DNA from: a phage
Direction: 5' to 3' (one strand)
Sequence record: PZ445551.1
Length of the DNA: 64,000 nt
In this document: positions 1 to 64,000 of the stretch, in pieces
Position numbering within the stretch: position 1 is the first letter of the stretch
Layout of the letters: each line of letters opens with the position of its first letter
Position numbers and translations under genes: made by a program
The notes under the pieces: generated by a model
Seen by the model: only the letters and a program-made list of their open reading frames with translations
Database searches by the model: none
What the model was told of the DNA's origin: nothing

Positions 1-115
1 AACAAGCAAAGAAACAACCGTTACCCGTGAGCGGGAAAATTATTGGTTATATATTGCAAGCATGATCGTAATCCTGGCAAAACAGCATAACGTGGCGTAA
101 TTAAGAGGAAGAAAC

Positions 116-253
116 ATGAACGCATCACAGCAGATCGAAAAATTCAACCGCAGCAAGGCGCGTAAAGATTGGAACGAAGAGATCACCAAAAAAGGCGACA
201 AGCGGAACAAAACAAAGAGAGATCGCAGCACAAAAAGATACTGGAACGAATAA
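116..253 (+). CDS. small basic protein (45 aa), not in ORF track
   Basis: ATG 116 after RBS aagaggaag; Lys/Arg-rich; followed by terminator hairpin. Confidence 0.4.
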   Translation: MNASQQIEKFNRSKARKDWNEEITKKGDKRNKTKRDRSTKRYWNE

Positions 254-259
254 CAAAAA

Positions 260-280
260 GGGCGCAATAAGCGCCCTTTT
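260..280 (+). terminator. rho-independent terminator
   Basis: gggcgc-aataa-gcgccc stem-loop followed by TTTT. Confidence 0.55.
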
Positions 281-370
281 AGCTTATATAGAGGCTTGTT
301 ACCCATAGGCAATGGTAACGCCAGGATAAGCCTATAAACCACGTTAGACAGCTTTACAGGAGCTTTAAAA

Positions 371-553
371 ATGAAATTAGACGAAATAAGCAAGGCACTA
401 GCCCAGGGGCAAAGGTTATGCGCCCGATATCGTGATCAATATGGCTTCATAACTAGCGGCGTGATCCTGGGGATTGAAGGCAATAAGATTTTTATTGACA
501 CGTTGAAAAACGTTGTATATAGTGACAATATAATCTCAATAAAACATATATGA
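371..553 (+). CDS. hypothetical protein (60 aa)
   Basis: track ORF; RBS caggag upstream. Confidence 0.5.
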   Translation: MKLDEISKALAQGQRLCARYRDQYGFITSGVILGIEGNKIFIDTLKNVVYSDNIISIKHI

Positions 554-561
554 GGCAAGAA

Positions 562-963
562 ATGAAAAAATTATTGATCGCTGGTTTAATCTCTTTTGGC
601 ATGGTTGGAACATCTAGCGCGGCGATATCCTCCACAGTAGCAGAATTAAGCGCCGTTGATGCAATGGAAAACGTCATGCTTATTAATAACGCGATCCCCG
701 ATGAAATCATGGAGGATTCACACATGATCGCTTATGGTGCTGTTACACAACTAACGGCAAAAATAGATAAATCTATTGTTAACGGCTTAAATGAAGATGT
801 GCCATGTGAAATTATTACCAGTGTGCTGACTACTCAAAATTTTACGCCGTGGTTAAAAAGTATTCAAAAAGTACACAGTACAGCCGCAGATCGTAGCAAT
901 GAAAAACTAGTGTCAGCACTTGCAACGTATACCCTAGCAAAATGCACCGAGATAAAAGATTGA
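562..963 (+). CDS. secreted/periplasmic hypothetical protein with signal peptide
   Basis: track ORF trimmed to MKKLLIAGLISFGMVGTSSA (signal-peptide-like); RBS gaggcaag. Confidence 0.55.
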   Translation: MKKLLIAGLISFGMVGTSSAAISSTVAELSAVDAMENVMLINNAIPDEIMEDSHMIAYGAVTQLTAKIDKSIVNGLNEDVPCEIITSVLTTQNFTPWLKSIQKVHSTAADRSNEKLVSALATYTLAKCTEIKD

Positions 964-1010
964 CAACATAGAAAGCACGTTATAAGATACACACAACAAA
1001 GGAGAACTAC

Positions 1011-1313
1011 ATGAACGGCATAGCTAAAACGTTTTTTCTTTTTTCTGGTGTAAATGATCCATCAATAAAAGTCGATAGTGTAAAAGAAAACAATACTATC
1101 ACCGCTAAATTGTTTCAAGATGAAACAAATAACGTGCTAATCATTAATCTTAAAGAAGTAACTAAAGGTTATTATACTATTGCTTACCATGCGATTTATC
1201 ATGCTGGTACTAGTGAGGAAGTGCAAACAAGCAACAACGAAAGCGCGGCGCTACCTGGTGATCTGGTGCTGGGCGTTATCAGTTTAATTGTCAATGATTT
1301 TTTTAAGGAGTAA
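1011..1313 (+). CDS. hypothetical protein (100 aa)
   Basis: track ORF; RBS aaggag 7 nt upstream. Confidence 0.55.
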   Translation: MNGIAKTFFLFSGVNDPSIKVDSVKENNTITAKLFQDETNNVLIINLKEVTKGYYTIAYHAIYHAGTSEEVQTSNNESAALPGDLVLGVISLIVNDFFKE

Positions 1314-1317
1314 AACC

Positions 1318-1413
1318 ATGCCCTATTTACATTTATTTTTCGGTATCTTATTGACAGGATCTTTTTTCTTCTGTATGCTTGTTTCTATTGTAAACCACGT
1401 TTTAAGACATTAA
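1318..1413 (+). CDS. small hydrophobic peptide (31 aa), not in track
   Basis: ATG 1318 after RBS aaggag; single predicted TM segment. Confidence 0.3.
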   Translation: MPYLHLFFGILLTGSFFFCMLVSIVNHVLRH

Positions 1414-1422
1414 GGAAACAGC

Positions 1423-1542
1423 ATGAAAATTATTCCCGTACAATATAGCGTAATAAATCCAGCATACGAGGAAGGAAGGAAAACAAGCATGGCTTTATGT
1501 TGTATTGCTACTATAGCCATGTTGTTATATATTGTGTTTTAA
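1423..1542 (+). CDS. small membrane peptide (39 aa), not in track
   Basis: ATG 1423 after RBS aaggaaac; hydrophobic C-terminus. Confidence 0.3.
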   Translation: MKIIPVQYSVINPAYEEGRKTSMALCCIATIAMLLYIVF

Positions 1543-1571
1543 TAGGTTTTATAGTTGTACGCTTTAAGGGC

Positions 1572-1627
1572 TTGACAATTTTTTGTTATGCTTTAAACTA
1601 TATCTTGAAAACGGCAAAGGCCGCAAA
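1572..1627 (+). promoter_or_regulatory. sigma70-like promoter (TTGACA-16-TAAACT) plus 5'-UTR hairpin cggc-aaag-gccg
   Basis: TTGACA at 1572-1577, -10 at 1594-1599, hairpin 1611-1627 upstream of ATG 1643. Confidence 0.4.
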
Positions 1628-1642
1628 CAAAAGGGTAAAATT

Positions 1643-1966
1643 ATGAAATCTGTGATCGGTGTTTATTTGGATAACTCTGATTTTTTCTATCATCGCGCTC
1701 GTTTCCTTGATGCGATTGAAATGATAGAATCAGGCTTTAAAGAGTATCGCCTTGCACATGATGACCTGGAAGCATTACAGGGCAATAGTGTTTTTACATT
1801 GCAAGCTAAAGCACTATGCAAAAGCCGGATCGACATTGCGAGCAAAAAGATAGAACGCGGCATGTCCTGGTTGCGCACCGCAGAAATCAACATGGGGCAA
1901 TGGTACGGCGAAAACTTAGAAAATAAACATACTTTTGTCAATGTAGAAAATATTGAAGATTATTGA
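1643..1966 (+). CDS. hypothetical protein (107 aa)
   Basis: track ORF 1583..1966 trimmed to Met with RBS aaaagggtaaaattATG. Confidence 0.5.
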   Translation: MKSVIGVYLDNSDFFYHRARFLDAIEMIESGFKEYRLAHDDLEALQGNSVFTLQAKALCKSRIDIASKKIERGMSWLRTAEINMGQWYGENLENKHTFVNVENIEDY

Positions 1967-2028
1967 TTGACAGCACACCTAACGGGTAGTATATTGTATC
2001 TCATAGAGCGGGGAAATGGTTTCCCCGC
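1967..2028 (+). promoter_or_regulatory. promoter + conserved 5'-UTR stem-loop cassette (PeSL-like), copy 1
   Basis: TTGACA 1967-1972, 17 nt spacer, TATATT 1990-1995; hairpin GCGGGGAAA-TGG-TTTCCCCGC 2008-2028. Confidence 0.6.
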
Positions 2029-2048
2029 CTTAAAAGAAGAGATAAGCT

Positions 2049-2333
2049 ATGAAGATCACAAAAGCACTTTCCAACTATGCAGCACGTCGCGGATTATGTT
2101 TAACCGTTGAAAATTTAGGGAAAGAAGATTTTTTGTGCTTTTGGGAGCTTGAGAATGATAATGAGTGGATCTTCTCTTATTCTATCTGCGAAGATCAAAA
2201 CGGTTGTTTATTAACCTGGCGCGGTAATATCTATTTACCGGAAGAAATCAAAGAAGAATTACCAGGCACGATCATGACTGAGAAACAGCTTAAGGAAGTG
2301 ATCAATTTTGTAGGGCAAAACATTAAAAAATAA
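2049..2333 (+). CDS. hypothetical protein (94 aa)
   Basis: track ORF downstream of promoter/hairpin cassette. Confidence 0.55.
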   Translation: MKITKALSNYAARRGLCLTVENLGKEDFLCFWELENDNEWIFSYSICEDQNGCLLTWRGNIYLPEEIKEELPGTIMTEKQLKEVINFVGQNIKK

Positions 2334-2334
2334 T

Positions 2335-2392
2335 TTGACACTAGGCAAACAACGTAGTAAAGTTTATCACATAGGGCGGCAATAGTGCCGCT
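2335..2392 (+). promoter_or_regulatory. promoter + conserved 5'-UTR stem-loop cassette, copy 2
   Basis: TTGACA 2335-2340, -10 TAAAGT 2358-2363, hairpin GGGCGGCAATAGTGCCGCTC 2374-2392. Confidence 0.55.
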
Positions 2393-2414
2393 CATAACAG
2401 AAGAGAAACAAATC

Positions 2415-2585
2415 ATGATCCCGACTATGTTTTATGTATCGCGCAAAGGTCACAATATTTTTTGGTCTGAAGATTTAAATGAAGCTATGACGTTTGCCCG
2501 TGATCGTGTCGCTATCGGTGGCGTTAACATCACTGTAACCGATGAAAACGGCATTGAATACTATAACGGCGACGATGAAGAGTAA
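2415..2585 (+). CDS. hypothetical protein (56 aa)
   Basis: track ORF 2385..2585 begins at GTG inside the hairpin; trimmed to ATG 2415 with RBS gaagag. Confidence 0.45.
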   Translation: MIPTMFYVSRKGHNIFWSEDLNEAMTFARDRVAIGGVNITVTDENGIEYYNGDDEE

Positions 2586-2592
2586 TCAACAA

Positions 2593-2610
2593 GGCGGGAT
2601 TAATCCCGCC
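2593..2610 (+). terminator. GC hairpin GGCGGGA-ttaa-TCCCGCC, terminator-like
   Basis: perfect 7-bp stem after stop of 2415..2585; weak T tract; stem sequence echoes the cassette hairpins. Confidence 0.35.
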
Positions 2611-2629
2611 TGTATTAAAGGGTAATATA

Positions 2630-2767
2630 ATGAAAACTTTCAACGCAACAGCCTCGACAATTGGTTATATTATTACAGTGCAAGCCGTTGACCTGGTAGC
2701 GGCAGCAAACAAGATTAAAAAGATGATCCCAACAGGCAGCGAATTTTCCGTTTGGGAAGTAAAATAA
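2630..2767 (+). CDS. small hypothetical protein (45 aa), not in track
   Basis: ATG 2630, in-frame stop 2765-2767; lies between two cassette units. Confidence 0.3.
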   Translation: MKTFNATASTIGYIITVQAVDLVAAANKIKKMIPTGSEFSVWEVK

Positions 2768-2770
2768 ATC

Positions 2771-2828
2771 TTGACAATAGTTTATTACTTGATAGAATGT
2801 ATTTCGTAGGGCGGCAATAGTGCCGCTC
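2771..2828 (+). promoter_or_regulatory. promoter + conserved 5'-UTR stem-loop cassette, copy 3
   Basis: TTGACA 2771-2776, -10 TAGAAT 2793-2798, hairpin GGGCGGCAATAGTGCCGCTC 2809-2828 (identical to copy 2). Confidence 0.6.
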
Positions 2829-2849
2829 ACAACTAAAAGAGAAATCATC

Positions 2850-3044
2850 ATGGCGCTTAAAAAATTAACAAGCAATACTCGTTGGGATGAAATCGACGGG
2901 GAAGTATACATTTTCGCCCGTAAACCAGGTGATCAAAAATGGTCAAAGGCTTTTACTTGCCACCCTGCAACAATAGATCTAATAAAAAGTAAAGGTTTAC
3001 GTGAAGCAGTAGCGAGAAGTTTACTGATCCCTTATAAAAAATAG
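2850..3044 (+). CDS. hypothetical protein (64 aa)
   Basis: track ORF trimmed to ATG 2850 after RBS aaaagagaaatc. Confidence 0.5.
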   Translation: MALKKLTSNTRWDEIDGEVYIFARKPGDQKWSKAFTCHPATIDLIKSKGLREAVARSLLIPYKK

Positions 3045-3107
3045 TTTGACAATATGCTGTTATCTGGTAAAGTGTACGACATAGGGCGGGGCAATAAGGC
3101 AACGCCC
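3045..3107 (+). promoter_or_regulatory. promoter + degenerate stem-loop cassette, copy 4
   Basis: TTGACA 3045-3050, -10 TAAAGT 3067-3072, GGGCGGGGCAATAAGGCAACGCCC variant hairpin. Confidence 0.45.
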
Positions 3108-3125
3108 ATTAATGAGGGTAGAATC

Positions 3126-3230
3126 ATGTTAGAGAAAATTTTCACGGTTGTAGTAGTTGGCCTGGCGTTATCGGTTGGATTGGTTGCAACTATGGCTAAC
3201 ATGATCCTATCTTCCCACGGTATTGGATAA
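3126..3230 (+). CDS. small membrane peptide (34 aa), not in track
   Basis: ATG 3126 after RBS gagggtagaatc; hydrophobic core VVVVGLALSVGLVATMA. Confidence 0.35.
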   Translation: MLEKIFTVVVVGLALSVGLVATMANMILSSHGIG

Positions 3231-3240
3231 GGTGAATCAA

Positions 3241-3456
3241 ATGATCACGAATAAGACAGGTAAAACAGAATTTTTACGCGGCTTGCAAATAGGTAAACCT
3301 GAGATCTGGCATTGCACTAAATCCGCGCATAATGAAATGAAAGATTTTACCGCTACTTTACAACGTGTTAAAATATCTATCACGCAGAAAAAAGCCTTGT
3401 TAGTAGTAGAAAACGAGATACCGCAAACCATTATTATTGTCGAGCGTACAGCATGA
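3241..3456 (+). CDS. hypothetical protein (71 aa)
   Basis: track ORF 3223..3456 trimmed to ATG 3241 with RBS aaggtg. Confidence 0.5.
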   Translation: MITNKTGKTEFLRGLQIGKPEIWHCTKSAHNEMKDFTATLQRVKISITQKKALLVVENEIPQTIIIVERTA

Positions 3457-3839
3457 AAACTGAAATCATTATTGAAATCATCAACGGTTATAAAGAAGCC
3501 TTTATTTTTGCTGAATCAGCCAGGGATCATGAAGGCTATTTTATTGATAACTTAGACGATTATGATTTTTCAGATCAAGCCCATCAGCGGATCATTCATG
3601 ACGTAGCGGCTTATTGTGATGCCAATGATGCTGCTATCTCTGAGGCAATGAGCGACGGCGCTACAGCAAACCAGATCGGGAATGATTTACATTTTACCCG
3701 TAACGGTCACGGCGTAGGCTTTTGGGATCGCCCTGAAATATACACTACTAACACCGCCAACCGCCTAACAAATGCAGCTAAATTAATGCCATCGGTGCAT
3801 GCTTACATTGGTGAAGATAATTTGATTTATATTGAATAA
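3453..3839 (+). CDS. hypothetical protein (128 aa)
   Basis: track ORF; ATGA start/stop overlap with upstream gene. Confidence 0.55.
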   Translation: MKTEIIIEIINGYKEAFIFAESARDHEGYFIDNLDDYDFSDQAHQRIIHDVAAYCDANDAAISEAMSDGATANQIGNDLHFTRNGHGVGFWDRPEIYTTNTANRLTNAAKLMPSVHAYIGEDNLIYIE

Positions 3840-3845
3840 AAAGTA

Positions 3846-3904
3846 TTGACACCGATCCCCCATATGGTATTATTTACCACGTAGGCGGGAAATGGTTTCC
3901 CGCC
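3846..3904 (+). promoter_or_regulatory. promoter + conserved 5'-UTR stem-loop cassette, copy 5
   Basis: TTGACA 3846-3851, -10 TATTAT 3868-3873, hairpin GGCGGGAAA-TGG-TTTCCCGCC 3884-3904. Confidence 0.6.
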
Positions 3905-3927
3905 AGGTAATCAAAAAGGTAAATACT

Positions 3928-4317
3928 ATGCGCAACCTGGTTTCTGTTTCTAACGTTGAAAAATTTCAATCCTTGCAGGGTATCGTTAACAACGTAGCGC
4001 CTTTTTTAGTCAATGGCTTGATTGCAAAGATGAAAAATAAACATCATGCGGCATGGTCTGCTTACTGCTTTGATAATGATGAAAAAGCGGCTGAAATGAT
4101 GTTAGATATGCTGTTAAATAGTGTAGAAACATCTTTACCGGAAAACATCGCAGAAGAGATCACCTATCGTTATAATATGGCGATCACTTACCAGGAGGTT
4201 GCGCAATTTAATATGATGGATGATGACGAACAACAGGATCAGGAAATGTTTTGGGAGTATGCAGATCGTCAATCGGCTTTTGATGAAAAGTTAGCGATGT
4301 ATTATAACGAATATTAA
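3928..4317 (+). CDS. hypothetical acidic protein (129 aa)
   Basis: track ORF 3892..4317 starts inside the hairpin loop; trimmed to ATG 3928. Confidence 0.5.
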   Translation: MRNLVSVSNVEKFQSLQGIVNNVAPFLVNGLIAKMKNKHHAAWSAYCFDNDEKAAEMMLDMLLNSVETSLPENIAEEITYRYNMAITYQEVAQFNMMDDDEQQDQEMFWEYADRQSAFDEKLAMYYNEY

Positions 4318-4333
4318 TACACGGTAAAAGAAA

Positions 4334-4357
4334 GGGGCGCACTAAGCGCCCTTTTTT
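4334..4357 (+). terminator. rho-independent terminator
   Basis: ggggcgc-actaa-gcgccc hairpin followed by TTTTTT. Confidence 0.65.
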
Positions 4358-4703
4358 GTATTCTTTTTTCACGATGGAAGTAACACGTAAAGAATAAACG
4401 TAAAAGGTGGTGTAAAACAGCCTAAAACCGATTATAACCGCTTAAACAAGGTAGTAATGACTAATCACCTTGCCAGGATGAAAAAGCTGTTATAAAGCTA
4501 TTTAGAGCGTTTAAAGCACATAGGAAATAATTTGCTTTTTATCTTGCCTTTTATCCTGCTTTTGATTATTATTATGGAACGGGCGGCACCTGGGGACAGG
4601 GGAAGGTAATCACCGGAAGATCCCGCTATATATTGATAGCTAATATCTATTAAACAACAAAACATCAAAGGAATAAACTATCAAATCTTTACAATTCTAC
4701 CTA

Positions 4704-4763
4704 TTGACACAGGATCACCCTTATAATAAGATGTATCCAGTAGGGCGGGAAATGGTTTCCCGC
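4704..4763 (+). promoter_or_regulatory. promoter + conserved 5'-UTR stem-loop cassette, copy 6
   Basis: TTGACA 4704-4709, 17 nt, TAAGAT 4727-4732; hairpin GCGGGAAATGGTTTCCCGC 4745-4763. Confidence 0.6.
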
Positions 4764-4782
4764 TTGATATAGGAATCATACC

Positions 4783-5016
4783 ATGATCGAACAAATTAAA
4801 AGCACTACACCAAATGTTAACGGCAATGTTTCACACTTTATCGGGGATAATGAAAGGGGTACACCATACGCCGCCGTAACCGTGCAACCTAATGGCGATT
4901 ATTGGTTTACCGTGTACGGATCATATTCTTTCGGACGCCCGGCACATGATAAGATCTTGCAAGCGGTTAAGCCTACTGGGAAGAATATCACAGCAGAAAA
5001 ATTTTATAAAAAATAG
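4783..5016 (+). CDS. hypothetical protein (77 aa)
   Basis: track ORF; RBS taggaatc. Confidence 0.55.
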   Translation: MIEQIKSTTPNVNGNVSHFIGDNERGTPYAAVTVQPNGDYWFTVYGSYSFGRPAHDKILQAVKPTGKNITAEKFYKK

Positions 5017-5091
5017 CTTGCTTTATAGTCTCTGTTAATTTATAGTTATCGTGTAGGGCAAACAATTTTAAACGGTAAACGAGGAATCACC

Positions 5092-5475
5092 ATGAGCAAT
5101 ATCAGCAACCTGGCGGCTACTGTAAACGGTAAAGATTTTAACGGCGCTGTAGATCGTGATCCTATGTGGTGCTTATCAGTGTTTAAAGGCGATCTGGTTG
5201 AAGTTAGAACAACCGAAGGGTATAGCGATGATTATAAATGCGAGATCCATTTACACAACTGGTACACGGGTAAAACTTATGCGCTGAATCATGCGTTTAT
5301 CGGCAAGGTTGAATATAGAGAAATGATCGACGAAGAAACGGGGCAAGATTTTAGCGAGCATGTTTATATTCGTTCCGAGACATTAGCCGAACGTTTGATC
5401 GAGAAAATGAAAGCAAAAAATAAAATTAATTTATCTCATTGGATTGATATAACAAACGATCCAGCTTATCAGTAA
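5092..5475 (+). CDS. hypothetical protein (127 aa)
   Basis: track ORF; RBS acgaggaatc. Confidence 0.55.
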   Translation: MSNISNLAATVNGKDFNGAVDRDPMWCLSVFKGDLVEVRTTEGYSDDYKCEIHLHNWYTGKTYALNHAFIGKVEYREMIDEETGQDFSEHVYIRSETLAERLIEKMKAKNKINLSHWIDITNDPAYQ

Positions 5476-5490
5476 ATAACATTTCATACC

Positions 5491-5516
5491 AGGGCGCACA
5501 AAGCGCCCTTTCTTTT
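5491..5516 (+). terminator. rho-independent terminator
   Basis: agggcgc-acaa-gcgccct hairpin followed by T-rich run. Confidence 0.6.
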
Positions 5517-5722
5517 TACCTAAATAAAGATGATAGCTTTTACCTATCAAAAACGTTCACCGAAAAAAGTGAATAGATCGCGGTATCGAGCTAATCAAGG
5601 AGCAGATGAACAACCATACCATGAAGATCATAAGGCGCTTACAACGTGTTTTAGACCGCTTATTTTTAATTTCTCAATGTAACTATCTGGCAAAAACAGC
5701 CTTTTTCTTGTCTTTCCTCTTA

Positions 5723-5740
5723 AATGATAATCATTCTTAT
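5723..5740. promoter_or_regulatory. Fur-box-like site AATGATAATCATTCTTAT
   Basis: near match to the enterobacterial Fur box GATAATGATAATCATTATC. Confidence 0.35.
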
Positions 5741-5780
5741 TTATAGCTGATTATTTATGCAATAAACTGAATAATGCAAT

Positions 5781-5797
5781 AATGATAATCATTCTTA
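5781..5797. promoter_or_regulatory. Fur-box-like site AATGATAATCATTCTTA
   Basis: second copy, preceded by ATAATGCAAT. Confidence 0.35.
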
Positions 5798-6090
5798 ACT
5801 TATGACCATCTAACCTATAAAATAATAAGTTATCTAACTAAATTAAAACTAATTATCTCACCTTTATTTATAACTTACTGTTACTATCTCATTGATAACC
5901 TTATATTAAACAACAATAACCAATATAAATCATTACTAAGCTAAATATAATCTATCTAACCTTTAAAACTATAACTATAATCTATCGAATTGTTGCACAA
6001 AGTAACTATTAAATTGTTAGTAACATTACTAAATAATTAATATCCTATCTATTTATGATCTAATCTTTATCTTCCTATCTATTACCTAAA

Positions 6091-6121
6091 TAATCATTTC
6101 ATACAGTAATCATTTCATACA
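6091..6121. repeat. tandem direct repeat AATCATTTCATACA x2
   Basis: two adjacent near-identical 15-16 bp units. Confidence 0.5.
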
Positions 6122-6157
6122 ATAATTATAACAAGAAATATAATTCGCAAGCGTATC

Positions 6158-6192
6158 ATTAGCAGCCTATGCCGGACACATAGGCGGCTAAT
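6158..6192. repeat. 14-bp inverted repeat ATTAGCAGCCTATG / CATAGGCGGCTAAT around 7-nt spacer
   Basis: one mismatch; GC-rich island in AT-rich context. Confidence 0.5.
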
Positions 6193-6663
6193 AATAACGC
6201 AACTACACACCCCACATAATAACCATCACCGATAGTTATTATTTGTGCTTATGTAGCTTGCAACAATTGCAAGCGCAACAATATACATGGTATATTGTAT
6301 CCCTTACATTGTTGCGGTGCGTTATTATTAGCTAATGTTTAGAACATTGGCTATAATATAAGCTAAGTAATAAGCTATGCAATAATAAACATGGTGAATA
6401 ATGACATTGATGATCATAATGCGCCACCTTCCAGGGGGCGCTATGTGAACACAAAGAAATCTTTCTTGTCAAGAAAAAATATTGCCATTATTGCGCAAAA
6501 TTATTTATATCTGAATAGATGATTTTTCATACTATTGCCCCATATAACATACCTCATTTGTTGAGCATAGTTATAGCCTATTTGTTGAGCCTACTTTCTT
6601 AAAAGCGCAATAAATCAGAATTATCTTGATTTTTAGTCTGTTTTATAGTATAGAAAGTATGCA

Positions 6664-6679
6664 AATGATAATCATTATC
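6664..6679. promoter_or_regulatory. Fur-box-like site AATGATAATCATTATC
   Basis: 16/16 identity to the 3' 16 nt of the Fur-box consensus. Confidence 0.4.
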
Positions 6680-6849
6680 AGCTATCTTCCACGGGTAGCA
6701 CTATTTCACGCCAGATCATTTCATTTGGCAAGGTGTATATAGATGTTTAGACTTGCCAAGCCATTGATTTACTTAGAATTTATCTGTTTTGTTGTGAGTA
6801 GAGCCTTTCTTGCTCAGAAAATAATCAAAAGTCTTATAAGTCATTGAAT

Positions 6850-6874
6850 GATAATGCAAATGATAATTATTCTC
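6850..6874. promoter_or_regulatory. Fur-box-like site GATAATGCAAATGATAATTATTCTC
   Basis: repeat of the ATAATGCAA-ATGATAAT unit seen at 5771-5797. Confidence 0.35.
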
Positions 6875-7236
6875 ATTGATATTTGAGGGGGACGGTCGGC
6901 AGAAATCGGGGGGCGCTGAAAATCGCGTTAAGCACCTCTCGCAAGCGAGCAGTATTTTGCGGCAAGTTATTGATATTATTGGCTTTACGCTTATGAAAAG
7001 GGGGTGTGTCGAAATAAATCGGGTATACCGGAAAATTTTTGTGGCATAGATATTTATTTGTCTATATTATGTACAAAAGGGTGTGTTAAAAATATTAGGT
7101 ATATATAGAATAATTGATAGGGAAATCCTATACTAATTCCTCCATTAATGATGTTTCTATGTTACTGTTCTTGTAACAGATGAAAAGACGCTGTATGATG
7201 TGTGGCATGAAACGTAAATTTATAAAGGAGTCTGAT

Positions 7237-7596
7237 ATGTGTGTTCCTCTTAGCAGTCCACTGCTGTTAGAATTTTACAAAGCATGGATGGAAGATCATT
7301 CCTCAATGCATCGTGAGAATGTTGGTTTGTGTAATTGCCTTATGGATTACCTGGCAACCACTATGTCAAAGAAAAAACCTACGGAAGAAGATATAGAATA
7401 TTTCAAGATGGTTCGTAGCAAAACGCTGGAAGAGATGAAACTGCAATTCACGTGTGCTGGGCTATCCTCCTTTCTACCCTTTAATTATGATCTTCTGTGT
7501 TATGAAGATGAAGGTAAGACACATTCTTGCCATACCAACCCAAAGAGATTGCAGTGGGTGAAAGATCGTATTGCCGATTCATGCAAGGGTGTGTAG
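7237..7596 (+). CDS. paralog family member 1 (LLxFYxxW...GLCxCL...QFxxAGL...LPFN...RxQWVxDRI)
   Basis: track ORF 7180..7596 trimmed to ATG 7237 after RBS aaggag; shares motif with 7743, 10034 and 11312 genes. Confidence 0.55.
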   Translation: MCVPLSSPLLLEFYKAWMEDHSSMHRENVGLCNCLMDYLATTMSKKKPTEEDIEYFKMVRSKTLEEMKLQFTCAGLSSFLPFNYDLLCYEDEGKTHSCHTNPKRLQWVKDRIADSCKGV

Positions 7597-7597
7597 A

Positions 7598-7753
7598 ATG
7601 TTGGAATTGATTGGGATAGTTTGGTTAATGATAAAAGCAGGTTTCGTCGGTTTCGGACTTCTTATAATTTTGTGTATGTTCCTTAGTGCAATACAGGCAT
7701 TCTTTTATCTGCTAGGTAGAATACTTAAGTTGGGAGGTGATAATGAAAAGTAA
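7598..7753 (+). CDS. small membrane protein (51 aa)
   Basis: track ORF 7571..7753 trimmed to ATG 7598; two hydrophobic segments. Confidence 0.4.
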   Translation: MLELIGIVWLMIKAGFVGFGLLIILCMFLSAIQAFFYLLGRILKLGGDNEK

Positions 7754-8111
7754 TATTCCGTTGAGTAGTGCAGCTTTAATACGATTCTATAAAGCATGGA
7801 TTGCCAACCATCCTGCAATGAATCGCACAACGAGTGGCTTATGTGGTTGTCTGGTAGATTATGTAGATGATTTTGTTGGTGAGATAACTAGAGAAGAAGA
7901 TAAAAGATGGCGTGATCGTTTGTTGGATAGTTTGAAATACGAAATGAGGAAACAATTTACATGTGCAGGACTGGACTACAATCTTCCGTTCAATGCAGAT
8001 TGCATGGATTACCTTTCAGAGTGTATAGACTTGGCGTGTCATACCAACACGTTACGTCTTCAATGGGTGAAAGACAGAATCGAAGATGCAAATAATGCTT
8101 GCATTGAATAG
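7743..8111 (+). CDS. paralog family member 2
   Basis: track ORF (GTG 7737) trimmed to ATG 7743 after RBS gggaggtg; conserved GLCGCL, QFTCAGL, LPFN, LQWVKDRI. Confidence 0.55.
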   Translation: MKSNIPLSSAALIRFYKAWIANHPAMNRTTSGLCGCLVDYVDDFVGEITREEDKRWRDRLLDSLKYEMRKQFTCAGLDYNLPFNADCMDYLSECIDLACHTNTLRLQWVKDRIEDANNACIE

Positions 8112-8181
8112 AAATGTCTGTACACTGTGTTCCATAAGATATACAATATCGCGCATAACAAACTACTAATGAGAGGTGTAA

Positions 8182-8640
8182 ATGAAAACTGTATCTTTGT
8201 ATCTTGCTAACACGGAGCGTGTACATAATCTTGTAAAAGAATGCGGTGTGAGTGTTCAATTTAATACAGGAAAGCCTTCCGTGGTGACAGGCAGTGAGAT
8301 ATGTGTTATTGATTTCCTCAATGAATATTTTCGTGGAAAACCTATTGCTCGTCACTTCATTCAAGAAATGCGAGATGTACTACAGGCTTATGAATTCTAC
8401 CCTGAAGTTTGTGAACGCTATGAAACGATTCTTAGCTCTGTAGAAGATCCAGATACTAGTGAAACAGGTGCTTCCCACTTGCTGTGGATGTTGAATGAAA
8501 TTCAGGATGGGTGTAATGGTATGTCTGAAACCAAACGCCATCGTTGGCTAGGCTATATTCAGGGTGTTATGGTTATGAAAAACCTTATTACAGTGAATGA
8601 TGAACGTAACGCTACACGCCCAGTCTTTAATGGAGCATAA
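8182..8640 (+). CDS. hypothetical protein (152 aa)
   Basis: track ORF; RBS gagaggtg. Confidence 0.55.
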   Translation: MKTVSLYLANTERVHNLVKECGVSVQFNTGKPSVVTGSEICVIDFLNEYFRGKPIARHFIQEMRDVLQAYEFYPEVCERYETILSSVEDPDTSETGASHLLWMLNEIQDGCNGMSETKRHRWLGYIQGVMVMKNLITVNDERNATRPVFNGA

Positions 8641-8641
8641 C

Positions 8642-8857
8642 ATGAAAAGCATTAGGGTGTGTATCGAAAATAATTGTGGTTATCTGGGGTTGACACACGT
8701 CGCTTTCCCTCTTATATTGGATGCCGATATAGCTTACAGCGGAGTTGCTTATGTGTCATTCAAAACAATGAGCCAAGTACCTGGCTGGAATTGGGAAGTG
8801 GTTGATGTTGTTGAAGGAGAAGACTATGTTTTCCTTCCACACGAATATACAGTTTAA
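8642..8857 (+). CDS. hypothetical protein (71 aa)
   Basis: track ORF 8597..8857 trimmed to ATG 8642 immediately after upstream stop. Confidence 0.45.
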   Translation: MKSIRVCIENNCGYLGLTHVAFPLILDADIAYSGVAYVSFKTMSQVPGWNWEVVDVVEGEDYVFLPHEYTV

Positions 8858-8871
8858 AAGAGGAAAAGAAG

Positions 8872-9048
8872 ATGGATAAACAAACTACTATGTACTTAGT
8901 AACAAAGAATACCCCAGGCTGGAGCCAATGCAGCACTGTTCCTTATAAGATCTGTGCAACATTAGAACTAGCACAACGTGCAGAAGCAGAAGTGAATGCC
9001 ATGCAATACAGCTATGGTGAAATCATTCCTTTTACTCTTGAACAATAA
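8872..9048 (+). CDS. small hypothetical protein (58 aa), not in track
   Basis: ATG 8872 after RBS aagaggaaaag; fills gap between track ORFs. Confidence 0.4.
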   Translation: MDKQTTMYLVTKNTPGWSQCSTVPYKICATLELAQRAEAEVNAMQYSYGEIIPFTLEQ

Positions 9049-9059
9049 GGATTTGTGTA

Positions 9060-9512
9060 ATGTTTGAAATTGGTAAAGTGTATCGTTTTAAGAACCCATC
9101 TTATATCCGTAAGTTTGCTAACGTGTCTGAGTGCAATAGCAGGATTGCTTCTTTCTTAGGTGATTCTTATTTTCGTGTATTAGATGTGGATGATTGGTAT
9201 GGTGTCACTGCTTTGCAATCCTTGGCAGGAGAACAAGAAATTATCGCTCAAAATGAAGGAGACTTTCTTCAGTGTTACACGTTGCTTGCAAAAAGTGAGT
9301 TTGAGTATTTTGTAGAAGTCTTAGAGGAAGCACCAAAAAGTAAACACGAAGAGAAATACCTGCTTGTAGTGGATGGAGTTCCGATCATGGAAACCATCTC
9401 CCGTGAGGAAGTTGAAAAAGAGGCGAAACGTTACAAACTGGATCGTACACAGAGTGTAGTTGAAATCTATTCTCTTGTTGGTGTTGCAGATATTAGTGTG
9501 AACATCGTATAA
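9060..9512 (+). CDS. hypothetical protein (150 aa)
   Basis: track ORF. Confidence 0.55.
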   Translation: MFEIGKVYRFKNPSYIRKFANVSECNSRIASFLGDSYFRVLDVDDWYGVTALQSLAGEQEIIAQNEGDFLQCYTLLAKSEFEYFVEVLEEAPKSKHEEKYLLVVDGVPIMETISREEVEKEAKRYKLDRTQSVVEIYSLVGVADISVNIV

Positions 9513-9515
9513 TAT

Positions 9516-9728
9516 ATGTGTAATGACAGATACATTCTCCGTGTATCTGATAAGTCTCCTATGTTTGACTGGCGGGGCTGGTGGCTACTAGCTCCGATGC
9601 AAGGTCTGACAGACGTGGAAAAGGAGGCTTATGTGTATACAAAAGAAGAGATAGAAGATAGCCTTTATTTGACAGATAACATTAAGAATGGTATCTTTGA
9701 GTGTAAATTGAAAGGAGAGGAAGAATGA
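9516..9728 (+). CDS. hypothetical protein (70 aa)
   Basis: track ORF; tight spacing. Confidence 0.5.
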   Translation: MCNDRYILRVSDKSPMFDWRGWWLLAPMQGLTDVEKEAYVYTKEEIEDSLYLTDNIKNGIFECKLKGEEE

Positions 9729-10024
9729 CTATTACAGAAAAACTGCGCTGTATTGCAAAGCAAAGTGGAGAAGGTTTATGGTTTCCTATTGAGGAAATTA
9801 TTCAGGACTGTTATGATCAGGCTAAGACTGGCAAATACTCCAAAGCATTTAAACCGTCTGTTTTCGGTTTGGATGACTATCCAAAAAATGAACAAGCAAA
9901 GAAACGACAAGTTGATTTGATTGATCTTGCTATGGAAGCACTACGAGAGCATGGGCTTAGTAAGGTGTATGCTTTAAACACCAAAGAGGGCTTTGTAGAT
10001 TCAGTGATCGTAGACTGGTATTAA
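9725..10024 (+). CDS. hypothetical protein (99 aa)
   Basis: track ORF; start overlaps upstream stop. Confidence 0.55.
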   Translation: MTITEKLRCIAKQSGEGLWFPIEEIIQDCYDQAKTGKYSKAFKPSVFGLDDYPKNEQAKKRQVDLIDLAMEALREHGLSKVYALNTKEGFVDSVIVDWY

Positions 10025-10033
10025 GGAGAAGCC

Positions 10034-10402
10034 ATGCAAGAAAATAATAAAGTGTGTAACATGAAAAGCAGCCCCTATTTGCTACAATTTTATGAGTGGT
10101 GGTTAGAACAAGAAGATACAAACTTTAGCAAAAAGCATTATGGTCTTTGCACGTGTCTTGTAGACTTCTTATACAATATTGCTTGGATAAAAGATGTTGA
10201 GAATGTAGCAAACCTCCAGTCCTCTGTACGAGAGGAAATGAAGGAACAGTTTAAGAAAGCAGGTTTGAACCATTTACACCCATTTAATACAGATTTCTCA
10301 CATTACTTTACGGAAACAGAGTTAGGCATTGCACACCTTAACAAAGAACGTGTACAATGGGTGATTGATCGTATTCGTGATATGGAGGAATATAATGGTT
10401 AA
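10034..10402 (+). CDS. paralog family member 3
   Basis: track ORF; LLQFYEWW, GLCTCL, QFKKAGL, HPFN, VQWVIDRI. Confidence 0.55.
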   Translation: MQENNKVCNMKSSPYLLQFYEWWLEQEDTNFSKKHYGLCTCLVDFLYNIAWIKDVENVANLQSSVREEMKEQFKKAGLNHLHPFNTDFSHYFTETELGIAHLNKERVQWVIDRIRDMEEYNG

Positions 10403-10604
10403 GTTTAAAACTTTCTGTGCAATCTCTGTTTGTCTTATTCTTGCATACGTGTTATTCTCTAGTATCATTCGTTTAGGTGAGTATATGGCAAGAGAAGCTC
10501 GTGAAAGTGAAGCTAAAAAAGAACAGTGCATCGTGTTAAAGCACCAAAGGGATGCTGAAAAATTTCTTGAACAGGATTGTGGGCGCTATGTGAATTATAA
10601 TTAG
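10395..10604 (+). CDS. small membrane protein; paralog of the 15393 gene
   Basis: track ORF 10365..10604 trimmed to ATG 10395 after RBS ggagg; N-terminal TM helix then KEQCIVLKHQRDAEKFLEQDC. Confidence 0.5.
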   Translation: MVKFKTFCAISVCLILAYVLFSSIIRLGEYMAREARESEAKKEQCIVLKHQRDAEKFLEQDCGRYVNYN

Positions 10605-10613
10605 GAGGGAAGT

Positions 10614-10862
10614 ATGTTAGATATTTTTACCTTTGATCGTGTTGGTACACCGATTACCGAAGAAGAACGTACCAAAATTGAACAAGAATTGGATGCTTTA
10701 CGTGCGTCTCTTACAGACACAGCCTCACTACAACGTGAAGCTGCACATCTCACAGAGATCACTGGTATTCAGTGGAGCACGGAGTGGGTTGTAATTACAA
10801 TTGAAGCGGATATTTGGGGACATGAAGAGACGCTACGTACCGGAGTAGTAACGGTTTGGTGA
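10614..10862 (+). CDS. hypothetical protein (82 aa)
   Basis: track ORF; RBS taggaggg. Confidence 0.55.
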   Translation: MLDIFTFDRVGTPITEEERTKIEQELDALRASLTDTASLQREAAHLTEITGIQWSTEWVVITIEADIWGHEETLRTGVVTVW

Positions 10863-10908
10863 TAGATGTTATTCTTTTGTGTTTCTTGATATATAAATAG
10901 GAGGGTTT

Positions 10909-11133
10909 ATGGTAAAACGTCTGGAATGGGATGCGTGTACTGCTCACGCTTGTCACTGTAATATTGTGGAAGATCCTAATGGAGAAATGGTGTATTATGA
11001 GGATTACGAAGCATTGCATAATGCTGTGATCGCTTTACTGGATGATATTAGCTCACGCTATCCAGGACAACAGTTTACGTGTCCACATATCCAACTATTA
11101 GCCAAACTTACGGAGTATCCAAGTGTTTCATAA
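10909..11133 (+). CDS. hypothetical protein (74 aa)
   Basis: track ORF; RBS taggaggg. Confidence 0.55.
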   Translation: MVKRLEWDACTAHACHCNIVEDPNGEMVYYEDYEALHNAVIALLDDISSRYPGQQFTCPHIQLLAKLTEYPSVS

Positions 11134-11134
11134 T

Positions 11135-11302
11135 ATGGGTGTCCCTGAACAACTCCTCTTTATTGTAGGATTAGTGGGCTTATTAGCGGCTGGAGCCAAA
11201 GCCGCTTCTCACACGCATCACATAATGTTAAGATTTCTGTTCCTACTCCCTTCTATCCTTGTATTATTAGTCATATTGATTGATAACATTTTTCACAATT
11301 AA
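11135..11302 (+). CDS. small membrane protein (55 aa), not in track
   Basis: ATG 11135; hydrophobic segments; weak RBS. Confidence 0.3.
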   Translation: MGVPEQLLFIVGLVGLLAAGAKAASHTHHIMLRFLFLLPSILVLLVILIDNIFHN

Positions 11303-11311
11303 GGAGAGGTT

Positions 11312-11896
11312 ATGAGTAAAATTATACCAAGCAGTTATGAATTATTGCAGTTTTATGTATATTACTTAGACTGGGTTAATAGATCGAATGTTAAAGACAA
11401 TGCGATGTTTAGTAAAAACATCTGTTTAACAGAAAGTATCTTCCGTTATTGGCACACAGGCAGAAAGTGTACACACAGTGAAGCTATGCGTATTGTAGGT
11501 GAATACCTGGAGCAATTGCAAAAAGCAGAACTTCCTGTCCTTCACCCATTCAACGAATCTAAAGAAGAATTAGAACAAGAGTGTAGAGAAGGTAAGTGCC
11601 ATTTAAATGAAAAACGTATCGAATGGGTGAGGCAACGTTTAGCCGATGCAGGAAAGACTCCTAGTGACTCTGACTATACGTGGTATGATGTAGAGGGTTT
11701 AGTTCAAGGTTTTGAGGCTTGTGCTATAGATAATACCAACTTTGCCAAAGTTTTATGTGAGGCTTATGATCTGGCAGATAAAATCCGAAATCACGGATGG
11801 AAACAAGAGCATAAAGAATCATATGAACGCCTTGACAAGATTTTCAAACAGATCTATTCTAACCACAAGAAGATGTTCCAAATGGAGGATGTGTAA
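11312..11896 (+). CDS. paralog family member 4 (extended C-terminus)
   Basis: track ORF; RBS aaggagagg; LLQFYVYYLDW, HPFN, IEWVRQRL. Confidence 0.55.
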   Translation: MSKIIPSSYELLQFYVYYLDWVNRSNVKDNAMFSKNICLTESIFRYWHTGRKCTHSEAMRIVGEYLEQLQKAELPVLHPFNESKEELEQECREGKCHLNEKRIEWVRQRLADAGKTPSDSDYTWYDVEGLVQGFEACAIDNTNFAKVLCEAYDLADKIRNHGWKQEHKESYERLDKIFKQIYSNHKKMFQMEDV

Positions 11897-12582
11897 TGAA
11901 AGAGATTATGTTTGAAGGGCATTGTTACGAAGTTCCAGACAATGCAAATTTCATGGCTCGTGATATCACTGGAGATGTGTTCTGGTTTGAAGATGAACCT
12001 ATGTTTTCTTCGAACAAACACTGGTTTTCACAACAATCTTCTTCGGAAAATATGACTTTTGGCTACGTAGAGTCTAAAGTACGTTGCAAAGCAGCTTCTT
12101 CTTTGGTAAAAATTTCCCAAGATGACCAAGAAAATACTCAAGATGTTGTTAGTGCGCTACTGAAGTACATTGCAGAACTTGAGAAGAAAATTAAAGAAGC
12201 AGAAACTAAGGTGAAAGCACGATCAGCAATCATCGAAACTATGTCTGAACGTATTTTAGAACTAGAAGATTTGTGTGGAGAGGCTTATCAAGTGGTTGGT
12301 GCGCTGGCGTGTGAAGCACAAATGTTTGAAACTTCAGAACAAGTTTCGCATATGTTAGATAATTTGAGTGAATGTAAAATGATTCATGATGATGTATTGC
12401 CATTTTGTTGCAATGTTAACAAAACAGAGCAAACACAAGATTCAGAAACAGTTTATGTTCCGCTAATGTGTGTTCCAGATCATCTAAAAGGTGTATTCTC
12501 TTGTAAATGGTCGCTGTTGAGCGTTACTAATTGTGGTGAAAACTATTCTGCCAACATTGAATTGCTAAAACACGTTAAATAA
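11896..12582 (+). CDS. hypothetical protein with central coiled-coil (228 aa)
   Basis: track ORF; ATGA overlap with upstream gene. Confidence 0.55.
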   Translation: MKEIMFEGHCYEVPDNANFMARDITGDVFWFEDEPMFSSNKHWFSQQSSSENMTFGYVESKVRCKAASSLVKISQDDQENTQDVVSALLKYIAELEKKIKEAETKVKARSAIIETMSERILELEDLCGEAYQVVGALACEAQMFETSEQVSHMLDNLSECKMIHDDVLPFCCNVNKTEQTQDSETVYVPLMCVPDHLKGVFSCKWSLLSVTNCGENYSANIELLKHVK

Positions 12583-12592
12583 GGAGAGTAAT

Positions 12593-12997
12593 ATGTGGTC
12601 TGTTAAAATCAAATATAATGCGCAGTATTATGGTGGAAAGCCTTACGAAGTTGTTATTTGTGATTGTATCTCTAAAGAAGTTGCACAGCTTTGTGGCGCT
12701 GGTGTTAGTGAAGCTATGAACAAAATGCATAACTCTACTGTGCGTTACTTGGATCAAGATATTCCAGAAGATGTAAATGACTATGCTTACGAAGTTATTT
12801 ACAGTGAAGGTAAGAAGCTCTCTATTGAAGATGCACTTAAAGCACTACCTGCTATGTGCAGCCCAACACCAAAAGCAGTTAAAGAGATTTTACCAGAATC
12901 CAACCCCGATGAATATGCTGCTATGGTTGCTTCGGACATGTGGAATCTCTGTCGAGAAACTATGATTAAAAATCTGGTGGAAATGGCGCATGAGTAA
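12593..12997 (+). CDS. hypothetical protein (134 aa)
   Basis: track ORF; RBS aaggagag. Confidence 0.55.
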   Translation: MWSVKIKYNAQYYGGKPYEVVICDCISKEVAQLCGAGVSEAMNKMHNSTVRYLDQDIPEDVNDYAYEVIYSEGKKLSIEDALKALPAMCSPTPKAVKEILPESNPDEYAAMVASDMWNLCRETMIKNLVEMAHE

Positions 12998-13208
12998 AAC
13001 GCACTTTATACATCCGTTTGATCCAAAGAACAAGGCGGTTATACACCGCCGTTGGACTGAAACGCGCATTACAAAATGTCCTGTGCCAGCAGCACAGGAA
13101 TATAACAAAACATATAAAGCAGAATTTGTGGAGTACACCTTTGTAAATAACAAAGGGAAGGAGGTTTATGTTCCAGAATACTGCCTTTGGATAAAATGGG
13201 AGGAATAA
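12990..13208 (+). CDS. hypothetical protein (72 aa)
   Basis: track ORF. Confidence 0.5.
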   Translation: MSKTHFIHPFDPKNKAVIHRRWTETRITKCPVPAAQEYNKTYKAEFVEYTFVNNKGKEVYVPEYCLWIKWEE

Positions 13209-13375
13209 TGCAAACATTTTTTATCGACAAGTTCAATAAAAGTATGAACACGTGGATGGCAACATTCACTATGCAATTTGCGTCATTTAAAGAAGCTCAA
13301 GAATGGTGCGATCAACACAAGGATTTTGATTTTTACTATCAAGTTAATGCAAACCTTTCTCCAGAGGAGAAATAA
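13208..13375 (+). CDS. hypothetical protein (55 aa)
   Basis: track ORF 13187..13375 trimmed to ATG 13208 after RBS gggagg. Confidence 0.45.
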   Translation: MQTFFIDKFNKSMNTWMATFTMQFASFKEAQEWCDQHKDFDFYYQVNANLSPEEK

Positions 13376-13376
13376 T

Positions 13377-13721
13377 ATGTTGGCTGATATTGAAATCCTT
13401 ATGTACCGACAAGGTATGATCAAAATGTGGCTAGATTCTTTTAGCAACATATACTGCACAGTACGATCAGCAGACGAGCGTAAAACGCTTATTTTATCTG
13501 CTATTGTTGATAAACAACGTTTCTTCAAAGAAATTTTGCAAACAGGCTTCTCCGATGCAGGAGTAGAGATTGCAACGCTTAGTCTTGGAGTGCTGTCTTA
13601 CTTGGAATCCGTTGTTTTATATGTCTTCTCTTTAGAAGAACACTTGCAATTTGAAGCATTAAAACTTATCTTAGATGCTGCAATTGACATAGAACAAAAT
13701 CGAATTGATTCTTTTGAATAA
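13377..13721 (+). CDS. hypothetical protein (114 aa)
   Basis: track ORF 13278..13721 trimmed to ATG 13377 after RBS gaggagaaa. Confidence 0.5.
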   Translation: MLADIEILMYRQGMIKMWLDSFSNIYCTVRSADERKTLILSAIVDKQRFFKEILQTGFSDAGVEIATLSLGVLSYLESVVLYVFSLEEHLQFEALKLILDAAIDIEQNRIDSFE

Positions 13722-13737
13722 AAATAAGGAGGAAACT

Positions 13738-14196
13738 ATGCAAGAGGTTAAACATTATCCACATGGTCGTAGTTTTGTAGCTGTATGGCATGTTCCTGCT
13801 CGTAATGAACTATTTTGCGCATCTTTTCATTACAAAGATGGACAATATTTCACCTATGACGAGACGATGGATGATTTCATCCCAGAGTGCGATCATGGGT
13901 ATACACCAATGTTCTTTAAACGTATGAAAGCTCGTTTCTTCGTTACAGATGTTGATGGTGAACCTACTTGGCACATCGAAGAAGATTGGCAAGATTCTGT
14001 GGATATTAAAGAAGCCCCAGAATGGGCTACATTACTGGTACACGTCAAAACCCCTACTCTTGACGTTATGGCGTGGGTTAATCATGATGATACCCATTAC
14101 CAATACATAAATGGTAGCACAGAGATTTCTGGTGAGATTATTGGTCGTTGGAAGCCTACGAATCAGGTTGCTATTGTCGGGTATAAGACAGTATAA
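13738..14196 (+). CDS. hypothetical protein (152 aa)
   Basis: track ORF 13705..14196 trimmed to ATG 13738 after RBS aaggagg. Confidence 0.55.
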   Translation: MQEVKHYPHGRSFVAVWHVPARNELFCASFHYKDGQYFTYDETMDDFIPECDHGYTPMFFKRMKARFFVTDVDGEPTWHIEEDWQDSVDIKEAPEWATLLVHVKTPTLDVMAWVNHDDTHYQYINGSTEISGEIIGRWKPTNQVAIVGYKTV

Positions 14197-14197
14197 T

Positions 14198-14392
14198 ATG
14201 AAAAATAGTGTAGATTGGGATGATTTATCCGATTTTGAAAAATGGTTCTTAGGTAGTGGTTGTTATGCAGATGGGGATCTCGAAAGAGATCCTTCTGGAA
14301 ACTACACTATGCCATTAACCCAAGGTTTTTATGAGTGCTGGTGCGCAGCACAAAACAACGTACTGAATAAGGAGACAACACAATGCAATTAA
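14198..14392 (+). CDS. hypothetical protein (64 aa)
   Basis: track ORF 14111..14392 trimmed to first non-overlapping ATG. Confidence 0.45.
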   Translation: MKNSVDWDDLSDFEKWFLGSGCYADGDLERDPSGNYTMPLTQGFYECWCAAQNNVLNKETTQCN

Positions 14393-14622
14393 ACATCGGA
14401 CAACCAATTTTTGATGCAGATACTGGTCAATATGCAGTGATTGTTGCTCGTATGAGCGGTGATGACCTTATTGTTTCAGAACTACTCGGATCAGATCCGC
14501 AACTGCGCGTAGTATGTGACCTATATCTTCGAGACGAAAGTGATCGCATTGCACTGAAAGAAGATGGTATGCTCTACTATACCTGGACTAGAGATCCTGG
14601 GGTAACGGAGGTAGAGGTATAA
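14383..14622 (+). CDS. hypothetical protein (79 aa)
   Basis: track ORF; RBS aaggagac. Confidence 0.55.
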   Translation: MQLNIGQPIFDADTGQYAVIVARMSGDDLIVSELLGSDPQLRVVCDLYLRDESDRIALKEDGMLYYTWTRDPGVTEVEV

Positions 14623-14921
14623 TGGTAAGGAATAGGGGTTTACATAAAAGAAGACACCTTACTTACTGGCATCGTAAAGTACATGAACCTGTATCAAAGA
14701 AAGAATGGCAATATCTGCCTTATGGGAAGGAGCGAAGAAAGTACCTGTTAGCTCACTTAAGGGTACATGGTTCTCTTCCTGTTAACAGTAAGTGGCAATT
14801 GCAAACAGCTTATGACGAAGATATGAAATATCTGTTAAAGAGAGGCATTATTTGCCTTGTTAAGATAGGACGATGGAAATCTCGTCAATCTTATATCGTA
14901 CTTAAACAGGAGAAACGATGA
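14622..14921 (+). CDS. basic hypothetical protein (99 aa)
   Basis: track ORF; Lys/Arg-rich. Confidence 0.5.
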   Translation: MVRNRGLHKRRHLTYWHRKVHEPVSKKEWQYLPYGKERRKYLLAHLRVHGSLPVNSKWQLQTAYDEDMKYLLKRGIICLVKIGRWKSRQSYIVLKQEKR

Positions 14922-15169
14922 ATATCAAAGATGTTGTAGCATACGTAGAAGATGAAGTTAAAAACCATACAAGTTTACTGAAAGTAATGGTTGTGGTTAA
15001 AGATGGTATTGGACAAGTAAACGTACAACATGTCTTATCTGACACTGTATATAATGTGTTTGAATGTAAAGAAACACCTCATGGAGTACGTGTGGTTTAT
15101 ATTGATAACAATTTCAAAGAATGTGTGAGACATACCTTAGAAAATGAACTAAGGATCACAATCTTATGA
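14918..15169 (+). CDS. hypothetical protein (83 aa)
   Basis: track ORF. Confidence 0.5.
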   Translation: MNIKDVVAYVEDEVKNHTSLLKVMVVVKDGIGQVNVQHVLSDTVYNVFECKETPHGVRVVYIDNNFKECVRHTLENELRITIL

Positions 15170-15339
15170 GTTATTATGTTGTACCTTATGCCAATAAGTG
15201 GAGAGTAAGAGAAACTTGTTTTCTATTCTCTTGGTGGGCTACGTTCGGAGATGGTTGTGGAAATGATACAGGAAAGCCTGTAGAGTACGACACAAAAGAA
15301 GAATGTGAACAGTGGATAAAATTAACACAAAGATGTTGA
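15166..15339 (+). CDS. small Cys/Trp-rich protein (57 aa), not in track
   Basis: ATG 15166 overlapping upstream stop (ATGA); in-frame TGA 15337-15339. Confidence 0.4.
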   Translation: MSYYVVPYANKWRVRETCFLFSWWATFGDGCGNDTGKPVEYDTKEECEQWIKLTQRC

Positions 15340-15392
15340 CACGATCTTAACTTCTTGTTAGTATCAATGTGTACTAACGATAAGGAGGGTTT

Positions 15393-15617
15393 ATGAAGTC
15401 TGTAAACAAGTTGCAACAATTTTTGTTATCAACAGCAATCTTTTTGCTTTTGTTAATTGGTATTCTGTATGGTGCATCTAACTTATACAATCTACATAAT
15501 GATGTAGAACAGAATAAAGAGAAGTGCATCATTCTAAAACACAAGAAACAAGCAGAAGATTTCTTAAAGAATAAGTGTTACAACTACATTGATTATGAGG
15601 AGACAAACAATGATTAA
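15393..15617 (+). CDS. small membrane protein; paralog of the 10395 gene
   Basis: track ORF; RBS aaggaggg; TM helix then KEKCIILKHKKQAEDFLKNKC. Confidence 0.55.
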   Translation: MKSVNKLQQFLLSTAIFLLLLIGILYGASNLYNLHNDVEQNKEKCIILKHKKQAEDFLKNKCYNYIDYEETNND

Positions 15618-15852
15618 AGAATTAGGTATGCGAGTATACAGTGAGTGGACTCCAAGCAATGGCCCAGGAGTTGTTGCAGCTAAATGTATCAATGGTCGTA
15701 TTGAGTACCTGGAAGGGTATGAAGATAATGAAGAGTTAGTAGATTATGCTAAATCTTTTATTGAAGATGATACAGACTTTATTGTATTATATGATACAGG
15801 AGAGTTAGAGTATGGGTATGATGGAGATGGGGATATCTTTGAACTTCAATAA
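15610..15852 (+). CDS. acidic hypothetical protein (80 aa)
   Basis: track ORF 15589..15852 trimmed to ATG 15610 after RBS gaggag. Confidence 0.5.
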   Translation: MIKELGMRVYSEWTPSNGPGVVAAKCINGRIEYLEGYEDNEELVDYAKSFIEDDTDFIVLYDTGELEYGYDGDGDIFELQ

Positions 15853-15872
15853 GAGTAGTAAGTAAGGTATAA

Positions 15873-15919
15873 AGAGTATATAGTTAGTTATAGAGTTAGT
15901 AACATTACATATACTCTTT
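15873..15919. repeat. perfect 11-bp inverted repeat AAAGAGTATAT / ATATACTCTTT flanking 25 nt
   Basis: read directly; loop contains AGTTAGT direct repeats. Confidence 0.55.
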
Positions 15920-16059
15920 CCATGTATAACATGGAATATTCTCTACCTCGCTATCGCTCGGTATATAAGATTAGGGTAGCATGTTTTTTACGAAAAGTAA
16001 AACTGTTTATACCGATTGATAGCAGGTTTTTAATAGATTCTATCTATGAGGAGTAGAAA

Positions 16060-16278
16060 GTGTACAAATTATATAAAGGAAAAGATAAGTTTACGGGTAA
16101 TACATCTGGTTTCTATGTAACACCACGTGGCGTTGCCGTATTTGATTGGATTCCTGGTACTCCAGATCGTGAAATGATCTCTCTTGTAAAACTGTCGGAA
16201 CAAGAGTACACTTACGGTGACATTACAACATTCTATTCTCGTGCAGAAAATCCAAAACTGATTGCGGAGTGGGAATAA
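16060..16278 (+). CDS. hypothetical protein (72 aa), GTG start
   Basis: track ORF; RBS gaggag 6 nt upstream of GTG 16060. Confidence 0.45.
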   Translation: MYKLYKGKDKFTGNTSGFYVTPRGVAVFDWIPGTPDREMISLVKLSEQEYTYGDITTFYSRAENPKLIAEWE

Positions 16279-16541
16279 TGGTTACACGATATGATTTAGA
16301 GGTGTACAGCCAAGGTGCTGCTGGTCAATGTGATATTGTACCAGATCCAGAAGGAGACTATGTTCTTCTTGCTGATTACAACAAGCTAGAAGAAAGACTT
16401 CTGGCTGTGTATGCTAAAGAGAACAAAACAATCTGTCCTTATTGCAATGGAATGGGTTGGGTGGTTGCAGATGTTGGACAAATGTATGAGTGTGTACCTT
16501 GTAAAACCACAGGCTTTATTGAAAAGGATACTGACAAATGA
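16269..16541 (+). CDS. hypothetical protein with CxxC...CxxC zinc-ribbon motif (90 aa)
   Basis: track ORF; CPYCNG ... CVPCKTTG. Confidence 0.5.
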   Translation: MGIMVTRYDLEVYSQGAAGQCDIVPDPEGDYVLLADYNKLEERLLAVYAKENKTICPYCNGMGWVVADVGQMYECVPCKTTGFIEKDTDK

Positions 16542-16786
16542 CTGTAGCAGATAAAATGAGAGAACTGGCAGAAAACGCAGAACTTAACAAAGCAAAGGAG
16601 AGTTTACAAAACATCTACGCGTATATTGAAAGAGCAGCTAAAGATGGAGACAGAGAAGCCGCTATATACACGCTTTATCCAACTTTTGTAAAAGTTAGTT
16701 TGGATGCTGAAGGTTTTTCAACTTTTATTGATACAGAAACATCTCATTACGATGAAAACTTTACTCGAATAGTTATTCGATGGTAA
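16538..16786 (+). CDS. hypothetical protein (82 aa)
   Basis: track ORF; ATGA overlap. Confidence 0.5.
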   Translation: MTVADKMRELAENAELNKAKESLQNIYAYIERAAKDGDREAAIYTLYPTFVKVSLDAEGFSTFIDTETSHYDENFTRIVIRW

Positions 16787-16891
16787 ATTTCTGATATTTA
16801 TGCGCCCTGGTTACCTGGGCGTAATAAATTCAGCTTATATTTGATCCGCGCCTTCGGCGCTTAGGCAAAGCCACGCCACACAGGAGAGTTT

Positions 16892-17302
16892 ATGTTCAAA
16901 TGGTTAAAAGAGTTTCTAACATCTTTGGTAGAACCTAAGCAAGACGTTATTAAAAGCTCTATCACAGGAAAACCGCTTGTTATAGTTACAGGCGGCTTTG
17001 GTCATGGGTTTTCTCTTAAACAAACAGATATAGGTTTACAGGGATCTTTGATTAGTTTTAGAATCACTCAATTAGGAGATAATAGACAAACAATCTTAGA
17101 CCTTTTCAATGGGGAATTTGATGACTATTTATCCAAGAGTGGTAAAGAACGTCTGATCGAGCATATAAAACACCGCTATGAGCATGGTGGTTACTACTTA
17201 GATACAAAACGTAATGCACAAGGTGATCTTGACATAGTTCGTATAGCGTGGGATAATGAATTTAAAACTAAACTTGGTAAACTTCTGGAGGAGTTATGGT
17301 AA
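16892..17302 (+). CDS. hypothetical protein (136 aa)
   Basis: track ORF; RBS caggagag. Confidence 0.55.
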   Translation: MFKWLKEFLTSLVEPKQDVIKSSITGKPLVIVTGGFGHGFSLKQTDIGLQGSLISFRITQLGDNRQTILDLFNGEFDDYLSKSGKERLIEHIKHRYEHGGYYLDTKRNAQGDLDIVRIAWDNEFKTKLGKLLEELW

Positions 17303-17478
17303 ATATTAAAACAGGTGATATTGTACGTCTTGCTAGTGAAGAAATGTTAATGACTGTAATGGTATCTACCTACGATACTTGCGAAGTGGTATGGTTTGAT
17401 GTTAATGAACAACTACAGAAAGCTACATTTGATAAACGTATGCTTCGTAAAGTTGAAGAAGTGAAGGAGGAAGAATAA
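17296..17478 (+). CDS. hypothetical protein (60 aa)
   Basis: track ORF. Confidence 0.45.
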   Translation: MVNIKTGDIVRLASEEMLMTVMVSTYDTCEVVWFDVNEQLQKATFDKRMLRKVEEVKEEE

Positions 17479-17479
17479 T

Positions 17480-17692
17480 ATGACAATGTTGCTTCGTATG
17501 TTTGTGTTTCTTATGTTCTGGATTATCGTTGGTAACGGTATTGTGTTTTTGATTTTTCCTGAAGTAATGACAGGTAATGAAAATAAGGCAGTGCCTTACA
17601 TTATGCTTATCGGTTACGGTATTGGTACACTCGGATTACTGTTTGCTGACTGGTTAGTCAATACTTTGTTCTCTAAGTACAGGAACAACTAA
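17480..17692 (+). CDS. two-TM membrane protein (70 aa)
   Basis: track ORF; hydrophobic segments. Confidence 0.5.
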   Translation: MTMLLRMFVFLMFWIIVGNGIVFLIFPEVMTGNENKAVPYIMLIGYGIGTLGLLFADWLVNTLFSKYRNN

Positions 17693-17693
17693 T

Positions 17694-17966
17694 ATGTCGG
17701 AAAAATTACCTAATGTTTTCTTTTGTTTTGTAGATTGTGTTACACAAGAAATTATAGTTGACGAAGAAGGTATGTTTACTTATTTTGCATCTGAAGAAGA
17801 GGCAAAACTGTCAGCTATGAAATGTATAAGCCAATTGTCAGTACCTGCTGTCAACAGGTTCGGTATTGCACAGGTGTATAAAACAGTAACAGAGTTTACA
17901 CCAGATCGAAAACTAACTTTTCTTAACGTTCACTTTGTTTGTAAGTTTAGTGAACTACGACATTAA
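17694..17966 (+). CDS. hypothetical protein (90 aa)
   Basis: track ORF. Confidence 0.5.
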   Translation: MSEKLPNVFFCFVDCVTQEIIVDEEGMFTYFASEEEAKLSAMKCISQLSVPAVNRFGIAQVYKTVTEFTPDRKLTFLNVHFVCKFSELRH

Positions 17967-17979
17967 ATCAGGAGTGAAA

Positions 17980-18579
17980 ATGAAAGAATATTGGAGTGGT
18001 GAGAAGGGCTTACTAAAGCCAGGAATGCTTTTGCGAGTGAAGAACATGTTGATCACACAAGATTACATAATGCCTAATCCTGGAGCATTAGTAGAATTCC
18101 TTACTGCGCGAGATCAACCTGGGGTTGGTGAAATGTGGATTGTAACGTGGATATCTCTCGATGGTAAATTGCGCGTTGCTCCTATTGACCCAAAACACCT
18201 AGAATCTCCTTACGCCAGTATTGATCCTCGGATCATAGATTTGGCTAGAGTTTATAAAGCTCGGACTGGTGTAGAATTAAATGTGGAAATTTTAAATCAA
18301 TGTATTGACTTCTTACCGGAAAAAGTGCATAATGCTCAACAAGAAGGTAACGGTTTAGAAGTTGTTCTTCTTAATGATGGGATGTTCTCTGGTTTGGCAT
18401 CCGTAGATTTTCCAATAACATTAAGATTGTTACCTGGAGAATATGTACTGGATGAAGATACTATTGCTATATCCTCTAAAATTTTAGAACTCATTCCAGG
18501 TGCAAGGTGTGTTGGTGATACATCTTCCTTGCTGTTTACTCTGAATGAAGAAGCCATTATAGTTAAAAAGGAGAAGTAA
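17980..18579 (+). CDS. hypothetical protein (199 aa)
   Basis: track ORF 17935..18579 trimmed to ATG 17980 after RBS caggagtg. Confidence 0.55.
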   Translation: MKEYWSGEKGLLKPGMLLRVKNMLITQDYIMPNPGALVEFLTARDQPGVGEMWIVTWISLDGKLRVAPIDPKHLESPYASIDPRIIDLARVYKARTGVELNVEILNQCIDFLPEKVHNAQQEGNGLEVVLLNDGMFSGLASVDFPITLRLLPGEYVLDEDTIAISSKILELIPGARCVGDTSSLLFTLNEEAIIVKKEK

Positions 18580-18684
18580 ATGATGACGTTTATTGTTGGT
18601 GTTGTTGTTGGTTATTTTGGTCACAAGTACCAGGATGTTATCATCGCTAAAGTTGACGAAGTAATCGAAAAATTTAAACACTAA
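18580..18684 (+). CDS. small membrane peptide (34 aa), not in track
   Basis: ATG 18580 after RBS aaggagaag. Confidence 0.3.
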   Translation: MMTFIVGVVVGYFGHKYQDVIIAKVDEVIEKFKH

Positions 18685-18735
18685 TTTTTTAAAAGGCTGT
18701 ACTGCTGTGCAGCCTATCTTTCAAAGGAGAGTAAA

Positions 18736-18909
18736 ATGTTCAAAGATACCAATTATAAATGTGTACATTGTGGTAAATCTTTTGGTGATCACAAAGCTAA
18801 AACATTCAATTGTCCACGAAAAGGGCGAGGTAGCTTTAAAGGTTTTAATCCATCCCACGTTTATTCTCCCAACTACGAGAAACCAGAAGAAGAAAAATTT
18901 GTAATCTGA
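18736..18909 (+). CDS. small zinc-ribbon-like protein (57 aa), not in track
   Basis: ATG 18736 after strong RBS aaaggagag; CVHCGK...CPRKG; preferred over track ORF 18707..18904 in another frame. Confidence 0.45.
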   Translation: MFKDTNYKCVHCGKSFGDHKAKTFNCPRKGRGSFKGFNPSHVYSPNYEKPEEEKFVI

Positions 18910-18918
18910 GGAGGCAAT

Positions 18919-19206
18919 ATGGAACTAGTGCAAGAAGTTTATGAAAAACTGAAAGAAGAGAATCTTGATTGGCCTGAACATGCTCTTATTGTCGTCAAAG
19001 ATACTAATGGTGAAATAAAATTCTCAAGTGTAAGTGAAGATGATGTTGTTTTAAGTCCTACAGGATATTATATGAGAGGTGTTACGTGTCTATTCAACAC
19101 CAAAGTGTATCCTGAAATTAAACTTAGTTACGGTGAACCTGATCATCCAGAAATCGTTACACGTAATGAATATGAAAATTATTATTTTGCTCGTGAAAGC
19201 AAATAA
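18919..19206 (+). CDS. hypothetical protein (95 aa)
   Basis: track ORF; RBS gaggagg. Confidence 0.55.
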   Translation: MELVQEVYEKLKEENLDWPEHALIVVKDTNGEIKFSSVSEDDVVLSPTGYYMRGVTCLFNTKVYPEIKLSYGEPDHPEIVTRNEYENYYFARESK

Positions 19207-19214
19207 GGAAAACT

Positions 19215-19538
19215 ATGCAAAAAATAAACACTGGTTCTCGTCCTAAACAGAAGCAAACAAAAGCAAGGGTATCTTATGTTGACAACTCTTGTTATAATTT
19301 CAAAAATGTTAAAGAAGTTATCATTGATGAAAAAGAAGGTTTGATTCACATTTCATCTGAACGTTTGAAAGGTAGTGTTACTCTTCGTGAGAATGTATCT
19401 ATACCTATGAAAGTTGTGGCTACACTCTGTGTTGATAAACCAGATGTTGTTAACTACTATGTGTTCCGTGATAGTTGTATTTCATTACATAATAAGATTT
19501 TTAAATCTTCGCACGTTAAAACAAAACACATTGTATAA
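19215..19538 (+). CDS. hypothetical protein (107 aa)
   Basis: track ORF. Confidence 0.55.
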   Translation: MQKINTGSRPKQKQTKARVSYVDNSCYNFKNVKEVIIDEKEGLIHISSERLKGSVTLRENVSIPMKVVATLCVDKPDVVNYYVFRDSCISLHNKIFKSSHVKTKHIV

Positions 19539-19544
19539 CACATA

Positions 19545-19567
19545 AACCCGCTTCGGCGGGTTTTCTT
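19545..19567 (+). terminator. rho-independent terminator
   Basis: cccgc-ttcg-gcggg hairpin followed by TTTTCTT. Confidence 0.6.
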
Positions 19568-19612
19568 GTATGTGTGTTTTTATTTGTCTTAGCATAAACA
19601 ATAGGAGGTATT

Positions 19613-19834
19613 ATGTCTGTAGTTGTAGAAGGTAGTATTGGCTTCTTAGTAGATAACCCTCACCCTTTCGTGGTTAAGGTTCATATTCAAGAAAAGGTAA
19701 GCAACAATACGTGGTTGTGCTTGTTAGATAGTAAGATACACTCTTACACAGAGGTTTATCTTCATACTTGGCAAATTGGTACGATAACAGCAGAGGATGA
19801 ATTGATAATTGAATTATATGAACGAGATCTATAG
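19613..19834 (+). CDS. hypothetical protein (73 aa)
   Basis: track ORF; RBS taggaggt. Confidence 0.55.
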   Translation: MSVVVEGSIGFLVDNPHPFVVKVHIQEKVSNNTWLCLLDSKIHSYTEVYLHTWQIGTITAEDELIIELYERDL

Positions 19835-19915
19835 ATGACTTTACTAGAGAGTATCGTAGTGTTAATCATCTTTATCATTGTTGTCATAGGATATTTTACA
19901 GAAGACTAAAATAAA

Positions 19916-19948
19916 GCCCCCTAGAAGCGATTCTAGGGGCTTTTGTTT
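19916..19948 (+). terminator. rho-independent terminator at end of plus-strand module
   Basis: gcccctagaa-gcga-ttctaggggc followed by TTTTGTTT. Confidence 0.6.
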
Positions 19949-20010
19949 GCATTAGATAGGGAAACGTATTACTAAAATAAAAAGTGCGTTAGAATGCGTT
20001 ACAGGAGGTT

Positions 20011-20268
20011 TTAGGAATGCATAAAATCTTCTTCAGGGCAGGTTGAGAGATAAGAGATGCACGTTGGGACAACAACAACATTATCTTTAAGGTTTGCAAC
20101 CAAGCCTTTTGTAATTCCAGCCACTGCCCCGTTAATATCTGCTTGACGGATACCAAAACCTTGTTGTGCGGATAGATAACAAAATCCCTCACCTTTCTGT
20201 TGATTATTATTGAAGTAATAAACGTAGTGCATCATAAAATGGTCTTTAACGATTTGTTCTGTGGTCAT
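20011..20268 (-). CDS. hypothetical protein (85 aa)
   Basis: track ORF; RBS aggag upstream on minus strand. Confidence 0.5.
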   Translation of the reverse strand: MTTEQIVKDHFMMHYVYYFNNNQQKGEGFCYLSAQQGFGIRQADINGAVAGITKGLVANLKDNVVVVPTCISYLSTCPEEDFMHS

Positions 20269-20283
20269 AATATTCTCCTATAA

Positions 20284-20306
20284 GAAAAAAGGGGCTTTCG
20301 CCCCTT
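20284..20306 (-). terminator. rho-independent terminator after Sir2-like gene
   Basis: minus strand reads GGGGC-gaaa-GCCCC then TTTTTT; same hairpin sequence recurs at 31572 and 45005. Confidence 0.6.
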
Positions 20307-20313
20307 GGTCAAG

Positions 20314-21126
20314 TTACTTAGTCAAATGATCTTCTATCATTTTTATGAAAGCAGGATTGCTAAAAGCATCTGCTGCCTTTTCTCTATAAACAAAGACTCC
20401 TCTATCTTCGTAAAGAAGAGTTTCTTCGTAATTAATTCCTGGGTTAACAACAATCATTTTTATACCCATAGTAAGTGCAGGGAATAATTCCCAATTAAAA
20501 TTGATAACTTGGTTTGAACATCCTACTACAACAACCAAATCTTGCATGGTCAAAGTATCAAACAAGTGAGCCATATCTGCATACAAAGGTGCAGCCTCAC
20601 CAAAAAATACAACATTAGGCTTCACCCAGTTATAATCATCTATGTTTATACTATTGTAACCAATGTCTACCAGTGTTTTGTAATCTCCAGGGTGCATACG
20701 GTAAACTACTTCAGGAAGATACCCGTGCACGTGAATAACAGAATCCCTGTCCACACCTGCTCGCTCTAGTAGATCATCAACGTTTGTTGTCAAGTTTACT
20801 ACTTGGTTAGGATATTCCTTAAACCACTTTGCTATTTGAATATGTGCAGCATTAGGTTGTACATCTTTAAGCTCAACACGTCTTTTGTTATAAAATTCGT
20901 GTGTTTTGGCATACAAGTCCATACCGTTCTCGTCTACACCACCGACCACTGGAAGATCTGGAGATGTTCTCACACGATAACCTGCTTGGAAAGCTCCAAT
21001 ATCGCAGACCTCTTCTAAATCATATTCTTCCCACAAGGCACGACCACTATCTGTGTCTGTTCGGAATGTTCGAATCCCACTGTCTGCACTTAAACCTGCG
21101 CCACTAACAAAAATTACTCTTCGCAT
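20314..21126 (-). CDS. Sir2-family (sirtuin-like) NAD+-dependent protein, no zinc-ribbon cysteines
   Basis: N-terminal GAGLSADSGIRTFR matches sirtuin GAGxSxxxGIPxFR; VIHVHG catalytic His; 270 aa. Confidence 0.7.
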   Translation of the reverse strand: MRRVIFVSGAGLSADSGIRTFRTDTDSGRALWEEYDLEEVCDIGAFQAGYRVRTSPDLPVVGGVDENGMDLYAKTHEFYNKRRVELKDVQPNAAHIQIAKWFKEYPNQVVNLTTNVDDLLERAGVDRDSVIHVHGYLPEVVYRMHPGDYKTLVDIGYNSINIDDYNWVKPNVVFFGEAAPLYADMAHLFDTLTMQDLVVVVGCSNQVINFNWELFPALTMGIKMIVVNPGINYEETLLYEDRGVFVYREKAADAFSNPAFIKMIEDHLTK

Positions 21127-21683
21127 TCAATATCCTCTTCGTAATCATCATCCCAAGAAGATGCGTCGTAACGCTCTTCCTCTTCGAAATCCCAATTAAT
21201 TTCTACTCCAAAATCTAAAAACAATTTAACAATGTTTTCTGTAGAGTAGTATTTATCATAAGCGTCAGCTAGTTCCCAATACTTGTCACTCAATTTTTTA
21301 TATTTAGGATCATTATAGTCATAATCTACTTTATAACCATAATCATACATCTCTTGTTCAGCTTTAAGCATAGCTTCTGGTGTAAGAAGATTAGGGAACG
21401 GACGATTTCTTTCTTTTAACTTAGAAACAATCCAGTTTGCAACATTTGCCACTTCACCATCTTGATTATCACCTAAACAACTTGCATAATCTCCATCTTC
21501 GTAAGTGCCTAAATCCCCACAGACCACATGTACAATACTTGAATACGATCCACACGTTTCACAATCTGAAAAAGTGTCTACTGTTGTAATATCAATAGAT
21601 AAAACTGGTAAAGCCATAGCTTCTTTCACACAAGCCTCCTCATATAATAACATATCATCAAAACCCATATATCCTCCACACAA
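21114..21683 (-). CDS. acidic hypothetical protein co-transcribed with Sir2-like gene
   Basis: track ORF; 13-nt overlap with Sir2-like start; very acidic C-terminus. Confidence 0.5.
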   Translation of the reverse strand: MCGGYMGFDDMLLYEEACVKEAMALPVLSIDITTVDTFSDCETCGSYSSIVHVVCGDLGTYEDGDYASCLGDNQDGEVANVANWIVSKLKERNRPFPNLLTPEAMLKAEQEMYDYGYKVDYDYNDPKYKKLSDKYWELADAYDKYYSTENIVKLFLDFGVEINWDFEEEERYDASSWDDDYEEDIECEE

Positions 21684-21687
21684 ATAA

Positions 21688-21708
21688 AGCCCCTGATTGG
21701 GGCTTTGG
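21688..21708 (-). terminator. hairpin terminator (agcccc/ggggct)
   Basis: GC hairpin between the 21723 and 21683 genes; moderate T tract. Confidence 0.35.
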
Positions 21709-21722
21709 TTAAGTTTTACGGA

Positions 21723-22331
21723 TTATACCAGACTTTTAAGGTACTTGTCAAGGGCTTCTTGATCACCTTGACAAACATAGCAACGGAAGTCTTGAGCAGA
21801 AGGTTCTTTGTCCTCGTCCCAATCCCAATAGACAGTACCTTTATAACGTGAGCCTGGGAACTCGAAATATGCTGTATGAGTAATATGATGTGGGCCACCC
21901 CAAAACTGTGTAAAAGTAAATTGAGGATACGCTGCTTTAACTGTATTTTCAAACCAAGTTTTACGATCTAATGCTTCGTTTATAAAATAAGCATGGCGTT
22001 CCATTTCATCCCAGTTTTTCCAAACGCATTTTTCATCCAGAGAAAAAACAAAATCTTCACTGTTGAATTCATCTGTATCTTCCAAAATATCATAATCATG
22101 TGCACTAGGTATCCACCATCCAGCTTCTAATAGTGCTTTCACGGGTACAAAACCTTTTTCAGCATATTGATCAAATTCTTTTACTCTACGTACAGTGCAG
22201 TATTCATCTTCACCACCAATGTCCAGTAGAAAAGCACCTTTGCGTCTTGCTGCAAGACCATGTGTATCAAAAACTACAACACTACCTTCACCATCTTCAC
22301 GATCTACTTGATATGCAACTTTTTGAGTCAT
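21723..22331 (-). CDS. hypothetical protein (202 aa)
   Basis: track ORF 21723..22487 trimmed to ATG 22331 so it no longer overlaps the methyltransferase gene. Confidence 0.45.
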   Translation of the reverse strand: MTQKVAYQVDREDGEGSVVVFDTHGLAARRKGAFLLDIGGEDEYCTVRRVKEFDQYAEKGFVPVKALLEAGWWIPSAHDYDILEDTDEFNSEDFVFSLDEKCVWKNWDEMERHAYFINEALDRKTWFENTVKAAYPQFTFTQFWGGPHHITHTAYFEFPGSRYKGTVYWDWDEDKEPSAQDFRCYVCQGDQEALDKYLKSLV

Positions 22332-22455
22332 ATTACCCCCCAATGTACATGGGAAATTAACCAAAAGATAAATTCCCAAAAACACCAACCAAGAAAAGTT
22401 AATGGAATTATAAAAGCTATCAGAGCAGTCTTCCAGCCTTTCCACAATGTTTCCA

Positions 22456-23445
22456 CTATTCCTCCATACATTTAAGAATATGTGCAATGACAGGTATAGT
22501 CCAACCGTTACCTAACATCTTATATGCTTGTGTGTTACTACTCACTTTAAAGTAATCATCTGGAACACCTTGTAAGCGGCAACACTCTTTAACCGTTAAC
22601 TTTCTATAATGTACGCCTTCACTCAATTTTTCAAAGGCATCTAGATATCTTCCAGGTGGAATGTAGGCTAATAGTACGTCTTTAGGCACAGTCGTGAGGC
22701 AACGAGTTTTTTCACTGTCCTGAACTTCCAAACAATGTACCAAACGATCAGTTTTAGATGTACTACGTTTGCCATTTTCATTAATTCTACGCCCATATAT
22801 TGCTGCCGGATAAAAAACCAGTTGTCTGCGACTCTTTTCAAAATACTGTTCTATATTACCACCTTTGGCATAATTTGCATCTATGCAATAAGCCTTATCT
22901 CTGTCTACAATACTATCATCTTCAATTATATCTTGCAACACTTCATTGGTAATCTCCCAGGGTTTTATTTCCCAGTTGCACCAGTATAAACGTTGTCTAT
23001 TCTGTGCCGTGAAATCTGCGGAGTTAATGAATACGGGATCAACACCTAAGTAACTTGTGATCACGTTTTCCCACTCCATTTTCATCTTAACGTTTTCAAG
23101 CATGAACTTAACATTAGGATTAAACTTTTTAATATGTTCAAGAATTTCAACATATTCGAAGAATAGCTTAGATCGTGGATCTTGAAAGTTCAAACCCTTA
23201 CCAGAAGAAGAGAAGCCTTGACACGGACTACCACCTAACAAAAGATCAATTTCTCCCCACGGGATATCCCATTCTCTCCATTTTGTAACATCACCTAACT
23301 GAATAATATCTGGAAAATTTGCTTGGCTTTCAGCTACGGCAAATTTGTCTAATTCTGAAGCGTAATATGTATCTACTTCAATACCTGCACTTTTTAGCGC
23401 AAGCATTCCTCCTGACATACCATCAAAAAGACTTAAAACTTTCAT
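22456..23445 (-). CDS. dcm: DNA (cytosine-5)-methyltransferase
   Basis: motif I LFDGMSGG, motif IV GGSPCQGFS, motif VI ENV; 329 aa. Confidence 0.85.
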   Translation of the reverse strand: MKVLSLFDGMSGGMLALKSAGIEVDTYYASELDKFAVAESQANFPDIIQLGDVTKWREWDIPWGEIDLLLGGSPCQGFSSSGKGLNFQDPRSKLFFEYVEILEHIKKFNPNVKFMLENVKMKMEWENVITSYLGVDPVFINSADFTAQNRQRLYWCNWEIKPWEITNEVLQDIIEDDSIVDRDKAYCIDANYAKGGNIEQYFEKSRRQLVFYPAAIYGRRINENGKRSTSKTDRLVHCLEVQDSEKTRCLTTVPKDVLLAYIPPGRYLDAFEKLSEGVHYRKLTVKECCRLQGVPDDYFKVSSNTQAYKMLGNGWTIPVIAHILKCMEE

Positions 23446-23447
23446 TA

Positions 23448-23858
23448 TTACTTCTTCTCCTTAACACTAGCTGGTAATTCTGCCTTGAGGCAGAAGTTTA
23501 AACGGTAAGCCTCATTCTCATTTAAAAGTACAGATTCACACGATAACCAGAACAAGAGATCCTCAATACCAGGACTGTTAAGCCAACAGTGCAGAAGAGA
23601 ATGTTGTTCTATATCAATGTAATTTAGTAACAAGGCTTGTAAGGCGTAACTAGTTCCTGTCGTTTTTGCTTTTTCAAGGATGATATTGTGTTTACTAACA
23701 ACTTTCTTCCTAAGACCAAACCATTTATTAACAACAACAGTCTCTTCTTGTAGTTGTTTTCTTATTTTCTCACATTCTTTAACTACAATCTGCATCTTAT
23801 CCACTGCTGATTGAAGTTGTTCTTTTGTTGGGTTTACAAAATAATCACTATAATACAT
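23448..23858 (-). CDS. hypothetical protein (136 aa)
   Basis: track ORF. Confidence 0.5.
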   Translation of the reverse strand: MYYSDYFVNPTKEQLQSAVDKMQIVVKECEKIRKQLQEETVVVNKWFGLRKKVVSKHNIILEKAKTTGTSYALQALLLNYIDIEQHSLLHCWLNSPGIEDLLFWLSCESVLLNENEAYRLNFCLKAELPASVKEKK

Positions 23859-23914
23859 GCTAAACTCCTCTTCTGTTTTTCTGTAGTCTATTCGAAAAAA
23901 CTGGTGTTGTCAAC

Positions 23915-23936
23915 AAAAAACCCGCCGAAGCGGGTT
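23915..23936 (-). terminator. bidirectional hairpin terminator
   Basis: cccgc-cgaa-gcggg flanked by A-run and T-run. Confidence 0.55.
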
Positions 23937-23940
23937 TATA

Positions 23941-24198
23941 TTATTCTACAGGAACTTCTTCACCAAGAGAAACTTCTAAACGGAATGCTTTACTTTCAAT
24001 ACATTCACTACCTTTTAGAAAATCAAATTGCACTATAGACTGACTTAATAGGATAGATAGAATCACATCACAATCTTCACTAGGAGCTAGATGTTTGTAT
24101 TCTTCCTTCAAGGTAACATCATAAAAACATAAATCCCCTACTCCTAGTTCATCCCATCCTTCCCACGCATCTACAAAGTTAAACTCTAAACCTTTCAT
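23941..24198 (-). CDS. hypothetical acidic protein (85 aa)
   Basis: track ORF. Confidence 0.5.
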   Translation of the reverse strand: MKGLEFNFVDAWEGWDELGVGDLCFYDVTLKEEYKHLAPSEDCDVILSILLSQSIVQFDFLKGSECIESKAFRLEVSLGEEVPVE

Positions 24199-24719
24199 AC
24201 AACCTCCTCGTAATTGTTATTGTGTTTTACTGTCTCAACATACAATAAAGATTCCATCTGTAATACATTACCAGAAATAATAAACCCATAAGCCATTTCA
24301 GATGTGTCTATATCATATGCCCCGTCTTCCGGTTTAGCAAAGTGTAAAACTATTTCATCTGGGTTTTCTTCATCCCATAGTTTAGAAATTTTCCGAACCA
24401 GAATGTTAGCTAAAATAGTTGACATTCGGGATAAAGCTGTATCCTCATATCTTTTAAAACCTAGCCAATAGAGGTTAAGAATTTCTACTTCTTCTTGTGT
24501 TAAGTTTTTGTCTAAAGTAATCAGATCTGTAGAGCACGGCGTTTTTGTTGAACCTACGGTTACAAAACCTGGAGTGTTATGAAAAACAATCTTAACTTTA
24601 TCACGTATAAAGTTTAAACCTTGTGCCTCAACTATATATTGTATTGTAGGTACAATATCGTTTGTTACATCAATAAAACTATCTTTAATGACGCTTATAT
24701 TATTTCTGGACAAGACCAT
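24195..24719 (-). CDS. hypothetical protein (174 aa)
   Basis: track ORF. Confidence 0.5.
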   Translation of the reverse strand: MVLSRNNISVIKDSFIDVTNDIVPTIQYIVEAQGLNFIRDKVKIVFHNTPGFVTVGSTKTPCSTDLITLDKNLTQEEVEILNLYWLGFKRYEDTALSRMSTILANILVRKISKLWDEENPDEIVLHFAKPEDGAYDIDTSEMAYGFIISGNVLQMESLLYVETVKHNNNYEEVV

Positions 24720-25278
24720 TCTCCTCTAAAATAGGCTTAATAAACTCGAAAATTTGTTTTTTACTTTTACCTCGAATATTAAAACAAGGAACATTAAACT
24801 TTTTAGCCAACATCCAAGCTGTTCTTGTACCACCTAAAGGATCTCCATTTTTATCTGTATTTGCACAAGCTAAAAGAAAACAAGATGGTTTTGGATTCTC
24901 AAGATCTCTTCCAAGAACTTGGTGAATATTTCTTTGATGTAATTTTTTAGAACCTTGAGATAATCTGTCCCAAGCTGGATGCAATTCTTTTGCATATTGC
25001 AAGGTTAGAGCATAGTTTACACTATCTGGTCTGTCAAGAACAATAACCTCTCCCTCTATTTCATTACCTTTAAACGAGAGCCAAGGGATGTATATTTCTT
25101 TCTTTGTATTGTTCCCACTATCATATACCCCGCATTCAAATGCGGAATCTGCACCTGCTGCTTTACCAGATCGCAAAATGAACCATGTAGATAACCATTT
25201 TGCAACAGATACCATAGTATCCCATTCTTCGTCTGTAATATCTCTGCTACCAACACCTGTGTAGAATAAATCGCTCAT
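24700..25278 (-). CDS. Rossmann-fold SLOG/DprA-like protein (192 aa)
   Basis: track ORF trimmed to MSDLF after RBS aaggag; YTGVGSR...RSGKAAGADSAFECG resembles the DprA/LOG/SLOG core. Confidence 0.4.
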   Translation of the reverse strand: MSDLFYTGVGSRDITDEEWDTMVSVAKWLSTWFILRSGKAAGADSAFECGVYDSGNNTKKEIYIPWLSFKGNEIEGEVIVLDRPDSVNYALTLQYAKELHPAWDRLSQGSKKLHQRNIHQVLGRDLENPKPSCFLLACANTDKNGDPLGGTRTAWMLAKKFNVPCFNIRGKSKKQIFEFIKPILEENGLVQK

Positions 25279-25288
25279 GGTTTTCTCC

Positions 25289-25609
25289 TTAACAAGTAAT
25301 ATTGGGAGTAACAATTGGATTAACAATTGGAGTAATAGGGTACGTAAACCAAGGGCTTCCAATTTCCCAAGGATTATAAGGTCTACGAGGATCAAATGGA
25401 GGAGTTACTTCAGGCTTTTTCCAAATCTCCGCTAGTTGTTTCTTCCATTTATCCCTTGCTGTCTCATTATCTTCATCCAACTGTTCATCATTATCTTTTA
25501 TTTCTGGTTTTGGAAATAAAAGCTCTTTGACTAACTCAACATCTTCCGTCTCAATAGTAGTTTCTTTCGTAAGTTCTCCTACTGTTTCTTTAATTGTGAT
25601 TTTATACAT
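25289..25609 (-). CDS. hypothetical protein (106 aa), Pro/Trp-rich C-terminus
   Basis: track ORF; RBS gaggagg; TAATG overlap. Confidence 0.5.
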   Translation of the reverse strand: MYKITIKETVGELTKETTIETEDVELVKELLFPKPEIKDNDEQLDEDNETARDKWKKQLAEIWKKPEVTPPFDPRRPYNPWEIGSPWFTYPITPIVNPIVTPNITC

Positions 25610-26355
25610 TAGTCCTCCTCTAAAGTAGAATAAAATTGTAACGTATTTGAATCATCAAAATATGCAAAGGTTAAATTACCATTGAAGCAAGATCCTGTGT
25701 CCATATATACCCTATTACTGCTAATCACAGGTTTAGGAACATAAGAATGCCCGTGAAATACATAATCTACTCCTGAAACCCTAGGGAGAAGAATTCCTTC
25801 AAGTGCGCAATCTATCATATCACGATCCCACATTAAAGATTCTGTGAATCGAGAAACTTGCTCTTTATTCATATTCAAACAAAATGGCAAAACTTCTGTC
25901 ACTGGTAAATGTTTCAAAACTGAAGGATACCCACCGTGAATAAAGCCTAGTTTCATATTACGATAATTGACAACAAGTACAACAGGTAAATCTTCTAGCA
26001 TCAAAGCAAGAGCAGTTGCACCCTCTTCTCCACACTCGTCTAGAACTGTATGGCCTCCGTTCTGAAACCAACATTCGTAATATCGTCTATCACCTTCTAG
26101 CAACCCTTTAATCATCATATCTTCATGATTTCCACGAATACCATAACGATTTAGCTTTCTGGTGAATTCAACAACACAACGAAAATTCTGCTTGCCGCGA
26201 TCTGTAAGATCTCCTAAAGATACAACAACATCTTGATCTCGGATACCTAAAGTATTAACACCTTTCTGGTACAAATCAAAGCAACCATGTAAATCACCAA
26301 TAATAAACAGGTCTTGATCATCTTTTACACTAATTTCTTGATATACTAGCATCAA
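25609..26355 (-). CDS. Ser/Thr protein phosphatase (PPP/lambda-phosphatase-like metallophosphoesterase)
   Basis: GDLHGC, GDLTDRG, GNHE motifs. Confidence 0.8.
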   Translation of the reverse strand: MMLVYQEISVKDDQDLFIIGDLHGCFDLYQKGVNTLGIRDQDVVVSLGDLTDRGKQNFRCVVEFTRKLNRYGIRGNHEDMMIKGLLEGDRRYYECWFQNGGHTVLDECGEEGATALALMLEDLPVVLVVNYRNMKLGFIHGGYPSVLKHLPVTEVLPFCLNMNKEQVSRFTESLMWDRDMIDCALEGILLPRVSGVDYVFHGHSYVPKPVISSNRVYMDTGSCFNGNLTFAYFDDSNTLQFYSTLEED

Positions 26356-26678
26356 CTCTCCTCAAAATCCATAAGTATAAAGATATTAACTTTACCTTCT
26401 ATATTATGTTCTACAACAAGATCTGCAAATTCTTTGTAGGCTTTTTCTTCTATTTGTTCAATGTGAGACGCTACATCTTTGTATATAGCGTCACCATCTA
26501 CTTTAACAAGGAGGAATAGAGATCTTACTTCAATCTCTTTATTTTTACGGGGTAGAAAATCGACGGCTTCTTGTATACGCCAGCCGAGATACCCTGGAGT
26601 CCTTTGAATATCCTCCAAATGACTTTCTAAGATTTCCCTTCCTTTGTCTATTAAAGCCTGTTCTGTCGTTATTTTCAT
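26352..26678 (-). CDS. hypothetical protein (108 aa)
   Basis: track ORF. Confidence 0.5.
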   Translation of the reverse strand: MKITTEQALIDKGREILESHLEDIQRTPGYLGWRIQEAVDFLPRKNKEIEVRSLFLLVKVDGDAIYKDVASHIEQIEEKAYKEFADLVVEHNIEGKVNIFILMDFEES

Positions 26679-26688
26679 CCCCTTCTCC

Positions 26689-27261
26689 TTAATGTGTTAA
26701 TGAAACTGCGTAACTAAACACAGGTTCAGATATTACATCGGCTACAGTAATAAAAACGTCTTCGTCTTGAGTTGTTTCTACACGACATACAGTTACACCA
26801 TTCACCACGAATTCAACGCAATGTGGAATATCTTCACAAACGAAGGTAGTGTAAGTAACACCCAAAGCATCATACAAAGATTTAACAGTGTTTGCAAGTG
26901 CCGCAGTTTCTTCTTTTTCTGAGACAATGAATGCTGTAACAACAAGATTGTTTGCATAGTTTAGACTGTCCTCTATAGCCAATGATTTACAAGGTAGTAA
27001 TGCAAAATATTTACCTGGTTTAATCAGACCTGCTTCCCATTGATTCAAAATTGCTTGGGATGGTTTAGTAATATAAAACAGATTTTCACTTGGGTTATCA
27101 ATATTACTTCTGGCGATACAACGTGAAGGATTATTAATATCAAACACATGATCAAAATCTACACAAACTGGTAAACTGAAAGGTGTGAATTTTTTACCTA
27201 ATAATCCTACTGCTGACAATATGTTTGCTGTGCTTATCTTCCCGTTAAAAGCTAAACGCAT
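26689..27261 (-). CDS. hypothetical protein (190 aa)
   Basis: track ORF. Confidence 0.5.
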   Translation of the reverse strand: MRLAFNGKISTANILSAVGLLGKKFTPFSLPVCVDFDHVFDINNPSRCIARSNIDNPSENLFYITKPSQAILNQWEAGLIKPGKYFALLPCKSLAIEDSLNYANNLVVTAFIVSEKEETAALANTVKSLYDALGVTYTTFVCEDIPHCVEFVVNGVTVCRVETTQDEDVFITVADVISEPVFSYAVSLTH

Positions 27262-27272
27262 ATTTAACTCCT

Positions 27273-27476
27273 TTAACTAGCAACCGTAACTTCCGAACTT
27301 TCTTCTTTCGTACTGTCTACGATATGCCTGGTGGCAATATACGAGACTTGCCAGTTACCATCTGGTGTAGTCTCAATAAGTACCCTATCTACTTCGAGAA
27401 AATGCAAAAATTCAACCATCGCTCGCTTCGATAGGAATTGTTTTTTAACAGTCTCCTCAAAAGATTGAACTGCCAT
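27273..27476 (-). CDS. hypothetical protein (67 aa)
   Basis: track ORF. Confidence 0.45.
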   Translation of the reverse strand: MAVQSFEETVKKQFLSKRAMVEFLHFLEVDRVLIETTPDGNWQVSYIATRHIVDSTKEESSEVTVAS

Positions 27477-27485
27477 GTTTCCTCC

Positions 27486-28148
27486 TTATTTAATATTCAA
27501 TTTTGCACAAAGACGTTGTACCGCTTTGGCATCGAACAAACTCCCACGAATAGTTCTCTTTCCTGATTCATTCAGATGTTTTGCAATCGTCATATATGGC
27601 GTTTTACAAGCTCTGTATGCAACTAAAGAATCTTTTAAAGAAAGCGCAAACTCTTTTGAGCGTTTTGCTTCTTCCGTTTTCGTATAATCTGTTCTTTTGT
27701 ATTTAGGGTTTGCTGCACCAAGAAGCGTTCCCTTCGCTTTTGCTACTTTAAGGCTCTTCTTAACACGATCAGATATTGCACGAGCCTCTTCTTCTGCCAG
27801 AACTGCTAAAATATTTATTATCATATTTTCAGCGGAGGGCATAGTTGCTATTCGTACATTAATCATCTCTAACAAGGTTGCAACAGAAGCTGTGTTACGT
27901 CCAAGACGGTCAACCTTAGCAACAACAAGTGTAGCACCTGTTTCTTTGCAAAGATTAACAGCTTTTACAAGCTCTCTACGTTGCTTCCAATCGCCTTTAC
28001 CCGAATAAAACTCTGCAAAGCTACCTACAATAGTATAATTTTCTTGTGAATCCAGGAAGCGTTGGATATCTGCTTCCTGTGATTCTATACCATACTGGTT
28101 GCCTTGTTGTTTCTTCTTAGAAAGTCGATGATACAGTACAAACTTCAT
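27486..28148 (-). CDS. serine recombinase (resolvase/invertase family)
   Basis: RLSKKKQ catalytic-Ser region, VVAKVDRLGRNTASVATLLE, AVLAEEEARAISDRVKKSLKVAKAKG, C-terminal HTH. Confidence 0.8.
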   Translation of the reverse strand: MKFVLYHRLSKKKQQGNQYGIESQEADIQRFLDSQENYTIVGSFAEFYSGKGDWKQRRELVKAVNLCKETGATLVVAKVDRLGRNTASVATLLEMINVRIATMPSAENMIINILAVLAEEEARAISDRVKKSLKVAKAKGTLLGAANPKYKRTDYTKTEEAKRSKEFALSLKDSLVAYRACKTPYMTIAKHLNESGKRTIRGSLFDAKAVQRLCAKLNIK

Positions 28149-28205
28149 AATACCCTCCTGTTCTGTTACAGGAAGTATGCACTACCTTAACGTTAAAGTC
28201 AACAG

Positions 28206-28421
28206 TTAAGTAGTGGTAATATCATCTTCTTGAATATCAGGATCAACTTCTGCAAAGATAGCTTCTACAGGAATTTCTTCACCTGCTATTCTAGAAAGAA
28301 GCACTGAACCAATAGCTTTTGCGTGTTCTTCGGATTCCGCATAAACATTAGTCCCTGTGTCTTTTTTCTTAGTTTCGTTAAAATATACCAGATAGTAATT
28401 GTATGCCATTATTCTTCCCAA
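28206..28421 (-). CDS. hypothetical protein (71 aa)
   Basis: track ORF. Confidence 0.45.
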   Translation of the reverse strand: MGRIMAYNYYLVYFNETKKKDTGTNVYAESEEHAKAIGSVLLSRIAGEEIPVEAIFAEVDPDIQEDDITTT

Positions 28422-28660
28422 TCGTTGTTACGAGCATTTTCAAGAACCTTGACAACTTCTGCATACTCTACAGCTAAACCAGCACACACTTCAGCTTGTT
28501 TTGCAATTGCTTGTTTAAAGAACATAGCGATTGCAACACTCTGTGTTGTGTGAATGTTATCTGCTTTAGTTGATACGTGAAGATCAAAATCTTCTTCATC
28601 AAAGGTGAGTTCCATAGTAACAATAAATTTCTCGGTCATAAAAATGCTCCTCTTAAACAA
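28409..28660 (-). CDS. hypothetical protein (83 aa)
   Basis: track ORF. Confidence 0.45.
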   Translation of the reverse strand: MFKRSIFMTEKFIVTMELTFDEEDFDLHVSTKADNIHTTQSVAIAMFFKQAIAKQAEVCAGLAVEYAEVVKVLENARNNDWEE

Positions 28661-29162
28661 AATAGAAAGGTTGAGTTAAACCCAGCCTGTTTTTTGGGTC
28701 GTAGACGTACCAAGCATATGCTGTCTTATCAGTACCACCTGCAACAAAAGATGGTCGTTCAGAAAGAACAATCAAATTTGTTGGTGGATTCTGTTTATGG
28801 AATTCCCTTCGTTTAATAGACTCTAGGAAACCAAGACGCAACAAGTATATGCAAACGTCTGCTTCTTTTAAGCTCTTTTGCAAGAACTCAAGTGCAAGTT
28901 TGAATGGGGGATTTGTGATTATAATATCCGGCTTAGTATGCCATTCGTGGTTAAAATAATCTTTCCCTTCTTCTAACTCACAATATTCTGATCCTTCTGG
29001 AAAATGTTGATAAATTGCAGCAGCAGCGCCTTTACACGGTTCTGCAAAAATAAAACCTTCTTCTTTAAGGTTATTAAAATCTATTACACTAAATAATGCA
29101 TTTATACATTTTTGTGGAGTAGGATAGTAATCAGTTGGTGGACGATCATACTTATTTGCCAC
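28653..29162 (-). CDS. putative N6-adenine methyltransferase (phage Dam-like, NPPF motif)
   Basis: DYYPTP and IIITNPPF motifs; 169 aa. Confidence 0.55.
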   Translation of the reverse strand: MANKYDRPPTDYYPTPQKCINALFSVIDFNNLKEEGFIFAEPCKGAAAAIYQHFPEGSEYCELEEGKDYFNHEWHTKPDIIITNPPFKLALEFLQKSLKEADVCIYLLRLGFLESIKRREFHKQNPPTNLIVLSERPSFVAGGTDKTAYAWYVYDPKNRLGLTQPFYFV

Positions 29163-29580
29163 TACTTAAAATCTCCTCTTTTGTGATTTCAGGGTCTTCT
29201 TCAAAAACCATAATATCTCTTAAGAACGTTAATTCTTCCATAGATACTGGTATTGTATCTTCTTCTGTTTTTCGTTTACATAAATCGTCAAGAAAGTTTT
29301 TAAAGTTTTCTGACAAATCGTAAAATTTCAACAGTTGATAATCACAGGAGGAGATCCTATCTAGTTCTAACATTCTTTCTAAGATATTTTCTGTGTTGCC
29401 ATACAGCACACGAACTTCTCCGAAAGGGTTGACTGAGTATTGTGAAGTTCTGAACCATCCCTTTTTAGATACAGTGTAACGCTGTTCTGCTAAACTTTCA
29501 ATAAAATTTTTAGCTCTTTTACAGTTTTGTTCTAAAGAGTAGTAGGCTTTTTCTACAAAGGTTACAGGTACTGGTAACAT
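29152..29580 (-). CDS. hypothetical protein (142 aa)
   Basis: track ORF. Confidence 0.5.
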   Translation of the reverse strand: MLPVPVTFVEKAYYSLEQNCKRAKNFIESLAEQRYTVSKKGWFRTSQYSVNPFGEVRVLYGNTENILERMLELDRISSCDYQLLKFYDLSENFKNFLDDLCKRKTEEDTIPVSMEELTFLRDIMVFEEDPEITKEEILSSGK

Positions 29581-29620
29581 ATCTCCTCCTAATAACCCCC
29601 TTGCGGGGGTTTATACTAGA

Positions 29621-30274
29621 TTAATTATCAGAGGACACTTTATCAAGTTTTTCAGAGACTGTCAATACTTTTTCTTGTGATTCTTTCATTTCTGCTAAAA
29701 TACTTTCAGCTTCATCACTATCAGGATCACCAGTCAACAGCATACTAATTAGTTGCTCCTTGCTGAAGTTCAGAATATCTTCCGCTGTTAGCTCCAGTTG
29801 TTCTTCGATCTCTTCAATAAAAGTTTCACCGCCGGAAAAAGCATCTCGTAGTTTTGCAACTTCCATCGCTTCTTCTGGAGTTGCCCCTGCATCTAAAGCT
29901 GCTAAAGCAAAATCTGCCCCACTACCAACAGCATAATAATCTTCAGTTAAAGGATATGCTCGCGTGGGATTATTACCCTCGTGCATATAAATTTTACCGT
30001 CTGGGTGAACAACCAATGCCACAAATTCTTCATCTTCTTTATCAGGATCTGACTGGATCACCAAACCTGGGATTGTCTCTTGTGCTGCTTGGCATTGTAA
30101 GTTTTGTTCGAACCAAGAAAAGAAAGTCAGGATAGAAGACAGACGTCCTGCACCACCAACAAGGTAGTCCCCAATTTTACGCACTTTCTTGAAATTTAAA
30201 GTGTCTACACGACTACCTACTGTTACTTTACCGTCAGACAGAATTTTGTTACGTGTTGCAATAATTGTTGTCAT
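29621..30274 (-). CDS. HslV-like Ntn-hydrolase (proteasome beta-type) protease subunit
   Basis: MTTIIATRN (Thr2), KVRKIGD, GGAG, AVGSGADFALAAL resemble HslV; acidic C-terminal extension. Confidence 0.6.
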   Translation of the reverse strand: MTTIIATRNKILSDGKVTVGSRVDTLNFKKVRKIGDYLVGGAGRLSSILTFFSWFEQNLQCQAAQETIPGLVIQSDPDKEDEEFVALVVHPDGKIYMHEGNNPTRAYPLTEDYYAVGSGADFALAALDAGATPEEAMEVAKLRDAFSGGETFIEEIEEQLELTAEDILNFSKEQLISMLLTGDPDSDEAESILAEMKESQEKVLTVSEKLDKVSSDN

Positions 30275-30765
30275 TGTACTTCCTCCTGTAGTGTTTTAAG
30301 GACTGCTTTACCACCGCTTACATATTTACGGAGGTAATCAATAGCTCTTAGTGTTTCTTTATCCACAAGAATTTTATTAGTTCTTGTTAGTGGATGATTT
30401 AGTAAATCACTGCAATTTCTTACTAACATAGATTTCTTGTGAAAGATACTGCTAAGAAAAAGAAGTTTAGAATCTTCTTCATCAATCAGGAGTAATTCTG
30501 AATTAGACCCAGCTATATTTATTATACACTCAAACAAGCCTTCTTGACTATCAGATAATTCCTGGTAATATTTAGTTAGCCAATCCTCGCCTTTTAACCA
30601 ACTAAAAAACATCTGAACTTTTTGCAAAGTTGTCATGTTCTCTAAACGAAGAGATATTTCTTTTTCAATCTTGTCAATATAAATCTGTCTAAACTCATTC
30701 GGCTTAACTAAGCCAGCTTGATAGCATTCATCAATACCATTGCGATCAATCTCAATTAGCGTCAT
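30271..30765 (-). CDS. hypothetical protein (164 aa)
   Basis: track ORF. Confidence 0.5.
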   Translation of the reverse strand: MTLIEIDRNGIDECYQAGLVKPNEFRQIYIDKIEKEISLRLENMTTLQKVQMFFSWLKGEDWLTKYYQELSDSQEGLFECIINIAGSNSELLLIDEEDSKLLFLSSIFHKKSMLVRNCSDLLNHPLTRTNKILVDKETLRAIDYLRKYVSGGKAVLKTLQEEVQ

Positions 30766-30801
30766 TTAACCTCCATAACAGGCATCCTTGCCTTGTAATT
30801 A

Positions 30802-31554
30802 TTAATATACTTCCGTGATGAACTGAGACAAACGGGAACGTTGGTTATCAGCAGTTGTCATTTCAACATAACCAATAAAATCCACAATAGCTTCCCTTTC
30901 TCCTTCTTCATTAATAGGAACAACACGATCTAACAAATCACCTAACCCGTTAGCTCTTCGTTTAATTGCATATGTTTGATTAACATCACCCATAATGACA
31001 ATACGTGTATTAAGACCTGCTCGCTCAAGGAGAAGTTTTACTGTATTTGGTGACATAAGTTGAACTTCATCAATAAGAATAATGCTGTTATCCCACGTAG
31101 CACCTAGTGCATAGTTTGGAATATTAAGTTCAATTTTGCCACTTGCAATATCGTTTTCCAATTTATTTGCAGTCATAAACTGTTGGAAAATTCTTTTAGT
31201 TGATTCGTAGTGTGCTGCTAGTTTATCAGTCTTATCTCCAGATAAGAAACCAATTTGATCATCACCTACTTCTGTCGGGTTTTTAAGGAAAATCAACTTT
31301 CTGAAATCACCAGCTTTAAGCATTTGCAATGCTTTCCACAGTGCTGTTGTCGTTTTTCCTGTTCCTGCTGGGGCATTAACAATGGTTAAATCATTCCAAA
31401 CCATGCTTCTTACAATAGCTTCTTGATTCCCAACAGGGGTAAATTCATCAAGACGGTAATCATCATTTCCTACTGCTTTAGCCGCATAACGACTGGCACG
31501 TTTGTCATCATTGGCTGCTGATTGACGACGAGCCTTTGCGGTTTTATTTCCCAT
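30802..31554 (-). CDS. phoH: PhoH-like ATPase
   Basis: Walker A NAPAGTGKTT and PhoH-like downstream region. Confidence 0.8.
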   Translation of the reverse strand: MGNKTAKARRQSAANDDKRASRYAAKAVGNDDYRLDEFTPVGNQEAIVRSMVWNDLTIVNAPAGTGKTTTALWKALQMLKAGDFRKLIFLKNPTEVGDDQIGFLSGDKTDKLAAHYESTKRIFQQFMTANKLENDIASGKIELNIPNYALGATWDNSIILIDEVQLMSPNTVKLLLERAGLNTRIVIMGDVNQTYAIKRRANGLGDLLDRVVPINEEGEREAIVDFIGYVEMTTADNQRSRLSQFITEVY

Positions 31555-31571
31555 GTTTGCACTCCTTATAA

Positions 31572-31590
31572 AAGGGGCTTTCGCCCCTTT
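31572..31590 (-). terminator. rho-independent terminator after lysozyme gene
   Basis: GGGGC-gaaa-GCCCC then TTTT on minus strand. Confidence 0.6.
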
Positions 31591-31592
31591 GT

Positions 31593-32093
31593 TTAGTTAT
31601 AAGCGTCTAATGTTCCAGTTTTAAGTACCTGAATTACACGCTCTGCGCGATTAGGCGTTTGGCGATACCATTTACTTTTACGTAAATTTATAGAGGCTTG
31701 AGTATAATATGAATTACTCACTAAAGTCAAGCTATTTTTGAAAGATTCTGCACCTTTCAATCCCATTTGAAATACCATATTGATAATAGCCATTTTACGA
31801 TTAGGACTTACTTTATCGTAAATAGGAGATAATATGGTACTTGAATGGATTTGTTGTATCGCTTTCTTTACGTCACTTTCAAAGATTCTTCTAGCTTCCG
31901 CTTCAGTAATAACTCCATTGGTTTTTCTACCTACTAAGTTATCAAGAATGCGTATAGCTTCTGCTTTATCTTTGAGTTTTGTCAGAAGGTGTCCAATACC
32001 AACTGTCCAATACCCTTCGGTATCAGGATATACAGTTAGCTTTAGTCCTTCATCAAAACGTAACATATCAAACACATCAACTACTTTAGCCAT
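31593..32093 (-). CDS. T4-type lysozyme (endolysin, GH24)
   Basis: MLRFDEGLKLTVYPDTEGYWTVGIGHLLTK matches the T4 e catalytic E/D/T region. Confidence 0.9.
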   Translation of the reverse strand: MAKVVDVFDMLRFDEGLKLTVYPDTEGYWTVGIGHLLTKLKDKAEAIRILDNLVGRKTNGVITEAEARRIFESDVKKAIQQIHSSTILSPIYDKVSPNRKMAIINMVFQMGLKGAESFKNSLTLVSNSYYTQASINLRKSKWYRQTPNRAERVIQVLKTGTLDAYN

Positions 32094-32105
32094 GTTTTCC
32101 TTATA

Positions 32106-32249
32106 TTAGTCGCCCTCCCCATGATCTAGCTCTTGAAACAGTAGGTGTTCAGGAGACATTTCACGTTTAGGCTTCGTCTTTTTAGTTTGGGACTTAAGCT
32201 CTGTTGCCAAAGCACGAGAAAAGATTTTACGTTTCTGTTTACCTTTCAT
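32106..32249 (-). CDS. small basic protein (47 aa), not in track
   Basis: ATG 32249 after RBS ggag; Lys-rich. Confidence 0.3.
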   Translation of the reverse strand: MKGKQKRKIFSRALATELKSQTKKTKPKREMSPEHLLFQELDHGEGD

Positions 32250-32253
32250 ATTG

Positions 32254-32520
32254 TTACTCCGCAATCTGAGCCATGAATTCACGTAGTTCAGAAAAACCTC
32301 CTACGTGGGTTAGCTGTTCACCATCTTCCACAAAAATCTGAGGAAATGTGCGTGGTAGAACACCTGTTTTCTCTAAAACCAGATTCTGAATCTGATCTAA
32401 AGAATAGTCTTCATCTAAGGTAAGGTATTTAAAATCCTGTTCACGCTGTTCTAGTAGAATCTTAGCGTTAGTGCAGAAAGGACAATTTGGTTTACCGTAG
32501 ATAATAAAATTCATTTTCAC
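32254..32520 (-). CDS. glutaredoxin/thioredoxin-like (NrdC/NrdH-type)
   Basis: CPFC active-site motif near N-terminus; 88 aa. Confidence 0.75.
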   Translation of the reverse strand: MKMNFIIYGKPNCPFCTNAKILLEQREQDFKYLTLDEDYSLDQIQNLVLEKTGVLPRTFPQIFVEDGEQLTHVGGFSELREFMAQIAE

Positions 32521-33347
32521 TCCTTGTTTAAAAGTATAGTTAAAGTTCTTACAATACCGCTATCAACACTTCGCGGATTTAAAGTAGGATCTGTTTTTAA
32601 ATAAGATGTTGCTGGTCTGACTGCTTTTGAATTATAGGTTGAAGCAGATACAGGATTAACTGTAACAGATAAATCTATAACAAGAAATATCTTTCGTGCA
32701 AAATCATACCAAGAAATATAATCTGCACCTGCATAGTGTACAATTTTACTATTTACACCATCTTTTACAAGTTTAAAAATTGTTTCTGCAAGATCAGGTG
32801 CATAAGTAGGACATGATAAATGATCACATACTACATTAAATTCTTTTTGACCACCGTTGTAGCGTTCCAACATAGTTTTCAAAAAGTTATGTCCAAATTC
32901 ACTATAAACAGAAGCTGTTCGGATAATAAGTGCTGTAGGACAAACTGTTTGTACTAAAGTTTCACCTAATTGTTTACTATAACCGTAGGTGTTCAAGGGG
33001 TTTGTTTTACTATCTTCTGTACCAGCAACATGCCCATCAAAAACATAGTCTGTTGAAATATGTACAAACTGTATCAGTAAATCATTACATGCTTTGGCAA
33101 TGTTTGTTGCACCGTATGCATTAACATTTATACAGGTGTTAACATCTTCTTCAGCTTTATCTACTGCCGTGTAAGCCGCACAATTCACAACAACATCAGG
33201 CACATGCTGTACAAGACTATTCATAACATCTTTAAAGTTGGTAATGTCTACATCACTTGCTTCAATCAAAATAACATCTTCGGGCGCAACTTTTGCCAAA
33301 GACTGTCCTAATTGACCTTTTGAACCAAAGACTAAAAATTTTGTCAA
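32517..33347 (-). CDS. rmlD: dTDP-4-dehydrorhamnose reductase
   Basis: N-terminal GxxGQLG Rossmann motif; position after rmlC. Confidence 0.75.
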   Translation of the reverse strand: MTKFLVFGSKGQLGQSLAKVAPEDVILIEASDVDITNFKDVMNSLVQHVPDVVVNCAAYTAVDKAEEDVNTCINVNAYGATNIAKACNDLLIQFVHISTDYVFDGHVAGTEDSKTNPLNTYGYSKQLGETLVQTVCPTALIIRTASVYSEFGHNFLKTMLERYNGGQKEFNVVCDHLSCPTYAPDLAETIFKLVKDGVNSKIVHYAGADYISWYDFARKIFLVIDLSVTVNPVSASTYNSKAVRPATSYLKTDPTLNPRSVDSGIVRTLTILLNKE

Positions 33348-33898
33348 AATATGATCTCCTTTAGTGTTTTGGCTTCCTGATCTTTTTGTGACAAGATAGG
33401 TTTAAAATTAATATCATTAAAGATTAAATCAAAACCCCAATCTATATTGATATCTGGATCATTCCACGCAAGACTACACTCTGAAGTCGGATCGTAATAT
33501 TCTGTACATTTGTATTCAAAATCAGCAATATCACTAATCACAACAAAGCCATGAGCGAAACCAGGAGGAATCCAAAATTGTGTTTTATTCTTTTCAGATA
33601 AGAGAACACCTACCCATTCTCCAAATGTTGGACTACCAACCCTAATATCTACAGCAACATCATAAACTTCACCACGAACACAGCGTACTAACTTCCCTTG
33701 TGGGTTTTTCTTTTGAAAATGAAGCCCACGTAGAACTCCTCGGATAGAACGTGAATGGTTATCTTGGACAAAGTTTTGTTTACCTATGTATTGATCATAT
33801 AAAGCCTGATTAAAACTTTCTAAGAAAAAGCCACGTTCATCTCCATAAACGTCAGGTTGAATGATCAACAAGTCTTCGATTTTTGTTGCTTGAATCAT
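33344..33898 (-). CDS. rmlC: dTDP-4-dehydrorhamnose 3,5-epimerase
   Basis: cupin-type RGLHFQ region; 184 aa. Confidence 0.8.
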   Translation of the reverse strand: MIQATKIEDLLIIQPDVYGDERGFFLESFNQALYDQYIGKQNFVQDNHSRSIRGVLRGLHFQKKNPQGKLVRCVRGEVYDVAVDIRVGSPTFGEWVGVLLSEKNKTQFWIPPGFAHGFVVISDIADFEYKCTEYYDPTSECSLAWNDPDINIDWGFDLIFNDINFKPILSQKDQEAKTLKEIIF

Positions 33899-33910
33899 TT
33901 AATTCCCCTT

Positions 33911-34780
33911 TTATTTTAATTTAAGTAAATACTTACCGTAGTCTGTTTTACTTAAAACCTCTCCAGAACTTTTTACAGAGTCTAAAGTAATCCATTCATT
34001 TTTAAAAGCAATCTCTTCCAGGCATGCAACCTTCATACCTTGTTGCTTCTCTATTGCATGAACAAATTGAGATGCTTCCATAAGACTTTCATGTGTTCCT
34101 GTATCCAGCCAAGTGAAACCTCTTCCTAGCTTACAGACACGTAAAGCCTTTTCTTTCCAGTACATCTCATTTATATCTGTGATCTCTAACTCCCCTCTAG
34201 CAGAAGGCTTAACGCTTTTAGCTTTCTGTATAACAGAATTATCGTAAAAGTACAAGCCTGTAATTGCATAGTTGCTTTTTGGTGCTTTTGGTTTTTCTTC
34301 AATACTTACCACTGTACCTTCAGAATCAAACTCAACAACACCAAATCTTTCAGGATCATTTACGTGATACCCAAAAATATTAGCTCCACCATTCTTTTCA
34401 ATATGTTCTTTAGCAGAATCTAAAATGCTACCAAAACTCTGACCAAAGAATAAATTATCACCTAGCACAAGTGCTACAGAATCTTCACCAATAAAGTTCT
34501 CACCAATAATAAACGCTTCTGCTAAACCTTTTGGGCTATCCTGTACTGCATACTGTAGGGAAATACCAAAAGAAGAACCGTCACCTAGAAGATTTACAAA
34601 ATTAATTTGATCTTCTGGTGTTGTAATTATTAGTATTTCCCTAATTCCAGAAAGCATTAGGACAGAGAGTGGATAATAAATCATAGGTTTATCGTAAATT
34701 GGTAATAGTTGTTTACTAACCCCTTTAGTAACTGGGTAAAGTCTTGTTCCACTACCACCTGCTAAGATAATACCTTTCAT
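33911..34780 (-). CDS. rmlA: glucose-1-phosphate thymidylyltransferase
   Basis: [19 protein letters not shown]-terminal signature. Confidence 0.85.
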
Positions 34781-34788
34781 ACTCCTCC

Positions 34789-35778
34789 TTAAACTTTATT
34801 TTCCCACCACTCTTTGTTATCTACATACCAATCAATGGTTGAATAAAGTTTTTCTTCAAATGTGCCTTTAGCTTTCCACCCTAATTCCTTTTCAATCTTA
34901 TAAGGATTCACTTCATATCTTAGATCATGCCCAGGCCTATCTGTAACCATCTCAATGAGGCTACAAGCATCTGTTTCAGATGGATATACCGCATCCATAT
35001 AATCACAAATCATATAGATTACATCAATATTAGTTCTAGGGTTTCTGCTCCCAATATTATATGTTTCTCCAGATTTGCCTTTAGTTACTACTAGGTGTAA
35101 TGCTTCTGCGTGATCGTCAACGTATAGCCAGTCTCTTACTTGAAGACCATTACCATAAACAGGGATTGGTTTATTCATTAAGATATTTGTTATCGTCTTA
35201 GGTATTAGTTTTTCTGGATGATGATATGCTCCAAAATTATTTGAACAATTTGTTATAACTGTCGGAATACCATAAGTACGATGCCACGCTCTTACCAAAT
35301 GATCGCTTGCAGCTTTAGATGCAGCATATGGACTACTTGGTTTATAAGGATTCTGTTCTGTAAACGGATAATCCCCTTCTTCCAGATCACCATACACTTC
35401 ATCTGTTGAAATATGATGGAACATTTTAAGATTTGATTTATCTCCCATTAAACGAACAGCTTCTAGAAGATTAAATGTCCCAACAATATTTGAATTTATA
35501 AAAACACTCGGTGATGCTATTGAATTATCTACGTGACTCTCTGCTGCAAGATGCATTATATAATCTGGATTAACATCTGCCACAATCTTAGCAGTTAACT
35601 GCGCATTTGTCAAGTCAACACGACAAAACTTTACATTAGGTGTTTCTGATAAATTCCTAGGGTCTGAAGCGTAACCCCATTTATCTATAACGTAAATATC
35701 ATTCTTAGTATTTTTAGCTAGGAAACGAACTACCGCACTTCCAATAAAGCCTAAACCACCTGTTACTAAGTATTTCAT
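34789..35778 (-). CDS. rmlB: dTDP-glucose 4,6-dehydratase
   Basis: TGGLGFIGS Rossmann motif, SDR YxxxK region. Confidence 0.85.
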
Positions 35779-35972
35779 TTAGTCTCCTTCCAATTATTCC
35801 CTTCAGTAAAAATAATACCTTCATAAAACAACCATCTGGAACCTTTTTCAACAGGAACAGGAAGCTCTTCTTCAGTAAAGTTATAAACCTCTCTAGCATC
35901 TTCTAAAAGTGATGCAAATGTTTTTGGACTTACTGTTACGCGAGGAGCATTGATCAGTTGATCTAGCATCAT
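35775..35972 (-). CDS. hypothetical protein (65 aa)
   Basis: track ORF 35775..36065 trimmed to MMLDQ after strong RBS aaggagg. Confidence 0.45.
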   Translation of the reverse strand: MMLDQLINAPRVTVSPKTFASLLEDAREVYNFTEEELPVPVEKGSRWLFYEGIIFTEGNNWKETK

Positions 35973-35985
35973 TCTACTATCCTCC

Positions 35986-36312
35986 TTACCAAACGTGTTG
36001 AGAAATAATAGTTTCCGTTTCAATGTTATATTTTTCAAGAAGTTGTGCATAGGCTTCTTTTGCATTTTTATTTAGTTGCTCAAGATCTACAGCTACACTT
36101 CCTTCGCCACCTTCTAAATAAATGCCATATATGCAATAAGATTCATCAGCATCATAGAAAGGAGAGATACGACTTAAATCAAGACCTTCTTGTAAGAACC
36201 AGTTAAAGTCTCCATCAAATTCTTCTTCAATTCTAGGATCTTCTCCTACAGCTTCTTCCCATTTATTAAAAGGTGCGCCCTGTAACATACGCCATTCAAT
36301 ATTAGTCCCCAT
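35986..36312 (-). CDS. hypothetical acidic protein (108 aa)
   Basis: track ORF. Confidence 0.5.
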   Translation of the reverse strand: MGTNIEWRMLQGAPFNKWEEAVGEDPRIEEEFDGDFNWFLQEGLDLSRISPFYDADESYCIYGIYLEGGEGSVAVDLEQLNKNAKEAYAQLLEKYNIETETIISQHVW

Positions 36313-36442
36313 TATCTTCCTCTTCTTCTTCAGTATGAACGAAACCTAAACCGTTACAATTCCAACAAGGAATAAATTGTTCCATACTAACAATAAAATT
36401 CCCAGTACCACCGCAGATAGGACAAATACTTACATCATCCAT
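36302..36442 (-). CDS. small zinc-ribbon protein (46 aa), not in track
   Basis: ATG 36442 after RBS gaggag; CPICGG ... CWNCNG. Confidence 0.35.
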   Translation of the reverse strand: MDDVSICPICGGTGNFIVSMEQFIPCWNCNGLGFVHTEEEEEDNGD

Positions 36443-36444
36443 TA

Positions 36445-36651
36445 TTAAAGCTCCTCAATCTTTTCTAACATCTGTTTTAACTCATTCTCTGTTAACAGAA
36501 TTTCTGTGATACCATCATAAGTTTCTACCATCAGAGTAAAACATTTCTCTCCATCTGAACACACAAAAGCACCACCTTCATCTTCTGTTAAGTCAGAATT
36601 AATATCTACATCAACAAAATCAATCATCTTTTTCTCCTTTGATAATTTCAA
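36445..36651 (-). CDS. hypothetical acidic protein (68 aa)
   Basis: track ORF; start uncertain. Confidence 0.4.
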   Translation of the reverse strand: MKLSKEKKMIDFVDVDINSDLTEDEGGAFVCSDGEKCFTLMVETYDGITEILLTENELKQMLEKIEEL

Positions 36652-36838
36652 ACTTGGCTACACCATTAACTATAATGTGACCGCAAGACATAACTCCTAG
36701 CCAATGATCACCATTCTTTTTTAAACGTTTACCGTAAACATCACAGAAACCATTCTGTAATTCGGAAGCCTCATAAGAGGCTCCCTTTTCGAAAACGTCT
36801 TTGAAGTCAGAAATTAATCCAACACAAAGTAGTTTCAT
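36620..36838 (-). CDS. hypothetical protein (72 aa)
   Basis: track ORF. Confidence 0.45.
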   Translation of the reverse strand: MKLLCVGLISDFKDVFEKGASYEASELQNGFCDVYGKRLKKNGDHWLGVMSCGHIIVNGVAKFEIIKGEKDD

Positions 36839-37923
36839 TAAAAGTCTAACTCCTCGTCATCACTTACATCTTTATTTGCTGAATTCAGTTTGTAAGCTGT
36901 AATTTGGATCTCCTGTGCTGCTGCTTGAATTTGATCTGGATTTAACCAAACATCCATCCAAGGCAGTGGACTTTTCTTCGGTGCACGGAATTTGTGTTTC
37001 ATTTTCAGTCTGCGATAGATAGGCGCAGCATTGAAGTAAACCCAAAGTTTGAACAACTCTGCGTTACCACCAACGATAATCCTTCCTTCACTAAACAGAT
37101 AGTCACACCAATCTTCCTCTTGTCCAACTACCGTGTCAAGAATTTCTGTCAGAACGTCGATATTATCTTCGTATACTTTTCTCCAGACAGGATCTTTCAG
37201 CAGTGCATCAATAATAGCATAATCCATTTTAACGTGCAATAGTTCATCCAACATAATTTTTTGAATGAGTTTAGCTGCACCTACAAACAGTTGCTGCTCT
37301 GCTAAGGCAAATGTTGCAGCAAAAGATGATATGAATTGAATGCCTTCCAGACCGATAAGTGCAATCATTCCTTTCAGAATCAGTAGACGAAGGTTATCAT
37401 CCTTCTCAATCAGACCTAGAGCATATTTATGCCCTGCCTCTGCCAGATCACTCATTATCTCTTCAACTATACCCATCCTCTGGAAGATTCTTTCGTTCTC
37501 CATAATCTGATCGATAACTTCATTTGGATTAGGGATACACTGACGAATAATTTCAGAATATGTCAAAGCGTGTAAAACTTCCATTTCTGATTGCTTCATC
37601 ATCATTGCACATGCTTCGTTGTTGCTTAAAAATGGTGCAAACAAAGTGATGATTGATTTAGCAAGTGAATCATTTTCCCACTGGAAAGATAGGTTTTTGA
37701 TCATAACATCATAGTTGCTTTTAGAACAAGCTACGAAATCTTTTCGTGTCTGATCTAAGTTTACTTCGTTTTCATCCCAGTCTTGCTGTTTTTGTAGTTT
37801 GTACAGACGATGCATTTCTGGGTATGTTACATTAATAGAATCAAAAATACCTAACTGTTCTCCCAAAAACACAGGGTAGAAACCTTCTTTGTAAGTGTCG
37901 TTGTATAAGTTAATTGCTGCCAT
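36838..37923 (-). CDS. nrdB: ribonucleotide reductase class Ia beta subunit
   Basis: ferritin-like di-iron protein of the right size (361 aa), adjacent to nrdA. Confidence 0.85.
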   Translation of the reverse strand: MAAINLYNDTYKEGFYPVFLGEQLGIFDSINVTYPEMHRLYKLQKQQDWDENEVNLDQTRKDFVACSKSNYDVMIKNLSFQWENDSLAKSIITLFAPFLSNNEACAMMMKQSEMEVLHALTYSEIIRQCIPNPNEVIDQIMENERIFQRMGIVEEIMSDLAEAGHKYALGLIEKDDNLRLLILKGMIALIGLEGIQFISSFAATFALAEQQLFVGAAKLIQKIMLDELLHVKMDYAIIDALLKDPVWRKVYEDNIDVLTEILDTVVGQEEDWCDYLFSEGRIIVGGNAELFKLWVYFNAAPIYRRLKMKHKFRAPKKSPLPWMDVWLNPDQIQAAAQEIQITAYKLNSANKDVSDDEELDF

Positions 37924-37945
37924 TTAAAAATTCTCCTCAATAAAA

Positions 37946-37965
37946 AGGGGCCGAAACCCCTTGAT
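37946..37965 (-). terminator. rho-independent terminator
   Basis: GGGG-tttcgg-CCCC then TTTTT on minus strand. Confidence 0.5.
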
Positions 37966-37967
37966 GT

Positions 37968-38624
37968 TTAGCCTTGGAACACTGTTTTTGTTTCTGCCAA
38001 GTGATAGTATAAATCTGCCTTGTTTATAAGAGTGTTGTATACCTCTTGACAAAAATGTTCTTCCTCTTTGTAACGATTCGCTGTTTCCCTGATCGACTTG
38101 GCTTTATCTTTTAACCAAGCGAAGTGTGCCTCTTCCTCTGTAGCGAAATAGCCTAAATGCTTGCTTTTGCTTCCAGAAGTTTTGGCATAAATCTTGCCAT
38201 CTTTCCTAATATGCGCTCCGAGTAAGTATTTCCTTTTATGTCTCTTGGCATAACTTAAAAGTGTATTGATATAGGGAGGAACAAACCTACAATATTCAGG
38301 ACAATAGACAGTATTTCCCTCAAGAACAAGATCTTTGTCTAAAACAAAACCTTCGACATTGTGTTCTTGATACCAATTATCAAAATTTGAAAAAGTAAAC
38401 CAAGCATCACAGACGGTAACATCTTTATACCCTGGTCTAATATCTTCCATCTTATATGCACGATGAAACATGCCTTTCCAAGCTGCATAGGAAGGGTCTA
38501 TGAATGTGTTAACCCTTTTCCCGTTGACAACGCCACCTTCCCACAATCTACGTTCAACATCCACAATCAAGGGGATTTCTCCCCTCTCTGTGAGAACAGT
38601 AACTTTACGTTTACCCTTCTTCAC
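37968..38624 (-). CDS. putative homing endonuclease with AP2-like DNA-binding domain
   Basis: HLGYFATEEEAHFAW AP2-like motif; free-standing between nrdA and nrdB. Confidence 0.55.
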   Translation of the reverse strand: MKKGKRKVTVLTERGEIPLIVDVERRLWEGGVVNGKRVNTFIDPSYAAWKGMFHRAYKMEDIRPGYKDVTVCDAWFTFSNFDNWYQEHNVEGFVLDKDLVLEGNTVYCPEYCRFVPPYINTLLSYAKRHKRKYLLGAHIRKDGKIYAKTSGSKSKHLGYFATEEEAHFAWLKDKAKSIRETANRYKEEEHFCQEVYNTLINKADLYYHLAETKTVFQG

Positions 38625-38632
38625 CTGTCCTC

Positions 38633-40897
38633 CTACATTTTACAGGCGCTACACCCCTCGTCTTCAGAATCTTCTTGAGCGAGTGAGGATGCCGATTTTG
38701 TTCTGCTATTTAGATAGTACAAAGATTTACCACCAAGTTTTGCAAACTGAAGAATATATTGCATTTCTGATTTAATGGATAAACGACCACCTTCCATCTT
38801 AGAGTAGTCAATCCACTTATCACATGATGCACCTTGATCTAAGAATTTAGTCAACAGGCCATATGCTTCAGCCATATCTTTATCTGGCGTATCCCAAGCC
38901 GATTGGTAAATATCTTTTAGTTTATCGTAATCTGGCACAATAAACAGAACATTACCTTTTTGGCTTTGTTTATAAACTATAGTATCACGTACAGGATACA
39001 CAGAGTTAGTCGTATTACTTACAAGACTACTGGACTCATTTGGAGCAATAGCTGCTAATACGCTATTTCGGATACCACCTTGTGCAATGATATCTTGTCG
39101 TAAACCTTCCCAATCCATTTTAAGTTTAAAATTGCCAATATCGTCTACAGCTTTAGCGTAGGTGTCAATAGGCAACCATCCTTCAGGCCATTTGGTTTTA
39201 TGCATCCATTCTGCATTACCTTTCTCTTTTGCCAAACGAAGAGAAGCTCTTGCTAACCAATAATAATGTCTTTCTGCTAATTCGTGAATTAGTTTTTTGC
39301 CGTAAGGATCTGAATAAGTAACAAAATTACTTGCCAGATAATGTGCAAGGTTTGTAATACCTACACCGATAGACCTACGTGCTTTAGCAGTGATTTCGTT
39401 ATGTTTAAACGGATACTGCATTGTTTCAATAACATTATCAATAGTCAGAACGGTATAATATGCAACATCTTCATATTCTTCTGGTGTAACACGACCAGCT
39501 ACAATAGAAGACAGGAAGCATAATGCCAATTCTTGATCTTCTGTATTCTCACCTGTGAAAAGATCAGTCATATTGTGAAATGCTTTCGTAGGTAAGAAAA
39601 TTTCTTGGCACAAGTTTGACTGGTAAATAACATCCTTAAACGGAGTATGTTTATTAGCATTATCCGCAAAGAACATATAAATACGTCCTGTCTCTGCTCT
39701 TTGTGTAATAATTTCTGCCAGAAGATCTCGTGCTTTTACAAACTTCTTCTTAATTCGTTTGCGACTAACTTTTTCATATACTTCTTCAAACTCTTCCTCG
39801 CTTTTATAAAGCGCCTCATAGAGTTCTGGTGCTTCGTCATAACTGACTAGCATCCAATCTTTACCTTTTGCTGCACGGCGCAGGAAAGCATTGTTTACTA
39901 CAATAGAGTAATCAAGTTTATCTACTCGTTTTTCACTAACAGTAGTTGGGTTTTTCAAACGTACCAGATCTTCAAAATCAGGTTCTAGTATTGTAAACGT
40001 TACTGTTGCACTTCCACCACGGCTTGCTTGTTTTGATGCTCCAACACTTGTTTCCATCCATTTCAGATATGGTAAAAGACCACCGTGAACGATACGGTTG
40101 TTCTTAACACCTTGTCCTGTAGCACGGGTTTGGAGGTTAACACCAATACCTGCATTATTCAATGTATATTCATGAGCAAGATAGTTAGCAATTGCTAAAG
40201 ATTCTGCTGTATCATCTGCTCTAAACAGGCAACAAGAAGCACTACCTTTAATCTTAGTACGCAAAGTTGTTAAATAAGGTGATGGTAAGTTAATCTTAAG
40301 ATCACTTACGTAGGTATATAGACGTTTAATGTCTTCTACTCTGCGATCTTTTGGTTGAATTTCCATTACCTTCATTGCTACACCAATGAATAAAAACTGT
40401 GGTGATTCAAAAACAACATCATTGATCGCATCTTTCACAAGATACTTATCAACCATCTGGCGCAGTACGGAATAACCATAAGTTAGGTTTTTATCGTGAT
40501 TGACAATTTTACCAATCTCAATAATTTCTTCTTCTGTATAATCCATTTTTCCCCAATAGCCTTTACTTACAGCCATATTGTAGAAATCCAGGAGGGAGGG
40601 GATATTATGATATCCCCCATGAGCCTGTTTATAAATCATACCAAGAAGTAACCGACCTGCCATATCACTATATGCCTGATCTTTCTTATCAATACATGCT
40701 GCTATCATAGCTTTATGTAAATCACGAGTAGGCACACCGTCGTAACAACGTTTAACAGCTTCAAGTTCAATTTCAGACCAATTTAATTTACCAGCAGCAA
40801 ACTCTGACCATTTACGAAGTTTTTCTGGATTAAATTCTTCTTTCTTGCCGTTTGTTTTTGTTACATAACGGATAGATTTGCTTAGATACTGAGTCAC
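38633..40897 (-). CDS. nrdA: ribonucleotide reductase class Ia alpha subunit
   Basis: 754 aa; conserved RNR large-subunit core with catalytic Cys and C-terminal CSAC. Confidence 0.9.
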   Translation of the reverse strand: MTQYLSKSIRYVTKTNGKKEEFNPEKLRKWSEFAAGKLNWSEIELEAVKRCYDGVPTRDLHKAMIAACIDKKDQAYSDMAGRLLLGMIYKQAHGGYHNIPSLLDFYNMAVSKGYWGKMDYTEEEIIEIGKIVNHDKNLTYGYSVLRQMVDKYLVKDAINDVVFESPQFLFIGVAMKVMEIQPKDRRVEDIKRLYTYVSDLKINLPSPYLTTLRTKIKGSASCCLFRADDTAESLAIANYLAHEYTLNNAGIGVNLQTRATGQGVKNNRIVHGGLLPYLKWMETSVGASKQASRGGSATVTFTILEPDFEDLVRLKNPTTVSEKRVDKLDYSIVVNNAFLRRAAKGKDWMLVSYDEAPELYEALYKSEEEFEEVYEKVSRKRIKKKFVKARDLLAEIITQRAETGRIYMFFADNANKHTPFKDVIYQSNLCQEIFLPTKAFHNMTDLFTGENTEDQELALCFLSSIVAGRVTPEEYEDVAYYTVLTIDNVIETMQYPFKHNEITAKARRSIGVGITNLAHYLASNFVTYSDPYGKKLIHELAERHYYWLARASLRLAKEKGNAEWMHKTKWPEGWLPIDTYAKAVDDIGNFKLKMDWEGLRQDIIAQGGIRNSVLAAIAPNESSSLVSNTTNSVYPVRDTIVYKQSQKGNVLFIVPDYDKLKDIYQSAWDTPDKDMAEAYGLLTKFLDQGASCDKWIDYSKMEGGRLSIKSEMQYILQFAKLGGKSLYYLNSRTKSASSLAQEDSEDEGCSACKM

Positions 40898-40908
40898 TTC
40901 CTCTCCTA

Positions 40909-41169
40909 TTAATTATGCATATTTAGAACATCTACATCATAACCGCCACGCATCTCGTTATATAAGCCATTTGCGTATAGAAAACCTTCAAAATGATCTA
41001 TACCTTCAAAACCTTTTGCCTTTGCTTTGCGGTCTGCTTCTTGTCTTTTTGGAGATAATCTTTTAGATGTATCAAGGATAACTGTTACATTGCAACCTAA
41101 TGTTTCATCAAAATAGACTTCAATTTCACAGCCTTCATATTTATTACTTTCTGTCATTTGGCCTCTCAA
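40909..41169 (-). CDS. hypothetical protein (86 aa)
   Basis: track ORF. Confidence 0.5.
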   Translation of the reverse strand: MRGQMTESNKYEGCEIEVYFDETLGCNVTVILDTSKRLSPKRQEADRKAKAKGFEGIDHFEGFLYANGLYNEMRGGYDVDVLNMHN

Positions 41170-41580
41170 TTAGAATTCAGAATCATCATCTCGTGATGGA
41201 TCATGTTCATTTCCGAAGTCTTCCATTTTGATATGAGAGCTACCCCAACCTGTAAAATCTTCTTCTCCAAAGTGCAAAATATCCACACCTTGATAGATTC
41301 GTTTATATTTATAGTCTTGACGAACTGGGAAAGTATACAATGTAGTATTTGCAAACACCACACGTCGATTGTTGTTACTACGAATATTAACACCACGTTC
41401 TACTGTATAATGTCCATCGGTAGACATACCAAGCATTACTAATGCTGCTCGCAATGTAGTGTTATGATACTCGTGAGGAATTTTTCCTCCGTGCTTTTTA
41501 GCCATTTCTTTCCAGATCGGTGTAGCCTTAATGGTAGACATACTTACGGTCGCCCAAATGGTTGTATTAATTAGTGACAT
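41170..41580 (-). CDS. hypothetical protein (136 aa)
   Basis: track ORF. Confidence 0.5.
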   Translation of the reverse strand: MSLINTTIWATVSMSTIKATPIWKEMAKKHGGKIPHEYHNTTLRAALVMLGMSTDGHYTVERGVNIRSNNNRRVVFANTTLYTFPVRQDYKYKRIYQGVDILHFGEEDFTGWGSSHIKMEDFGNEHDPSRDDDSEF

Positions 41581-41677
41581 AAATTCTCCTTCTCTCTTTT
41601 AAGGAGAGCATAGCTCTCCTAACGTTAGCCTATACTACACGAATCTCAATTAAAAGTCAACTATAATTTTAAGTTGA

Positions 41678-42649
41678 TCACCATTTTGTATGGTTAGTCA
41701 AAAGTTGACGATGTTGAATCCAACCACAGAAGTTTCCACTCCACAAACGATGTTTACGATCCATATGTGTAATACCTTCTTCCCAAGAGGAAGGGAACGG
41801 AGGAATATTAATACCACCTTTCTGTTGTTTTAATCCTGACAAATCCATTTCTTTCATTGGCGTTGCCTGGTGTTCAAACGGAGATGCATGTACCTTTTGT
41901 CCAGACAGCAAACGAGAATAGATATCCAATGCTTTATCTTTAGTATCATTCAACTTACGATAACTTACCTGAGCGCAACAAGAAGCTGAAATAGCTTTTG
42001 CTTCATCTTCTGTCAACATTTTCTCGTTGGAGAAGGTTTCACCCAAGAAATAACGGATCATACCAGTTTCTGGATCTCGATCACGATTAACGTAAGGTGT
42101 ATGCCACTCCCCTGGGAAAAGAAGATATGGTTCAGAAGATTCATACAGTTTTTTAATTTCTTTAGCAAGAGCCTCAATAGTAGGATCTGCATCAGCATCT
42201 ACGCGCAACCACAAGAAGTTTTCTAATTCTGTAGTGGTTACTACAGTCTTCATACGCTGGAATGGTTCTAGTAGTCGGTTTGCAACCTGTTTATGATAAC
42301 CAGCAAGGGCAAACTCTTCTGCAAAACGTGCAGCACTTAGTGCAGCCAAGTCCCACCATTCTTTTGCAGTGTAACCTGCATCAATCAGGGCATCGTGATC
42401 TGTGCCTTTATCTTGCATACCTGGTTGGTTAGCACCAAAACGATAAGGACGTGCTGGAGATTGCCGTACCATTTCAATCAGGGTTTTAACAGGGATAGCT
42501 CGACTTGATGCGGCATTACGAGAAAACAAACGATGCGTCATCAACTCAGAGTGAATGATTCGAGGATATTCAAGTTCAAAGGTAACAATATCCTTACCTT
42601 CAGATGTTTGAGAGTGTGCAATAATTTTTGCTGAAATAGAATCTGTCAT
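41678..42649 (-). CDS. thyX: flavin-dependent thymidylate synthase
   Basis: ThyX signature HRLFSRNAASSRAIP (RHR...S motif). Confidence 0.85.
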   Translation of the reverse strand: MTDSISAKIIAHSQTSEGKDIVTFELEYPRIIHSELMTHRLFSRNAASSRAIPVKTLIEMVRQSPARPYRFGANQPGMQDKGTDHDALIDAGYTAKEWWDLAALSAARFAEEFALAGYHKQVANRLLEPFQRMKTVVTTTELENFLWLRVDADADPTIEALAKEIKKLYESSEPYLLFPGEWHTPYVNRDRDPETGMIRYFLGETFSNEKMLTEDEAKAISASCCAQVSYRKLNDTKDKALDIYSRLLSGQKVHASPFEHQATPMKEMDLSGLKQQKGGINIPPFPSSWEEGITHMDRKHRLWSGNFCGWIQHRQLLTNHTKW

Positions 42650-42658
42650 TGTTTCTCC

Positions 42659-43249
42659 TTAAGGTAGTAAAATACTTTCAATTTCTTCCCACTGATTATC
42701 TAAACCAGTGATAATTACATTAGGAAGTTTCTTTAACTCTTCCAAATATGGATCTTCGTAAATAGTGTTGAAATATATTTTCAACGTTTCATCTGGAAAC
42801 AGGACAAGATTTTCAGCCCTATCATCAATAGTTACGTCGCAAGGCAATAAGTATTTTTCTTTTGTTGCGAAAAAACCATTACCAGATGTTCTACTAAAAT
42901 CCACTTTATCTAAAGACCGTGTTACGTGTCTATATTTAGAACTAAGGTGTCCACCCTTAGTGTGGCTTGCTATAGATATATTAGCTCCATTTGCAATTAT
43001 ACGATGAACAACATCTGTACTATTAGGTACTACTCCCATAGTATCATATAGATGTTGGTTATCCCAAAAAGAGTAAGGATCAACACCAAATTGCTTTTTA
43101 AAATCAGGGAAATATTTCGTAATATCATAATGCACAGTTTTATGTGTATTATCAAATTTGATATTAGATCTACTTACCGCATTTAACCAATTTAACCACT
43201 CTATATCCGCAGGAGCTATTACTAAATCCCAATCACATACTAGACGCAT
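42659..43249 (-). CDS. HAD-family 5'(3')-deoxyribonucleotidase-like protein
   Basis: track ORF trimmed to MRLVCDWDLV after RBS aggag; DxDxV-like motif I and IDDR motif. Confidence 0.45.
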   Translation of the reverse strand: MRLVCDWDLVIAPADIEWLNWLNAVSRSNIKFDNTHKTVHYDITKYFPDFKKQFGVDPYSFWDNQHLYDTMGVVPNSTDVVHRIIANGANISIASHTKGGHLSSKYRHVTRSLDKVDFSRTSGNGFFATKEKYLLPCDVTIDDRAENLVLFPDETLKIYFNTIYEDPYLEELKKLPNVIITGLDNQWEEIESILLP

Positions 43250-43796
43250 TATTTCTCCTGTTATAACATTTTCTACACATTGTTTCGTAAATGTCTTCTC
43301 CCCCAATAACAATCTGTTCTTTAGAGTCGATAAGTCTAGCATTGAAAATAGCTTTTCTTCCACATTTACAAATGCTTTTCAATTCTGTAATTGAATCTGC
43401 TATGGCTAATAACCGTTCAGAACCTTCAAACAATTCTGTAGCAAAATCTGTTTTAAGTCCATAACAGAATACAGGAATATCGTAATTATCTACCACATCT
43501 CCAAGAATGTCAACCATATCTTTAGTTAGGAATTGTGATTCGTCCACAAATACTGCATCTACTGGATTTTCTTTAAGCTGTGTATAAATTTCCAGCATAT
43601 CTTCTTTTGTTTTAACTGGTTTTGCTTCCTCTTTAATACCTATCCTAGAAGCAATAGCACTACCAGATCTGGTATCTAAAGCTGAAGTTAAAAGAAGAAC
43701 TTTCATATTTCTTTCTTTATAGTTCCAAGCTGTTTGTAGAAGATGTGTGCTTTTACCACTGTTCATTGGACTATATCGGAAATAAAGTTTAGCCAT
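43233..43796 (-). CDS. tdk: thymidine kinase
   Basis: Walker A SPMNSGKST, CxxC zinc pairs in C-terminus. Confidence 0.85.
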   Translation of the reverse strand: MAKLYFRYSPMNSGKSTHLLQTAWNYKERNMKVLLLTSALDTRSGSAIASRIGIKEEAKPVKTKEDMLEIYTQLKENPVDAVFVDESQFLTKDMVDILGDVVDNYDIPVFCYGLKTDFATELFEGSERLLAIADSITELKSICKCGRKAIFNARLIDSKEQIVIGGEDIYETMCRKCYNRRNNASSM

Positions 43797-43841
43797 ATTT
43801 TCTCCTCTAACGCTCCCATTTGTGGGAGCGATAATACTTTA

Positions 43842-44417
43842 TTATTTCTCTTCGTCAAGAAGAATTTTTACTATCTGTTTTCTTCGCTTATTTACTGTAC
43901 TTTCTGGTGAAATTCCGCGCTTCGTTAGCCAATTTTTATCCTTTTTAGACTGGCACAAAGCTATCGCTTCCTTCTCCGCTTTTGCTTCCCTGAATGTCAT
44001 ATCGTGCTTGTCAGCATAAGCCAGGATAGCGTTACACTGCTTACAAACTACACGCAGGTCGTCTTCTGTTACATACAATAGGCGTAAAACAAAACTTGGG
44101 ATATCTTCATAACAGGTTAATGTACCTGCTGCATTAATATGGTCTACTTGAAAGTCTTTCATACCTCCTGTGTGTCCACACAATTCACATTTACAATTCC
44201 AAACCTGTTTCGGTTTGCCTGTTTTCTTATCTAAAACTATATTGCCATCTTTATCCAATCTATCGGCTTTAAATCGTACAGATTGGATCTTTTTTATCTT
44301 ATTCGGGTGTCTCACCCATGCTTTCCTTAAGCAACCCCTTAAATATGTATAAAAGGCTGCTTGAGTTTTCCAAGGTGTTCCATCTCCCCAAATAACTTTA
44401 GGTTCTTTATTTTCCAA
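43842..44417 (-). CDS. HNH endonuclease
   Basis: CKCELCGH...DHINA...CKQCN HNH/zinc motif. Confidence 0.65.
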   Translation of the reverse strand: MENKEPKVIWGDGTPWKTQAAFYTYLRGCLRKAWVRHPNKIKKIQSVRFKADRLDKDGNIVLDKKTGKPKQVWNCKCELCGHTGGMKDFQVDHINAAGTLTCYEDIPSFVLRLLYVTEDDLRVVCKQCNAILAYADKHDMTFREAKAEKEAIALCQSKKDKNWLTKRGISPESTVNKRRKQIVKILLDEEK

Positions 44418-44601
44418 TAGTGCTCACCTTTTTAGCTACATAATCTCCAGGTGGAATGTTATACTTAAAGAAAAGCATACGGTCTAAACCAGCCTTACAC
44501 ATGTTTTCTGGGATTGTGATTGTATATAAGAGTTTATCTCCACGTTTATTGTATATTTTATATACTTCACCCTCTCCGTATTGTTTACCGTGAGAAGCCA
44601 T
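44407..44601 (-). CDS. hypothetical protein (64 aa)
   Basis: track ORF. Confidence 0.45.
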   Translation of the reverse strand: MASHGKQYGEGEVYKIYNKRGDKLLYTITIPENMCKAGLDRMLFFKYNIPPGDYVAKKVSTIGK

Positions 44602-44986
44602 CTACACTCTCCTTCAATTGTTCAATAGCATCTGCTGCTTCAATGTACTTACCTTTATACATTGCTTTTAAAGCCTTACGAACAAGATCATCGTCTGTGT
44701 ATAAATCAATTAGCTGGTTAGCTAACTCAATTTTTACAGGGTTTTTTAGATTAGGGTAGGCTTCATACAACATATTGTAATACTTATCACTTAATTCTTT
44801 TTCAATATGAATAACGTGAATCGCTTTGTTTAGGTTGATCACACGATCACCTTTGTTTCGACAAGCATACTTAGCTAACTTAGTGAAACAAGGAGTTGCA
44901 CCAATTAGATATGCAAGTTCCAAAGGTTGCATACGCATACGTTTGTAGTGATCACCATCAATTTGAATATCCAGTGCTGTAGTCAT
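44585..44986 (-). CDS. hypothetical protein (133 aa)
   Basis: track ORF. Confidence 0.5.
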   Translation of the reverse strand: MTTALDIQIDGDHYKRMRMQPLELAYLIGATPCFTKLAKYACRNKGDRVINLNKAIHVIHIEKELSDKYYNMLYEAYPNLKNPVKIELANQLIDLYTDDDLVRKALKAMYKGKYIEAADAIEQLKESVDGFSR

Positions 44987-45004
44987 AAATCCTCCAAAAA
45001 TAAA

Positions 45005-45024
45005 GGGGCTTTCGCCCCTTTTTA
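45005..45024 (-). terminator. bidirectional rho-independent terminator
   Basis: GGGGC-tttc-GCCCC flanked by A-run and T-run. Confidence 0.6.
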
Positions 45025-45987
45025 TTAAATTCCAATAACAGTGTTTACACGCTTCTCTTTGCTACGCAAATTAACACGTCCACGAGACAGGCTATTACAT
45101 GATGTGCATCTTAGCACTTGGAATGTACTAACCGCTGTTGTGTAAACCTTACCAGGAACAACTTCAAGGTGCTCTTTACCGCAACGAGGACAACGAAGTT
45201 TTTCATCGTCATAGAATGCAGATACGTTAGGATGTTGTGGAATCCATGCACGAAGTTTGATGTAAAGATCTCTAAGAGAAACAACATCACCATCATTGTA
45301 TGTTTGCATACGGAAGAAGGCATGTCTATCTCCTTCACAACATGCTTTCCACAAAGGAAAACCTTCATTATCAAGTTTAAAGTTTTCTGTATCAAAATAC
45401 AAACACATTTCTTTAAGCGCATTAGAAGGTAGTGCAAACTGCTTCTTAGCTGCCTTGAGTGTATCAATTACAACATAATGTGATGGTGGCTCCATACCGT
45501 GAAAAGCAAAACGTTGGTTAATATAAGCCTTATCAAACTTAATACCATTGTGCGCGATCACAATATCTGCATCGTCAAGTAAGTGCCAGAGATCTTGACA
45601 TAATTCCCAATCATCTGTATGATCTATGTCAAACAAAGGGTAATTGCTAAGGTTCTTACCTTCTACTTCCCCTGTTTCTAAATCAGCAGATGAATAGGAA
45701 AGCAAGTAACCTCGACGAATAACTTGTTCAGGTGCAATAAAGGCTTTGAAACGTGAGAAGCTATACACAATCTCCGGTGCTGTCTCTACGTCAATAATTT
45801 TAATTACTGGCCCACCTTTATCTTGCGGAGCACCGCGATGTGGTGAATTTACACGAGCTAAGTAATCATTTACTGTGCTCTTCTTAGTAGAACTTCCCAA
45901 CACCTCTTGTGCAATCTTACGCGAAGAATAACCTTGTGCTTTCATAGATACAATCAAGGCTTTCTGTTCGTCTGTTAATTTACTCAA
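45025..45987 (-). CDS. DnaQ-like 3'-5' exonuclease with N-terminal HTH and C-terminal zinc ribbon
   Basis: IIDVETA and AHNGIKFD exonuclease motifs; CPRCG...CTSCN. Confidence 0.6.
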   Translation of the reverse strand: MSKLTDEQKALIVSMKAQGYSSRKIAQEVLGSSTKKSTVNDYLARVNSPHRGAPQDKGGPVIKIIDVETAPEIVYSFSRFKAFIAPEQVIRRGYLLSYSSADLETGEVEGKNLSNYPLFDIDHTDDWELCQDLWHLLDDADIVIAHNGIKFDKAYINQRFAFHGMEPPSHYVVIDTLKAAKKQFALPSNALKEMCLYFDTENFKLDNEGFPLWKACCEGDRHAFFRMQTYNDGDVVSLRDLYIKLRAWIPQHPNVSAFYDDEKLRCPRCGKEHLEVVPGKVYTTAVSTFQVLRCTSCNSLSRGRVNLRSKEKRVNTVIGI

Positions 45988-47018
45988 TGTTCCTCCTGCT
46001 CTGAAATATATGCTTGTAGCATACTTTCAAAAGTTGTTTCATCATTCGCCCAACGTTTCATATATACCAACTGAAAAATTGTCTCTATCCATTCATCAGT
46101 TGTCATTTCTACTTCTTCACCATCCCAAGAAGTAAATTTAACGCCATCTGGGAACCATTCATAATACTGATCTTTAACTGTCTGAAAAAGTTCAGCCTGT
46201 GTTTTACATTTGGAAATAAGATTAAAGCAAGTAATATCTCCAAACTTAACATCGAAATCTTGGTAAGGTCGAATACTATCTGTCTTATCGCCCATTAGCA
46301 TTTGATAAGCTAACCAGTAACTACCCCAACCCTTAATTTCTTTTTTCTTACCTTTTTCTACGATCCAGATATCACCGATAGATTCATCAATCAGAATAAT
46401 ACAAGGATTTTTATAAACACCATCCTCTTTATAAAAGTTAAAGAGTAAACTTGGTGTGTGCAAGCTATCTTTGTCGATAGATGCTACAATATGAGAAAAC
46501 TTACCAGTTTCCTTGTAGGCTTTATACCCTGCATATCCATAGATTTCTAAAGCATCATCTGCCTCAATACCAGTAACAACGTCACCGTTATGTTTTTCAA
46601 CTAGATAATCTTTAGTATCTGATAAATGGATTGGTCTTAAATCTGATCGTTCTGATTTATATTCTTTTGGCATTTTGAAAGAATGCCGGAAGGTTTTTCC
46701 TACCCCAATGACACCGCAATACTTTTGAAGTTTTAGGTGATCCATCATCTGGGTTATTTTTGTCTTTGCAGCTTGAAACGTAAAAGAAATATTATCTGGG
46801 ACTATTTGAACATCTTTTATTTCAAAATCTTCTCTAGAGAACAACTTCTTACCAGCAGCTTCGCGTTGCGCGTTAAGTGCTCCTAACCATCCTCCAATAT
46901 TTTTTGAAGATTTACCCCAAAAATCTGTTCTTGTTTCAAACTCTTTTACATTACCGGAAGCCTTGTGTACAGCGTGGATTTTTCTTTGTTCTAAAGCTGA
47001 AGACGCTTGGAACGCCAC
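45984..47018 (-). CDS. FEN-family 5'-3' exonuclease / RNase H-like
   Basis: GIEADDAL, SIDKDSLH, LMGDKTDSI motifs; divergent N-terminus. Confidence 0.55.
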   Translation of the reverse strand: MAFQASSALEQRKIHAVHKASGNVKEFETRTDFWGKSSKNIGGWLGALNAQREAAGKKLFSREDFEIKDVQIVPDNISFTFQAAKTKITQMMDHLKLQKYCGVIGVGKTFRHSFKMPKEYKSERSDLRPIHLSDTKDYLVEKHNGDVVTGIEADDALEIYGYAGYKAYKETGKFSHIVASIDKDSLHTPSLLFNFYKEDGVYKNPCIILIDESIGDIWIVEKGKKKEIKGWGSYWLAYQMLMGDKTDSIRPYQDFDVKFGDITCFNLISKCKTQAELFQTVKDQYYEWFPDGVKFTSWDGEEVEMTTDEWIETIFQLVYMKRWANDETTFESMLQAYISEQEEH

Positions 47019-47110
47019 TTGATCGTAGTCTATTGCAAGAATTGTGTTCTCGTCAACATATTTGTGCAGGTCTTCCGGTTGGATTAAAATGTAACCGCTA
47101 ATATTACCTC

Positions 47111-47323
47111 CTATTCATCATCTGAACTCTCTGTTGAGAATGTTCGTGTATAGGGACACTGACGACTTGCAGAAACCTCTATAACCTTGTCGTACATACC
47201 GTTAGAGTAAAAACAGTATTTTGTACTTCCAGAAACTTGTTCTCCAGAATTAATTAAAGTTATTTGACCAGCATAAGAATAAGAACTGATTACTAAAAGT
47301 AAACCGACAAGAAGTTTTTTCAT
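47111..47323 (-). CDS. small secreted protein with signal peptide (70 aa)
   Basis: MKKLLVGLLLVISSYSYA signal-peptide-like N-terminus. Confidence 0.5.
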   Translation of the reverse strand: MKKLLVGLLLVISSYSYAGQITLINSGEQVSGSTKYCFYSNGMYDKVIEVSASRQCPYTRTFSTESSDDE

Positions 47324-47397
47324 GGTGTGTCTCCTTAAAAGCCCACCTAACTAAGTAGGTAGGCATATTAACACATATTAAATTAGTAAGTCAAGTA

Positions 47398-48282
47398 TTA
47401 TTTTTGAATAGTTGACTTAATAAGGTCTTGCATAATACCACGGATTTCATTAAAGCACAGAAGAACAGATGCTTCAAAAGATCCTTCTTCATCGTTAAAG
47501 TATTTAGGGAATTTAATACCACTCAACTTAAATTCTTTATCAACAATAAAGTTAACGAAACCGTCATATTCCAGGCCAATGGCAACAACGTGCTTACCAT
47601 CTTCCATAAGTTCTACTGCACGAGATTCATAAAGGGATTCTTTACTCCATACAACCACACCTTCCGAATCTTCAAGTTTAATATAATTACCAAGGGTCAG
47701 TCGTTCAGCCTCATGTTCTTCTAAGATGGTGTCAAAACCTTTAATAATGGCTTCTTCGTGTACACTAAACGGCAGAACTGGGAAAGTACCCAACACCTCA
47801 CGAAGAAACACAGCAATATCTTCACTAATTTTCTTAGAACCATTAAGAACGTAGGTAATACTGTTTTCAGTGTCTACAACAACATAGTTATAGAAATCAT
47901 CTGCCTCTGTTTCTGGGAGCAGAGAAAACACGATATCAGCCTCAATTGCTTTTTTACTTTCTTTGTCCAGGAAGAATTCTTTAGTAGGGTTTGCAGCAAT
48001 AAACTCTTGTTCCATCTCCTGGAGTTTTTCATTAAGAATGCGTTTAACTTTTTTCTTGTTAACTTTCTTAACAGATTGCCCTACTTTAATAACCTCTAAA
48101 CCAGAGAACACTTTTACATAGGAGCCATCATCTTCAAAACGAACAAGACCAATGGTATGTGCTTGTTGCCCCTGTGCCACAACAAAATCCAGCGGTTTGT
48201 CTGTTACTGTGTTCAGTGCTGAAATAGACAGACCATCACCAGAAATCAGGGTTACGCAAGATTTGAAATTTTTAGCAAACAT
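47398..48282 (-). CDS. hypothetical protein (294 aa)
   Basis: track ORF. Confidence 0.55.
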   Translation of the reverse strand: MFAKNFKSCVTLISGDGLSISALNTVTDKPLDFVVAQGQQAHTIGLVRFEDDGSYVKVFSGLEVIKVGQSVKKVNKKKVKRILNEKLQEMEQEFIAANPTKEFFLDKESKKAIEADIVFSLLPETEADDFYNYVVVDTENSITYVLNGSKKISEDIAVFLREVLGTFPVLPFSVHEEAIIKGFDTILEEHEAERLTLGNYIKLEDSEGVVVWSKESLYESRAVELMEDGKHVVAIGLEYDGFVNFIVDKEFKLSGIKFPKYFNDEEGSFEASVLLCFNEIRGIMQDLIKSTIQK

Positions 48283-48292
48283 AGTTTTCTCC

Positions 48293-48571
48293 TCAAATAA
48301 TAACTACAAAATATTTTACACCATCATATTCGACAATATGATCAGGATATTTAAATCCTTTATAAGATTTACCAAACAGACTAACAGCTTCATTAGCTTT
48401 GTTTTGCGGATTACTCAACCACTGTTCTTCTGTGTAAAACTTAAACTCTGTTCTCTTACCTTCTTTTTCTAAACCAACAATTTCCTGTGTGATATCTTCA
48501 ATACCTGCATTCTTCAAGGATTTGATTACCTGACGCAAACCGTGTTTAAAGATATCTTCTGCTGTTAACAT
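48293..48571 (-). CDS. hypothetical protein (92 aa)
   Basis: track ORF. Confidence 0.5.
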   Translation of the reverse strand: MLTAEDIFKHGLRQVIKSLKNAGIEDITQEIVGLEKEGKRTEFKFYTEEQWLSNPQNKANEAVSLFGKSYKGFKYPDHIVEYDGVKYFVVII

Positions 48572-48607
48572 AATACCTCCAATAAGCCCCCGAAGGGGCT
48601 TTATTTC

Positions 48608-49330
48608 TTAAGCAATGATTGCTGCGATATTAGGTTTAACAAAGGTAGATGGTTTCATAATTTTACCTTTGTCATCAAAGAATACGTACACCTTTTGAAC
48701 TTCGTTATATACAGCATGTACCCCAGTATAAGAACCTTCTGCACGATCTTTGCTTCGCATCTCGATAGCATCGCATTCTTTTTCAAGAGCTTCAATAATA
48801 TCCTTAGTTTCCCAAATAGCCAGGATTTGCTTCTTGGTAGGATACTTGGACTCATTGCTATTCAACACTTCACGCATAACCTTCTTCTCGTTATAGACAG
48901 AACGTACCAAAGTATCTCGTGCCATACGTGTAAGTGTAAGAGACATTAGGGCAAATTGCAAGTCATTTTCTACCATTTTATCAAATTCAATGATAACATC
49001 GTAAATGTTTTCTGCCAGAACATCCCCTGTCGGCATTTCCAGAGCTTTATCAACACCTTCTTTACCAAAGAACATAAATGCCAGGTAGGAGGCTACCACA
49101 AAAATATCTGCTGCTGCATCAAGTAATTCAACGTGATCATTTTCCTGTGCTGCTGCTTGGAACTCTTTAAGTTCTTCTCGTACAAAAGAAAGTTGAGCTT
49201 CAAACATCTCTTGAGTAAATTCTGGAGTTACTCCACCACGTGCCTTAGCATTCCAAGCAACAATTTGATCGGCAGCTTTGATAAAGAAGCTATTGTCCAC
49301 TTTTACTTGTTTGAAAAAATTCTCGATCAT
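48608..49330 (-). CDS. MazG-like nucleoside triphosphate pyrophosphohydrolase
   Basis: EExxE...ELLDAAADIFVV metal-binding region. Confidence 0.55.
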   Translation of the reverse strand: MIENFFKQVKVDNSFFIKAADQIVAWNAKARGGVTPEFTQEMFEAQLSFVREELKEFQAAAQENDHVELLDAAADIFVVASYLAFMFFGKEGVDKALEMPTGDVLAENIYDVIIEFDKMVENDLQFALMSLTLTRMARDTLVRSVYNEKKVMREVLNSNESKYPTKKQILAIWETKDIIEALEKECDAIEMRSKDRAEGSYTGVHAVYNEVQKVYVFFDDKGKIMKPSTFVKPNIAAIIA

Positions 49331-49339
49331 TGTTTCTCC

Positions 49340-49546
49340 TTATTTAAAATATTGTTCTAACAAAACACTAATGCGAACTACAGATTCGCCCATATACGCC
49401 CCAGCACAGAGGAAAACAACAAATCTACAAAAATTGCAGTACCATTTGTCCACTGGAAACGACGCTAACATTATAATTGCAATAGCAATTAACATCATAA
49501 GAACTGTTACTAATACCATATTACCTCTTACTCTGCTGGTTCCCAA
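49340..49546 (-). CDS. small membrane protein (68 aa)
   Basis: track ORF; hydrophobic. Confidence 0.45.
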   Translation of the reverse strand: MGTSRVRGNMVLVTVLMMLIAIAIIMLASFPVDKWYCNFCRFVVFLCAGAYMGESVVRISVLLEQYFK

Positions 49547-50643
49547 GTACCTGGAATCATCTTACGTACACGTACCCCAACAGGCTTGGTAGGAATACCT
49601 TCATCTGAAAATTCTTCGTACTCAATTTCAACAAATTGACCAATAAGTGTCAAAGCATTTTCTTCTTTACGATAGTTAATGGTTTCATCTGAATCCTTAC
49701 GCATCAGGAATTCGACTACTTTACCATTTTCCATCTCGCCTGTCAATACCCCGTCACCATTTTTATCACGCTTTGCACTTACCACTTTAACTTCAAGCGT
49801 CTGCCGTGGTTTACGTTTAATAACATCATAAGAACGTTTATCAAACTCGTAAACACCTTGTGCATTACGATACACAACACCTTCCGCTTTCTCACGCAGA
49901 GCTTTTGCATAGAATTCATCAAACTGCTCTTGGTTTTCAATGTACTCTGTATGTACTACACAAATAAGTTCATCTAAACCTTTATCTTCAACAACGTCTT
50001 TTAGAGCAGCCAAAACTTCAACCCTCTTCTCAAATGGTACAGATGGCACAGGAACATCATATACATAGTATTTAAGAAGCGGAGTGTTAGCATTATGCTT
50101 TTTCCACGCACTATTAATTTGTTGAAGGCTAAGGACACCCAAACCAGCAAAAACTTCACCGTCAAGAGGATGACCAACTACTTCTTTAATGAAGGTTGGA
50201 ATTTCTTTCCAGTGAGGTGGAAGTTTATATACTTCCCCAGCTTTAGATAAACATTCACCTTGCATGTTAATCATTGAACGTAGACCATTCAATTTATATT
50301 GTGCATAACCTGGGAACAAAACACGATCAGCATAATCTTTATAATCCTGACATTTCATGGGTGTGGAAGGAACATGGTTTTCAGCTTCCTCTTTTGTTTT
50401 ATAATACCCATTCTTAAGTTGTTTTGTCCATTTGGCAAGAGCTTCTATTTCAGCTTGTTCTTCTGCTGTTGTTTCATTTGAGCGACCAATATTTTTAGGT
50501 TCTGCTGTATAAGATTTGCTAGTGATCTTTCCACCTAATTGACCATGAGCAACAGTTACAACACTACCTTCGGTATAGACTGACCACTGTTTAATTTTAC
50601 CTGTAGAAGTTTTACCATACAATGTAGGATTAGTTTGTTTCAT
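49528..50643 (-). CDS. ATP-dependent polynucleotide ligase-like nucleotidyltransferase (DNA ligase candidate)
   Basis: track ORF trimmed to MKQTNP after RBS ggagg; motif I KLNGLR, LDGEVF, EGVVYR, KRKP. Confidence 0.55.
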   Translation of the reverse strand: MKQTNPTLYGKTSTGKIKQWSVYTEGSVVTVAHGQLGGKITSKSYTAEPKNIGRSNETTAEEQAEIEALAKWTKQLKNGYYKTKEEAENHVPSTPMKCQDYKDYADRVLFPGYAQYKLNGLRSMINMQGECLSKAGEVYKLPPHWKEIPTFIKEVVGHPLDGEVFAGLGVLSLQQINSAWKKHNANTPLLKYYVYDVPVPSVPFEKRVEVLAALKDVVEDKGLDELICVVHTEYIENQEQFDEFYAKALREKAEGVVYRNAQGVYEFDKRSYDVIKRKPRQTLEVKVVSAKRDKNGDGVLTGEMENGKVVEFLMRKDSDETINYRKEENALTLIGQFVEIEYEEFSDEGIPTKPVGVRVRKMIPGTWEPAE

Positions 50644-50833
50644 CTTTAACCTCCAGTTGCGAAAGAACCCATTTAGCCATTTCAATTTCACCGTGTAGTC
50701 TGCCTAGTTCATAGGCATCATCAATATTACCACCAGTGTAATCATCCACCATAAAGTAAGGATCTTCACTACTGTTAGGCGCGTTTGCAATTCTCGTTAG
50801 TTCTTCAATAAATGTCATAGTTAACCTTACCAA
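50630..50833 (-). CDS. hypothetical protein (67 aa)
   Basis: track ORF. Confidence 0.45.
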   Translation of the reverse strand: MVRLTMTFIEELTRIANAPNSSEDPYFMVDDYTGGNIDDAYELGRLHGEIEMAKWVLSQLEVKDETN

Positions 50834-51051
50834 TTATACACAAGAGTTTGAATTTCTTCCATCAAGTCTTCAAGATCTGTATCAACATATTCAGAAGATG
50901 TTGCCATAAAGTATGTAATCATTGTGAACCCTTCAGAAGAAAGGGCATCAAGGATATCATTAAACATATCTTCCATTTCAGTATTCTCACCAAATGAAAA
51001 TAACATTTGTTGATCTTCGCTTACACCTTTAACATAGATAGCTGTACTCAT
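50827..51051 (-). CDS. hypothetical acidic protein (74 aa)
   Basis: track ORF. Confidence 0.45.
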   Translation of the reverse strand: MSTAIYVKGVSEDQQMLFSFGENTEMEDMFNDILDALSSEGFTMITYFMATSSEYVDTDLEDLMEEIQTLVYNW

Positions 51052-51054
51052 ATA

Positions 51055-51375
51055 TTAATCCTTAAGACGTTCATTTAAATCTGCAATAACATCACCTAAA
51101 TCTTCACATTCTAGGGTTAACTCTGAAACTTGTCCATTCAAATAACAAACTTCTTCATTTAGATCTGAAATAATGTTTTCTAATGAATCTACTTGGTCAT
51201 CATATGAACGTTTTGTTTCTTCAAGGTCTTCCATAAGACTATCAATCAAATGCAGCAAAGATAAGATATAGCCGTCTCCTGTCTCGTTCCTCCACTCACT
51301 TCCGTAGCGATAAATAATAATTTCACCATTATCGACTACTGTAAAATACTTACCTTCACCAGAATAAATTTCCAT
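51055..51375 (-). CDS. hypothetical coiled-coil protein (106 aa)
   Basis: track ORF. Confidence 0.5.
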   Translation of the reverse strand: MEIYSGEGKYFTVVDNGEIIIYRYGSEWRNETGDGYILSLLHLIDSLMEDLEETKRSYDDQVDSLENIISDLNEEVCYLNGQVSELTLECEDLGDVIADLNERLKD

Positions 51376-51384
51376 ACACTCTCC

Positions 51385-51789
51385 TTATTGTAGCTTAAGT
51401 GAACTGCGAAGACGTTTTTCTTGCTGATCACGAATATGTTTTGGAACCTCATGAATTGAATCGTTACCGTGCCTATTTTCAACTACTAAAGAGATAACTT
51501 GATAACCAAACTCTTCAGCAAGAGTTAAATAAGGTTTAAGTTCTTTCTCTGTGGTTGAAGTGTTAGAGACAATAATCTTTTTAATATTAGATGCCATAGC
51601 ATCACGAACAATACTCTGACACCATGCGTGTGCTTTACCTACATTCTCTGGCTTCCAATCGTAAACACCACTTTCTGTGTAATGATATTGATCTGCCTCA
51701 CAGATAGGCCAATAACCTTCAGAAATAATTTCTGCTACTGTAGATTTACCTGCACCTGAAACACCACGTAAGATGATAAGTTGTTTCAT
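51385..51789 (-). CDS. P-loop polynucleotide kinase-like protein
   Basis: Walker A GVSGAGKST; 134 aa; directly upstream-adjacent to the RNA ligase-like gene. Confidence 0.55.
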   Translation of the reverse strand: MKQLIILRGVSGAGKSTVAEIISEGYWPICEADQYHYTESGVYDWKPENVGKAHAWCQSIVRDAMASNIKKIIVSNTSTTEKELKPYLTLAEEFGYQVISLVVENRHGNDSIHEVPKHIRDQQEKRLRSSLKLQ

Positions 51790-52722
51790 TTAGCCTCCAA
51801 AGAAGTTTTCTATTTCTTTACGTCTCTCTTGTGGATCGAGAGCAGCCCATTGAGCCTTCGTAAATTTATTTCGAAGCCATTCTAGCAAAGTATAATATTC
51901 TTCGTCAACAATTTGTTTAGCATTGTTTGGGTTGTCCCAAATCATATCCCACTTCTTATTGCCACCACGCATAAGGAATTTCTTAGCAAGATAGTATGGT
52001 GACTTAATCTTTAACAGTAAGTTAAACGGGTAGTTTGTTTCACGAACAACAAACCCTTCGTGTTTACAATGTTTAGACATTTCAACAACATCTGAAAATT
52101 TAATCATCGGATAAACTTCAGGACGTTTAAACTTTGTAATAGATGCAATCCCATCAAGAACACCTTCAGGTAACATGAAACTTGTCCCATCAAGATTTTG
52201 AATTCTTGCTCCAATTAAGTATGCGCCTGGTTCTTCTTCGACAATATGTGGATCAGAAGGATCACAGATTTCAAAAAGAAAAGTTGCTTTTGCACTTTCT
52301 GTCCACTTAATGAAATACTCTATGTCGTCACACTCGGAAACAATACGGTTCTTTGCCATAATTGCAAAATCTGATTCTAGACTCCCTGTTGTTGATACAA
52401 CAAGTTTCCCTTTGTACACACCTACAGATGCCATAAAACCGTTTACTTTACGGACAGCATCTACAATTTCGTCTGCTGGAAGATCTGTACCATTTTCAAA
52501 ACGATTAAAGATTTTAGTAAAAGGCCAAATAACAACATTGTCTTCTGAGTCAACAACCAACCCACGACAATCTAAAAGTCGTTTGTCAACGTTCCACAAG
52601 TTATCCCAGAATACATTGTTTTTGTATTTAAGTACAGCAAGACCAGCATACTCTCCAGATTTAACTTCTTTTTTATGCACTAAACCTTTTGCAATCAGGT
52701 CATCACAATTGAACTTAGCCAC
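51790..52722 (-). CDS. RNA ligase-like nucleotidyltransferase (Rnl2-type candidate)
   Basis: motif I KVNGFM, EGFVVRE, KIKSPYY. Confidence 0.55.
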   Translation of the reverse strand: MAKFNCDDLIAKGLVHKKEVKSGEYAGLAVLKYKNNVFWDNLWNVDKRLLDCRGLVVDSEDNVVIWPFTKIFNRFENGTDLPADEIVDAVRKVNGFMASVGVYKGKLVVSTTGSLESDFAIMAKNRIVSECDDIEYFIKWTESAKATFLFEICDPSDPHIVEEEPGAYLIGARIQNLDGTSFMLPEGVLDGIASITKFKRPEVYPMIKFSDVVEMSKHCKHEGFVVRETNYPFNLLLKIKSPYYLAKKFLMRGGNKKWDMIWDNPNNAKQIVDEEYYTLLEWLRNKFTKAQWAALDPQERRKEIENFFGG

Positions 52723-52723
52723 C

Positions 52724-53275
52724 TTAATCTCCTTTGATTATCTTATGATGATCTACAACAATAATATCACGCTTATCCATAATAGAAATGATTTCGTCAA
52801 AATGCAAGATTTTCCCGTGTGCATCCCAACCAACATCCAACATTTTCCCATACAAATGATCAGGGAATGATCCGTGAGAGTGTCCGTGTAGCATGATTGA
52901 TCCATGCCCTTGTTTATTCCAGGCAGCCATAGGGTAATGACTTAAGACGAAGAACAGCTTCTGATATTTCACTTCGTCATAATACACAACTTCTCCATAC
53001 TCTGCAAGCACTTTTCTGTGTTTACTATAATCATGGTTCCCAACACAGTAAGTAATATCCCCTTGGAGACGGGAAGCAATCTTACGGGTATCTTCTTCAG
53101 TCCCGAAACAGAAGTCCCCAAGATGGTACATCTTTACTCCTGGTGTTGTGGCACATTTATTCCATGCTTCGATCAGTGCTTCTGTCATATGCTCCATATC
53201 TTCCCACGGACGATATTCAGGAGCAAACTCTCGGATACGTTTGTGCATAAAATGCAAATCACTTGTAATAAACAT
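52724..53275 (-). CDS. calcineurin-like metallophosphoesterase (candidate 2',3'-phosphatase)
   Basis: SDLHF, HLGDFCFG, VGNHDY motifs. Confidence 0.65.
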   Translation of the reverse strand: MFITSDLHFMHKRIREFAPEYRPWEDMEHMTEALIEAWNKCATTPGVKMYHLGDFCFGTEEDTRKIASRLQGDITYCVGNHDYSKHRKVLAEYGEVVYYDEVKYQKLFFVLSHYPMAAWNKQGHGSIMLHGHSHGSFPDHLYGKMLDVGWDAHGKILHFDEIISIMDKRDIIVVDHHKIIKGD

Positions 53276-53634
53276 TAGTATAATCCCTCGCTGAATAGTT
53301 CACTGTTGTGACCATTTCTTTCGTAGTTAATTTGTTTGGCGTTATCTGCAATGATATAAGCATCTTTGCGACTCCACCAGTTATAATACTGATCAATAAA
53401 CCCTTGATTATCAGGTAAGCAAAACAGTTTATCAATCAATCCTGCATCTTTTAAAACATTAAGTTGTGCAGATAGTACAGGATTTGCATGCCTAACACAA
53501 GGAATAATTAACTCTTCGCCATTATTGAGAATATACTTATTCGCAGCGCAGACTATAACACGTTGAGCATAGTGATCCTCACCAAGCCAAGTAAGAGGTT
53601 GGTAACAAATATCATGTTGATTAGTAGCGCACAT
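53275..53634 (-). CDS. hypothetical protein (119 aa)
   Basis: track ORF (TTG 53637) trimmed to ATG 53634. Confidence 0.5.
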   Translation of the reverse strand: MCATNQHDICYQPLTWLGEDHYAQRVIVCAANKYILNNGEELIIPCVRHANPVLSAQLNVLKDAGLIDKLFCLPDNQGFIDQYYNWWSRKDAYIIADNAKQINYERNGHNSELFSEGLY

Positions 53635-53792
53635 CAATTTTCCCCATACTCTTTTAATCTATCAGCGAAAAAACTGTAATCAGGAAGTAAAAGATCATTA
53701 CTCGTATCGCTACAGTTTTCTTCCTCTTTATAGATAAAATGCCCTTCATCCTCTTCTTGCTCTGACCAAACTGAGTAATGCATAATACCTAC

Positions 53793-54134
53793 TTAATAGT
53801 TAACACGTTTAATTTCAACACCATAGGATGAAATAAAATTTTCCTTAGCTAACATATATTTACCAGCAGCAGAAGGATTTGATGTATGAACATAGATAGT
53901 TTTAAGAGCATCCCATTCACCCGCGTACAACATACATTCTACGTCTAAGAACGCATGATATCCTTCTTGATCTTCTCCAAGATCATTATCGAAGTGTATC
54001 TCTGAGATATTATTGAAATTATCTTCATCTGAAACAAAAGATAACCAATCCTCAAAAGATTTTAACCAAATGGCATCCTCATAACCATAATCTTTAGGAT
54101 CTCTTAAATCGTCTAACCAAAGAATTTTAGCCAC
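53793..54134 (-). CDS. hypothetical acidic protein (113 aa)
   Basis: track ORF. Confidence 0.5.
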   Translation of the reverse strand: MAKILWLDDLRDPKDYGYEDAIWLKSFEDWLSFVSDEDNFNNISEIHFDNDLGEDQEGYHAFLDVECMLYAGEWDALKTIYVHTSNPSAAGKYMLAKENFISSYGVEIKRVNY

Positions 54135-54137
54135 TAT

Positions 54138-54329
54138 CTACCCCCCTTCCTGTTTCTCTTCTTTCCAAGTTTTACCATTATCTACCAACTTCTTAGAAAC
54201 AGCAAATCTTTCTCCATTGATATAAAACAAATAAAGAATAAAGGATTTTCCTATAGTTACAGTATCTGCTACTTCTACACGCTTTACACCTTGCATGTAT
54301 TTGGCTTTACCTGAATAAATAAGAAACAT
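54138..54329 (-). CDS. hypothetical protein (63 aa)
   Basis: track ORF. Confidence 0.45.
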   Translation of the reverse strand: MFLIYSGKAKYMQGVKRVEVADTVTIGKSFILYLFYINGERFAVSKKLVDNGKTWKEEKQEGG

Positions 54330-54607
54330 TACTTATTCCTTTTGTTGTTGATCACATCTAAAGCTGTGTAAGGTTTGTTTGTACCGCTGTATTCAAGAAT
54401 AATTGGTACATATTCATAGACCAACTCAAAAGTGCCATACACAGAATCTGCAACTGAAATAAGCATTTCAGTGCCTTCGTCGTTCTTAATTAATGAAAAT
54501 CTTGCCCCTGGTTTATTGAGCACTTCATATTTCTTACCTGCTGTCAGCAAACCTGAATACCATTCATTTTGCACAACAGACAAACACTTCAGATAAGTTT
54601 TTCTCAT
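54329..54607 (-). CDS. hypothetical protein (92 aa)
   Basis: track ORF. Confidence 0.5.
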   Translation of the reverse strand: MRKTYLKCLSVVQNEWYSGLLTAGKKYEVLNKPGARFSLIKNDEGTEMLISVADSVYGTFELVYEYVPIILEYSGTNKPYTALDVINNKRNK

Positions 54608-54945
54608 TTCTTTTTGCTCCTTCTTTTAGGCTTCTCGTATAAACCTAACACAGCCGATTCTTTTGCACAAATAGGAACTGACTTCATTCCTCGTTTTTTA
54701 GCTTCTGGTAGATTCAAAACCCACCAGCCAAACCAGTACAATTCATCTTCTGTGAAAGGATCTGCCATAGGATCTGCATCACGTGCTTCAAATTTAGCAA
54801 GAGCTTCTTCTATCTTTTCTATTGGAGTATCAAAGACAAAAGCCTCTGTGTCAAATTTTTGTTTCTTAGGAGCGGCTTTTGCCGCCCCATCTTTAGATGC
54901 GCGCTTTGTTACGGATCGCTTCTTCGGTGTTTTCGCCATCAACAA
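54604..54945 (-). CDS. hypothetical protein with Lys-rich N-terminus (113 aa)
   Basis: track ORF; KKRSVTKRASKDGAAKAAPKKQK tail. Confidence 0.5.
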   Translation of the reverse strand: MLMAKTPKKRSVTKRASKDGAAKAAPKKQKFDTEAFVFDTPIEKIEEALAKFEARDADPMADPFTEDELYWFGWWVLNLPEAKKRGMKSVPICAKESAVLGLYEKPKRRSKKK

Positions 54946-55132
54946 CCTCCATGCGGTGTAAGAAATCTTGCTGGAATCGCCAATACTGTTGACCAGTCCT
55001 TACATCTTCGTAGATCACAACAGGATCAAATACTTTAGATACACCCGCTGGTTTAGGAAAGCCAACTACACGATATAAACCGCCTTTGCTAATACAAGAA
55101 TATGTTACATCAGTTAAAATTTCTTTTTTCAT
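54893..55132 (-). CDS. hypothetical protein (79 aa)
   Basis: track ORF; overlaps downstream gene by about 50 nt. Confidence 0.4.
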   Translation of the reverse strand: MKKEILTDVTYSCISKGGLYRVVGFPKPAGVSKVFDPVVIYEDVRTGQQYWRFQQDFLHRMEVVDGENTEEAIRNKARI

Positions 55133-55326
55133 TTCTTAATAAACTCCAATACAGGTACGTGATCAGCAGTTAAAGTTACACAATTGTAACTCACCTTTTC
55201 AACTTCAGAGAATGCTTCAACCCAAAGCAAGAAATTCTCTTTAGCTTCTTCATAATTCAATGTTGACTTAACAACATGGAACTCACCAAGGATGACTCTA
55301 TAGATTGTTTGCATAGTTTGATTCAT
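55129..55326 (-). CDS. hypothetical protein (65 aa)
   Basis: track ORF. Confidence 0.45.
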   Translation of the reverse strand: MNQTMQTIYRVILGEFHVVKSTLNYEEAKENFLLWVEAFSEVEKVSYNCVTLTADHVPVLEFIKK

Positions 55327-55392
55327 TTATTTTTCCTTTGTTTAAAATGTGTTAAACAATCGCAAATGCTTGTGACGCACTTTGTGATCCCA

Positions 55393-55761
55393 CTAATTAA
55401 TGTCAGCACTATGATTGTTGAGAGTATAGGATACTCCATCGCCCAAGTCAACATGAATCTCAACTCCTAACTGTCTTTCTAATGGTAAACGTTTTGAGAA
55501 TTGATAATTACAAAGTTTACAGTCTAAGTCAAGCAATTCATGTTTGCTTAAACCTAGGATGATAACTTTGCTTCCCACTGTCCACTCAATACCTTCAAAG
55601 TTATCTCTTCTTTTCAAAATGTCAAGTAAGAAGATGATTTGTTGCCATTCCGTAGACAAGTCTTCTTCATAGAACGCAGAACAAAAAGTTTTATCATCGT
55701 AGAAAGCATACATTATGCCTCCATCTATTGTTTCACTTCTAACGTAACGTGTGACCCTCAT
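55393..55761 (-). CDS. hypothetical protein (122 aa), first gene of the minus-strand module
   Basis: track ORF; RBS aggagg upstream. Confidence 0.5.
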   Translation of the reverse strand: MRVTRYVRSETIDGGIMYAFYDDKTFCSAFYEEDLSTEWQQIIFLLDILKRRDNFEGIEWTVGSKVIILGLSKHELLDLDCKLCNYQFSKRLPLERQLGVEIHVDLGDGVSYTLNNHSADIN

Positions 55762-56102
55762 TATTTCCTCCTGTACGGCTCTGTAACGAGCTAATAGCCT
55801 CTAAGATATGCAATCACCTTACCTCACAGTAAAACTCGTTACAATCGTTTTTAGGAGGTTTAGGTTGTACTTAAAAATAATCTAAAAAGGTGTTGACAAA
55901 CGCAAAAAAGTATGCTACCCTAACCCCCGAAAAACGCCGAGCGCAGCGAGGGGGTGTTATCTAATCTTGTGATACATGATCTAACAGACAACTGAGTAGT
56001 CTACATATAGCACTATGTTATGTCTATAATACTAACATACATACTCTATACTAACAATAGATTCTTTATTAATTTTATTATTAATTAAATAATAAATATC
56101 TA

Positions 56103-56131
56103 TTGACTTTAGATCTATCTGTATGTAGAGT
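56103..56131 (+). promoter_or_regulatory. sigma70-like promoter TTGACT-17-TAGAGT
   Basis: read directly upstream of the Prs-like gene. Confidence 0.5.
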
Positions 56132-56170
56132 AGAGAACATAAAGTCCTAACTCAACTAAGGAGATAAACA

Positions 56171-57064
56171 ATGAAAGTTAGTATTCTACATGGTGTTGAC
56201 TGTTATGTTACTGATGTAGACGTTAAAGTCTTTACATTCTCTGGTGGAGAACAACATGTTCAACTAGATACGAATCTATCAGGTTTCAATCATGCTACAG
56301 ACAGAATCTTACTCTCTTTAGAAGTAAGATCTGCTAAAGACTTGATGACTTTGGTTATGACTAAGAATGCATTGGACAATATGCTATATCATAAACCATA
56401 TTGTGTTGATTTACTCATGCTGTATGTGCCATATGCACGACAAGACAGAGTGTGTGAACCTGGGGAAGCATTCGGAGTTAAAGCATTTGCTTCTATAATT
56501 AATTCATTAAATTTCTCACGTGTTATCGTTGCTGATCCACATAGTGATGTTACTCCAGCAGTGTTTGACAGACTCTGTGTAATACCTCAAGAAGAGATTG
56601 CTTACGAAACTTTAAAATGGAAGTTACGTATGGAGAATTTTGCTCTTGTTAGCCCTGATGGTGGTGCTCTTAAGAAAATATTTAAATTATCTAAGAAAAT
56701 GTCTTTAGATGTGTTCTGTGCAGAGAAGGTTAGAGATACCGCAACAGGTGCTATTGTTCGTACAGACATTTCTGTACAGGATTTCAATAAGCGTAACCTG
56801 ATGATCGTAGATGATATCTGTGATGGTGGTAGAACTTTTATCGAATTGGCTAAAGTGCTACGTGCTCGTAACGCAGGTAAGATTGAGTTATATGTTACAC
56901 ACGGTATCTTTTCTAAAGGTCTTAAAGAGTTAAGTGAGCACTTTGACTGCATTCATTCTCTTAATGTGTGGGAAGATAACATCCAAGAAGATTCCGGTGT
57001 TCTTGTTAAGAATCAGTCAGATTTGCAACAACAAATTGTATCTCCATACGTGTGGAATTTTTAA
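56171..57064 (+). CDS. ribose-phosphate pyrophosphokinase (Prs) family protein; candidate ADP-ribose pyrophosphate synthetase (Adps-like)
   Basis: VPYARQDR, VSPDGGA, MIVDDICDGGRT, VTHGIFS motifs of the PRPP synthetase fold. Confidence 0.75.
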   Translation: MKVSILHGVDCYVTDVDVKVFTFSGGEQHVQLDTNLSGFNHATDRILLSLEVRSAKDLMTLVMTKNALDNMLYHKPYCVDLLMLYVPYARQDRVCEPGEAFGVKAFASIINSLNFSRVIVADPHSDVTPAVFDRLCVIPQEEIAYETLKWKLRMENFALVSPDGGALKKIFKLSKKMSLDVFCAEKVRDTATGAIVRTDISVQDFNKRNLMIVDDICDGGRTFIELAKVLRARNAGKIELYVTHGIFSKGLKELSEHFDCIHSLNVWEDNIQEDSGVLVKNQSDLQQQIVSPYVWNF

Positions 57065-57074
57065 ATAATAAGTG

Positions 57075-57103
57075 TTGACAACAGGGAGTATGCTTAGTAA
57101 GAT
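57075..57103 (+). promoter_or_regulatory. sigma70-like promoter TTGACA-17-TAAGAT overlapped by 7-bp inverted repeat GGGAGTA/TACTCCC
   Basis: read directly upstream of the NAMPT-like gene. Confidence 0.5.
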
Positions 57104-57135
57104 ACTCCCACACTAACAAACAAGGAGACATAACT

Positions 57136-58884
57136 ATGAATATTTTTGCACCTTTTGCTACTGATTGGTATAAACCTGGTCACAAGCAGATGTACAACCA
57201 AAATACAAAACTCATTTTCTCTAATTTAACTCCTCGTAATGATAAAAACTTTGCACACTATGCAGATCGTGAAGCACGTGGTGTGATTGTTTTAGGTATT
57301 CGTCGAGCAGTCACCGATGCCCTTGTAACTATGTGGGACAGCTTCTTTAAAATGTCTCGTAGTGCAGCAGTAAATAAATTTTATCGTATGTCTAAAAATG
57401 CATTAGGTGCTTCTGCTCCTTCTGCTGAATGTTGGGGAGAATTGCACGATTTAGGTTATCTTCCGCTAGAAGTTCGATCTCTGCCAGAAGGTGTTTTGTG
57501 TCCTATTGGTGTTCCTGTGTTTACTGTGCATAACACTTTAGAAAAATTCTTTTGGTTAACTAACTATGTGGAAACACTATTGTCAGATGAAACTTGGAAG
57601 ACAATGACTAACGCCACAGCAGCTTTTCAGTATAAGCGTATCGCTATGGCGTATGCGATGGCAACGTGTGATAACATTGATCACGTTAATTTCCAGTGTC
57701 ATGACTTTAGTCTACGTGGCTTAAGCAATATCGAAGATGGTTATAAGAGTGGTATCGCTCATTTGGCATCTTTCACAGGAACAGATAATATTCTGGCTAT
57801 TGAAACTGTGCATGATTACTATGGTATTGATTATGATCAATTTGTTGCAGGTTCTATTCCGGCAACAGAACATTCAGTAGCAACGACTAACATTGGAGCT
57901 ATTGTTGAAGATCTGAAGAAACATTTCCCACATCTTAAAGATGATGTTGATGGGCTTCGTTATGTAGCAGAGAAAGAGTTTCTTCGCCGCTATATTGAAG
58001 AAATTGTCCCAGAAGGTTTTTGTTCATATGTAGCAGATTCTTATGATTACTGGGCTGTCTTGACTCGCATTCTGGTAGAATTGAAAGAGTCCATTATGTC
58101 ACGAAATGGTCGTCTTGTTATTCGTCCAGATTCAGGAGATCCGGTTAAAGTTGTTGCAGGATACAATGTTGAATCTTTTGATAACTATGAAGACCTTTTA
58201 AATAATGGTATTGCTACAGCCACTGAAGTAGTACATTTGGCTGATGTTAATAAGTATTACAATGTTCTTCAGGATTGCAGTGTTGCTGATTGTATCGATG
58301 AAACTTATGAGATTCCTTATTGTGAAGCAGTAGGTTCTATTCAAATCCTTTGGGAAGTGTTTGGCGGTACTATCAACCGAAAAGGCTACAAGGTTCTTGA
58401 TCAGCACATCGGTATGATTTATGGTGATTCTATTACTGTTGAACGAGAACACGAAATCTTACGCCGACTGAAGAAGAAAGGCTTTGCTGCTTCCAATATT
58501 GTATTTGGTGTTGGTAGTTATACTTATCAGTTCAATACACGAGATACTTTTGGTTTTGCTGTTAAAGCAACAGGTAGTATCATCGGTGAACACGAAATTT
58601 TGGTAAGTAAGGAGCCTAAAACTGATCCTGGTAAACGCTCTGCAAAAGGTTTTATTAAGGTTGTTAAGGATACAAATGGTAAACTTTCTCTTGTGGATAA
58701 TCTTTCTTTTAAAGATATCCAAGATGAAGACAATGAGTTAAAAGTTATCTTCAGGGATGGTACGGTTATTACACCACAAGTAGAAGGACGTGATGAAACA
58801 TTTACTGATATCCGTAACCGTGTTGATGTAGAGGTTCTTCGTACTATGGGAACCATCCAGGTTGACTACATAAAAACTTCGTGA
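57136..58884 (+). CDS. nicotinamide phosphoribosyltransferase (NAMPT/NadV) family protein; candidate nicotinamide ADPR transferase (Namat-like)
   Basis: N-terminal TDWYKPGHKQMY matches the NAMPT TDSYK.TH motif; 582 aa. Confidence 0.75.
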   Translation: MNIFAPFATDWYKPGHKQMYNQNTKLIFSNLTPRNDKNFAHYADREARGVIVLGIRRAVTDALVTMWDSFFKMSRSAAVNKFYRMSKNALGASAPSAECWGELHDLGYLPLEVRSLPEGVLCPIGVPVFTVHNTLEKFFWLTNYVETLLSDETWKTMTNATAAFQYKRIAMAYAMATCDNIDHVNFQCHDFSLRGLSNIEDGYKSGIAHLASFTGTDNILAIETVHDYYGIDYDQFVAGSIPATEHSVATTNIGAIVEDLKKHFPHLKDDVDGLRYVAEKEFLRRYIEEIVPEGFCSYVADSYDYWAVLTRILVELKESIMSRNGRLVIRPDSGDPVKVVAGYNVESFDNYEDLLNNGIATATEVVHLADVNKYYNVLQDCSVADCIDETYEIPYCEAVGSIQILWEVFGGTINRKGYKVLDQHIGMIYGDSITVEREHEILRRLKKKGFAASNIVFGVGSYTYQFNTRDTFGFAVKATGSIIGEHEILVSKEPKTDPGKRSAKGFIKVVKDTNGKLSLVDNLSFKDIQDEDNELKVIFRDGTVITPQVEGRDETFTDIRNRVDVEVLRTMGTIQVDYIKTS

Positions 58885-58940
58885 TAAGATTAAGGTAAGG
58901 AGAGCCTGCAACTGCCCTGGATGGGCTTCACGAAGGATTT

Positions 58941-59162
58941 ATGAAACAACATAATTTTTATTTTCGTTGCCGAGCCTGTAACAGACACTTGACTAATCAC
59001 TCCCGTAGAGACAGGAATGGTAATATTCAAGAGTCGGATCTATGCTCGATTTGTACAAGTTTGGCATTCGACGACAGTCCCGAAAGGGTTTATCAACATC
59101 AAAGTGTAACTGATCTTCTTCTAAATTACACAGCACCAGAGGAGGAATTAGATTTCACATAA
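58941..59162 (+). CDS. small zinc-ribbon protein (73 aa)
   Basis: track ORF; CRACN ... CSIC. Confidence 0.5.
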   Translation: MKQHNFYFRCRACNRHLTNHSRRDRNGNIQESDLCSICTSLAFDDSPERVYQHQSVTDLLLNYTAPEEELDFT

Positions 59163-59175
59163 TTAAGGAAACAGT

Positions 59176-59286
59176 ATGTCTACAGAAATTATTTTTGGCT
59201 TATCTGTTTTTATTGCTCTTGTATCTTTTGTATGCGGTTATACACTAGGTTACAGATCAAGAAAAAATATTGTAAAAACTAGTTGA
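59176..59286 (+). CDS. small membrane peptide (36 aa), not in track
   Basis: ATG 59176 after RBS aaggaaacag; one TM segment. Confidence 0.35.
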   Translation: MSTEIIFGLSVFIALVSFVCGYTLGYRSRKNIVKTS

Positions 59287-59342
59287 CAACATAGCTAGTT
59301 ATTTGCTAAGATAAGCCCAAGTTAAACAAAAAGGAGAAAACT

Positions 59343-59609
59343 ATGACAGAACGTACTTATGGTAAAGAATTGATTGAGAAGCACGTATTGATTGATAATA
59401 AAGGTGGAGCAATCTTTATTTTTGAACCTGAATCAGTTCTTACTGAAAACGAAAATGGTAGCGTTAGCCTTAAAACAGAAAGTTTGGTAATTGACTTCCT
59501 TGCTCTTCTGGATGAAATGGGGCTTCCTCACGAAGAAGAAGCAGCTATTGCTTTGATTGCAGTTCTTCTGGAGAAACGCGAAGCTGGTGAAATGACCCAG
59601 TATGCTTAA
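59343..59609 (+). CDS. hypothetical protein (88 aa)
   Basis: track ORF; RBS aaggagaaa. Confidence 0.55.
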   Translation: MTERTYGKELIEKHVLIDNKGGAIFIFEPESVLTENENGSVSLKTESLVIDFLALLDEMGLPHEEEAAIALIAVLLEKREAGEMTQYA

Positions 59610-59616
59610 TATTCAA

Positions 59617-59692
59617 GGTTCCATAGCTCACTGACGAGAGCGCACACCTCATAAGTGTCGAGGGCAGGGATTGTAACCCTGGGGAACCTCCA
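59617..59692 (+). tRNA. tRNA-Met(CAT) (or Ile2), atypical T-loop ATTGTAA
   Basis: manual cloverleaf: acceptor GGTTCCA/GGGAACC, D-arm GCTC..GAGC, anticodon loop CTCATAA, CCA encoded. Confidence 0.6.
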
Positions 59693-59723
59693 TTTAAAAG
59701 GAGGTGCTATGCATCTCCTATAT

Positions 59724-59809
59724 GCAAGTGTGGTGGAATTGGTGATACACATTGTGCTTAAAACGCAACGCTTAAATGCTTGAGGGTTCGAATCCCTCCA
59801 CTTGCACCA
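59724..59809 (+). tRNA. tRNA-Leu(TAA), type II
   Basis: acceptor GCAAGTG/CACTTGC, anticodon loop CTTAAAA, long variable arm, T-arm GAGGG-TTCGAAT-CCCTC. Confidence 0.75.
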
Positions 59810-59824
59810 ACACCTAAAAATATC

Positions 59825-59853
59825 TTGACATTTACTTAGTTTTTTGTTATAGT
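59825..59853 (+). promoter_or_regulatory. sigma70-like promoter TTGACA-17-TATAGT
   Basis: read directly; 11 nt upstream of the tRNA-like element. Confidence 0.5.
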
Positions 59854-59864
59854 TACTATGAAAA

Positions 59865-59946
59865 CGGGGTGTATCTCACCTGACTTCTAATCAGGCGTTA
59901 ACCGAGTAATTGGAGTATGCAGGTTCGAATCCTGTCACCCCGGCCA
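59865..59946 (+). tRNA. atypical tRNA-Arg(TCT)-like element lacking a D-arm
   Basis: perfect acceptor CGGGGTG/CACCCCG, T-arm GCAGG-TTCGAAT-CCTGT, anticodon hairpin CCTGA-CTTCTAA-TCAGG, but only 7 nt between acceptor and anticodon stem and a 23-nt insert before the T-arm. Confidence 0.4.
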
Positions 59947-60009
59947 AAAAGTTTTAAAAACTACTTGACAAGCAAGATAGTTTTATGTTAGATTTAAAGT
60001 ATAATAACT

Positions 60010-60099
60010 GGAAGGTAGGGCGCAGCGGTGCGCAACCAGGTTTGAACCCTGGCCCATTGTAGCGATACGGTGATGGTTCGACTCCATTATCTTCCTCCA
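60010..60099 (+). tRNA. tRNA-Ser(TGA), type II
   Basis: acceptor GGAAGGT/ATCTTCC, anticodon loop TTTGAAC, long variable arm, CCA encoded. Confidence 0.75.
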
Positions 60100-60117
60100 A
60101 ATTCTCTTAGGAGCTTT

Positions 60118-60270
60118 ATGAATTATAAAACTATTGGACAGGTTGTTACCGGAGTTAAGATTGTAAATAATAAAGTTGTTTATGAGTATTCTAATCTTCA
60201 ACAATCTGAAGATGGTAAGAATATTCGTATGGTAAAAACAGAACAAAAAGATTCCGGTTGTTTTGAATAA
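60118..60270 (+). CDS. small hypothetical protein (50 aa) embedded in tRNA array
   Basis: track ORF 60070..60270 trimmed to ATG 60118 after RBS aggag so it no longer overlaps tRNA-Ser. Confidence 0.45.
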   Translation: MNYKTIGQVVTGVKIVNNKVVYEYSNLQQSEDGKNIRMVKTEQKDSGCFE

Positions 60271-60278
60271 TTAAAAAC

Positions 60279-60364
60279 GGTAGATTGGTGAAATGGTAGC
60301 CACAACAGTTTGCTAAACTGTCGTCGGAAACGGCGTGTAGGTTCAAGTCCTACATCTACCGCCA
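60279..60364 (+). tRNA. tRNA-Ser(GCT), type II
   Basis: acceptor GGTAGAT/ATCTACC, anticodon loop TTGCTAA, long variable arm, T-arm GTAGG-TTCAAGT-CCTAC. Confidence 0.8.
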
Positions 60365-60498
60365 AGTTATCTTTAATGTAGCTTGTAATCTTACTTTAGC
60401 AGAGTAAATCTTCGGCAAGTGGCGGTAACCACTTTACCGATACCCCAATACTTCATAGCTAAGTGCCGCAAACACTGGCTATTTTAAAGATAATTTAT

Positions 60499-60574
60499 AC
60501 ATCGTTAGCTTAGTTGGTAGAGCAAGGGGCTTTTAACTCCAAGGTCGAAGGTTCGAATCCTTCACGATGTACCA
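60499..60574 (+). tRNA. tRNA-Lys(TTT)
   Basis: acceptor ACATCGT/ACGATGT, D-arm GCTT..GAGC, anticodon loop CTTTTAA, T-arm GAAGG-TTCGAAT-CCTTC. Confidence 0.85.
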
Positions 60575-60579
60575 AACAC

Positions 60580-60666
60580 GTAGGTATCGCATAGCGGCAA
60601 TTGCTGGAGACTGTAAATCTCCTGCCCTTCGGGGCTTCGTTGGTTCGAGTCCAACTACCTGCACCA
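60580..60666 (+). tRNA. tRNA-Tyr(GTA), type II
   Basis: anticodon arm GGAGA-CTGTAAA-TCTCC, variable-arm hairpin GCCCC-TTCG-GGGC, T-arm GTTGG-TTCGAGT-CCAAC. Confidence 0.8.
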
Positions 60667-60673
60667 AATTAAA

Positions 60674-60758
60674 GATGGATTGGCCTAGTGGTTGGGCGAC
60701 GGACTGTTAATCCGTGAACGAAAGTTCTAGCAAGGTTCAAATCCTTGATCCATCGCCA
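60674..60758 (+). tRNA. tRNA-Asn(GTT) with unusually long (15-nt) variable arm
   Basis: acceptor GATGGAT/ATCCATC, anticodon arm ACGGA-CTGTTAA-TCCGT, variable hairpin GAAC-GAAA-GTTC, T-arm CAAGG-TTCAAAT-CCTTG. Confidence 0.7.
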
Positions 60759-60837
60759 AATAGTGCTTGTAGAGTTAATAGAAACCTCTAGAATTTTCTA
60801 GAATTGTAGGTATCAAATCCTACCAAGCAAATATTTT

Positions 60838-60912
60838 GCTCCTATCGTATAACGGCTATTACGGTTGCCTTGTAAGCAACTTATCAGGGTTCGAGTCCTT
60901 GTGGGAGCACCA
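60838..60912 (+). tRNA. tRNA-Thr(TGT)
   Basis: acceptor GCTCCTA/TGGGAGC, anticodon arm GTTGC-CTTGTAA-GCAAC, T-arm CAGGG-TTCGAGT-CCTTG. Confidence 0.8.
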
Positions 60913-60935
60913 ATTTTAACTCTAAAGGAGTGTAT

Positions 60936-61259
60936 GTGACAGAAAAAGAGTTAGAGAAATATTTTAATATCAATGTTTTCGATGGTTTTGATGATATTGA
61001 AGATGTTGAAAGATATTATGAAGTAGAGTTAGATAAGGATAACATTGTAATTCTTTCTGCCACTTATGATTGTGCATATTATGAAGGCGAATCTCACGTT
61101 TATTTTTATGATATGAAAACATCTTTGTTTTATGAAGTACACGCATATCATTGTTCTTGTTATGGCTTAGAAGGTCAGTGGGAACCTGAAGAAATAGGTG
61201 ATTTGGACTTTACTATTGCATATCTAAACAGACGTGGTTCATCTACTATTTTAAAATAA
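60936..61259 (+). CDS. hypothetical acidic protein (about 107 aa) embedded in tRNA array
   Basis: track ORF 60930..61259; likely GTG start at 60936, 5 nt after RBS aaggag. Confidence 0.5.
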   Translation: MTEKELEKYFNINVFDGFDDIEDVERYYEVELDKDNIVILSATYDCAYYEGESHVYFYDMKTSLFYEVHAYHCSCYGLEGQWEPEEIGDLDFTIAYLNRRGSSTILK

Positions 61260-61273
61260 ATATCAAAAGCCTC

Positions 61274-61303
61274 TTGACAAAGGGGCTAATAATATGTTAG
61301 AGT
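61274..61303 (+). promoter_or_regulatory. sigma70-like promoter TTGACA-18-TAGAGT
   Basis: read directly; about 12 nt upstream of tRNA-Gly. Confidence 0.5.
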
Positions 61304-61314
61304 AATATTATTAA

Positions 61315-61389
61315 GCGGGTATAGTGTTAATGGTAGCATATGAGGTTTCCACCCTCCAGGTGCAGGTTCAAGTCCTGTTACTCGCTCCA
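61315..61389 (+). tRNA. tRNA-Gly(TCC)
   Basis: acceptor GCGGGTA/TACTCGC, anticodon loop TTTCCAC, T-arm GCAGG-TTCAAGT-CCTGT. Confidence 0.8.
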
Positions 61390-61488
61390 AGATTATTTAA
61401 ATGGAATCGTTAGAGAAAATTTCTCTTTTCGCTCATGGTTTTCTCCTTCAAACTCTAGCGGTTCTTTTTAAGTGATTTTTTAGTTTAT

Positions 61489-61563
61489 TGGAGATTAGCC
61501 TAGTGGGAAGGCAACGGCCTTTGAAGTCGTGATGACTAGGTTCGATTCCTAGATCTCCAGCCA
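61489..61563 (+). tRNA. tRNA-Gln(TTG)
   Basis: acceptor TGGAGAT/ATCTCCA, anticodon arm ACGGC-CTTTGAA-GTCGT, T-arm CTAGG-TTCGATT-CCTAG. Confidence 0.8.
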
Positions 61564-61570
61564 ATATTTA

Positions 61571-61646
61571 CAGTGCGTAGCGCAGTTGGTAGCGTGGGAG
61601 CCTTGGACGCTTCAGGTCGCAGGTTCGAGTCCTGCCGCACTGACCA
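61571..61646 (+). tRNA. tRNA-Pro(TGG)
   Basis: acceptor CAGTGCG/CGCACTG, D-arm GCGC-AGTTGGTA-GCGT, anticodon loop CTTGGAC, T-arm GCAGG-TTCGAGT-CCTGC. Confidence 0.85.
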
Positions 61647-61651
61647 AATTT

Positions 61652-61726
61652 GCAGAGATAGCTGAGACGGATTAGTGCTACCCTGAAAAGGTAGAAAGGA
61701 TGGATCGTTACCATCTCTCTGCACCA
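61652..61726 (+). tRNA. tRNA-Phe(GAA), atypical T-loop ATCGTTA
   Basis: acceptor GCAGAGA/TCTCTGC, anticodon arm CTACC-CTGAAAA-GGTAG, T-stem GATGG/CCATC. Confidence 0.75.
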
Positions 61727-61803
61727 AATAACACCATCCAAGGAGTAGACTTGGTTAACTGTCAATAGCACATTGAGGCTTCTTACAGTGGTGTACTTAT
61801 TAT

Positions 61804-61888
61804 GGCTAAGTGGTGGAATGGTATACACGATACGCTTAGAACGTATTGCCCCAAGGGATTGTGAGTTCGAGTCTCACCTTAGCTACCA
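61804..61888 (+). tRNA. tRNA-Leu(TAG), type II
   Basis: acceptor GGCTAAG/CTTAGCT, anticodon arm ATACG-CTTAGAA-CGTAT, long variable arm, T-arm GTGAG-TTCGAGT-CTCAC. Confidence 0.8.
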
Positions 61889-61903
61889 AATTATTACAGA
61901 TTG

Positions 61904-61982
61904 TGCGGGATAGAGGAGTCTGGTCGTCCTCGCCAGTTTCATATGCTGGAGATCATCGGTTCGAATCCGATTCCCGCCTCCA
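61904..61982 (+). tRNA. tRNA-Met(CAT) (second CAT tRNA; elongator Met, initiator or Ile2)
   Basis: anticodon arm CCAGT-TTCATAT-GCTGG, T-arm ATCGG-TTCGAAT-CCGAT, acceptor with mismatched 1-72 pair. Confidence 0.7.
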
Positions 61983-62040
61983 ATAAATACCTCCCTTCTG
62001 GTGTAATGATTAAGTTACATTGACACTTCAAGGAACTCAT

Positions 62041-62123
62041 AGCCGGGTAGATTTAAAAGAGTATGGTACTCAATATGGCTCCAAACCATAGATCAAGGGG
62101 TTCGATTCCTCACCTTGCTGCCA
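62041..62123 (+). tRNA. atypical tRNA-Trp(CCA)-like element (possible pseudo-tRNA)
   Basis: anticodon arm TATGG-CTCCAAA-CCATA and T-loop TTCGATT present, but 11-nt insert between acceptor 5' strand and D-arm and imperfect acceptor/T stems. Confidence 0.3.
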
Positions 62124-62128
62124 ATTAT

Positions 62129-62204
62129 TGTGGTATCGTACAGATGGTTAGTACACTCGACCGATAATCGAGAAACAACGGTTCGACTCCGTTTACCACG
62201 ACCA
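62129..62204 (+). tRNA. tRNA-Ile(GAT)
   Basis: acceptor TGTGGTA/TACCACG, D-arm GTAC-AGATGGTTA-GTAC, anticodon arm CTCGA-CCGATAA-TCGAG, T-arm AACGG-TTCGACT-CCGTT. Confidence 0.8.
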
Positions 62205-62312
62205 AACTCCGTGCCAGCGGTGTCTTCGAAGAACAAGCCTAGTTCCTTCTGAGATGGAGGGGTGCGACTCCTTAACGCACATACTACTACTAAATACTTA
62301 TCAGGAGATATT

Positions 62313-62582
62313 ATGTATACTTTAAAAGTAATTCGCAAGTTTCCTCAAGAAGAGGAAGTAAGAATTTATAACACTGTCCCATTCGTAGTAAATGAAGAAG
62401 AATTCTTTTATTGCTTAGAAGATGAAGTGATTATTCAATATCATTGGGAAGGTTATGACAGACCAGATGGTGTTGTAGCTTCTGTGATTGCTGGTGAAAG
62501 AGTGTTATTCATTCACAAAACTGAATCAGCATATTTAATGAATGATAAAGGACAAACTGTTAAAGTAATTAACAGACCATAA
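62313..62582 (+). CDS. hypothetical protein (89 aa)
   Basis: track ORF 62262..62582 trimmed to ATG 62313 after RBS caggag. Confidence 0.5.
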   Translation: MYTLKVIRKFPQEEEVRIYNTVPFVVNEEEFFYCLEDEVIIQYHWEGYDRPDGVVASVIAGERVLFIHKTESAYLMNDKGQTVKVINRP

Positions 62583-62595
62583 AGAATTTTATAAA

Positions 62596-62619
62596 AGCCT
62601 CCTTTTTGGAGGTTTTTTA
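62596..62619 (+). terminator. rho-independent terminator
   Basis: agcctcc-ttttt-ggaggtt followed by TTTTTT. Confidence 0.65.
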
Positions 62620-62688
62620 TTATCTATAAAATAAAGATCTTTACAAAACGTATAAAATATGTTATCCTTAAGTAAGGAGGTGCATATT

Positions 62689-62979
62689 ATGCCTAAATTG
62701 AAAAGAGGTCGAGGTAGACCTACAGCCGAAATGCAACAGATTTATGCTATGGATGCTGCACAGGCGCAAGTAAAAGAAATTTTTGCTGGTCGTTATTTAG
62801 ATGCTATGCGTTACATTGCAGATCTTGTTGTAGATGAAAAGGCTTCTGCTAATATTAAGTTGACTGCTTCTAAGATCATCAAAGAACAAGTAGAAGAATG
62901 GCTGGAAGAACATTATGAATCTATGGAAGAAGAAGATATTCTTCCAGAAAATTCTCCCCCTCAAAAAATCGTTATCTAA
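62689..62979 (+). CDS. small protein with N-terminal AT-hook (KRGRGRP) and acidic C-terminus
   Basis: track ORF 62659..62979 trimmed to ATG 62689 after RBS aaggagg. Confidence 0.5.
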   Translation: MPKLKRGRGRPTAEMQQIYAMDAAQAQVKEIFAGRYLDAMRYIADLVVDEKASANIKLTASKIIKEQVEEWLEEHYESMEEEDILPENSPPQKIVI

Positions 62980-63026
62980 TTCTCCTCTCTTGGGAACTTT
63001 GTTCCCCCTCTCCTTGTTAATTAACA

Positions 63027-63056
63027 CCCCTTTCCGAAAGGTTAGGGGGTTTTTTA
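63027..63056 (+). terminator. rho-independent terminator
   Basis: cccc...ggggg hairpin followed by TTTTTT. Confidence 0.5.
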
Positions 63057-63116
63057 TTTATACCTATTGCTTTTATATATGTTTTTATGATATGATTAAT
63101 ACAGGAGGATTATAAA

Positions 63117-63290
63117 ATGAGAAACTATGTAGCTAAACACGATTTCAATAGGGCTTCTTATCACAGAGATAAGAAGAACAGTTATTCGCGTAAATGGGAT
63201 CTGGAGGAAGAGTTAGACTATGATTACAGAAGAACAATGGAAGGAGATTTTGGAGAATGCACAACCGATGGTAGTGAAGAAGATAGTTAA
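63117..63290 (+). CDS. small hypothetical protein (57 aa), not in track
   Basis: ATG 63117 after strong RBS caggagga. Confidence 0.45.
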   Translation: MRNYVAKHDFNRASYHRDKKNSYSRKWDLEEELDYDYRRTMEGDFGECTTDGSEEDS

Positions 63291-63325
63291 TAATTCACCA
63301 AGTCTCCCTAAAGTAAAATTTAAAG

Positions 63326-63757
63326 ATGATGATACTGACTATGTTAATAAACCTACTGAAGAATAAATGGGTTAGGTATTTTGTTCTTATTATAGCACTG
63401 TTTGGTGGTTTGTATGTTGGTTTAAACAAATTACACGATGACGTGTATGCACAAGGCTACAACGCAGGTGTTGCTAAACAAGAACAAATATTACAACAAA
63501 ACCAAATTAAAGCAAAACAGCAATTCGATATCTTACAAGCAAAAGCAGATGCAGAAAGATCTAAATTGAATGAAAAAATTCATTCATTAACGAAAGAAAG
63601 AAATGATCTTCTTACACAACTGGATAAGAAGAGTAATAACATAACACAAGAGAGAATAGATTATGCGAAAACATCTTCTGGCGCTATGTCTTGTTTTAGC
63701 CCTAATGATGACGGGTTGCGCATCATCAACAACAGCTTCCCAGCCTCTACTGATTGA
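63326..63757 (+). CDS. i-spanin (Rz-like): N-terminal TM anchor plus periplasmic coiled-coil
   Basis: hydrophobic VRYFVLIIALFGGLYVGL then Gln/Lys/Glu-rich helical region; o-spanin gene overlaps its 3' end. Confidence 0.55.
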   Translation: MMILTMLINLLKNKWVRYFVLIIALFGGLYVGLNKLHDDVYAQGYNAGVAKQEQILQQNQIKAKQQFDILQAKADAERSKLNEKIHSLTKERNDLLTQLDKKSNNITQERIDYAKTSSGAMSCFSPNDDGLRIINNSFPASTD

Positions 63758-63992
63758 GCAGTGTAAAGCTGTAGCAACACAACAAATAAAAGCCCCTGAT
63801 TCTGTCAGTATGGAAAAACCATCTACCCCTGTTTTATATACCCCTAATCAAATAAAAAAAGGAGTTACAAGATCAGAGGTAGTTGATAATCAAACTTTAA
63901 ATAACGCTTTGTGGGAGAAGGATAGGATAAAACTTATCAGTTTACAAAATTATATTAAAACATTACAAAGCGAAGGAATAATTTCTAATTAG
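63663..63992 (+). CDS. o-spanin (Rz1-like outer-membrane lipoprotein)
   Basis: lipoprotein signal MRKHLLALCLVLALMMTGC (lipobox MTGC); starts inside the i-spanin gene in another frame. Confidence 0.55.
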   Translation: MRKHLLALCLVLALMMTGCASSTTASQPLLIEQCKAVATQQIKAPDSVSMEKPSTPVLYTPNQIKKGVTRSEVVDNQTLNNALWEKDRIKLISLQNYIKTLQSEGIISN

Positions 63993-64000
63993 GAGGAGAT

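Follow-up and report, generated by a model that had tools for sequence, protein, structure and literature searches.

Sixteen short frames in the gaps of a phi92-like Escherichia phage genome are probably ordinary small genes, most of them already annotated

Do frames as short as 31 codons, lying in the gaps between the longer genes of a phage genome, encode real proteins, and does annotation overlook them? The window analyzed here, a 64,000-nt stretch of phage DNA, raises this question at sixteen coordinates, at each of which we found an uninterrupted, ATG-initiated frame of 31-58 codons, as an earlier note on the sequence had listed. The window is a 100% match to PP925843.1, Escherichia phage VivaForever (a phi92-like Justusliebigvirus), and the annotation of that record, hereafter the deposit, served for comparison. 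Frames are named by the position of their listed ATG, which is the higher coordinate for leftward frames.

We put the probability at roughly 85% that, with one exception left open, the sixteen frames are ordinary small genes for proteins of a virulent, phi92-like myovirus of E. coli (Justusliebigvirus). Relatives have the frames intact and with signatures of purifying selection, and many belong to described families; their translation and all functional roles we infer. The earlier note had called the whole set strongly supported. Judged from the sequences, this holds for 13 of the 16, while 59176 and 60118 are probable genes and 1318 belongs to neither group. The call for the thirteen rests on excess synonymous change among relatives and on Phapecoctavirus homologues with saturated synonymous sites. 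The features are as follows.

116..253, plus strand: 45 aa, very basic (pI 10.3), T7 gene 1.1 family; deposit CDS0184, phi92 gp237 homologue
1318..1413, plus strand: 31-aa hydrophobic candidate frame; deposit CDS0180
1423..1542, plus strand: 39 aa, polar N-terminal half, C-terminal transmembrane (TM) segment; absent from the deposit
2630..2767, plus strand: 45-aa soluble protein of a variable early cassette; deposit CDS0175; phrog_29854 (3.5e-35)
3046..3073 and 3084..3107, plus strand: promoter-like site and leader hairpin upstream of the 3126 ORF
3126..3230, plus strand: 34-aa single-pass membrane peptide; deposit start at 3054
8872..9048, plus strand: 58-aa acidic soluble protein, phi92 gp002 homologue; deposit CDS0152; phrog_24303 (4e-44)
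11123..11302, plus strand: two-TM membrane protein, phi92 gp009 homologue; deposit CDS0144, with start at 11135
15166..15339, plus strand: 57 aa, four Cys, phi92 gp021 homologue; deposit CDS0132; phrog_15964
18580..18684, plus strand: 34 aa, hydrophobic N-terminus, phi92 gp032 homologue; deposit CDS0120; phrog_11666
18736..18909, plus strand: 57-aa basic predicted zinc-knuckle protein (C9, C12, H19, C26), phi92 gp033 homologue; deposit CDS0119; phrog_10623
32106..32249, minus strand: 47 aa, basic N-terminus, acidic C-terminus, phi92 gp062 homologue; deposit CDS0091; phrog_14981 (1.4e-35)
36302..36442, minus strand: 46 aa, acidic, two CxxCxGxG motifs, phi92 gp070 homologue; deposit CDS0083; phrog_8027
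53634..53783, minus strand: 49-aa very acidic protein, phi92 gp099 homologue; deposit CDS0054; phrog_18323 (9e-34)
59176..59286, plus strand: probable gene, 36 aa, N-terminal TM segment, basic tail, phi92 gp109 homologue; deposit CDS0043
60118..60270, plus strand: probable, dispensable gene between two tRNA-Ser genes, 50-aa soluble protein, phi92 gp111 homologue; deposit CDS0041
63117..63290, plus strand: 57 aa, basic N-terminus, acidic C-terminus, phi92 gp116 homologue; deposit CDS0034; phrog_15229 (3e-38)

Under a strict Shine-Dalgarno (SD) rule (AGGA, GGAG or GAGG, 5-16 nt upstream of the start), the AGGAG-type ribosome binding site claimed for every frame was present at 13 of the 16. The others were 2630, with a weak SD (AAGGG only), 53783, whose upstream signal AGTAGG fails the rule, and 11135, whose ATG has no SD under it. 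As a chance control, we counted SD-led, ATG-initiated ORFs of 31-58 aa in the ~10 kb outside long coding sequences and tRNA genes. In these gaps the local coding strand holds 15 distinct such ORFs and the antisense strand none, compared to 0.72 ± 0.85 (maximum 4) in 200 dinucleotide shuffles. The pattern TTGACA-N16-18-TANNNT occurs 30 times versus 4.4 expected, and frames 1423 and 3126 are preceded by promoter-like sites at distances of 44 and 53 nt, respectively.

Synonymous (S) and nonsynonymous (N) substitutions were counted column-wise among 1 to 13 relatives from one genus, ignoring phylogeny, so the p-values are approximate. Pooled over 15 candidates within the genus, the candidate frames gave S=74 and N=35 (ω 0.12, p=1e-26), and no such synonymous excess appeared in the two shifted frames of each. 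Individual values fell below 0.05 for 116, 1423, 2630, 3126, 8872, 11135, 15166, 18580 (on S=2, N=0 only), 36442 and 63117. Against Phapecoctavirus, pS was 0.6-0.8 (saturated) and pN 0.09-0.41 for 116, 1423, 18580, 18736, 32249, 36442, 53783 and 63117. Conservation in related phages had been proposed as the check; the frames are intact there, apart from frameshifts of 8872 and 59176, deletions of 15166 and 60118 and the absence of 2630 in some relatives.

At the start of the window, the product of 116 matches phrog_2490 and Pfam PF08200 Phage_1_1 (46.1 bits, cut-off 21; profile positions 2-40 of 40). All 13 relatives compared keep the frame intact (S=8, N=4, ω 0.11, p=2e-4, only in this frame), and aa identity to Phapecoctavirus B15 is 68%. 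Like the T7 gene 1.1 family, it is ~45 aa long, very basic and followed by a terminator-like hairpin (256..280), but it is encoded by a 146-kb myovirus and not by a T7-like podovirus. Frame 1423, also intact in 13/13 (S=7, N=7, ω 0.26, p=0.013), matches phrog_10979 'membrane protein' (1.2e-8, profile positions 6-39 of 39). At the corresponding position, B15 has an ORF of 39 aa with matching architecture (L007:1103..1222; 42% identity, E 3e-5), and distant tblastn matches came from Salmonella phages SPHG1 and SPLA11 and Escherichia phages PiR and swi3. Length and C-terminal TM segment agree with phrog_10979, but identity outside the genus is only ~42-50% and no family member has a known function. 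The deposit instead has 1497..1646, which is less well supported: PHROGs yields no match to it, 2/13 relatives have a frameshift in it, another 2/13 figure applies to a GTG start, and ω is 0.47 (p=0.15).

Frame 2630 is absent from phi92, A145 and B15. Its counterpart in EmilieFrey gave S=10, N=6 (p=9e-4), and it recurs with 1-2 aa differences in Vequintavirus EmilHeitz and WPEC6, where it lies upstream of a 3126 homologue. The 3126 frame itself is intact in 12/12 relatives (S=6, N=4, p=0.027). In 7/10, the start at 3054 is either missing or disrupted by a frameshift, and the 34 positions of phrog_14631 align to residues 25-58 of the 3054-start version. ATG 3054 falls between the two hexamers of the promoter-like site (TTGACA-N16-TAAAGT), and the leader hairpin (GGGCG..CGCCC) has -16.8 kcal/mol and a z-score of -3.9. 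EmilHeitz and WPEC6 likewise have the promoter type, leader and SD. Judging by these alignments, the conserved start of the predicted membrane peptide is 3126, not 3054. A tblastn search with the peptide returned 151 phage records at 88-100% identity.

Further along the rightward block, 8872 (S=10, N=10, ω 0.26, p=0.003; 91% aa identity to B15) is disrupted by a frameshift in muut and one IMG/VR metagenomic contig; KKE7M and EC_OE_11 have an in-frame insertion of 6 nt there. Frame 11135 has no PHROG match, is intact in 10/10 relatives and gave S=17, N=2 (ω 0.04, p=4e-9). Its ATG yields 55 aa. A GTG in the same frame at 11123, which has a GGAG 7 nt ahead of it, yields 59 aa and is the likelier start; the start of phi92 gp009 also lies 12 nt (4 codons) before the ATG aligned with 11135. 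Frame 15166, whose start codon and the preceding gene's stop codon overlap in ATGA, is intact in 8/8 (S=8, N=0, p=2e-6) and deleted in A145 and A150. Frame 18580 is intact in 9/9 (S=2, N=0), annotated in all annotated relatives examined and 61% identical in aa to B15 and ESCO13 (pS 0.69 versus pN 0.22). In 18736 (81% aa identity to B15, pS 0.63 versus pN 0.11), relatives conserve the Cys and His residues, C2H2 profile matches are sub-threshold, and phi92 labels the product 'predicted zinc finger-containing protein'.

Among the leftward frames, 32249 (85% aa and 80% nt identity to B15, pS 0.61 versus pN 0.09) has annotated homologues in phi92 and ESCO13. Frame 53783 (78% aa identity to B15, pS 0.76 versus pN 0.12) has a strong SD, AAGGAG, in that phage, and a CDS is annotated at its position in KKE7M and EC_OE_11. 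Frame 36442 (S=6, N=2, p=7e-4; 49% aa identity in B15 and ESCO13) is labeled 'putative DnaJ chaperone' in phi92. Its CPICGGTG and CWNCNGLG motifs, within 46 residues, would suffice for one four-Cys predicted zinc site as in DnaJ or Bacillus anti-TRAP, with scores below the curated cut-offs for DnaJ_CXXCXGXG (PF00684), Anti-TRAP (PF15777) and zinc-ribbon profiles; DnaJ differs in that it carries four repeats between a J domain and a C-terminal domain. Back on the plus strand, 63117 lies directly upstream of the spanin genes, matches Pfam PF23876 DUF7230 (29.4 bits, cut-off 27) and gave S=4, N=1 (p=0.004), with 63% aa identity to B15 (pS 0.62 versus pN 0.21).

We considered the possibility that these frames are real genes missed by routine annotation, so that the list adds new genes to the genome; we find this doubtful. 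The expectation that a standard annotation would miss them did not hold for this genome, where 14 of the 16 are exact in the deposit, 3126 has a longer start and 1423 is omitted. Families in PHROGs v4 match 14/16, and exact look-ups of ten sequences, among them 1423, found every one of them present in public protein collections. The curated GenBank/RefSeq annotation of phi92 (NC_023693) contains the 12 homologues listed above, at equal genomic positions and lengths and with 92-100% protein identity, and has RBS features on all nine of these small genes in the part examined. None of the 12 has a known function, and predicted labels stand on gp033 and gp070 only. The differences from phi92 lie in 1318, 1423 and 3126, whose DNA is present but unannotated, in the missing 2630 and in the earlier start of gp009.

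The expectation did hold for a subset in relatives' records. Those of muut and KKE7M lack 116, 1318, 1423, 3126 and 11135, and those of ESCO32 and inny lack the first four; EC_OE_11 leaves out 1318 and 11135. The locus tags of KKE7M appear to be of the Prokka type. Between the gp240 and gp241 homologues, ~31 of ~45 (about two thirds) annotated Justusliebigvirus records have no CDS. Of the 26 annotated records among the matches listed, 16 lack a CDS for the 3126 peptide, and no listed GenBank relative annotates 1423 as such. The phi92 notes flag the Prodigal statistics of gp237 and gp009 as weak or bad ('bad prodigal statistics' for gp009). With 14/16 frames already in public annotation, the finding is an ordinary one except for two gene models that improve on the deposit, 1423..1542 over 1497..1646 and start 3126 over 3054; of the sixteen, 1423 alone would be an addition to this GenBank record.

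It is improbable that 1318 above all, and possibly 59176 and 60118, are chance frames over conserved promoter, leader or tRNA-processing spacers, with their conservation stemming from the very low divergence of the genus. Frame 1318 comes closest: it is intact in 13/13 relatives with no coding signature or frame preference (S=2, N=4, ω 0.54, p=0.37), contains a promoter-like TTGACA-N17-TATGCT at 1351..1379 and has no match in PHROGs or Pfam and no counterpart in B15. Its SD, AAGGAG, lies within the last codons of the upstream gene. However, its amino-acid changes are mostly conservative (T/S, M/I, R/K; one P2H). Frame 59176 is confined to 56 Justusliebigvirus records, some without a full-length match, shows little variation (S=2, N=1), is frameshifted in PHB05 and matches phrog_19198 weakly (8e-5), but start, SD and length are kept in 7/8 relatives. 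Frame 60118, found in 51 records, all of them Justusliebigvirus judging by name or genome size, and annotated nearly always, lies downstream of a promoter-like site (59965..59994), does not keep its SD in phi92 and is cleanly deleted (60111..60245) in KKE7M and EC_OE_11. Against chance stand its match to phrog_22441 (50 positions, 3.5e-39) and its integrity in 6/6 carriers, with little variation (S=4, N=5, ω 0.32, p=0.088). For all three, the shuffled gaps with fewer than one such ORF per window and the empty antisense strand argue the same way.

That the frames are pseudogene pieces of once-longer genes is highly implausible: the frameshifts noted above for 8872 and 59176 and the 153-position best PHROG profile of 36442, matched at 2-48 only, would fit decay, but lengths in Phapecoctavirus (only homologues with an end-to-end match or annotated CDS) are equal or within ~4 codons for 1423, 3126, 8872, 18580, 18736, 32249, 36442 and 63117, Pfam or PHROG profiles match end to end for 116, 2630, 3126, 8872, 18736, 32249, 53783, 60118 and 63117, and it is the short frames as such that show purifying selection.

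As ordinary small genes, ten of the frames would belong to a rightward early-gene block following the genome terminus, at whose start (window ~1-5 kb) several genes may have their own sigma-70-type promoter; two would sit inside leftward operons for nucleotide metabolism and replication and four around the tRNA array and next to the lysis genes. Translation would begin at SD-led or translationally coupled start codons; our paper search found no study of transcripts, ribosome occupancy or peptides in this group of phages. The products would comprise membrane-inserted peptides, single-zinc-site mini-proteins, T7 gp1.1-type and DUF7230 proteins and short soluble peptides. By comparison with other virulent phages and their small early proteins, they most likely work by binding and modulating proteins and membranes of the host or phage, not as enzymes. 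The single-TM peptides that had been announced were found, with one hydrophobic segment each in 1318, 1423, 3126 and 59176 and two in 11135; the predicted membrane class includes 1423, 3126, 11135 and 59176 and perhaps 1318 and 18580. CxxC motifs were likewise found, two CxxCxGxG in 36442 and one CxxC with conserved His and Cys in 18736, both predicted zinc-knuckle or single-zinc-site mini-proteins. The putative soluble products, short, charged or otherwise uncharacterized, are those of 2630, 8872, 15166, 32249, 53783 and 60118.

The early regions of T4 and T5 are dense in 'host-takeover' genes of 30-100 codons, often with their own strong sigma-70 promoter, that vary between close relatives and in many cases encode membrane-directed or highly charged products. 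The promoter-pattern excess and the presence or absence of 2630, 15166 and 60118 resemble this arrangement; the likeness is organizational only, and none of the products showed homology to a named early protein of T4 or T5. Comparable small frames outside the list of sixteen lie at 13208..13375, 7598..7753, 15922..16056, 22328..22456 (minus strand), 49340..49519 (minus strand) and 62990..63115.

Sixteen small open reading frames had been listed in an earlier sequence-only note as RBS-led and likely to be missed by standard annotation; we refer to each by its start coordinate in the window, with (-) marking the reverse strand. These frames encode hypothetical small phage proteins that are already known and annotated; for the most part they are real genes, and they are not new. 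The window is identical (100% over 1-20000 and 30000-54000) to the reverse strand of Escherichia phage VivaForever (PP925843.1), such that a window position equals 94105 minus the record position. Omission by standard annotation does not hold for this phage, whose public annotation (hereafter the deposit) contains 14 of the 16 frames exactly, and it is borne out for some frames in relatives. The deposit draws the 3126 frame as a longer CDS from 3054, and it leaves out 1423, annotating 1497..1646, in a different frame, in its place.

At 95-99% identity, phi92 (NC_023693) and approximately 55 further members of Justusliebigvirus are the nearest relatives, followed by Phapecoctavirus genomes at approximately 80% where alignable. 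As a scan of IMG/VR with a 150-aa neighbor protein yielded only two related contigs, we picked relatives individually from the GenBank phage collection. Based on GC skew and annotation, genes in the window run rightward at 1-19.9 kb, leftward at 20-55.8 kb, and rightward again from 56 kb, the last block holding a tRNA array and the spanin genes.

At each of the 16 coordinates, an ATG opens an uninterrupted frame of 31-58 codons. Under a strict SD rule (AGGA, GGAG, or GAGG, 5-16 nt upstream of the start), the AGGAG-type RBS ascribed to the whole set is present in 13; 2630 has AAGGG, 53783(-) has AGTAGG, and 11135 has none. We assessed the chance level in approximately 10 kb of sequence, made up of 99 gaps outside long CDS and tRNA genes. 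On the local coding strand, these gaps contain 15 distinct ORFs of 31-58 aa with both an ATG and an SD, compared to 0 antisense and 0.72 +/- 0.85 (maximum 4) in 200 dinucleotide shuffles. Chance does not account for the set. The predicted features of the products were also recovered, with one hydrophobic segment each in 1318, 1423, 3126, and 59176, two in 11135, two CxxC motifs in 36442(-), and one in 18736. Six annotated CDS of 60 aa or less are absent from the earlier list: 13208..13375 (55 aa, with an SD, matching phi92 gp014 by position and length), 7598..7753, 15922..16056, 22328..22456(-), 49340..49519(-), and 62990..63115. The two on the reverse strand are positional counterparts of phi92 gp042 and gp090, respectively.

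For coding evidence, each frame with 30-nt flanks was aligned to up to 13 Justusliebigvirus loci, and we scored every distinct substitution as synonymous (S) or non-synonymous (N), once for the candidate frame and once for each of the two shifted frames. With 15 candidates pooled, the candidate frames gave S=74, N=35, and omega 0.12 (p=1e-26), although such counts ignore phylogeny and come from few closely related genomes, so that this and all p-values below are indicative only. No synonymous excess was seen in the two shifted frames of these 15 candidates. Individual frames gave the following counts, in the Justusliebigvirus alignment unless stated otherwise:

116: S=8, N=4, p=2e-4
1423: S=7, N=7, p=0.013
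2630: S=10, N=6, p=9e-4 (against EmilieFrey only)
3126: S=6, N=4, p=0.027
8872: S=10, N=10, p=0.003, with an in-frame 6-nt indel in two relatives
11135: S=17, N=2, p=4e-9
15166: S=8, N=0, p=2e-6
36442(-): S=6, N=2, p=7e-4
63117: S=4, N=1, p=0.004

Compared to the Phapecoctavirus genome B15, pS is 0.6-0.8 (saturated) versus a pN of 0.09-0.41, a contrast that holds for 116, 1423, 18580, 18736, 32249(-), 36442(-), 53783(-), and 63117. On the basis of the within-genus counts and the B15 comparison together, we consider 13 frames to be well-supported genes (116, 1423, 2630, 3126, 8872, 11135, 15166, 18580, 18736, 32249(-), 36442(-), 53783(-), and 63117), each intact with a frame-specific synonymous excess. 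A literature search found no expression or Ribo-seq data for phi92-like or rV5-like phages.

The description of the frames as strongly supported fits these 13 and does not extend to 1318, for which the odds of being a coding gene are about even. The frame is intact in 13/13 relatives and has only six substitutions (S=2, N=4); it belongs to no PHROGs family, and B15 lacks a counterpart. The last codons of the upstream gene provide the SD of 1318, and a promoter-like site sits inside the frame. The frame at 60118 is a probable gene, intact in 6/6 relatives (S=4, N=5, p=0.088), present in 51 records, and annotated in almost all of them. The frame at 59176, also a probable gene, is intact in 7/8 relatives and frameshifted in one (S=2, N=1), and some records have no full-length match. 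A distant blastn of the tRNA-region segment was swamped by tRNA matches in unrelated phages and showed no more than the restriction of both frames to Justusliebigvirus. Indels cluster in the tRNA array. In KKE7M and EC_OE_11, exactly 135 nt (60111..60245) are missing between the two tRNA-Ser genes, taking out the SD and most of 60118, and near window 60500 both genomes have an insert of approximately 370 nt, which the EC_OE_11 record labels a putative homing endonuclease.

For 12 of the 16 frames, phi92 has an annotated ortholog that occupies the same position between the same neighbors and whose protein identity is 90% or more; nine of these 12 also carry RBS features. The phi92 notes describe gp237 as having 'weak prodigal statistics', gp009 'bad prodigal statistics', gp033 as a 'predicted zinc finger-containing protein', and gp070 as a 'putative DnaJ chaperone'. 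Homologous DNA for 1318, 1423, and 3126 is present in phi92 without a CDS annotated there, and 2630 has no homolog in that genome. Profiles from PHROGs v4 matched 14/16 frames (E 8e-5 to 4e-44), with no family for 1318, 11135, or the deposit's 1497..1646. The exact sequences that we looked up (10/10) were already present in public protein collections, that of 1423 from metagenome assemblies only.

Small-gene annotation is uneven across the approximately 56 near-identical phi92-like genomes, with some records missing approximately five of the 12-15 candidates that each genome carries and others adding doubtful tiny CDS within the non-coding terminal repeat. In their early block, muut and KKE7M annotate 15166, 18580, and 18736 (KKE7M also 8872) and lack 116, 1318, 1423, 3126, and 11135; the KKE7M locus tags look to us like those of Prokka. 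The ESCO32 and inny records lack 116, 1318, 1423, and 3126. Across 56 Justusliebigvirus records, the interval homologous to gp240-gp241 holds two small CDS in approximately 14 and none in approximately 31. Among the matches listed, 16/26 annotated rows have no CDS beneath the 3126 peptide, and no GenBank relative annotates 1423 as such; where a CDS lies under the 1423 match, it is the overlapping 1497-type frame (checked in EmilieFrey and pEC-M2929-1AR.1). The main import of these results concerns annotation quality, and what is known of phage biology in general stays unchanged.

We propose three corrections to the gene models of PP925843.1: inclusion of 1423..1542, a start at 3126, and probably a GTG start at 11123. 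Adding 1423..1542, and dropping or doubting 1497..1646, is the better-supported model. The former is intact in 13/13 relatives, matches phrog_10979, and has a 39-aa counterpart in B15 that shares its architecture and location; TTGACA-N17-TATGCT is located 44 nt upstream. We rejected 1497..1646, which is frameshifted in 2/13 relatives, has a GTG start in 2 more, and shows no family match and no frame-specific signal. As for 11135, the gene ending at 11302 probably starts at the in-frame GTG at 11123, which has GGAG 7 nt upstream. The start of phi92 gp009 lies 12 nt upstream of the ATG homologous to 11135, and a T-to-C difference in relatives at 11128 is synonymous in the 11123-extended frame and changes an amino acid of the upstream gene, whose end overlaps that frame.

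For the gene ending at 3230, sequence comparison better supports a start at 3126 than at 3054. Read from 3126, the frame of 34 codons stays intact in 12/12 relatives and equals the 34-position phrog_14631. The 3054 start was rejected, as it is lost or frameshifted in 7/10 relatives and falls between the hexamers of a promoter-like site (3046..3073). Besides its own putative sigma-70-type promoter, its SD, and the 34-codon frame for a predicted single-pass membrane peptide, the 3126 unit includes a leader element:

3084..3107: leader hairpin, -16.8 kcal/mol, z -3.9

The hairpin, promoter, SD, and peptide of this unit are all conserved in the Vequintavirus EmilHeitz, which belongs to a different subfamily from VivaForever, and in WPEC6. 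At 88-100% identity, the peptide was found in 151 phage records, from Justusliebigvirus, Phapecoctavirus, and Vequintavirus. Extreme constraint on the peptide could account for such deep conservation, but we set this reading aside because the whole block 2594..3454, with 2630 and 3126 in it, has 88-91% DNA identity to EmilHeitz (86-96% to WPEC6). Recent modular exchange explains much of the 3126 identity, beyond constraint on the peptide alone, and the block is a mosaic module common to rV5-like and phi92-like coliphages. The 2630 and 3126 homologs are adjacent in EmilHeitz; in VivaForever, an additional gene (2850..3044) separates them. A tentative and rather doubtful suggestion is that 3126 is an early effector module (e.g., a peptide for superinfection exclusion or for inhibiting a protein of the host inner membrane) swapped among co-infecting E. 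coli myoviruses, with 1423 similarly a second such peptide.

The TTGACA-N16-18-TANNNT pattern occurs 30 times in the window compared to 4.4 +/- 2.1 in shuffles. In the first 5 kb (495..4732), the + strand has ten of these sites, nearly all of them 20-55 nt before a start codon; they look like strong early sigma-70-type promoters arrayed at about one for each gene. Directly 3′ of the 116 stop, a GC-rich hairpin at 256..280 with a flanking A-run and T-run (AAAAGGGCGC..GCGCCCTTTT) looks like a bidirectional intrinsic terminator closing the 116 transcription unit. A similar hairpin is located at 4329..4357.

The ORF-poor region 5476..7150 corresponds to the physical genome terminus, since the 343-bp direct terminal repeat of phi92 maps to 6588..6930 (98% identity) and its right end to 5476..6930. 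The deposit places eight tiny CDS here, which are probably spurious calls:

5606..5746
6115..6210(-)
6243..6335
6391..6522
6626..6742
6743..6847
6883..6996
7004..7108

Pfam scans gave no match above the cut-off for 14/16 frames. The 116 product matches PF08200 (Phage_1_1, T7 gene 1.1 protein) at 46.1 bits (cut-off 21, E 6.5e-12), with residues 5-44 aligned to profile positions 2-40 of 40, which places it in the T7 gene 1.1 family. This family has no known function (PMC7064336), and our literature search found none for T7 gp1.1. The 63117 product matches PF23876 (DUF7230) at 29.4 bits (cut-off 27), a marginal membership because only residues 2-26 align (profile positions 4-29 of 42). Sequence searches of the PDB returned only weak zinc-finger or rubredoxin-like similarities, and none for 116; the membrane peptides and charged peptides had no informative homologs.

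The 36442(-) product resembles the DnaJ zinc domain, but we rejected membership on score (19.6 bits against PF00684, DnaJ_CXXCXGXG; cut-off 32.7) and motif number. DnaJ has four CxxCxGxG motifs and two zinc centers, whereas 36442(-) has only two motifs (residues 7-14 and 26-33), enough for one center, and it probably binds one zinc ion. A sub-threshold match to anti-TRAP was also found. By tblastn, 36442(-) weakly matches (27.5% identity) the homolog of gp025 (window 16278..16541), annotated in phi92 as 'predicted DnaJ-like zinc finger domain'; the phage carries two putative CxxC-rich DnaJ-like zinc-finger mini-proteins, at 16278..16541 and 36302..36442(-). Nor is 18736 a classical C2H2 zinc finger: it scores 14 bits against PF00096 (cut-off 25.2), and although its first half (YKCVHCGKSF) fits the pattern C-x2-4-C ... 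H-x3-5-H, it has H19 ... C26 in place of the His pair. Residues C9, C12, H19, and C26 are kept across genera.

Early in infection, these small proteins would most likely bind and modulate membranes and proteins of the host or phage, a role suggested by their size, composition, location within the array of early promoters, and variability from one relative to another (2630 is absent from phi92, 15166 is deleted in A145 and A150, and 60111..60245 is deleted in KKE7M and EC_OE_11). The set offers a shortlist of conserved mini-proteins for target search, namely five membrane peptides, two zinc knuckles, and the T7 gp1.1 homolog, from a group of phages that therapy collections make use of.

Three of the relatives, MG065650, MG065645, and MG065639, are named in GenBank as 'Campylobacter phage A145, A150, B15', marked UNVERIFIED, and carry no annotation. 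Over the candidate frames compared, A145 and A150 match E. coli Justusliebigvirus at 95-100% and B15 matches Phapecoctavirus likewise, and the Campylobacter host label of all three looks doubtful.

Follow-up and report, generated by a model that had tools for sequence, protein, structure and literature searches.

Repeated promoter–hairpin cassettes in front of small early-type genes of Escherichia phage VivaForever: a PeSL-like arrangement

The 64,000-nt stretch of DNA analysed here (the window, PZ445551.1) belongs to Escherichia phage VivaForever, of the phi92/phAPEC8 group. Six strong units, starting at 1967, 2335, 2771, 3046, 3846 and 4704, share one layout: a -35 box TTGACA, a spacer of 16–17 nt, often with a TG extension, a -10 box TAnnnT, 7 nt forming the conserved discriminator GTATYAC, and a conserved leader start RTAGGGCGG, which is followed by a GC-rich hairpin of 7–9 bp. 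Unit 1967 deviates from this leader start and carries TAGAGCGG, and unit 3846 carries TAGGCGGG. A linker of roughly 20 nt, A-rich and U-poor, leads from the hairpin to the Shine-Dalgarno (SD) sequence and ATG. The leader consists of 53% A and 17% U, and the ribosome-binding site is mostly unpaired (median 0.73). The predicted start context has C at position 7 (58/73), a purine at position 8 (64/73) and U at position 9 (61/73). The cassette is about 85–90 nt in size and occupies the entire intergenic gap; its 5' end is an A-rich tract including the stop codon of the upstream gene, located 0–8 nt ahead of the -35 box, so the units are packed head-to-tail. The block from -35 to +10 is near-identical among all copies. 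The features are listed in Table 1.

Table 1. Cassettes, hairpins, genes and neighbouring signals in the window
Feature	Position	Strand	Details
Promoters without leader hairpin	495–523, 960–988, 1351–1379	+	strong, sigma-70
Weak cassette	1572–1645	+	-35 1572–1577; -10 TAAACT 1594–1599; ATG 1643
Unit 1572 hairpin	1612–1623		4 bp, CGGC-AAAG-GCCG; -6 kcal/mol, z = -1.8
Type A cassette	1967–2051	+	-35 1967–1972; -10 TATATT 1990–1995; ATAGAGCGG; ATG 2049
Unit 1967 hairpin	2008–2028	+	GCGGGGAAA-UGG-UUUCCCCGC; covariance-model match 2003–2033, E = 2.7e-7
Unit 1967 gene	2049–2333	+	94-aa ORF
Type B cassette	2335–2417	+	-35 2335–2340; -10 TAAAGT 2358–2363; ATAGGGCGG; ATG 2415
Unit 2335 hairpin	2374–2393	+	GGGCGGCA-AUAG-UGCCGCUC; fold z -5.4
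Unit 2335 gene	2415–2585	+	56-aa ORF; PHROG profile covered 1–56 from ATG 2415
Promoterless module head	2587–2632	+	hairpin 2593–2610, then SD, ATG 2630
Gene of this module	2630–2767	+	45-aa ORF
Type B cassette	2771–2852	+	-35 2771–2776; TG-extended -10 TAGAAT 2793–2798; GTAGGGCGG; ATG 2850
Unit 2771 hairpin	2809–2828	+	identical with 2374–2393
Unit 2771 gene	2850–3044	+	64-aa ORF
Type D cassette	3046–3128	+	-35 3046–3051; -10 TAAAGT 3068–3073; ATAGGGCGG; ATG 3126
Unit 3046 hairpin	3084–3107	+	GGGCG(14-nt loop)CGCCC; fold z -4.0
Unit 3046 first gene		+	34-aa ORF
Unit 3046 further genes	3241–3456, 3453–3839	+	without own promoter
Type A cassette	3846–3930	+	-35 3846–3851; TG-extended -10 TATTAT 3868–3873; GTAGGCGGG
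Unit 3846 hairpin	3884–3904	+	GGCGGGAAA-UGG-UUUCCCGCC; covariance-model E = 2.1e-7
Unit 3846 gene	3928–4317	+	129-aa ORF; SD-preceded ATG 3928; PHROG profile 1–129 from there
T-tailed terminator, other family	4329–4357	+	GGGCGC-N5-GCGCCC and T-run
Type A cassette	4704–4785	+	-35 4704–4709; -10 TAAGAT 4727–4732; GTAGGGCGG; ATG 4783
Unit 4704 hairpin	4745–4763	+	GCGGGAAA-UGG-UUUCCCGC
Unit 4704 gene	4783–5016	+	77-aa ORF
Degenerate cassette	5018–5094	+	TTGCTT 5018–5023; 17 nt; TATAGT 5041–5046; GTAGGGCAAAC; ATG 5092
Unit 5018 gene	5092–5475	+	127-aa ORF
Further T-tailed terminators	256–280, 5491–5509

Two further units are less complete. At 1572, the start coordinate given in an earlier note on this DNA, a promoter and a hairpin are present, but the hairpin is weak and RTAGGGCGG is lacking. 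Folding of the unit 5018 leader gave no hairpin. Strong promoters of the same region at 495, 960 and 1351 also do without a hairpin, an observation that speaks against a role of such hairpins as stabilisers or insulators. Mechanically called ORFs at 2385 (GTG), 2820 (GTG) and 3892 (ATG) start within hairpins, and 3892, inside the hairpin loop of unit 3846, is also the GenBank start. The real starts are the SD-preceded ATGs downstream of the hairpins, as the earlier note had argued; PHROG profile coverage and the annotations of phages Paula and ESCO8 show this.

All six units proposed in that note are present where it placed them, and chance does not account for them. The composite pattern TTGACA-N16/17-TAnnnT-N7-RTAG(G)GCGG plus a GC hairpin has 5 matches in the window against 0.00 in 100 shuffles. 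Since TAGGGCGG by itself is not enriched in the window (13 versus 12.4 expected), the signal resides in the combination of elements. In the 146-kb genome the strict pattern was found 9 times, on a single strand and all inside about 9 kb. Scanning the entire genome with the covariance model also gave 9 matches (E < 1e-3), all in the cassette region and on the same strand. A looser scan together with the covariance model raises the total to at least 16 units in the genome, at least 9 further cassettes lying just upstream of the window. All cassettes lie in a single early-type region of small ORFans, and the products of neighbouring genes all belong to PHROGs of unknown function.

The hairpins of the six units fold with -14 to -16 kcal/mol (z = -2.5 to -5.4) and begin 9–13 nt past the -10 box, at about +4 of the predicted transcript. 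Extension of the search to relatives gave 88 model matches in 11 phage loci, 80 of them with a consensus promoter whose -10 box ends 6–13 nt (mode 11) ahead of the first paired base. Across Justusliebigvirus, Phapecoctavirus and Vequintavirinae, which span two subfamilies, compensatory changes maintain the pairing: about 91–92% of cells are paired versus 70–75% in shuffles, and 8 of the 9 stem pairs show two-sided changes. The observed covariation score was reached by 0 of 500 shuffles and slid-partner controls fell far below it; paralogy among the copies and shifts of register in the loop-anchored, fold-selected alignments contribute part of this "covariation". G.U pairs outnumber A.C (21 to 7), which favours RNA of the + strand. 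Arms vary from 5 to 10 bp and loops from 3 to 14 nt with pairing preserved, and some variants have unrelated loops and stems (GGGGCG-ACAAG-CGCCCC, GGGGC-AAC-GCCCC and type D with its 14-nt loop). In types A and B the 5' arm GGGCGG and the apical AAURGU are nearly invariant, as far as Vequintavirinae. Such conservation exceeds what a purely thermodynamic hairpin would need. The + strand terminator scan flagged 0 cassette hairpins and all 3 true terminators of the region; the sequence following the cassette hairpins is A-rich and has no T-run. With a position tied to the -10 box, covarying stems, G.U above A.C and no U-tails, the hairpins behave as RNA-structure elements, in agreement with the earlier note.

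The hairpin at 2593–2610 (GGCGGGA-UUAA-UCCCGCC) directly follows the stop codon at 2583–2585. It had been taken for a terminator-like recurrence of the cassette stem; the hairpin is real, but its stem is related rather than identical to the cassette stems, and neither a promoter nor a T-tail was found for it on the + strand. This promoterless state is conserved in 6 relatives (seven phages in all, with two sequence versions), while in Nernie, Paula and others the hairpin and its gene are replaced together. Judging by these comparisons, the hairpin and its gene move together as a module that has no promoter. Its retention without a promoter in seven phages implies that the hairpin has a role also, or solely, inside longer transcripts.

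Close relatives differ by entire promoter–hairpin–gene modules, with joints inside the conserved -35 to GTAGGGC block. Unit 2771–3044 is missing as a whole, exactly, from phage outra, and a deletion in UAB_1 has its junction at GGGGCGG. Four haplotypes joined within this block occur at 4704–5092, unit 4704 being a site of module insertion or deletion in ESCO8, UAB_1, Antha and PATM. In Antha and PATM the leader of unit 5018 is placed behind a full 4704-type promoter, giving gene 5092 a natural hairpin-less leader. Cassettes make up 20% of the region but contain 9 of the 16 breakpoints (P = 0.0014); whole-gene indels necessarily end in intergenic DNA, here equal to cassette, so this enrichment alone does not prove cassette-mediated recombination.

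The closest known arrangement is the PeSL cassette of T4-like phages RB49/phi1, PST/T4 and nt-1/KVP40 (Arbiol et al., 2010, PMC2839356; Comeau et al., 2014, PMC4122927). Both are intergenic composites (~100 nt in PeSLs) with a stop codon in an AT-rich tract, a near-consensus sigma-70 promoter, a GC-rich stem-loop, an SD and a start codon; both occur in many copies concentrated among small ORFans, and the units delimit the indels and replacements that separate close relatives. The lineages differ, as PeSLs belong to Straboviridae and the present cassettes to Stephanstirmvirinae and Vequintavirinae, and no sequence homology between the two surfaced in the course of the comparisons made here. Among the 29 promoter-associated hairpins of phi1, 23 overlap the promoter, 2 precede it and 4 follow it, whereas here 11 of 11 are downstream (onset 9–13 nt past the -10 box), which places the hairpin within the transcript of its own unit. 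For the PeSL stem-loop, terminator activity has been demonstrated; the hairpin described here has no U-tract and its role is predicted. RTAGGGCGG, a conserved initial transcribed motif, is an extra of the present cassettes. The likeness to PeSLs drawn in the earlier note holds for architecture and module shuffling, with the stem-loop in a different position. Given the downstream position and the lack of a U-tract, the cassettes are aptly seen as a PeSL analogue or variant, comparable in architecture and evolutionary behaviour, rather than a member by homology.

As in the original PeSL model, the hairpins could terminate or attenuate transcription of the upstream unit, keeping strong tandem promoters from summing along the array, with their place in their own transcript being incidental. 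PeSL stem-loops without classic U-tracts matched rrnB T1 in their reduction of lacZ read-through (PMC2839356), the units are tightly packed head-to-tail, the conserved promoterless hairpin at 2593 immediately follows a stop codon, and several cassette hairpins are annotated as terminators in Paula and PATM. We nevertheless consider this unlikely: the cassette hairpins lack a T-run, the three genuine T-tailed terminators of the region are of another family, a hairpin downstream of a promoter would stop the unit's own transcripts too, and a fixed spacing of 10–12 nt from the next promoter's -10 box has no reason in an upstream-gene terminator, the phi1 stem-loops being variable in position and mostly within the promoter.

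It is quite unlikely, in our estimate, that RUAGGGCGG and the AAURGU-apex hairpin are recognised by an RNA-binding factor, of phage or host origin, that jointly controls the early transcripts via timed shut-off or decay, by controlling translation, or through boxB/put-like RNA polymerase modification. Conservation beyond pairing need, the fixed position relative to the start and the limitation of the set to a single gene class, temporal or positional, would fit such recognition, but the loops and stems of several functional-looking variants are unrelated, stems differ in length and loops in size, the Rfam comparison gave 0 family matches, no candidate binder was found among the neighbouring products, all of them PHROGs of unknown function, and common descent with recombinational homogenisation explains the conservation equally well. 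Lambda/P22 nut boxB and HK022 put are likewise small promoter-proximal RNA hairpins of early phage transcripts. boxB works with a partner protein, N, and has a defined pentaloop, and put comprises two hairpins in about 70 nt of RNA, as against the variable loops found here; with its own promoter for each gene, antitermination of this kind would hardly be needed. A DNA-level element (operator of a dimeric protein, cruciform or recombination site) or a functionless passenger of a duplicated promoter repeat is highly improbable, even though +4 to +25 is a classic operator position, recombination junctions lie in the adjoining conserved block and many copies are near-identical paralogues. Half-sites differ between the types while pairing is kept, a signature of a folded single strand and not of a duplex site, and G.U is tolerated above A.C; persistence of the structure in a second subfamily with different stems argues against neutral hitch-hiking.

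We favour, at a probability of about 0.5, PeSL-like modular early-expression cassettes in which the hairpin acts as an RNA element of the 5' leader and probably stabilises the mRNA or insulates the ribosome-binding site. Judging from the consensus distance, host RNA polymerase would initiate at the conserved Y-R step 8 nt past the -10 box, and each short early mRNA would open with about 3 unpaired nt (R-U-A) before the hairpin. The hairpin may then slow 5'-end-dependent decay by RppH and RNase E and insulate the unstructured A-rich ribosome-binding site from any upstream sequence, a principle shared with the T7 gene 10 and ompA 5' stem-loops. As far as the cited descriptions go, the stabilisers of ompA (5' UTR hp1), papA and the T7 gene 10 leader similarly combine a short stable hairpin near the 5' end with a following unstructured A/U-rich tract and SD, and their stem sequence is free if paired (Emory, Bouvet and Belasco, 1992, cited in PMC3997798; PMC6146998); their 5' tail is 0–2 nt, versus a predicted 3–4 nt here. 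The present element also differs in its copy number per genome and conserved 5' arm, and its stabilising effect is inferred. RppH and RNase E require at least 2 unpaired 5' nt, with a preference for 3 or more; a pyrimidine at position 2 is unfavourable for RppH, which a 5'-terminal stem-loop blocks (PMC8833179). With the start at position 8, the tail would still be usable by both enzymes, so the hairpin may protect only in part.

Early arrays of sigma-70-like promoters are also known from Vequintavirinae (rV5, PMC3606486; Certrevirus CB7/CR3, PMC7344957). They resemble the present one in their consensus host-type promoters with an UP-like A-tract and in their concentration where short hypothetical ORFs lie. 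These papers report promoters only, with no stem-loop after them and no link to gene shuffling. In VivaForever and its relatives the near-identity of the -35 to +10 block in all copies suggests that the cassettes serve as recombination points; relatives gain, lose and swap entire hairpin–SD–gene modules there, as was proposed for PeSLs.

The 4-kb region that holds the cassettes (units of a promoter, a leader hairpin and an SD/ATG, named by the start of the -35 hexamer) matches the minus strand of Escherichia phage VivaForever (PP925843.1, a record of 146,096 bp) with 100% identity; subtracting a window position from 94105 gives its position in that record. Many Justusliebigvirus phages (phi92 group, Stephanstirmvirinae) match the region with 95-98% identity, and matching relatives number about 225 in the databases. 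This region of an E. coli phage is also matched, at about 95% identity, by nineteen records labelled "Campylobacter phage", one of them the unannotated 146-kb MG065639 A150; their host label looks doubtful, and they may represent contaminant or co-isolated coliphages. The cassettes sit among co-directional small hypothetical genes, the equivalents of phi92 gp226-gp248. All ten cassette-region products tested belong to PHROGs of unknown function, and none of these ten has a Pfam domain above cut-off. The gene block terminates at an AT-rich non-coding tract, whose equivalent in Salmonella phage UAB_1 holds the annotated right-end direct terminal repeat (approximately window 6565-6930).

All six cassettes described in the earlier note were recovered both by reading the sequence and by a promoter scan, and the composite pattern is enriched over shuffled sequence as well (five occurrences in the window versus 0.00 in 100 shuffles). 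The octamer TAGGGCGG taken alone is not a signal (13 occurrences in the window, 12.4 expected); only the composite is enriched. In the whole genome the strict pattern has nine matches, all on one strand and within record positions 89357-98371 (about 9 of 146 kb), and none in the other 100 kb. A looser scan, a covariance model and direct reading together raise the number of promoter-plus-hairpin units in VivaForever to at least 16. The covariance model R1, built from 22 diverse hairpins with a 3-nt loop, contains no promoter information. Nevertheless, when it was run over both strands of the 146 kb, every one of its nine matches with E < 1e-3 fell in the cassette region and on the cassette strand.

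Cassettes and related elements (window coordinates unless stated otherwise; negative numbers lie upstream of the window start in the VivaForever genome)
Feature	Position	Remark
Units upstream of the window	-4266, -3910, -3459, -2428, -1638, -1220, -902, -602, -338	
Units inside the window	1967, 2335, 2771, 3046, 3846, 4704	TTGACA at each position
Weak unit inside the window	1572	
Degenerate unit	5018	
Promoterless hairpin	2593-2610	
Solo unit, locus L005	16073-16215	window -2428..-2286
Solo unit, locus L035	3100-3215	
Solo unit, locus L041	8323-8440	
T-tailed terminators (terminator scan)	4329-4357 (+), 5491-5509 (+), 256-280 (-)	
Strong promoters without hairpin, cassette region	495, 960, 1351	promoter scan
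Strong promoters without hairpin, farther downstream	8690, 9669, 11832, 15336	promoter scan
Consensus sigma-70 promoters without cassette hairpin	59825, 59965, 61274	directly precede a tRNA gene cluster (annotated tRNAs at record 31904-34381)
4704-5092, form 1	P-g5092	Antha, PATM
4704-5092, form 2	P-hairpin-g4783-P'-g5092	VivaForever, Nernie, Paula
4704-5092, form 3	P''-gX-P-g5092	UAB_1
4704-5092, form 4	P''-gX-P-hairpin-g4783-P'-g5092	ESCO8
AT-rich non-coding tract	5520-7170	beyond the last cassette gene
AAATGATAATCATTCTTA-like repeat copies	5722, 5780, 6663, 6858	in the tract
Fur-box-like sites	5778-5796, 6661-6679	2-3 mismatches
Tandem 24-mers	6549-6596	
Tandem 16-mers	6091-6122	

Alignment of 15 units reveals one module of about 90 nt which occupies the entire intergenic space. 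The stop codon of the upstream gene lies 0-8 nt ahead of the -35 hexamer, and the promoter (TTGACA, 16-17 nt, TAnnnT) matches the consensus in 10-11 of 12 positions, is preceded by an A-rich tract and has a TG extension in three units. Seven bases follow the -10 hexamer, then R-T-A-G-(G)-G-C-G-G leads into a GC-rich hairpin, an A-rich linker, SD and ATG. The CAC-ATAGGG stretch resembles the T7-type promoter core CACTATAGGG, but we treat this as a coincidence, since the VivaForever annotation contains no RNA polymerase gene and the sigma-70 hexamers are near-perfect.

Position counts in 73 distinct cassettes, taken from 11 phage loci, give the consensus G-T-A-T-Y-A-C7-R8-U9-A10-G-G-G-C after the -10 hexamer, with C at position 7 in 58, a purine at position 8 in 64 and T at position 9 in 61 of the 73. 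E. coli RNA polymerase favours a pyrimidine-purine step 7-8 nt past the -10 hexamer as the start site. Transcription is thus predicted to start at the conserved Y7-R8 step, and the transcript would open with 5'-R-U-A followed at once by the hairpin. Pairing most often begins at nucleotide 11 past the -10 hexamer, or +4 of the predicted transcript; the 5' tail would then be 3-4 nt long. The hairpins fold with -14 to -16 kcal/mol (z from -2.5 to -5.4). Two stems dominate, type A (GGCGGGAAA-UGG-UUUCCCGCC) and type B (GGGCGGCA-AUAG-UGCCGCUC). Between hairpin and ATG lies a linker with a median length of 20 nt, which in the 73 cassettes contains 53% A and 17% U, compared to 34% and 27% in the region, and folding predictions leave most of the ribosome-binding site unpaired (median 0.73).

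The open reading frames at 2385, 2820 and 3892 do begin inside hairpins, as the earlier note had observed. Its further claim that the true starts lie downstream agrees with the SD-preceded ATGs at 2415, 2850 and 3928, which are used in Paula, and with the PHROG profiles, which are covered from residue 1 by the products starting at 2415 and 3928; ESCO8, however, keeps the first two starts within the hairpins. GTG starts of the 2385/2820 type are annotated for the orthologues in ESCO8, outra and UAB_1, and the deposited start of VivaForever CDS0170 (3892-4317) is an ATG in the hairpin loop at 3892 rather than the SD-preceded ATG at 3928. Several deposited starts inside hairpins ought to be moved downstream.

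The VivaForever record also has many CDSs of 93-141 nt on both strands of the AT-rich repeat tract (window 5600-7100), most of which are probably not genes. The sites at 5778-5796 and 6661-6679 in this tract resemble the E. coli Fur-box consensus GATAATGATAATCATTATC (3 matches versus 0.06 expected) and are possible binding sites for an iron regulator adjoining the genome end.

The same cassette layout is found in Phapecoctavirus, where phiWec186 has about 15 units and phAPEC8_ev052 about 10, and in the Vequintavirinae W70 and EduardKellenberger. In these groups the position of the hairpin is unchanged while its stem is often different: GCCGCA-AUCG-UGCGGC (a mirror of type B), GGGGAGAA-UAG-UUCUCCCC, GGGGCG-ACAAG-CGCCCC or GGGCAAGC...GCAAGCCC. 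IMG/VR was scanned with the composite pattern; by a rough estimate, the matches outside the phi92 and rV5 groups are about as many as 17 bases would give by chance in so large a collection, and one of them is a mere promoter ahead of a tRNA. These matches were not counted towards a wider spread of the element. Rfam contains no family matching window 1-7500 at E <= 1.

The hairpins were also examined for covariation. Since 3-nt-loop and 4-nt-loop stems were out of register in a mixed-type MAFFT alignment (A2), it was replaced by two loop-anchored alignments (A3, 22 sequences; A4, 21 sequences) and a model-made one (A5, 45 distinct rows). Paired cells make up 91.4%, 90.5% and 92.5% of these alignments, respectively, against 73.3%, 70.3% and 74.9% in shuffles; paralogues are mixed in them and the rows were chosen or fitted for folding. 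Changes on both sides occur in eight of the nine pairs in A3 and A5, although part of these apparent double changes are register shifts in G/C-rich stems. None of 500 shuffles reached the observed covariation score, and the signal collapses when the partner is slid by 1-3 columns. A consensus promoter ends 6-13 nt upstream of 80 out of 88 model matches in 11 loci, and six of the eight exceptions are orthologues of the promoterless hairpin at 2593. The hairpin is a repeated, strand-specific and promoter-coupled element under structural constraint.

No T-run follows any cassette hairpin and the terminator scan flagged none of them on the plus strand, so we rejected an intrinsic terminator on that strand; the hairpin at 2592-2611 was flagged on the minus strand only. 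An RNase III site was rejected as well, because stems of 7-9 bp are too short. The three T-tailed terminators of the region have one design in common, GGGCGC-A(N3)A-GCGCCC with a T-run behind it, and form a repeat family separate from the cassette hairpins; the one at 256-280 can be read as a terminator on the other strand too.

Promoter-early stem-loop cassettes (PeSLs) of T4-like phages combine sigma-70-like early promoters, AT-rich upstream tracts, GC-rich stem-loops and SD with a start codon. They are located in hyperplastic ORFan regions and linked to indels and to encapsidated mini-circles formed via recombination between neighbouring cassettes (PMC2839356, PMC4122927). The likeness to PeSLs proposed in the earlier note is justified as far as architecture and evolutionary role are concerned: near-consensus sigma-70-type promoters with an AT-rich upstream tract, a stable GC-rich stem-loop inside the intergenic unit, the upstream stop codon at its 5' end and SD with start codon at its 3' end, clustering in a plastic region of small ORFans, and cassettes bounding indels or replacements between close relatives (whole-gene indels have to end in intergenic DNA anyway). 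The position of the stem-loop does not fit. By definition the stem-loop of PeSLs, which come in five variable subclasses, precedes the promoter, overlaps it or lies inside it, and it serves as a terminator or attenuator (PMC2839356, PMC4122927), while here it lacks a T-run and does not precede the predicted transcription start of its unit. One promoter and hairpin script was applied to VivaForever and to 100 kb of phage phi1. Of the 29 promoter-associated hairpins of phi1, 23 overlap the promoter, two are upstream and four downstream; all 11 VivaForever hairpins are downstream, starting 9-13 nt and ending about 30 nt past the -10 hexamer. As this positional feature fails and the phage lineage is unrelated, the cassette is an analogue or a variant of PeSL. 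Our literature search found no paper tying PeSL-type cassettes to phi92, phAPEC8 or rV5 phages, nor any in which Stephanstirmvirinae transcripts were mapped; promoter stem-loops are not described in the Felix O1 paper, and the rV5 and Certrevirus papers report clustered sigma-70-like promoters only (PMC3606486, PMC7344957).

Gene turnover in the early region proceeds by whole modules at cassettes. The VivaForever early region was compared by BLAST with seven close relatives whose flanks are 96-98% identical, and nine out of 16 distinct breakpoints fell inside cassettes, which make up 20% of the region (binomial P = 0.0014); this enrichment is partly expected on selective grounds, since whole-gene indels survive only if they end in intergenic DNA, which here means the cassette. 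The segment 4704-5092 exists in four forms, whose joints fall, at the sequence level, within the common block from the -35 hexamer to GTAGGGC. Unit 2771-3044 is exactly missing from phage outra. In relatives, a 270-nt gene with another hairpin stands in place of the 45-aa gene 2630-2767 and the hairpin of that gene; on the right, the joint falls in the spacer of cassette 2771. On a 137-kb IMG/VR contig (L012 6540-6677) the same 45-aa gene is preceded by a full promoter cassette whose hairpin is truncated, suggesting that single-gene modules are exchanged between phage groups. A deletion in UAB_1 has brought the leader that belongs to an upstream promoter together with hairpin B of cassette -4266, and the fusion point is GGGGCGG. 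"Solo" units, in which a consensus promoter and hairpin are followed by no ORF but by a second consensus promoter within about 80 nt, were found in outra, W70 and at window -2428, and might be left over from module excision or give rise to a short non-coding leader RNA.

What could the hairpin do? Both RppH and RNase E require at least two unpaired 5' nucleotides and favour three or more; RppH also disfavours a pyrimidine at position 2 and is blocked by 5'-terminal stem-loops (PMC8833179). If transcription starts at the Y-R step, the hairpin would be 5'-proximal in the mRNA of its own unit. The short tail with its conserved U at +2, the hairpin and the linker poor in U are consistent with a leader that would resist 5'-end-dependent decay and keep the ribosome-binding site independent of the sequence context, and we give this reading about even odds (probability near 0.5). 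Several observations speak against such a stabilising leader: the predicted tail of 3-4 nt is borderline, the hairpin at 2593 persists without a promoter, and some promoters and one natural haplotype lack the hairpin. In stabilisers of the ompA and T7 g10 type the hairpin lies at the 5' end or a few nucleotides from it, pairing matters while sequence does not, and the half-life of the mRNA is prolonged in dependence on RppH and RNase E. Here the stems covary, but conservation of the 5' arm (GGGCGG) and of the apical A-A-U-R-G-U exceeds the needs of pairing, which suggests that something may read the hairpin.

This excess conservation is what a binding site for a regulator would explain, an alternative we regard as improbable. 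In its broader form, to which we give an equally small chance, the hairpin with its invariant R-U-A-G-G-G-C-G-G and AAURGU apex would act as an operator shared by an "early regulon" and not as a mere passive stabiliser: a dedicated RNA-binding factor or nuclease, from phage or host, would switch about 16 tiny host-takeover genes on or off jointly. If so, the regulon tag is built into the recombining module and a newly captured gene would automatically fall under the same temporal control. Somewhat more plausible, but still unlikely, is an attenuator of read-through from upstream, against which stands the lack of a terminator tail on the cassette hairpins. A DNA-level or neutral element is the least probable of all; G.U pairs outnumber A.C pairs in A5 (21 versus 7), which is expected for a plus-strand RNA and not for a duplex DNA site.

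The roughly 16 near-isogenic promoter/leader units per genome, together with hairpin-less, promoter-less and gene-less variants, form a natural series for testing 5'-proximal hairpins on short phage mRNAs, and the cassette boundaries are safe points to engineer or delete early ORFans. The element is common to two subfamilies of large myoviruses of E. coli, Salmonella and Cronobacter. If our interpretation is true, the principle of a portable promoter cassette would extend from T4-like phages to the unrelated and therapeutically popular coliphages related to phi92, phAPEC8 and rV5, in whose version the stem-loop would have moved into the transcript.
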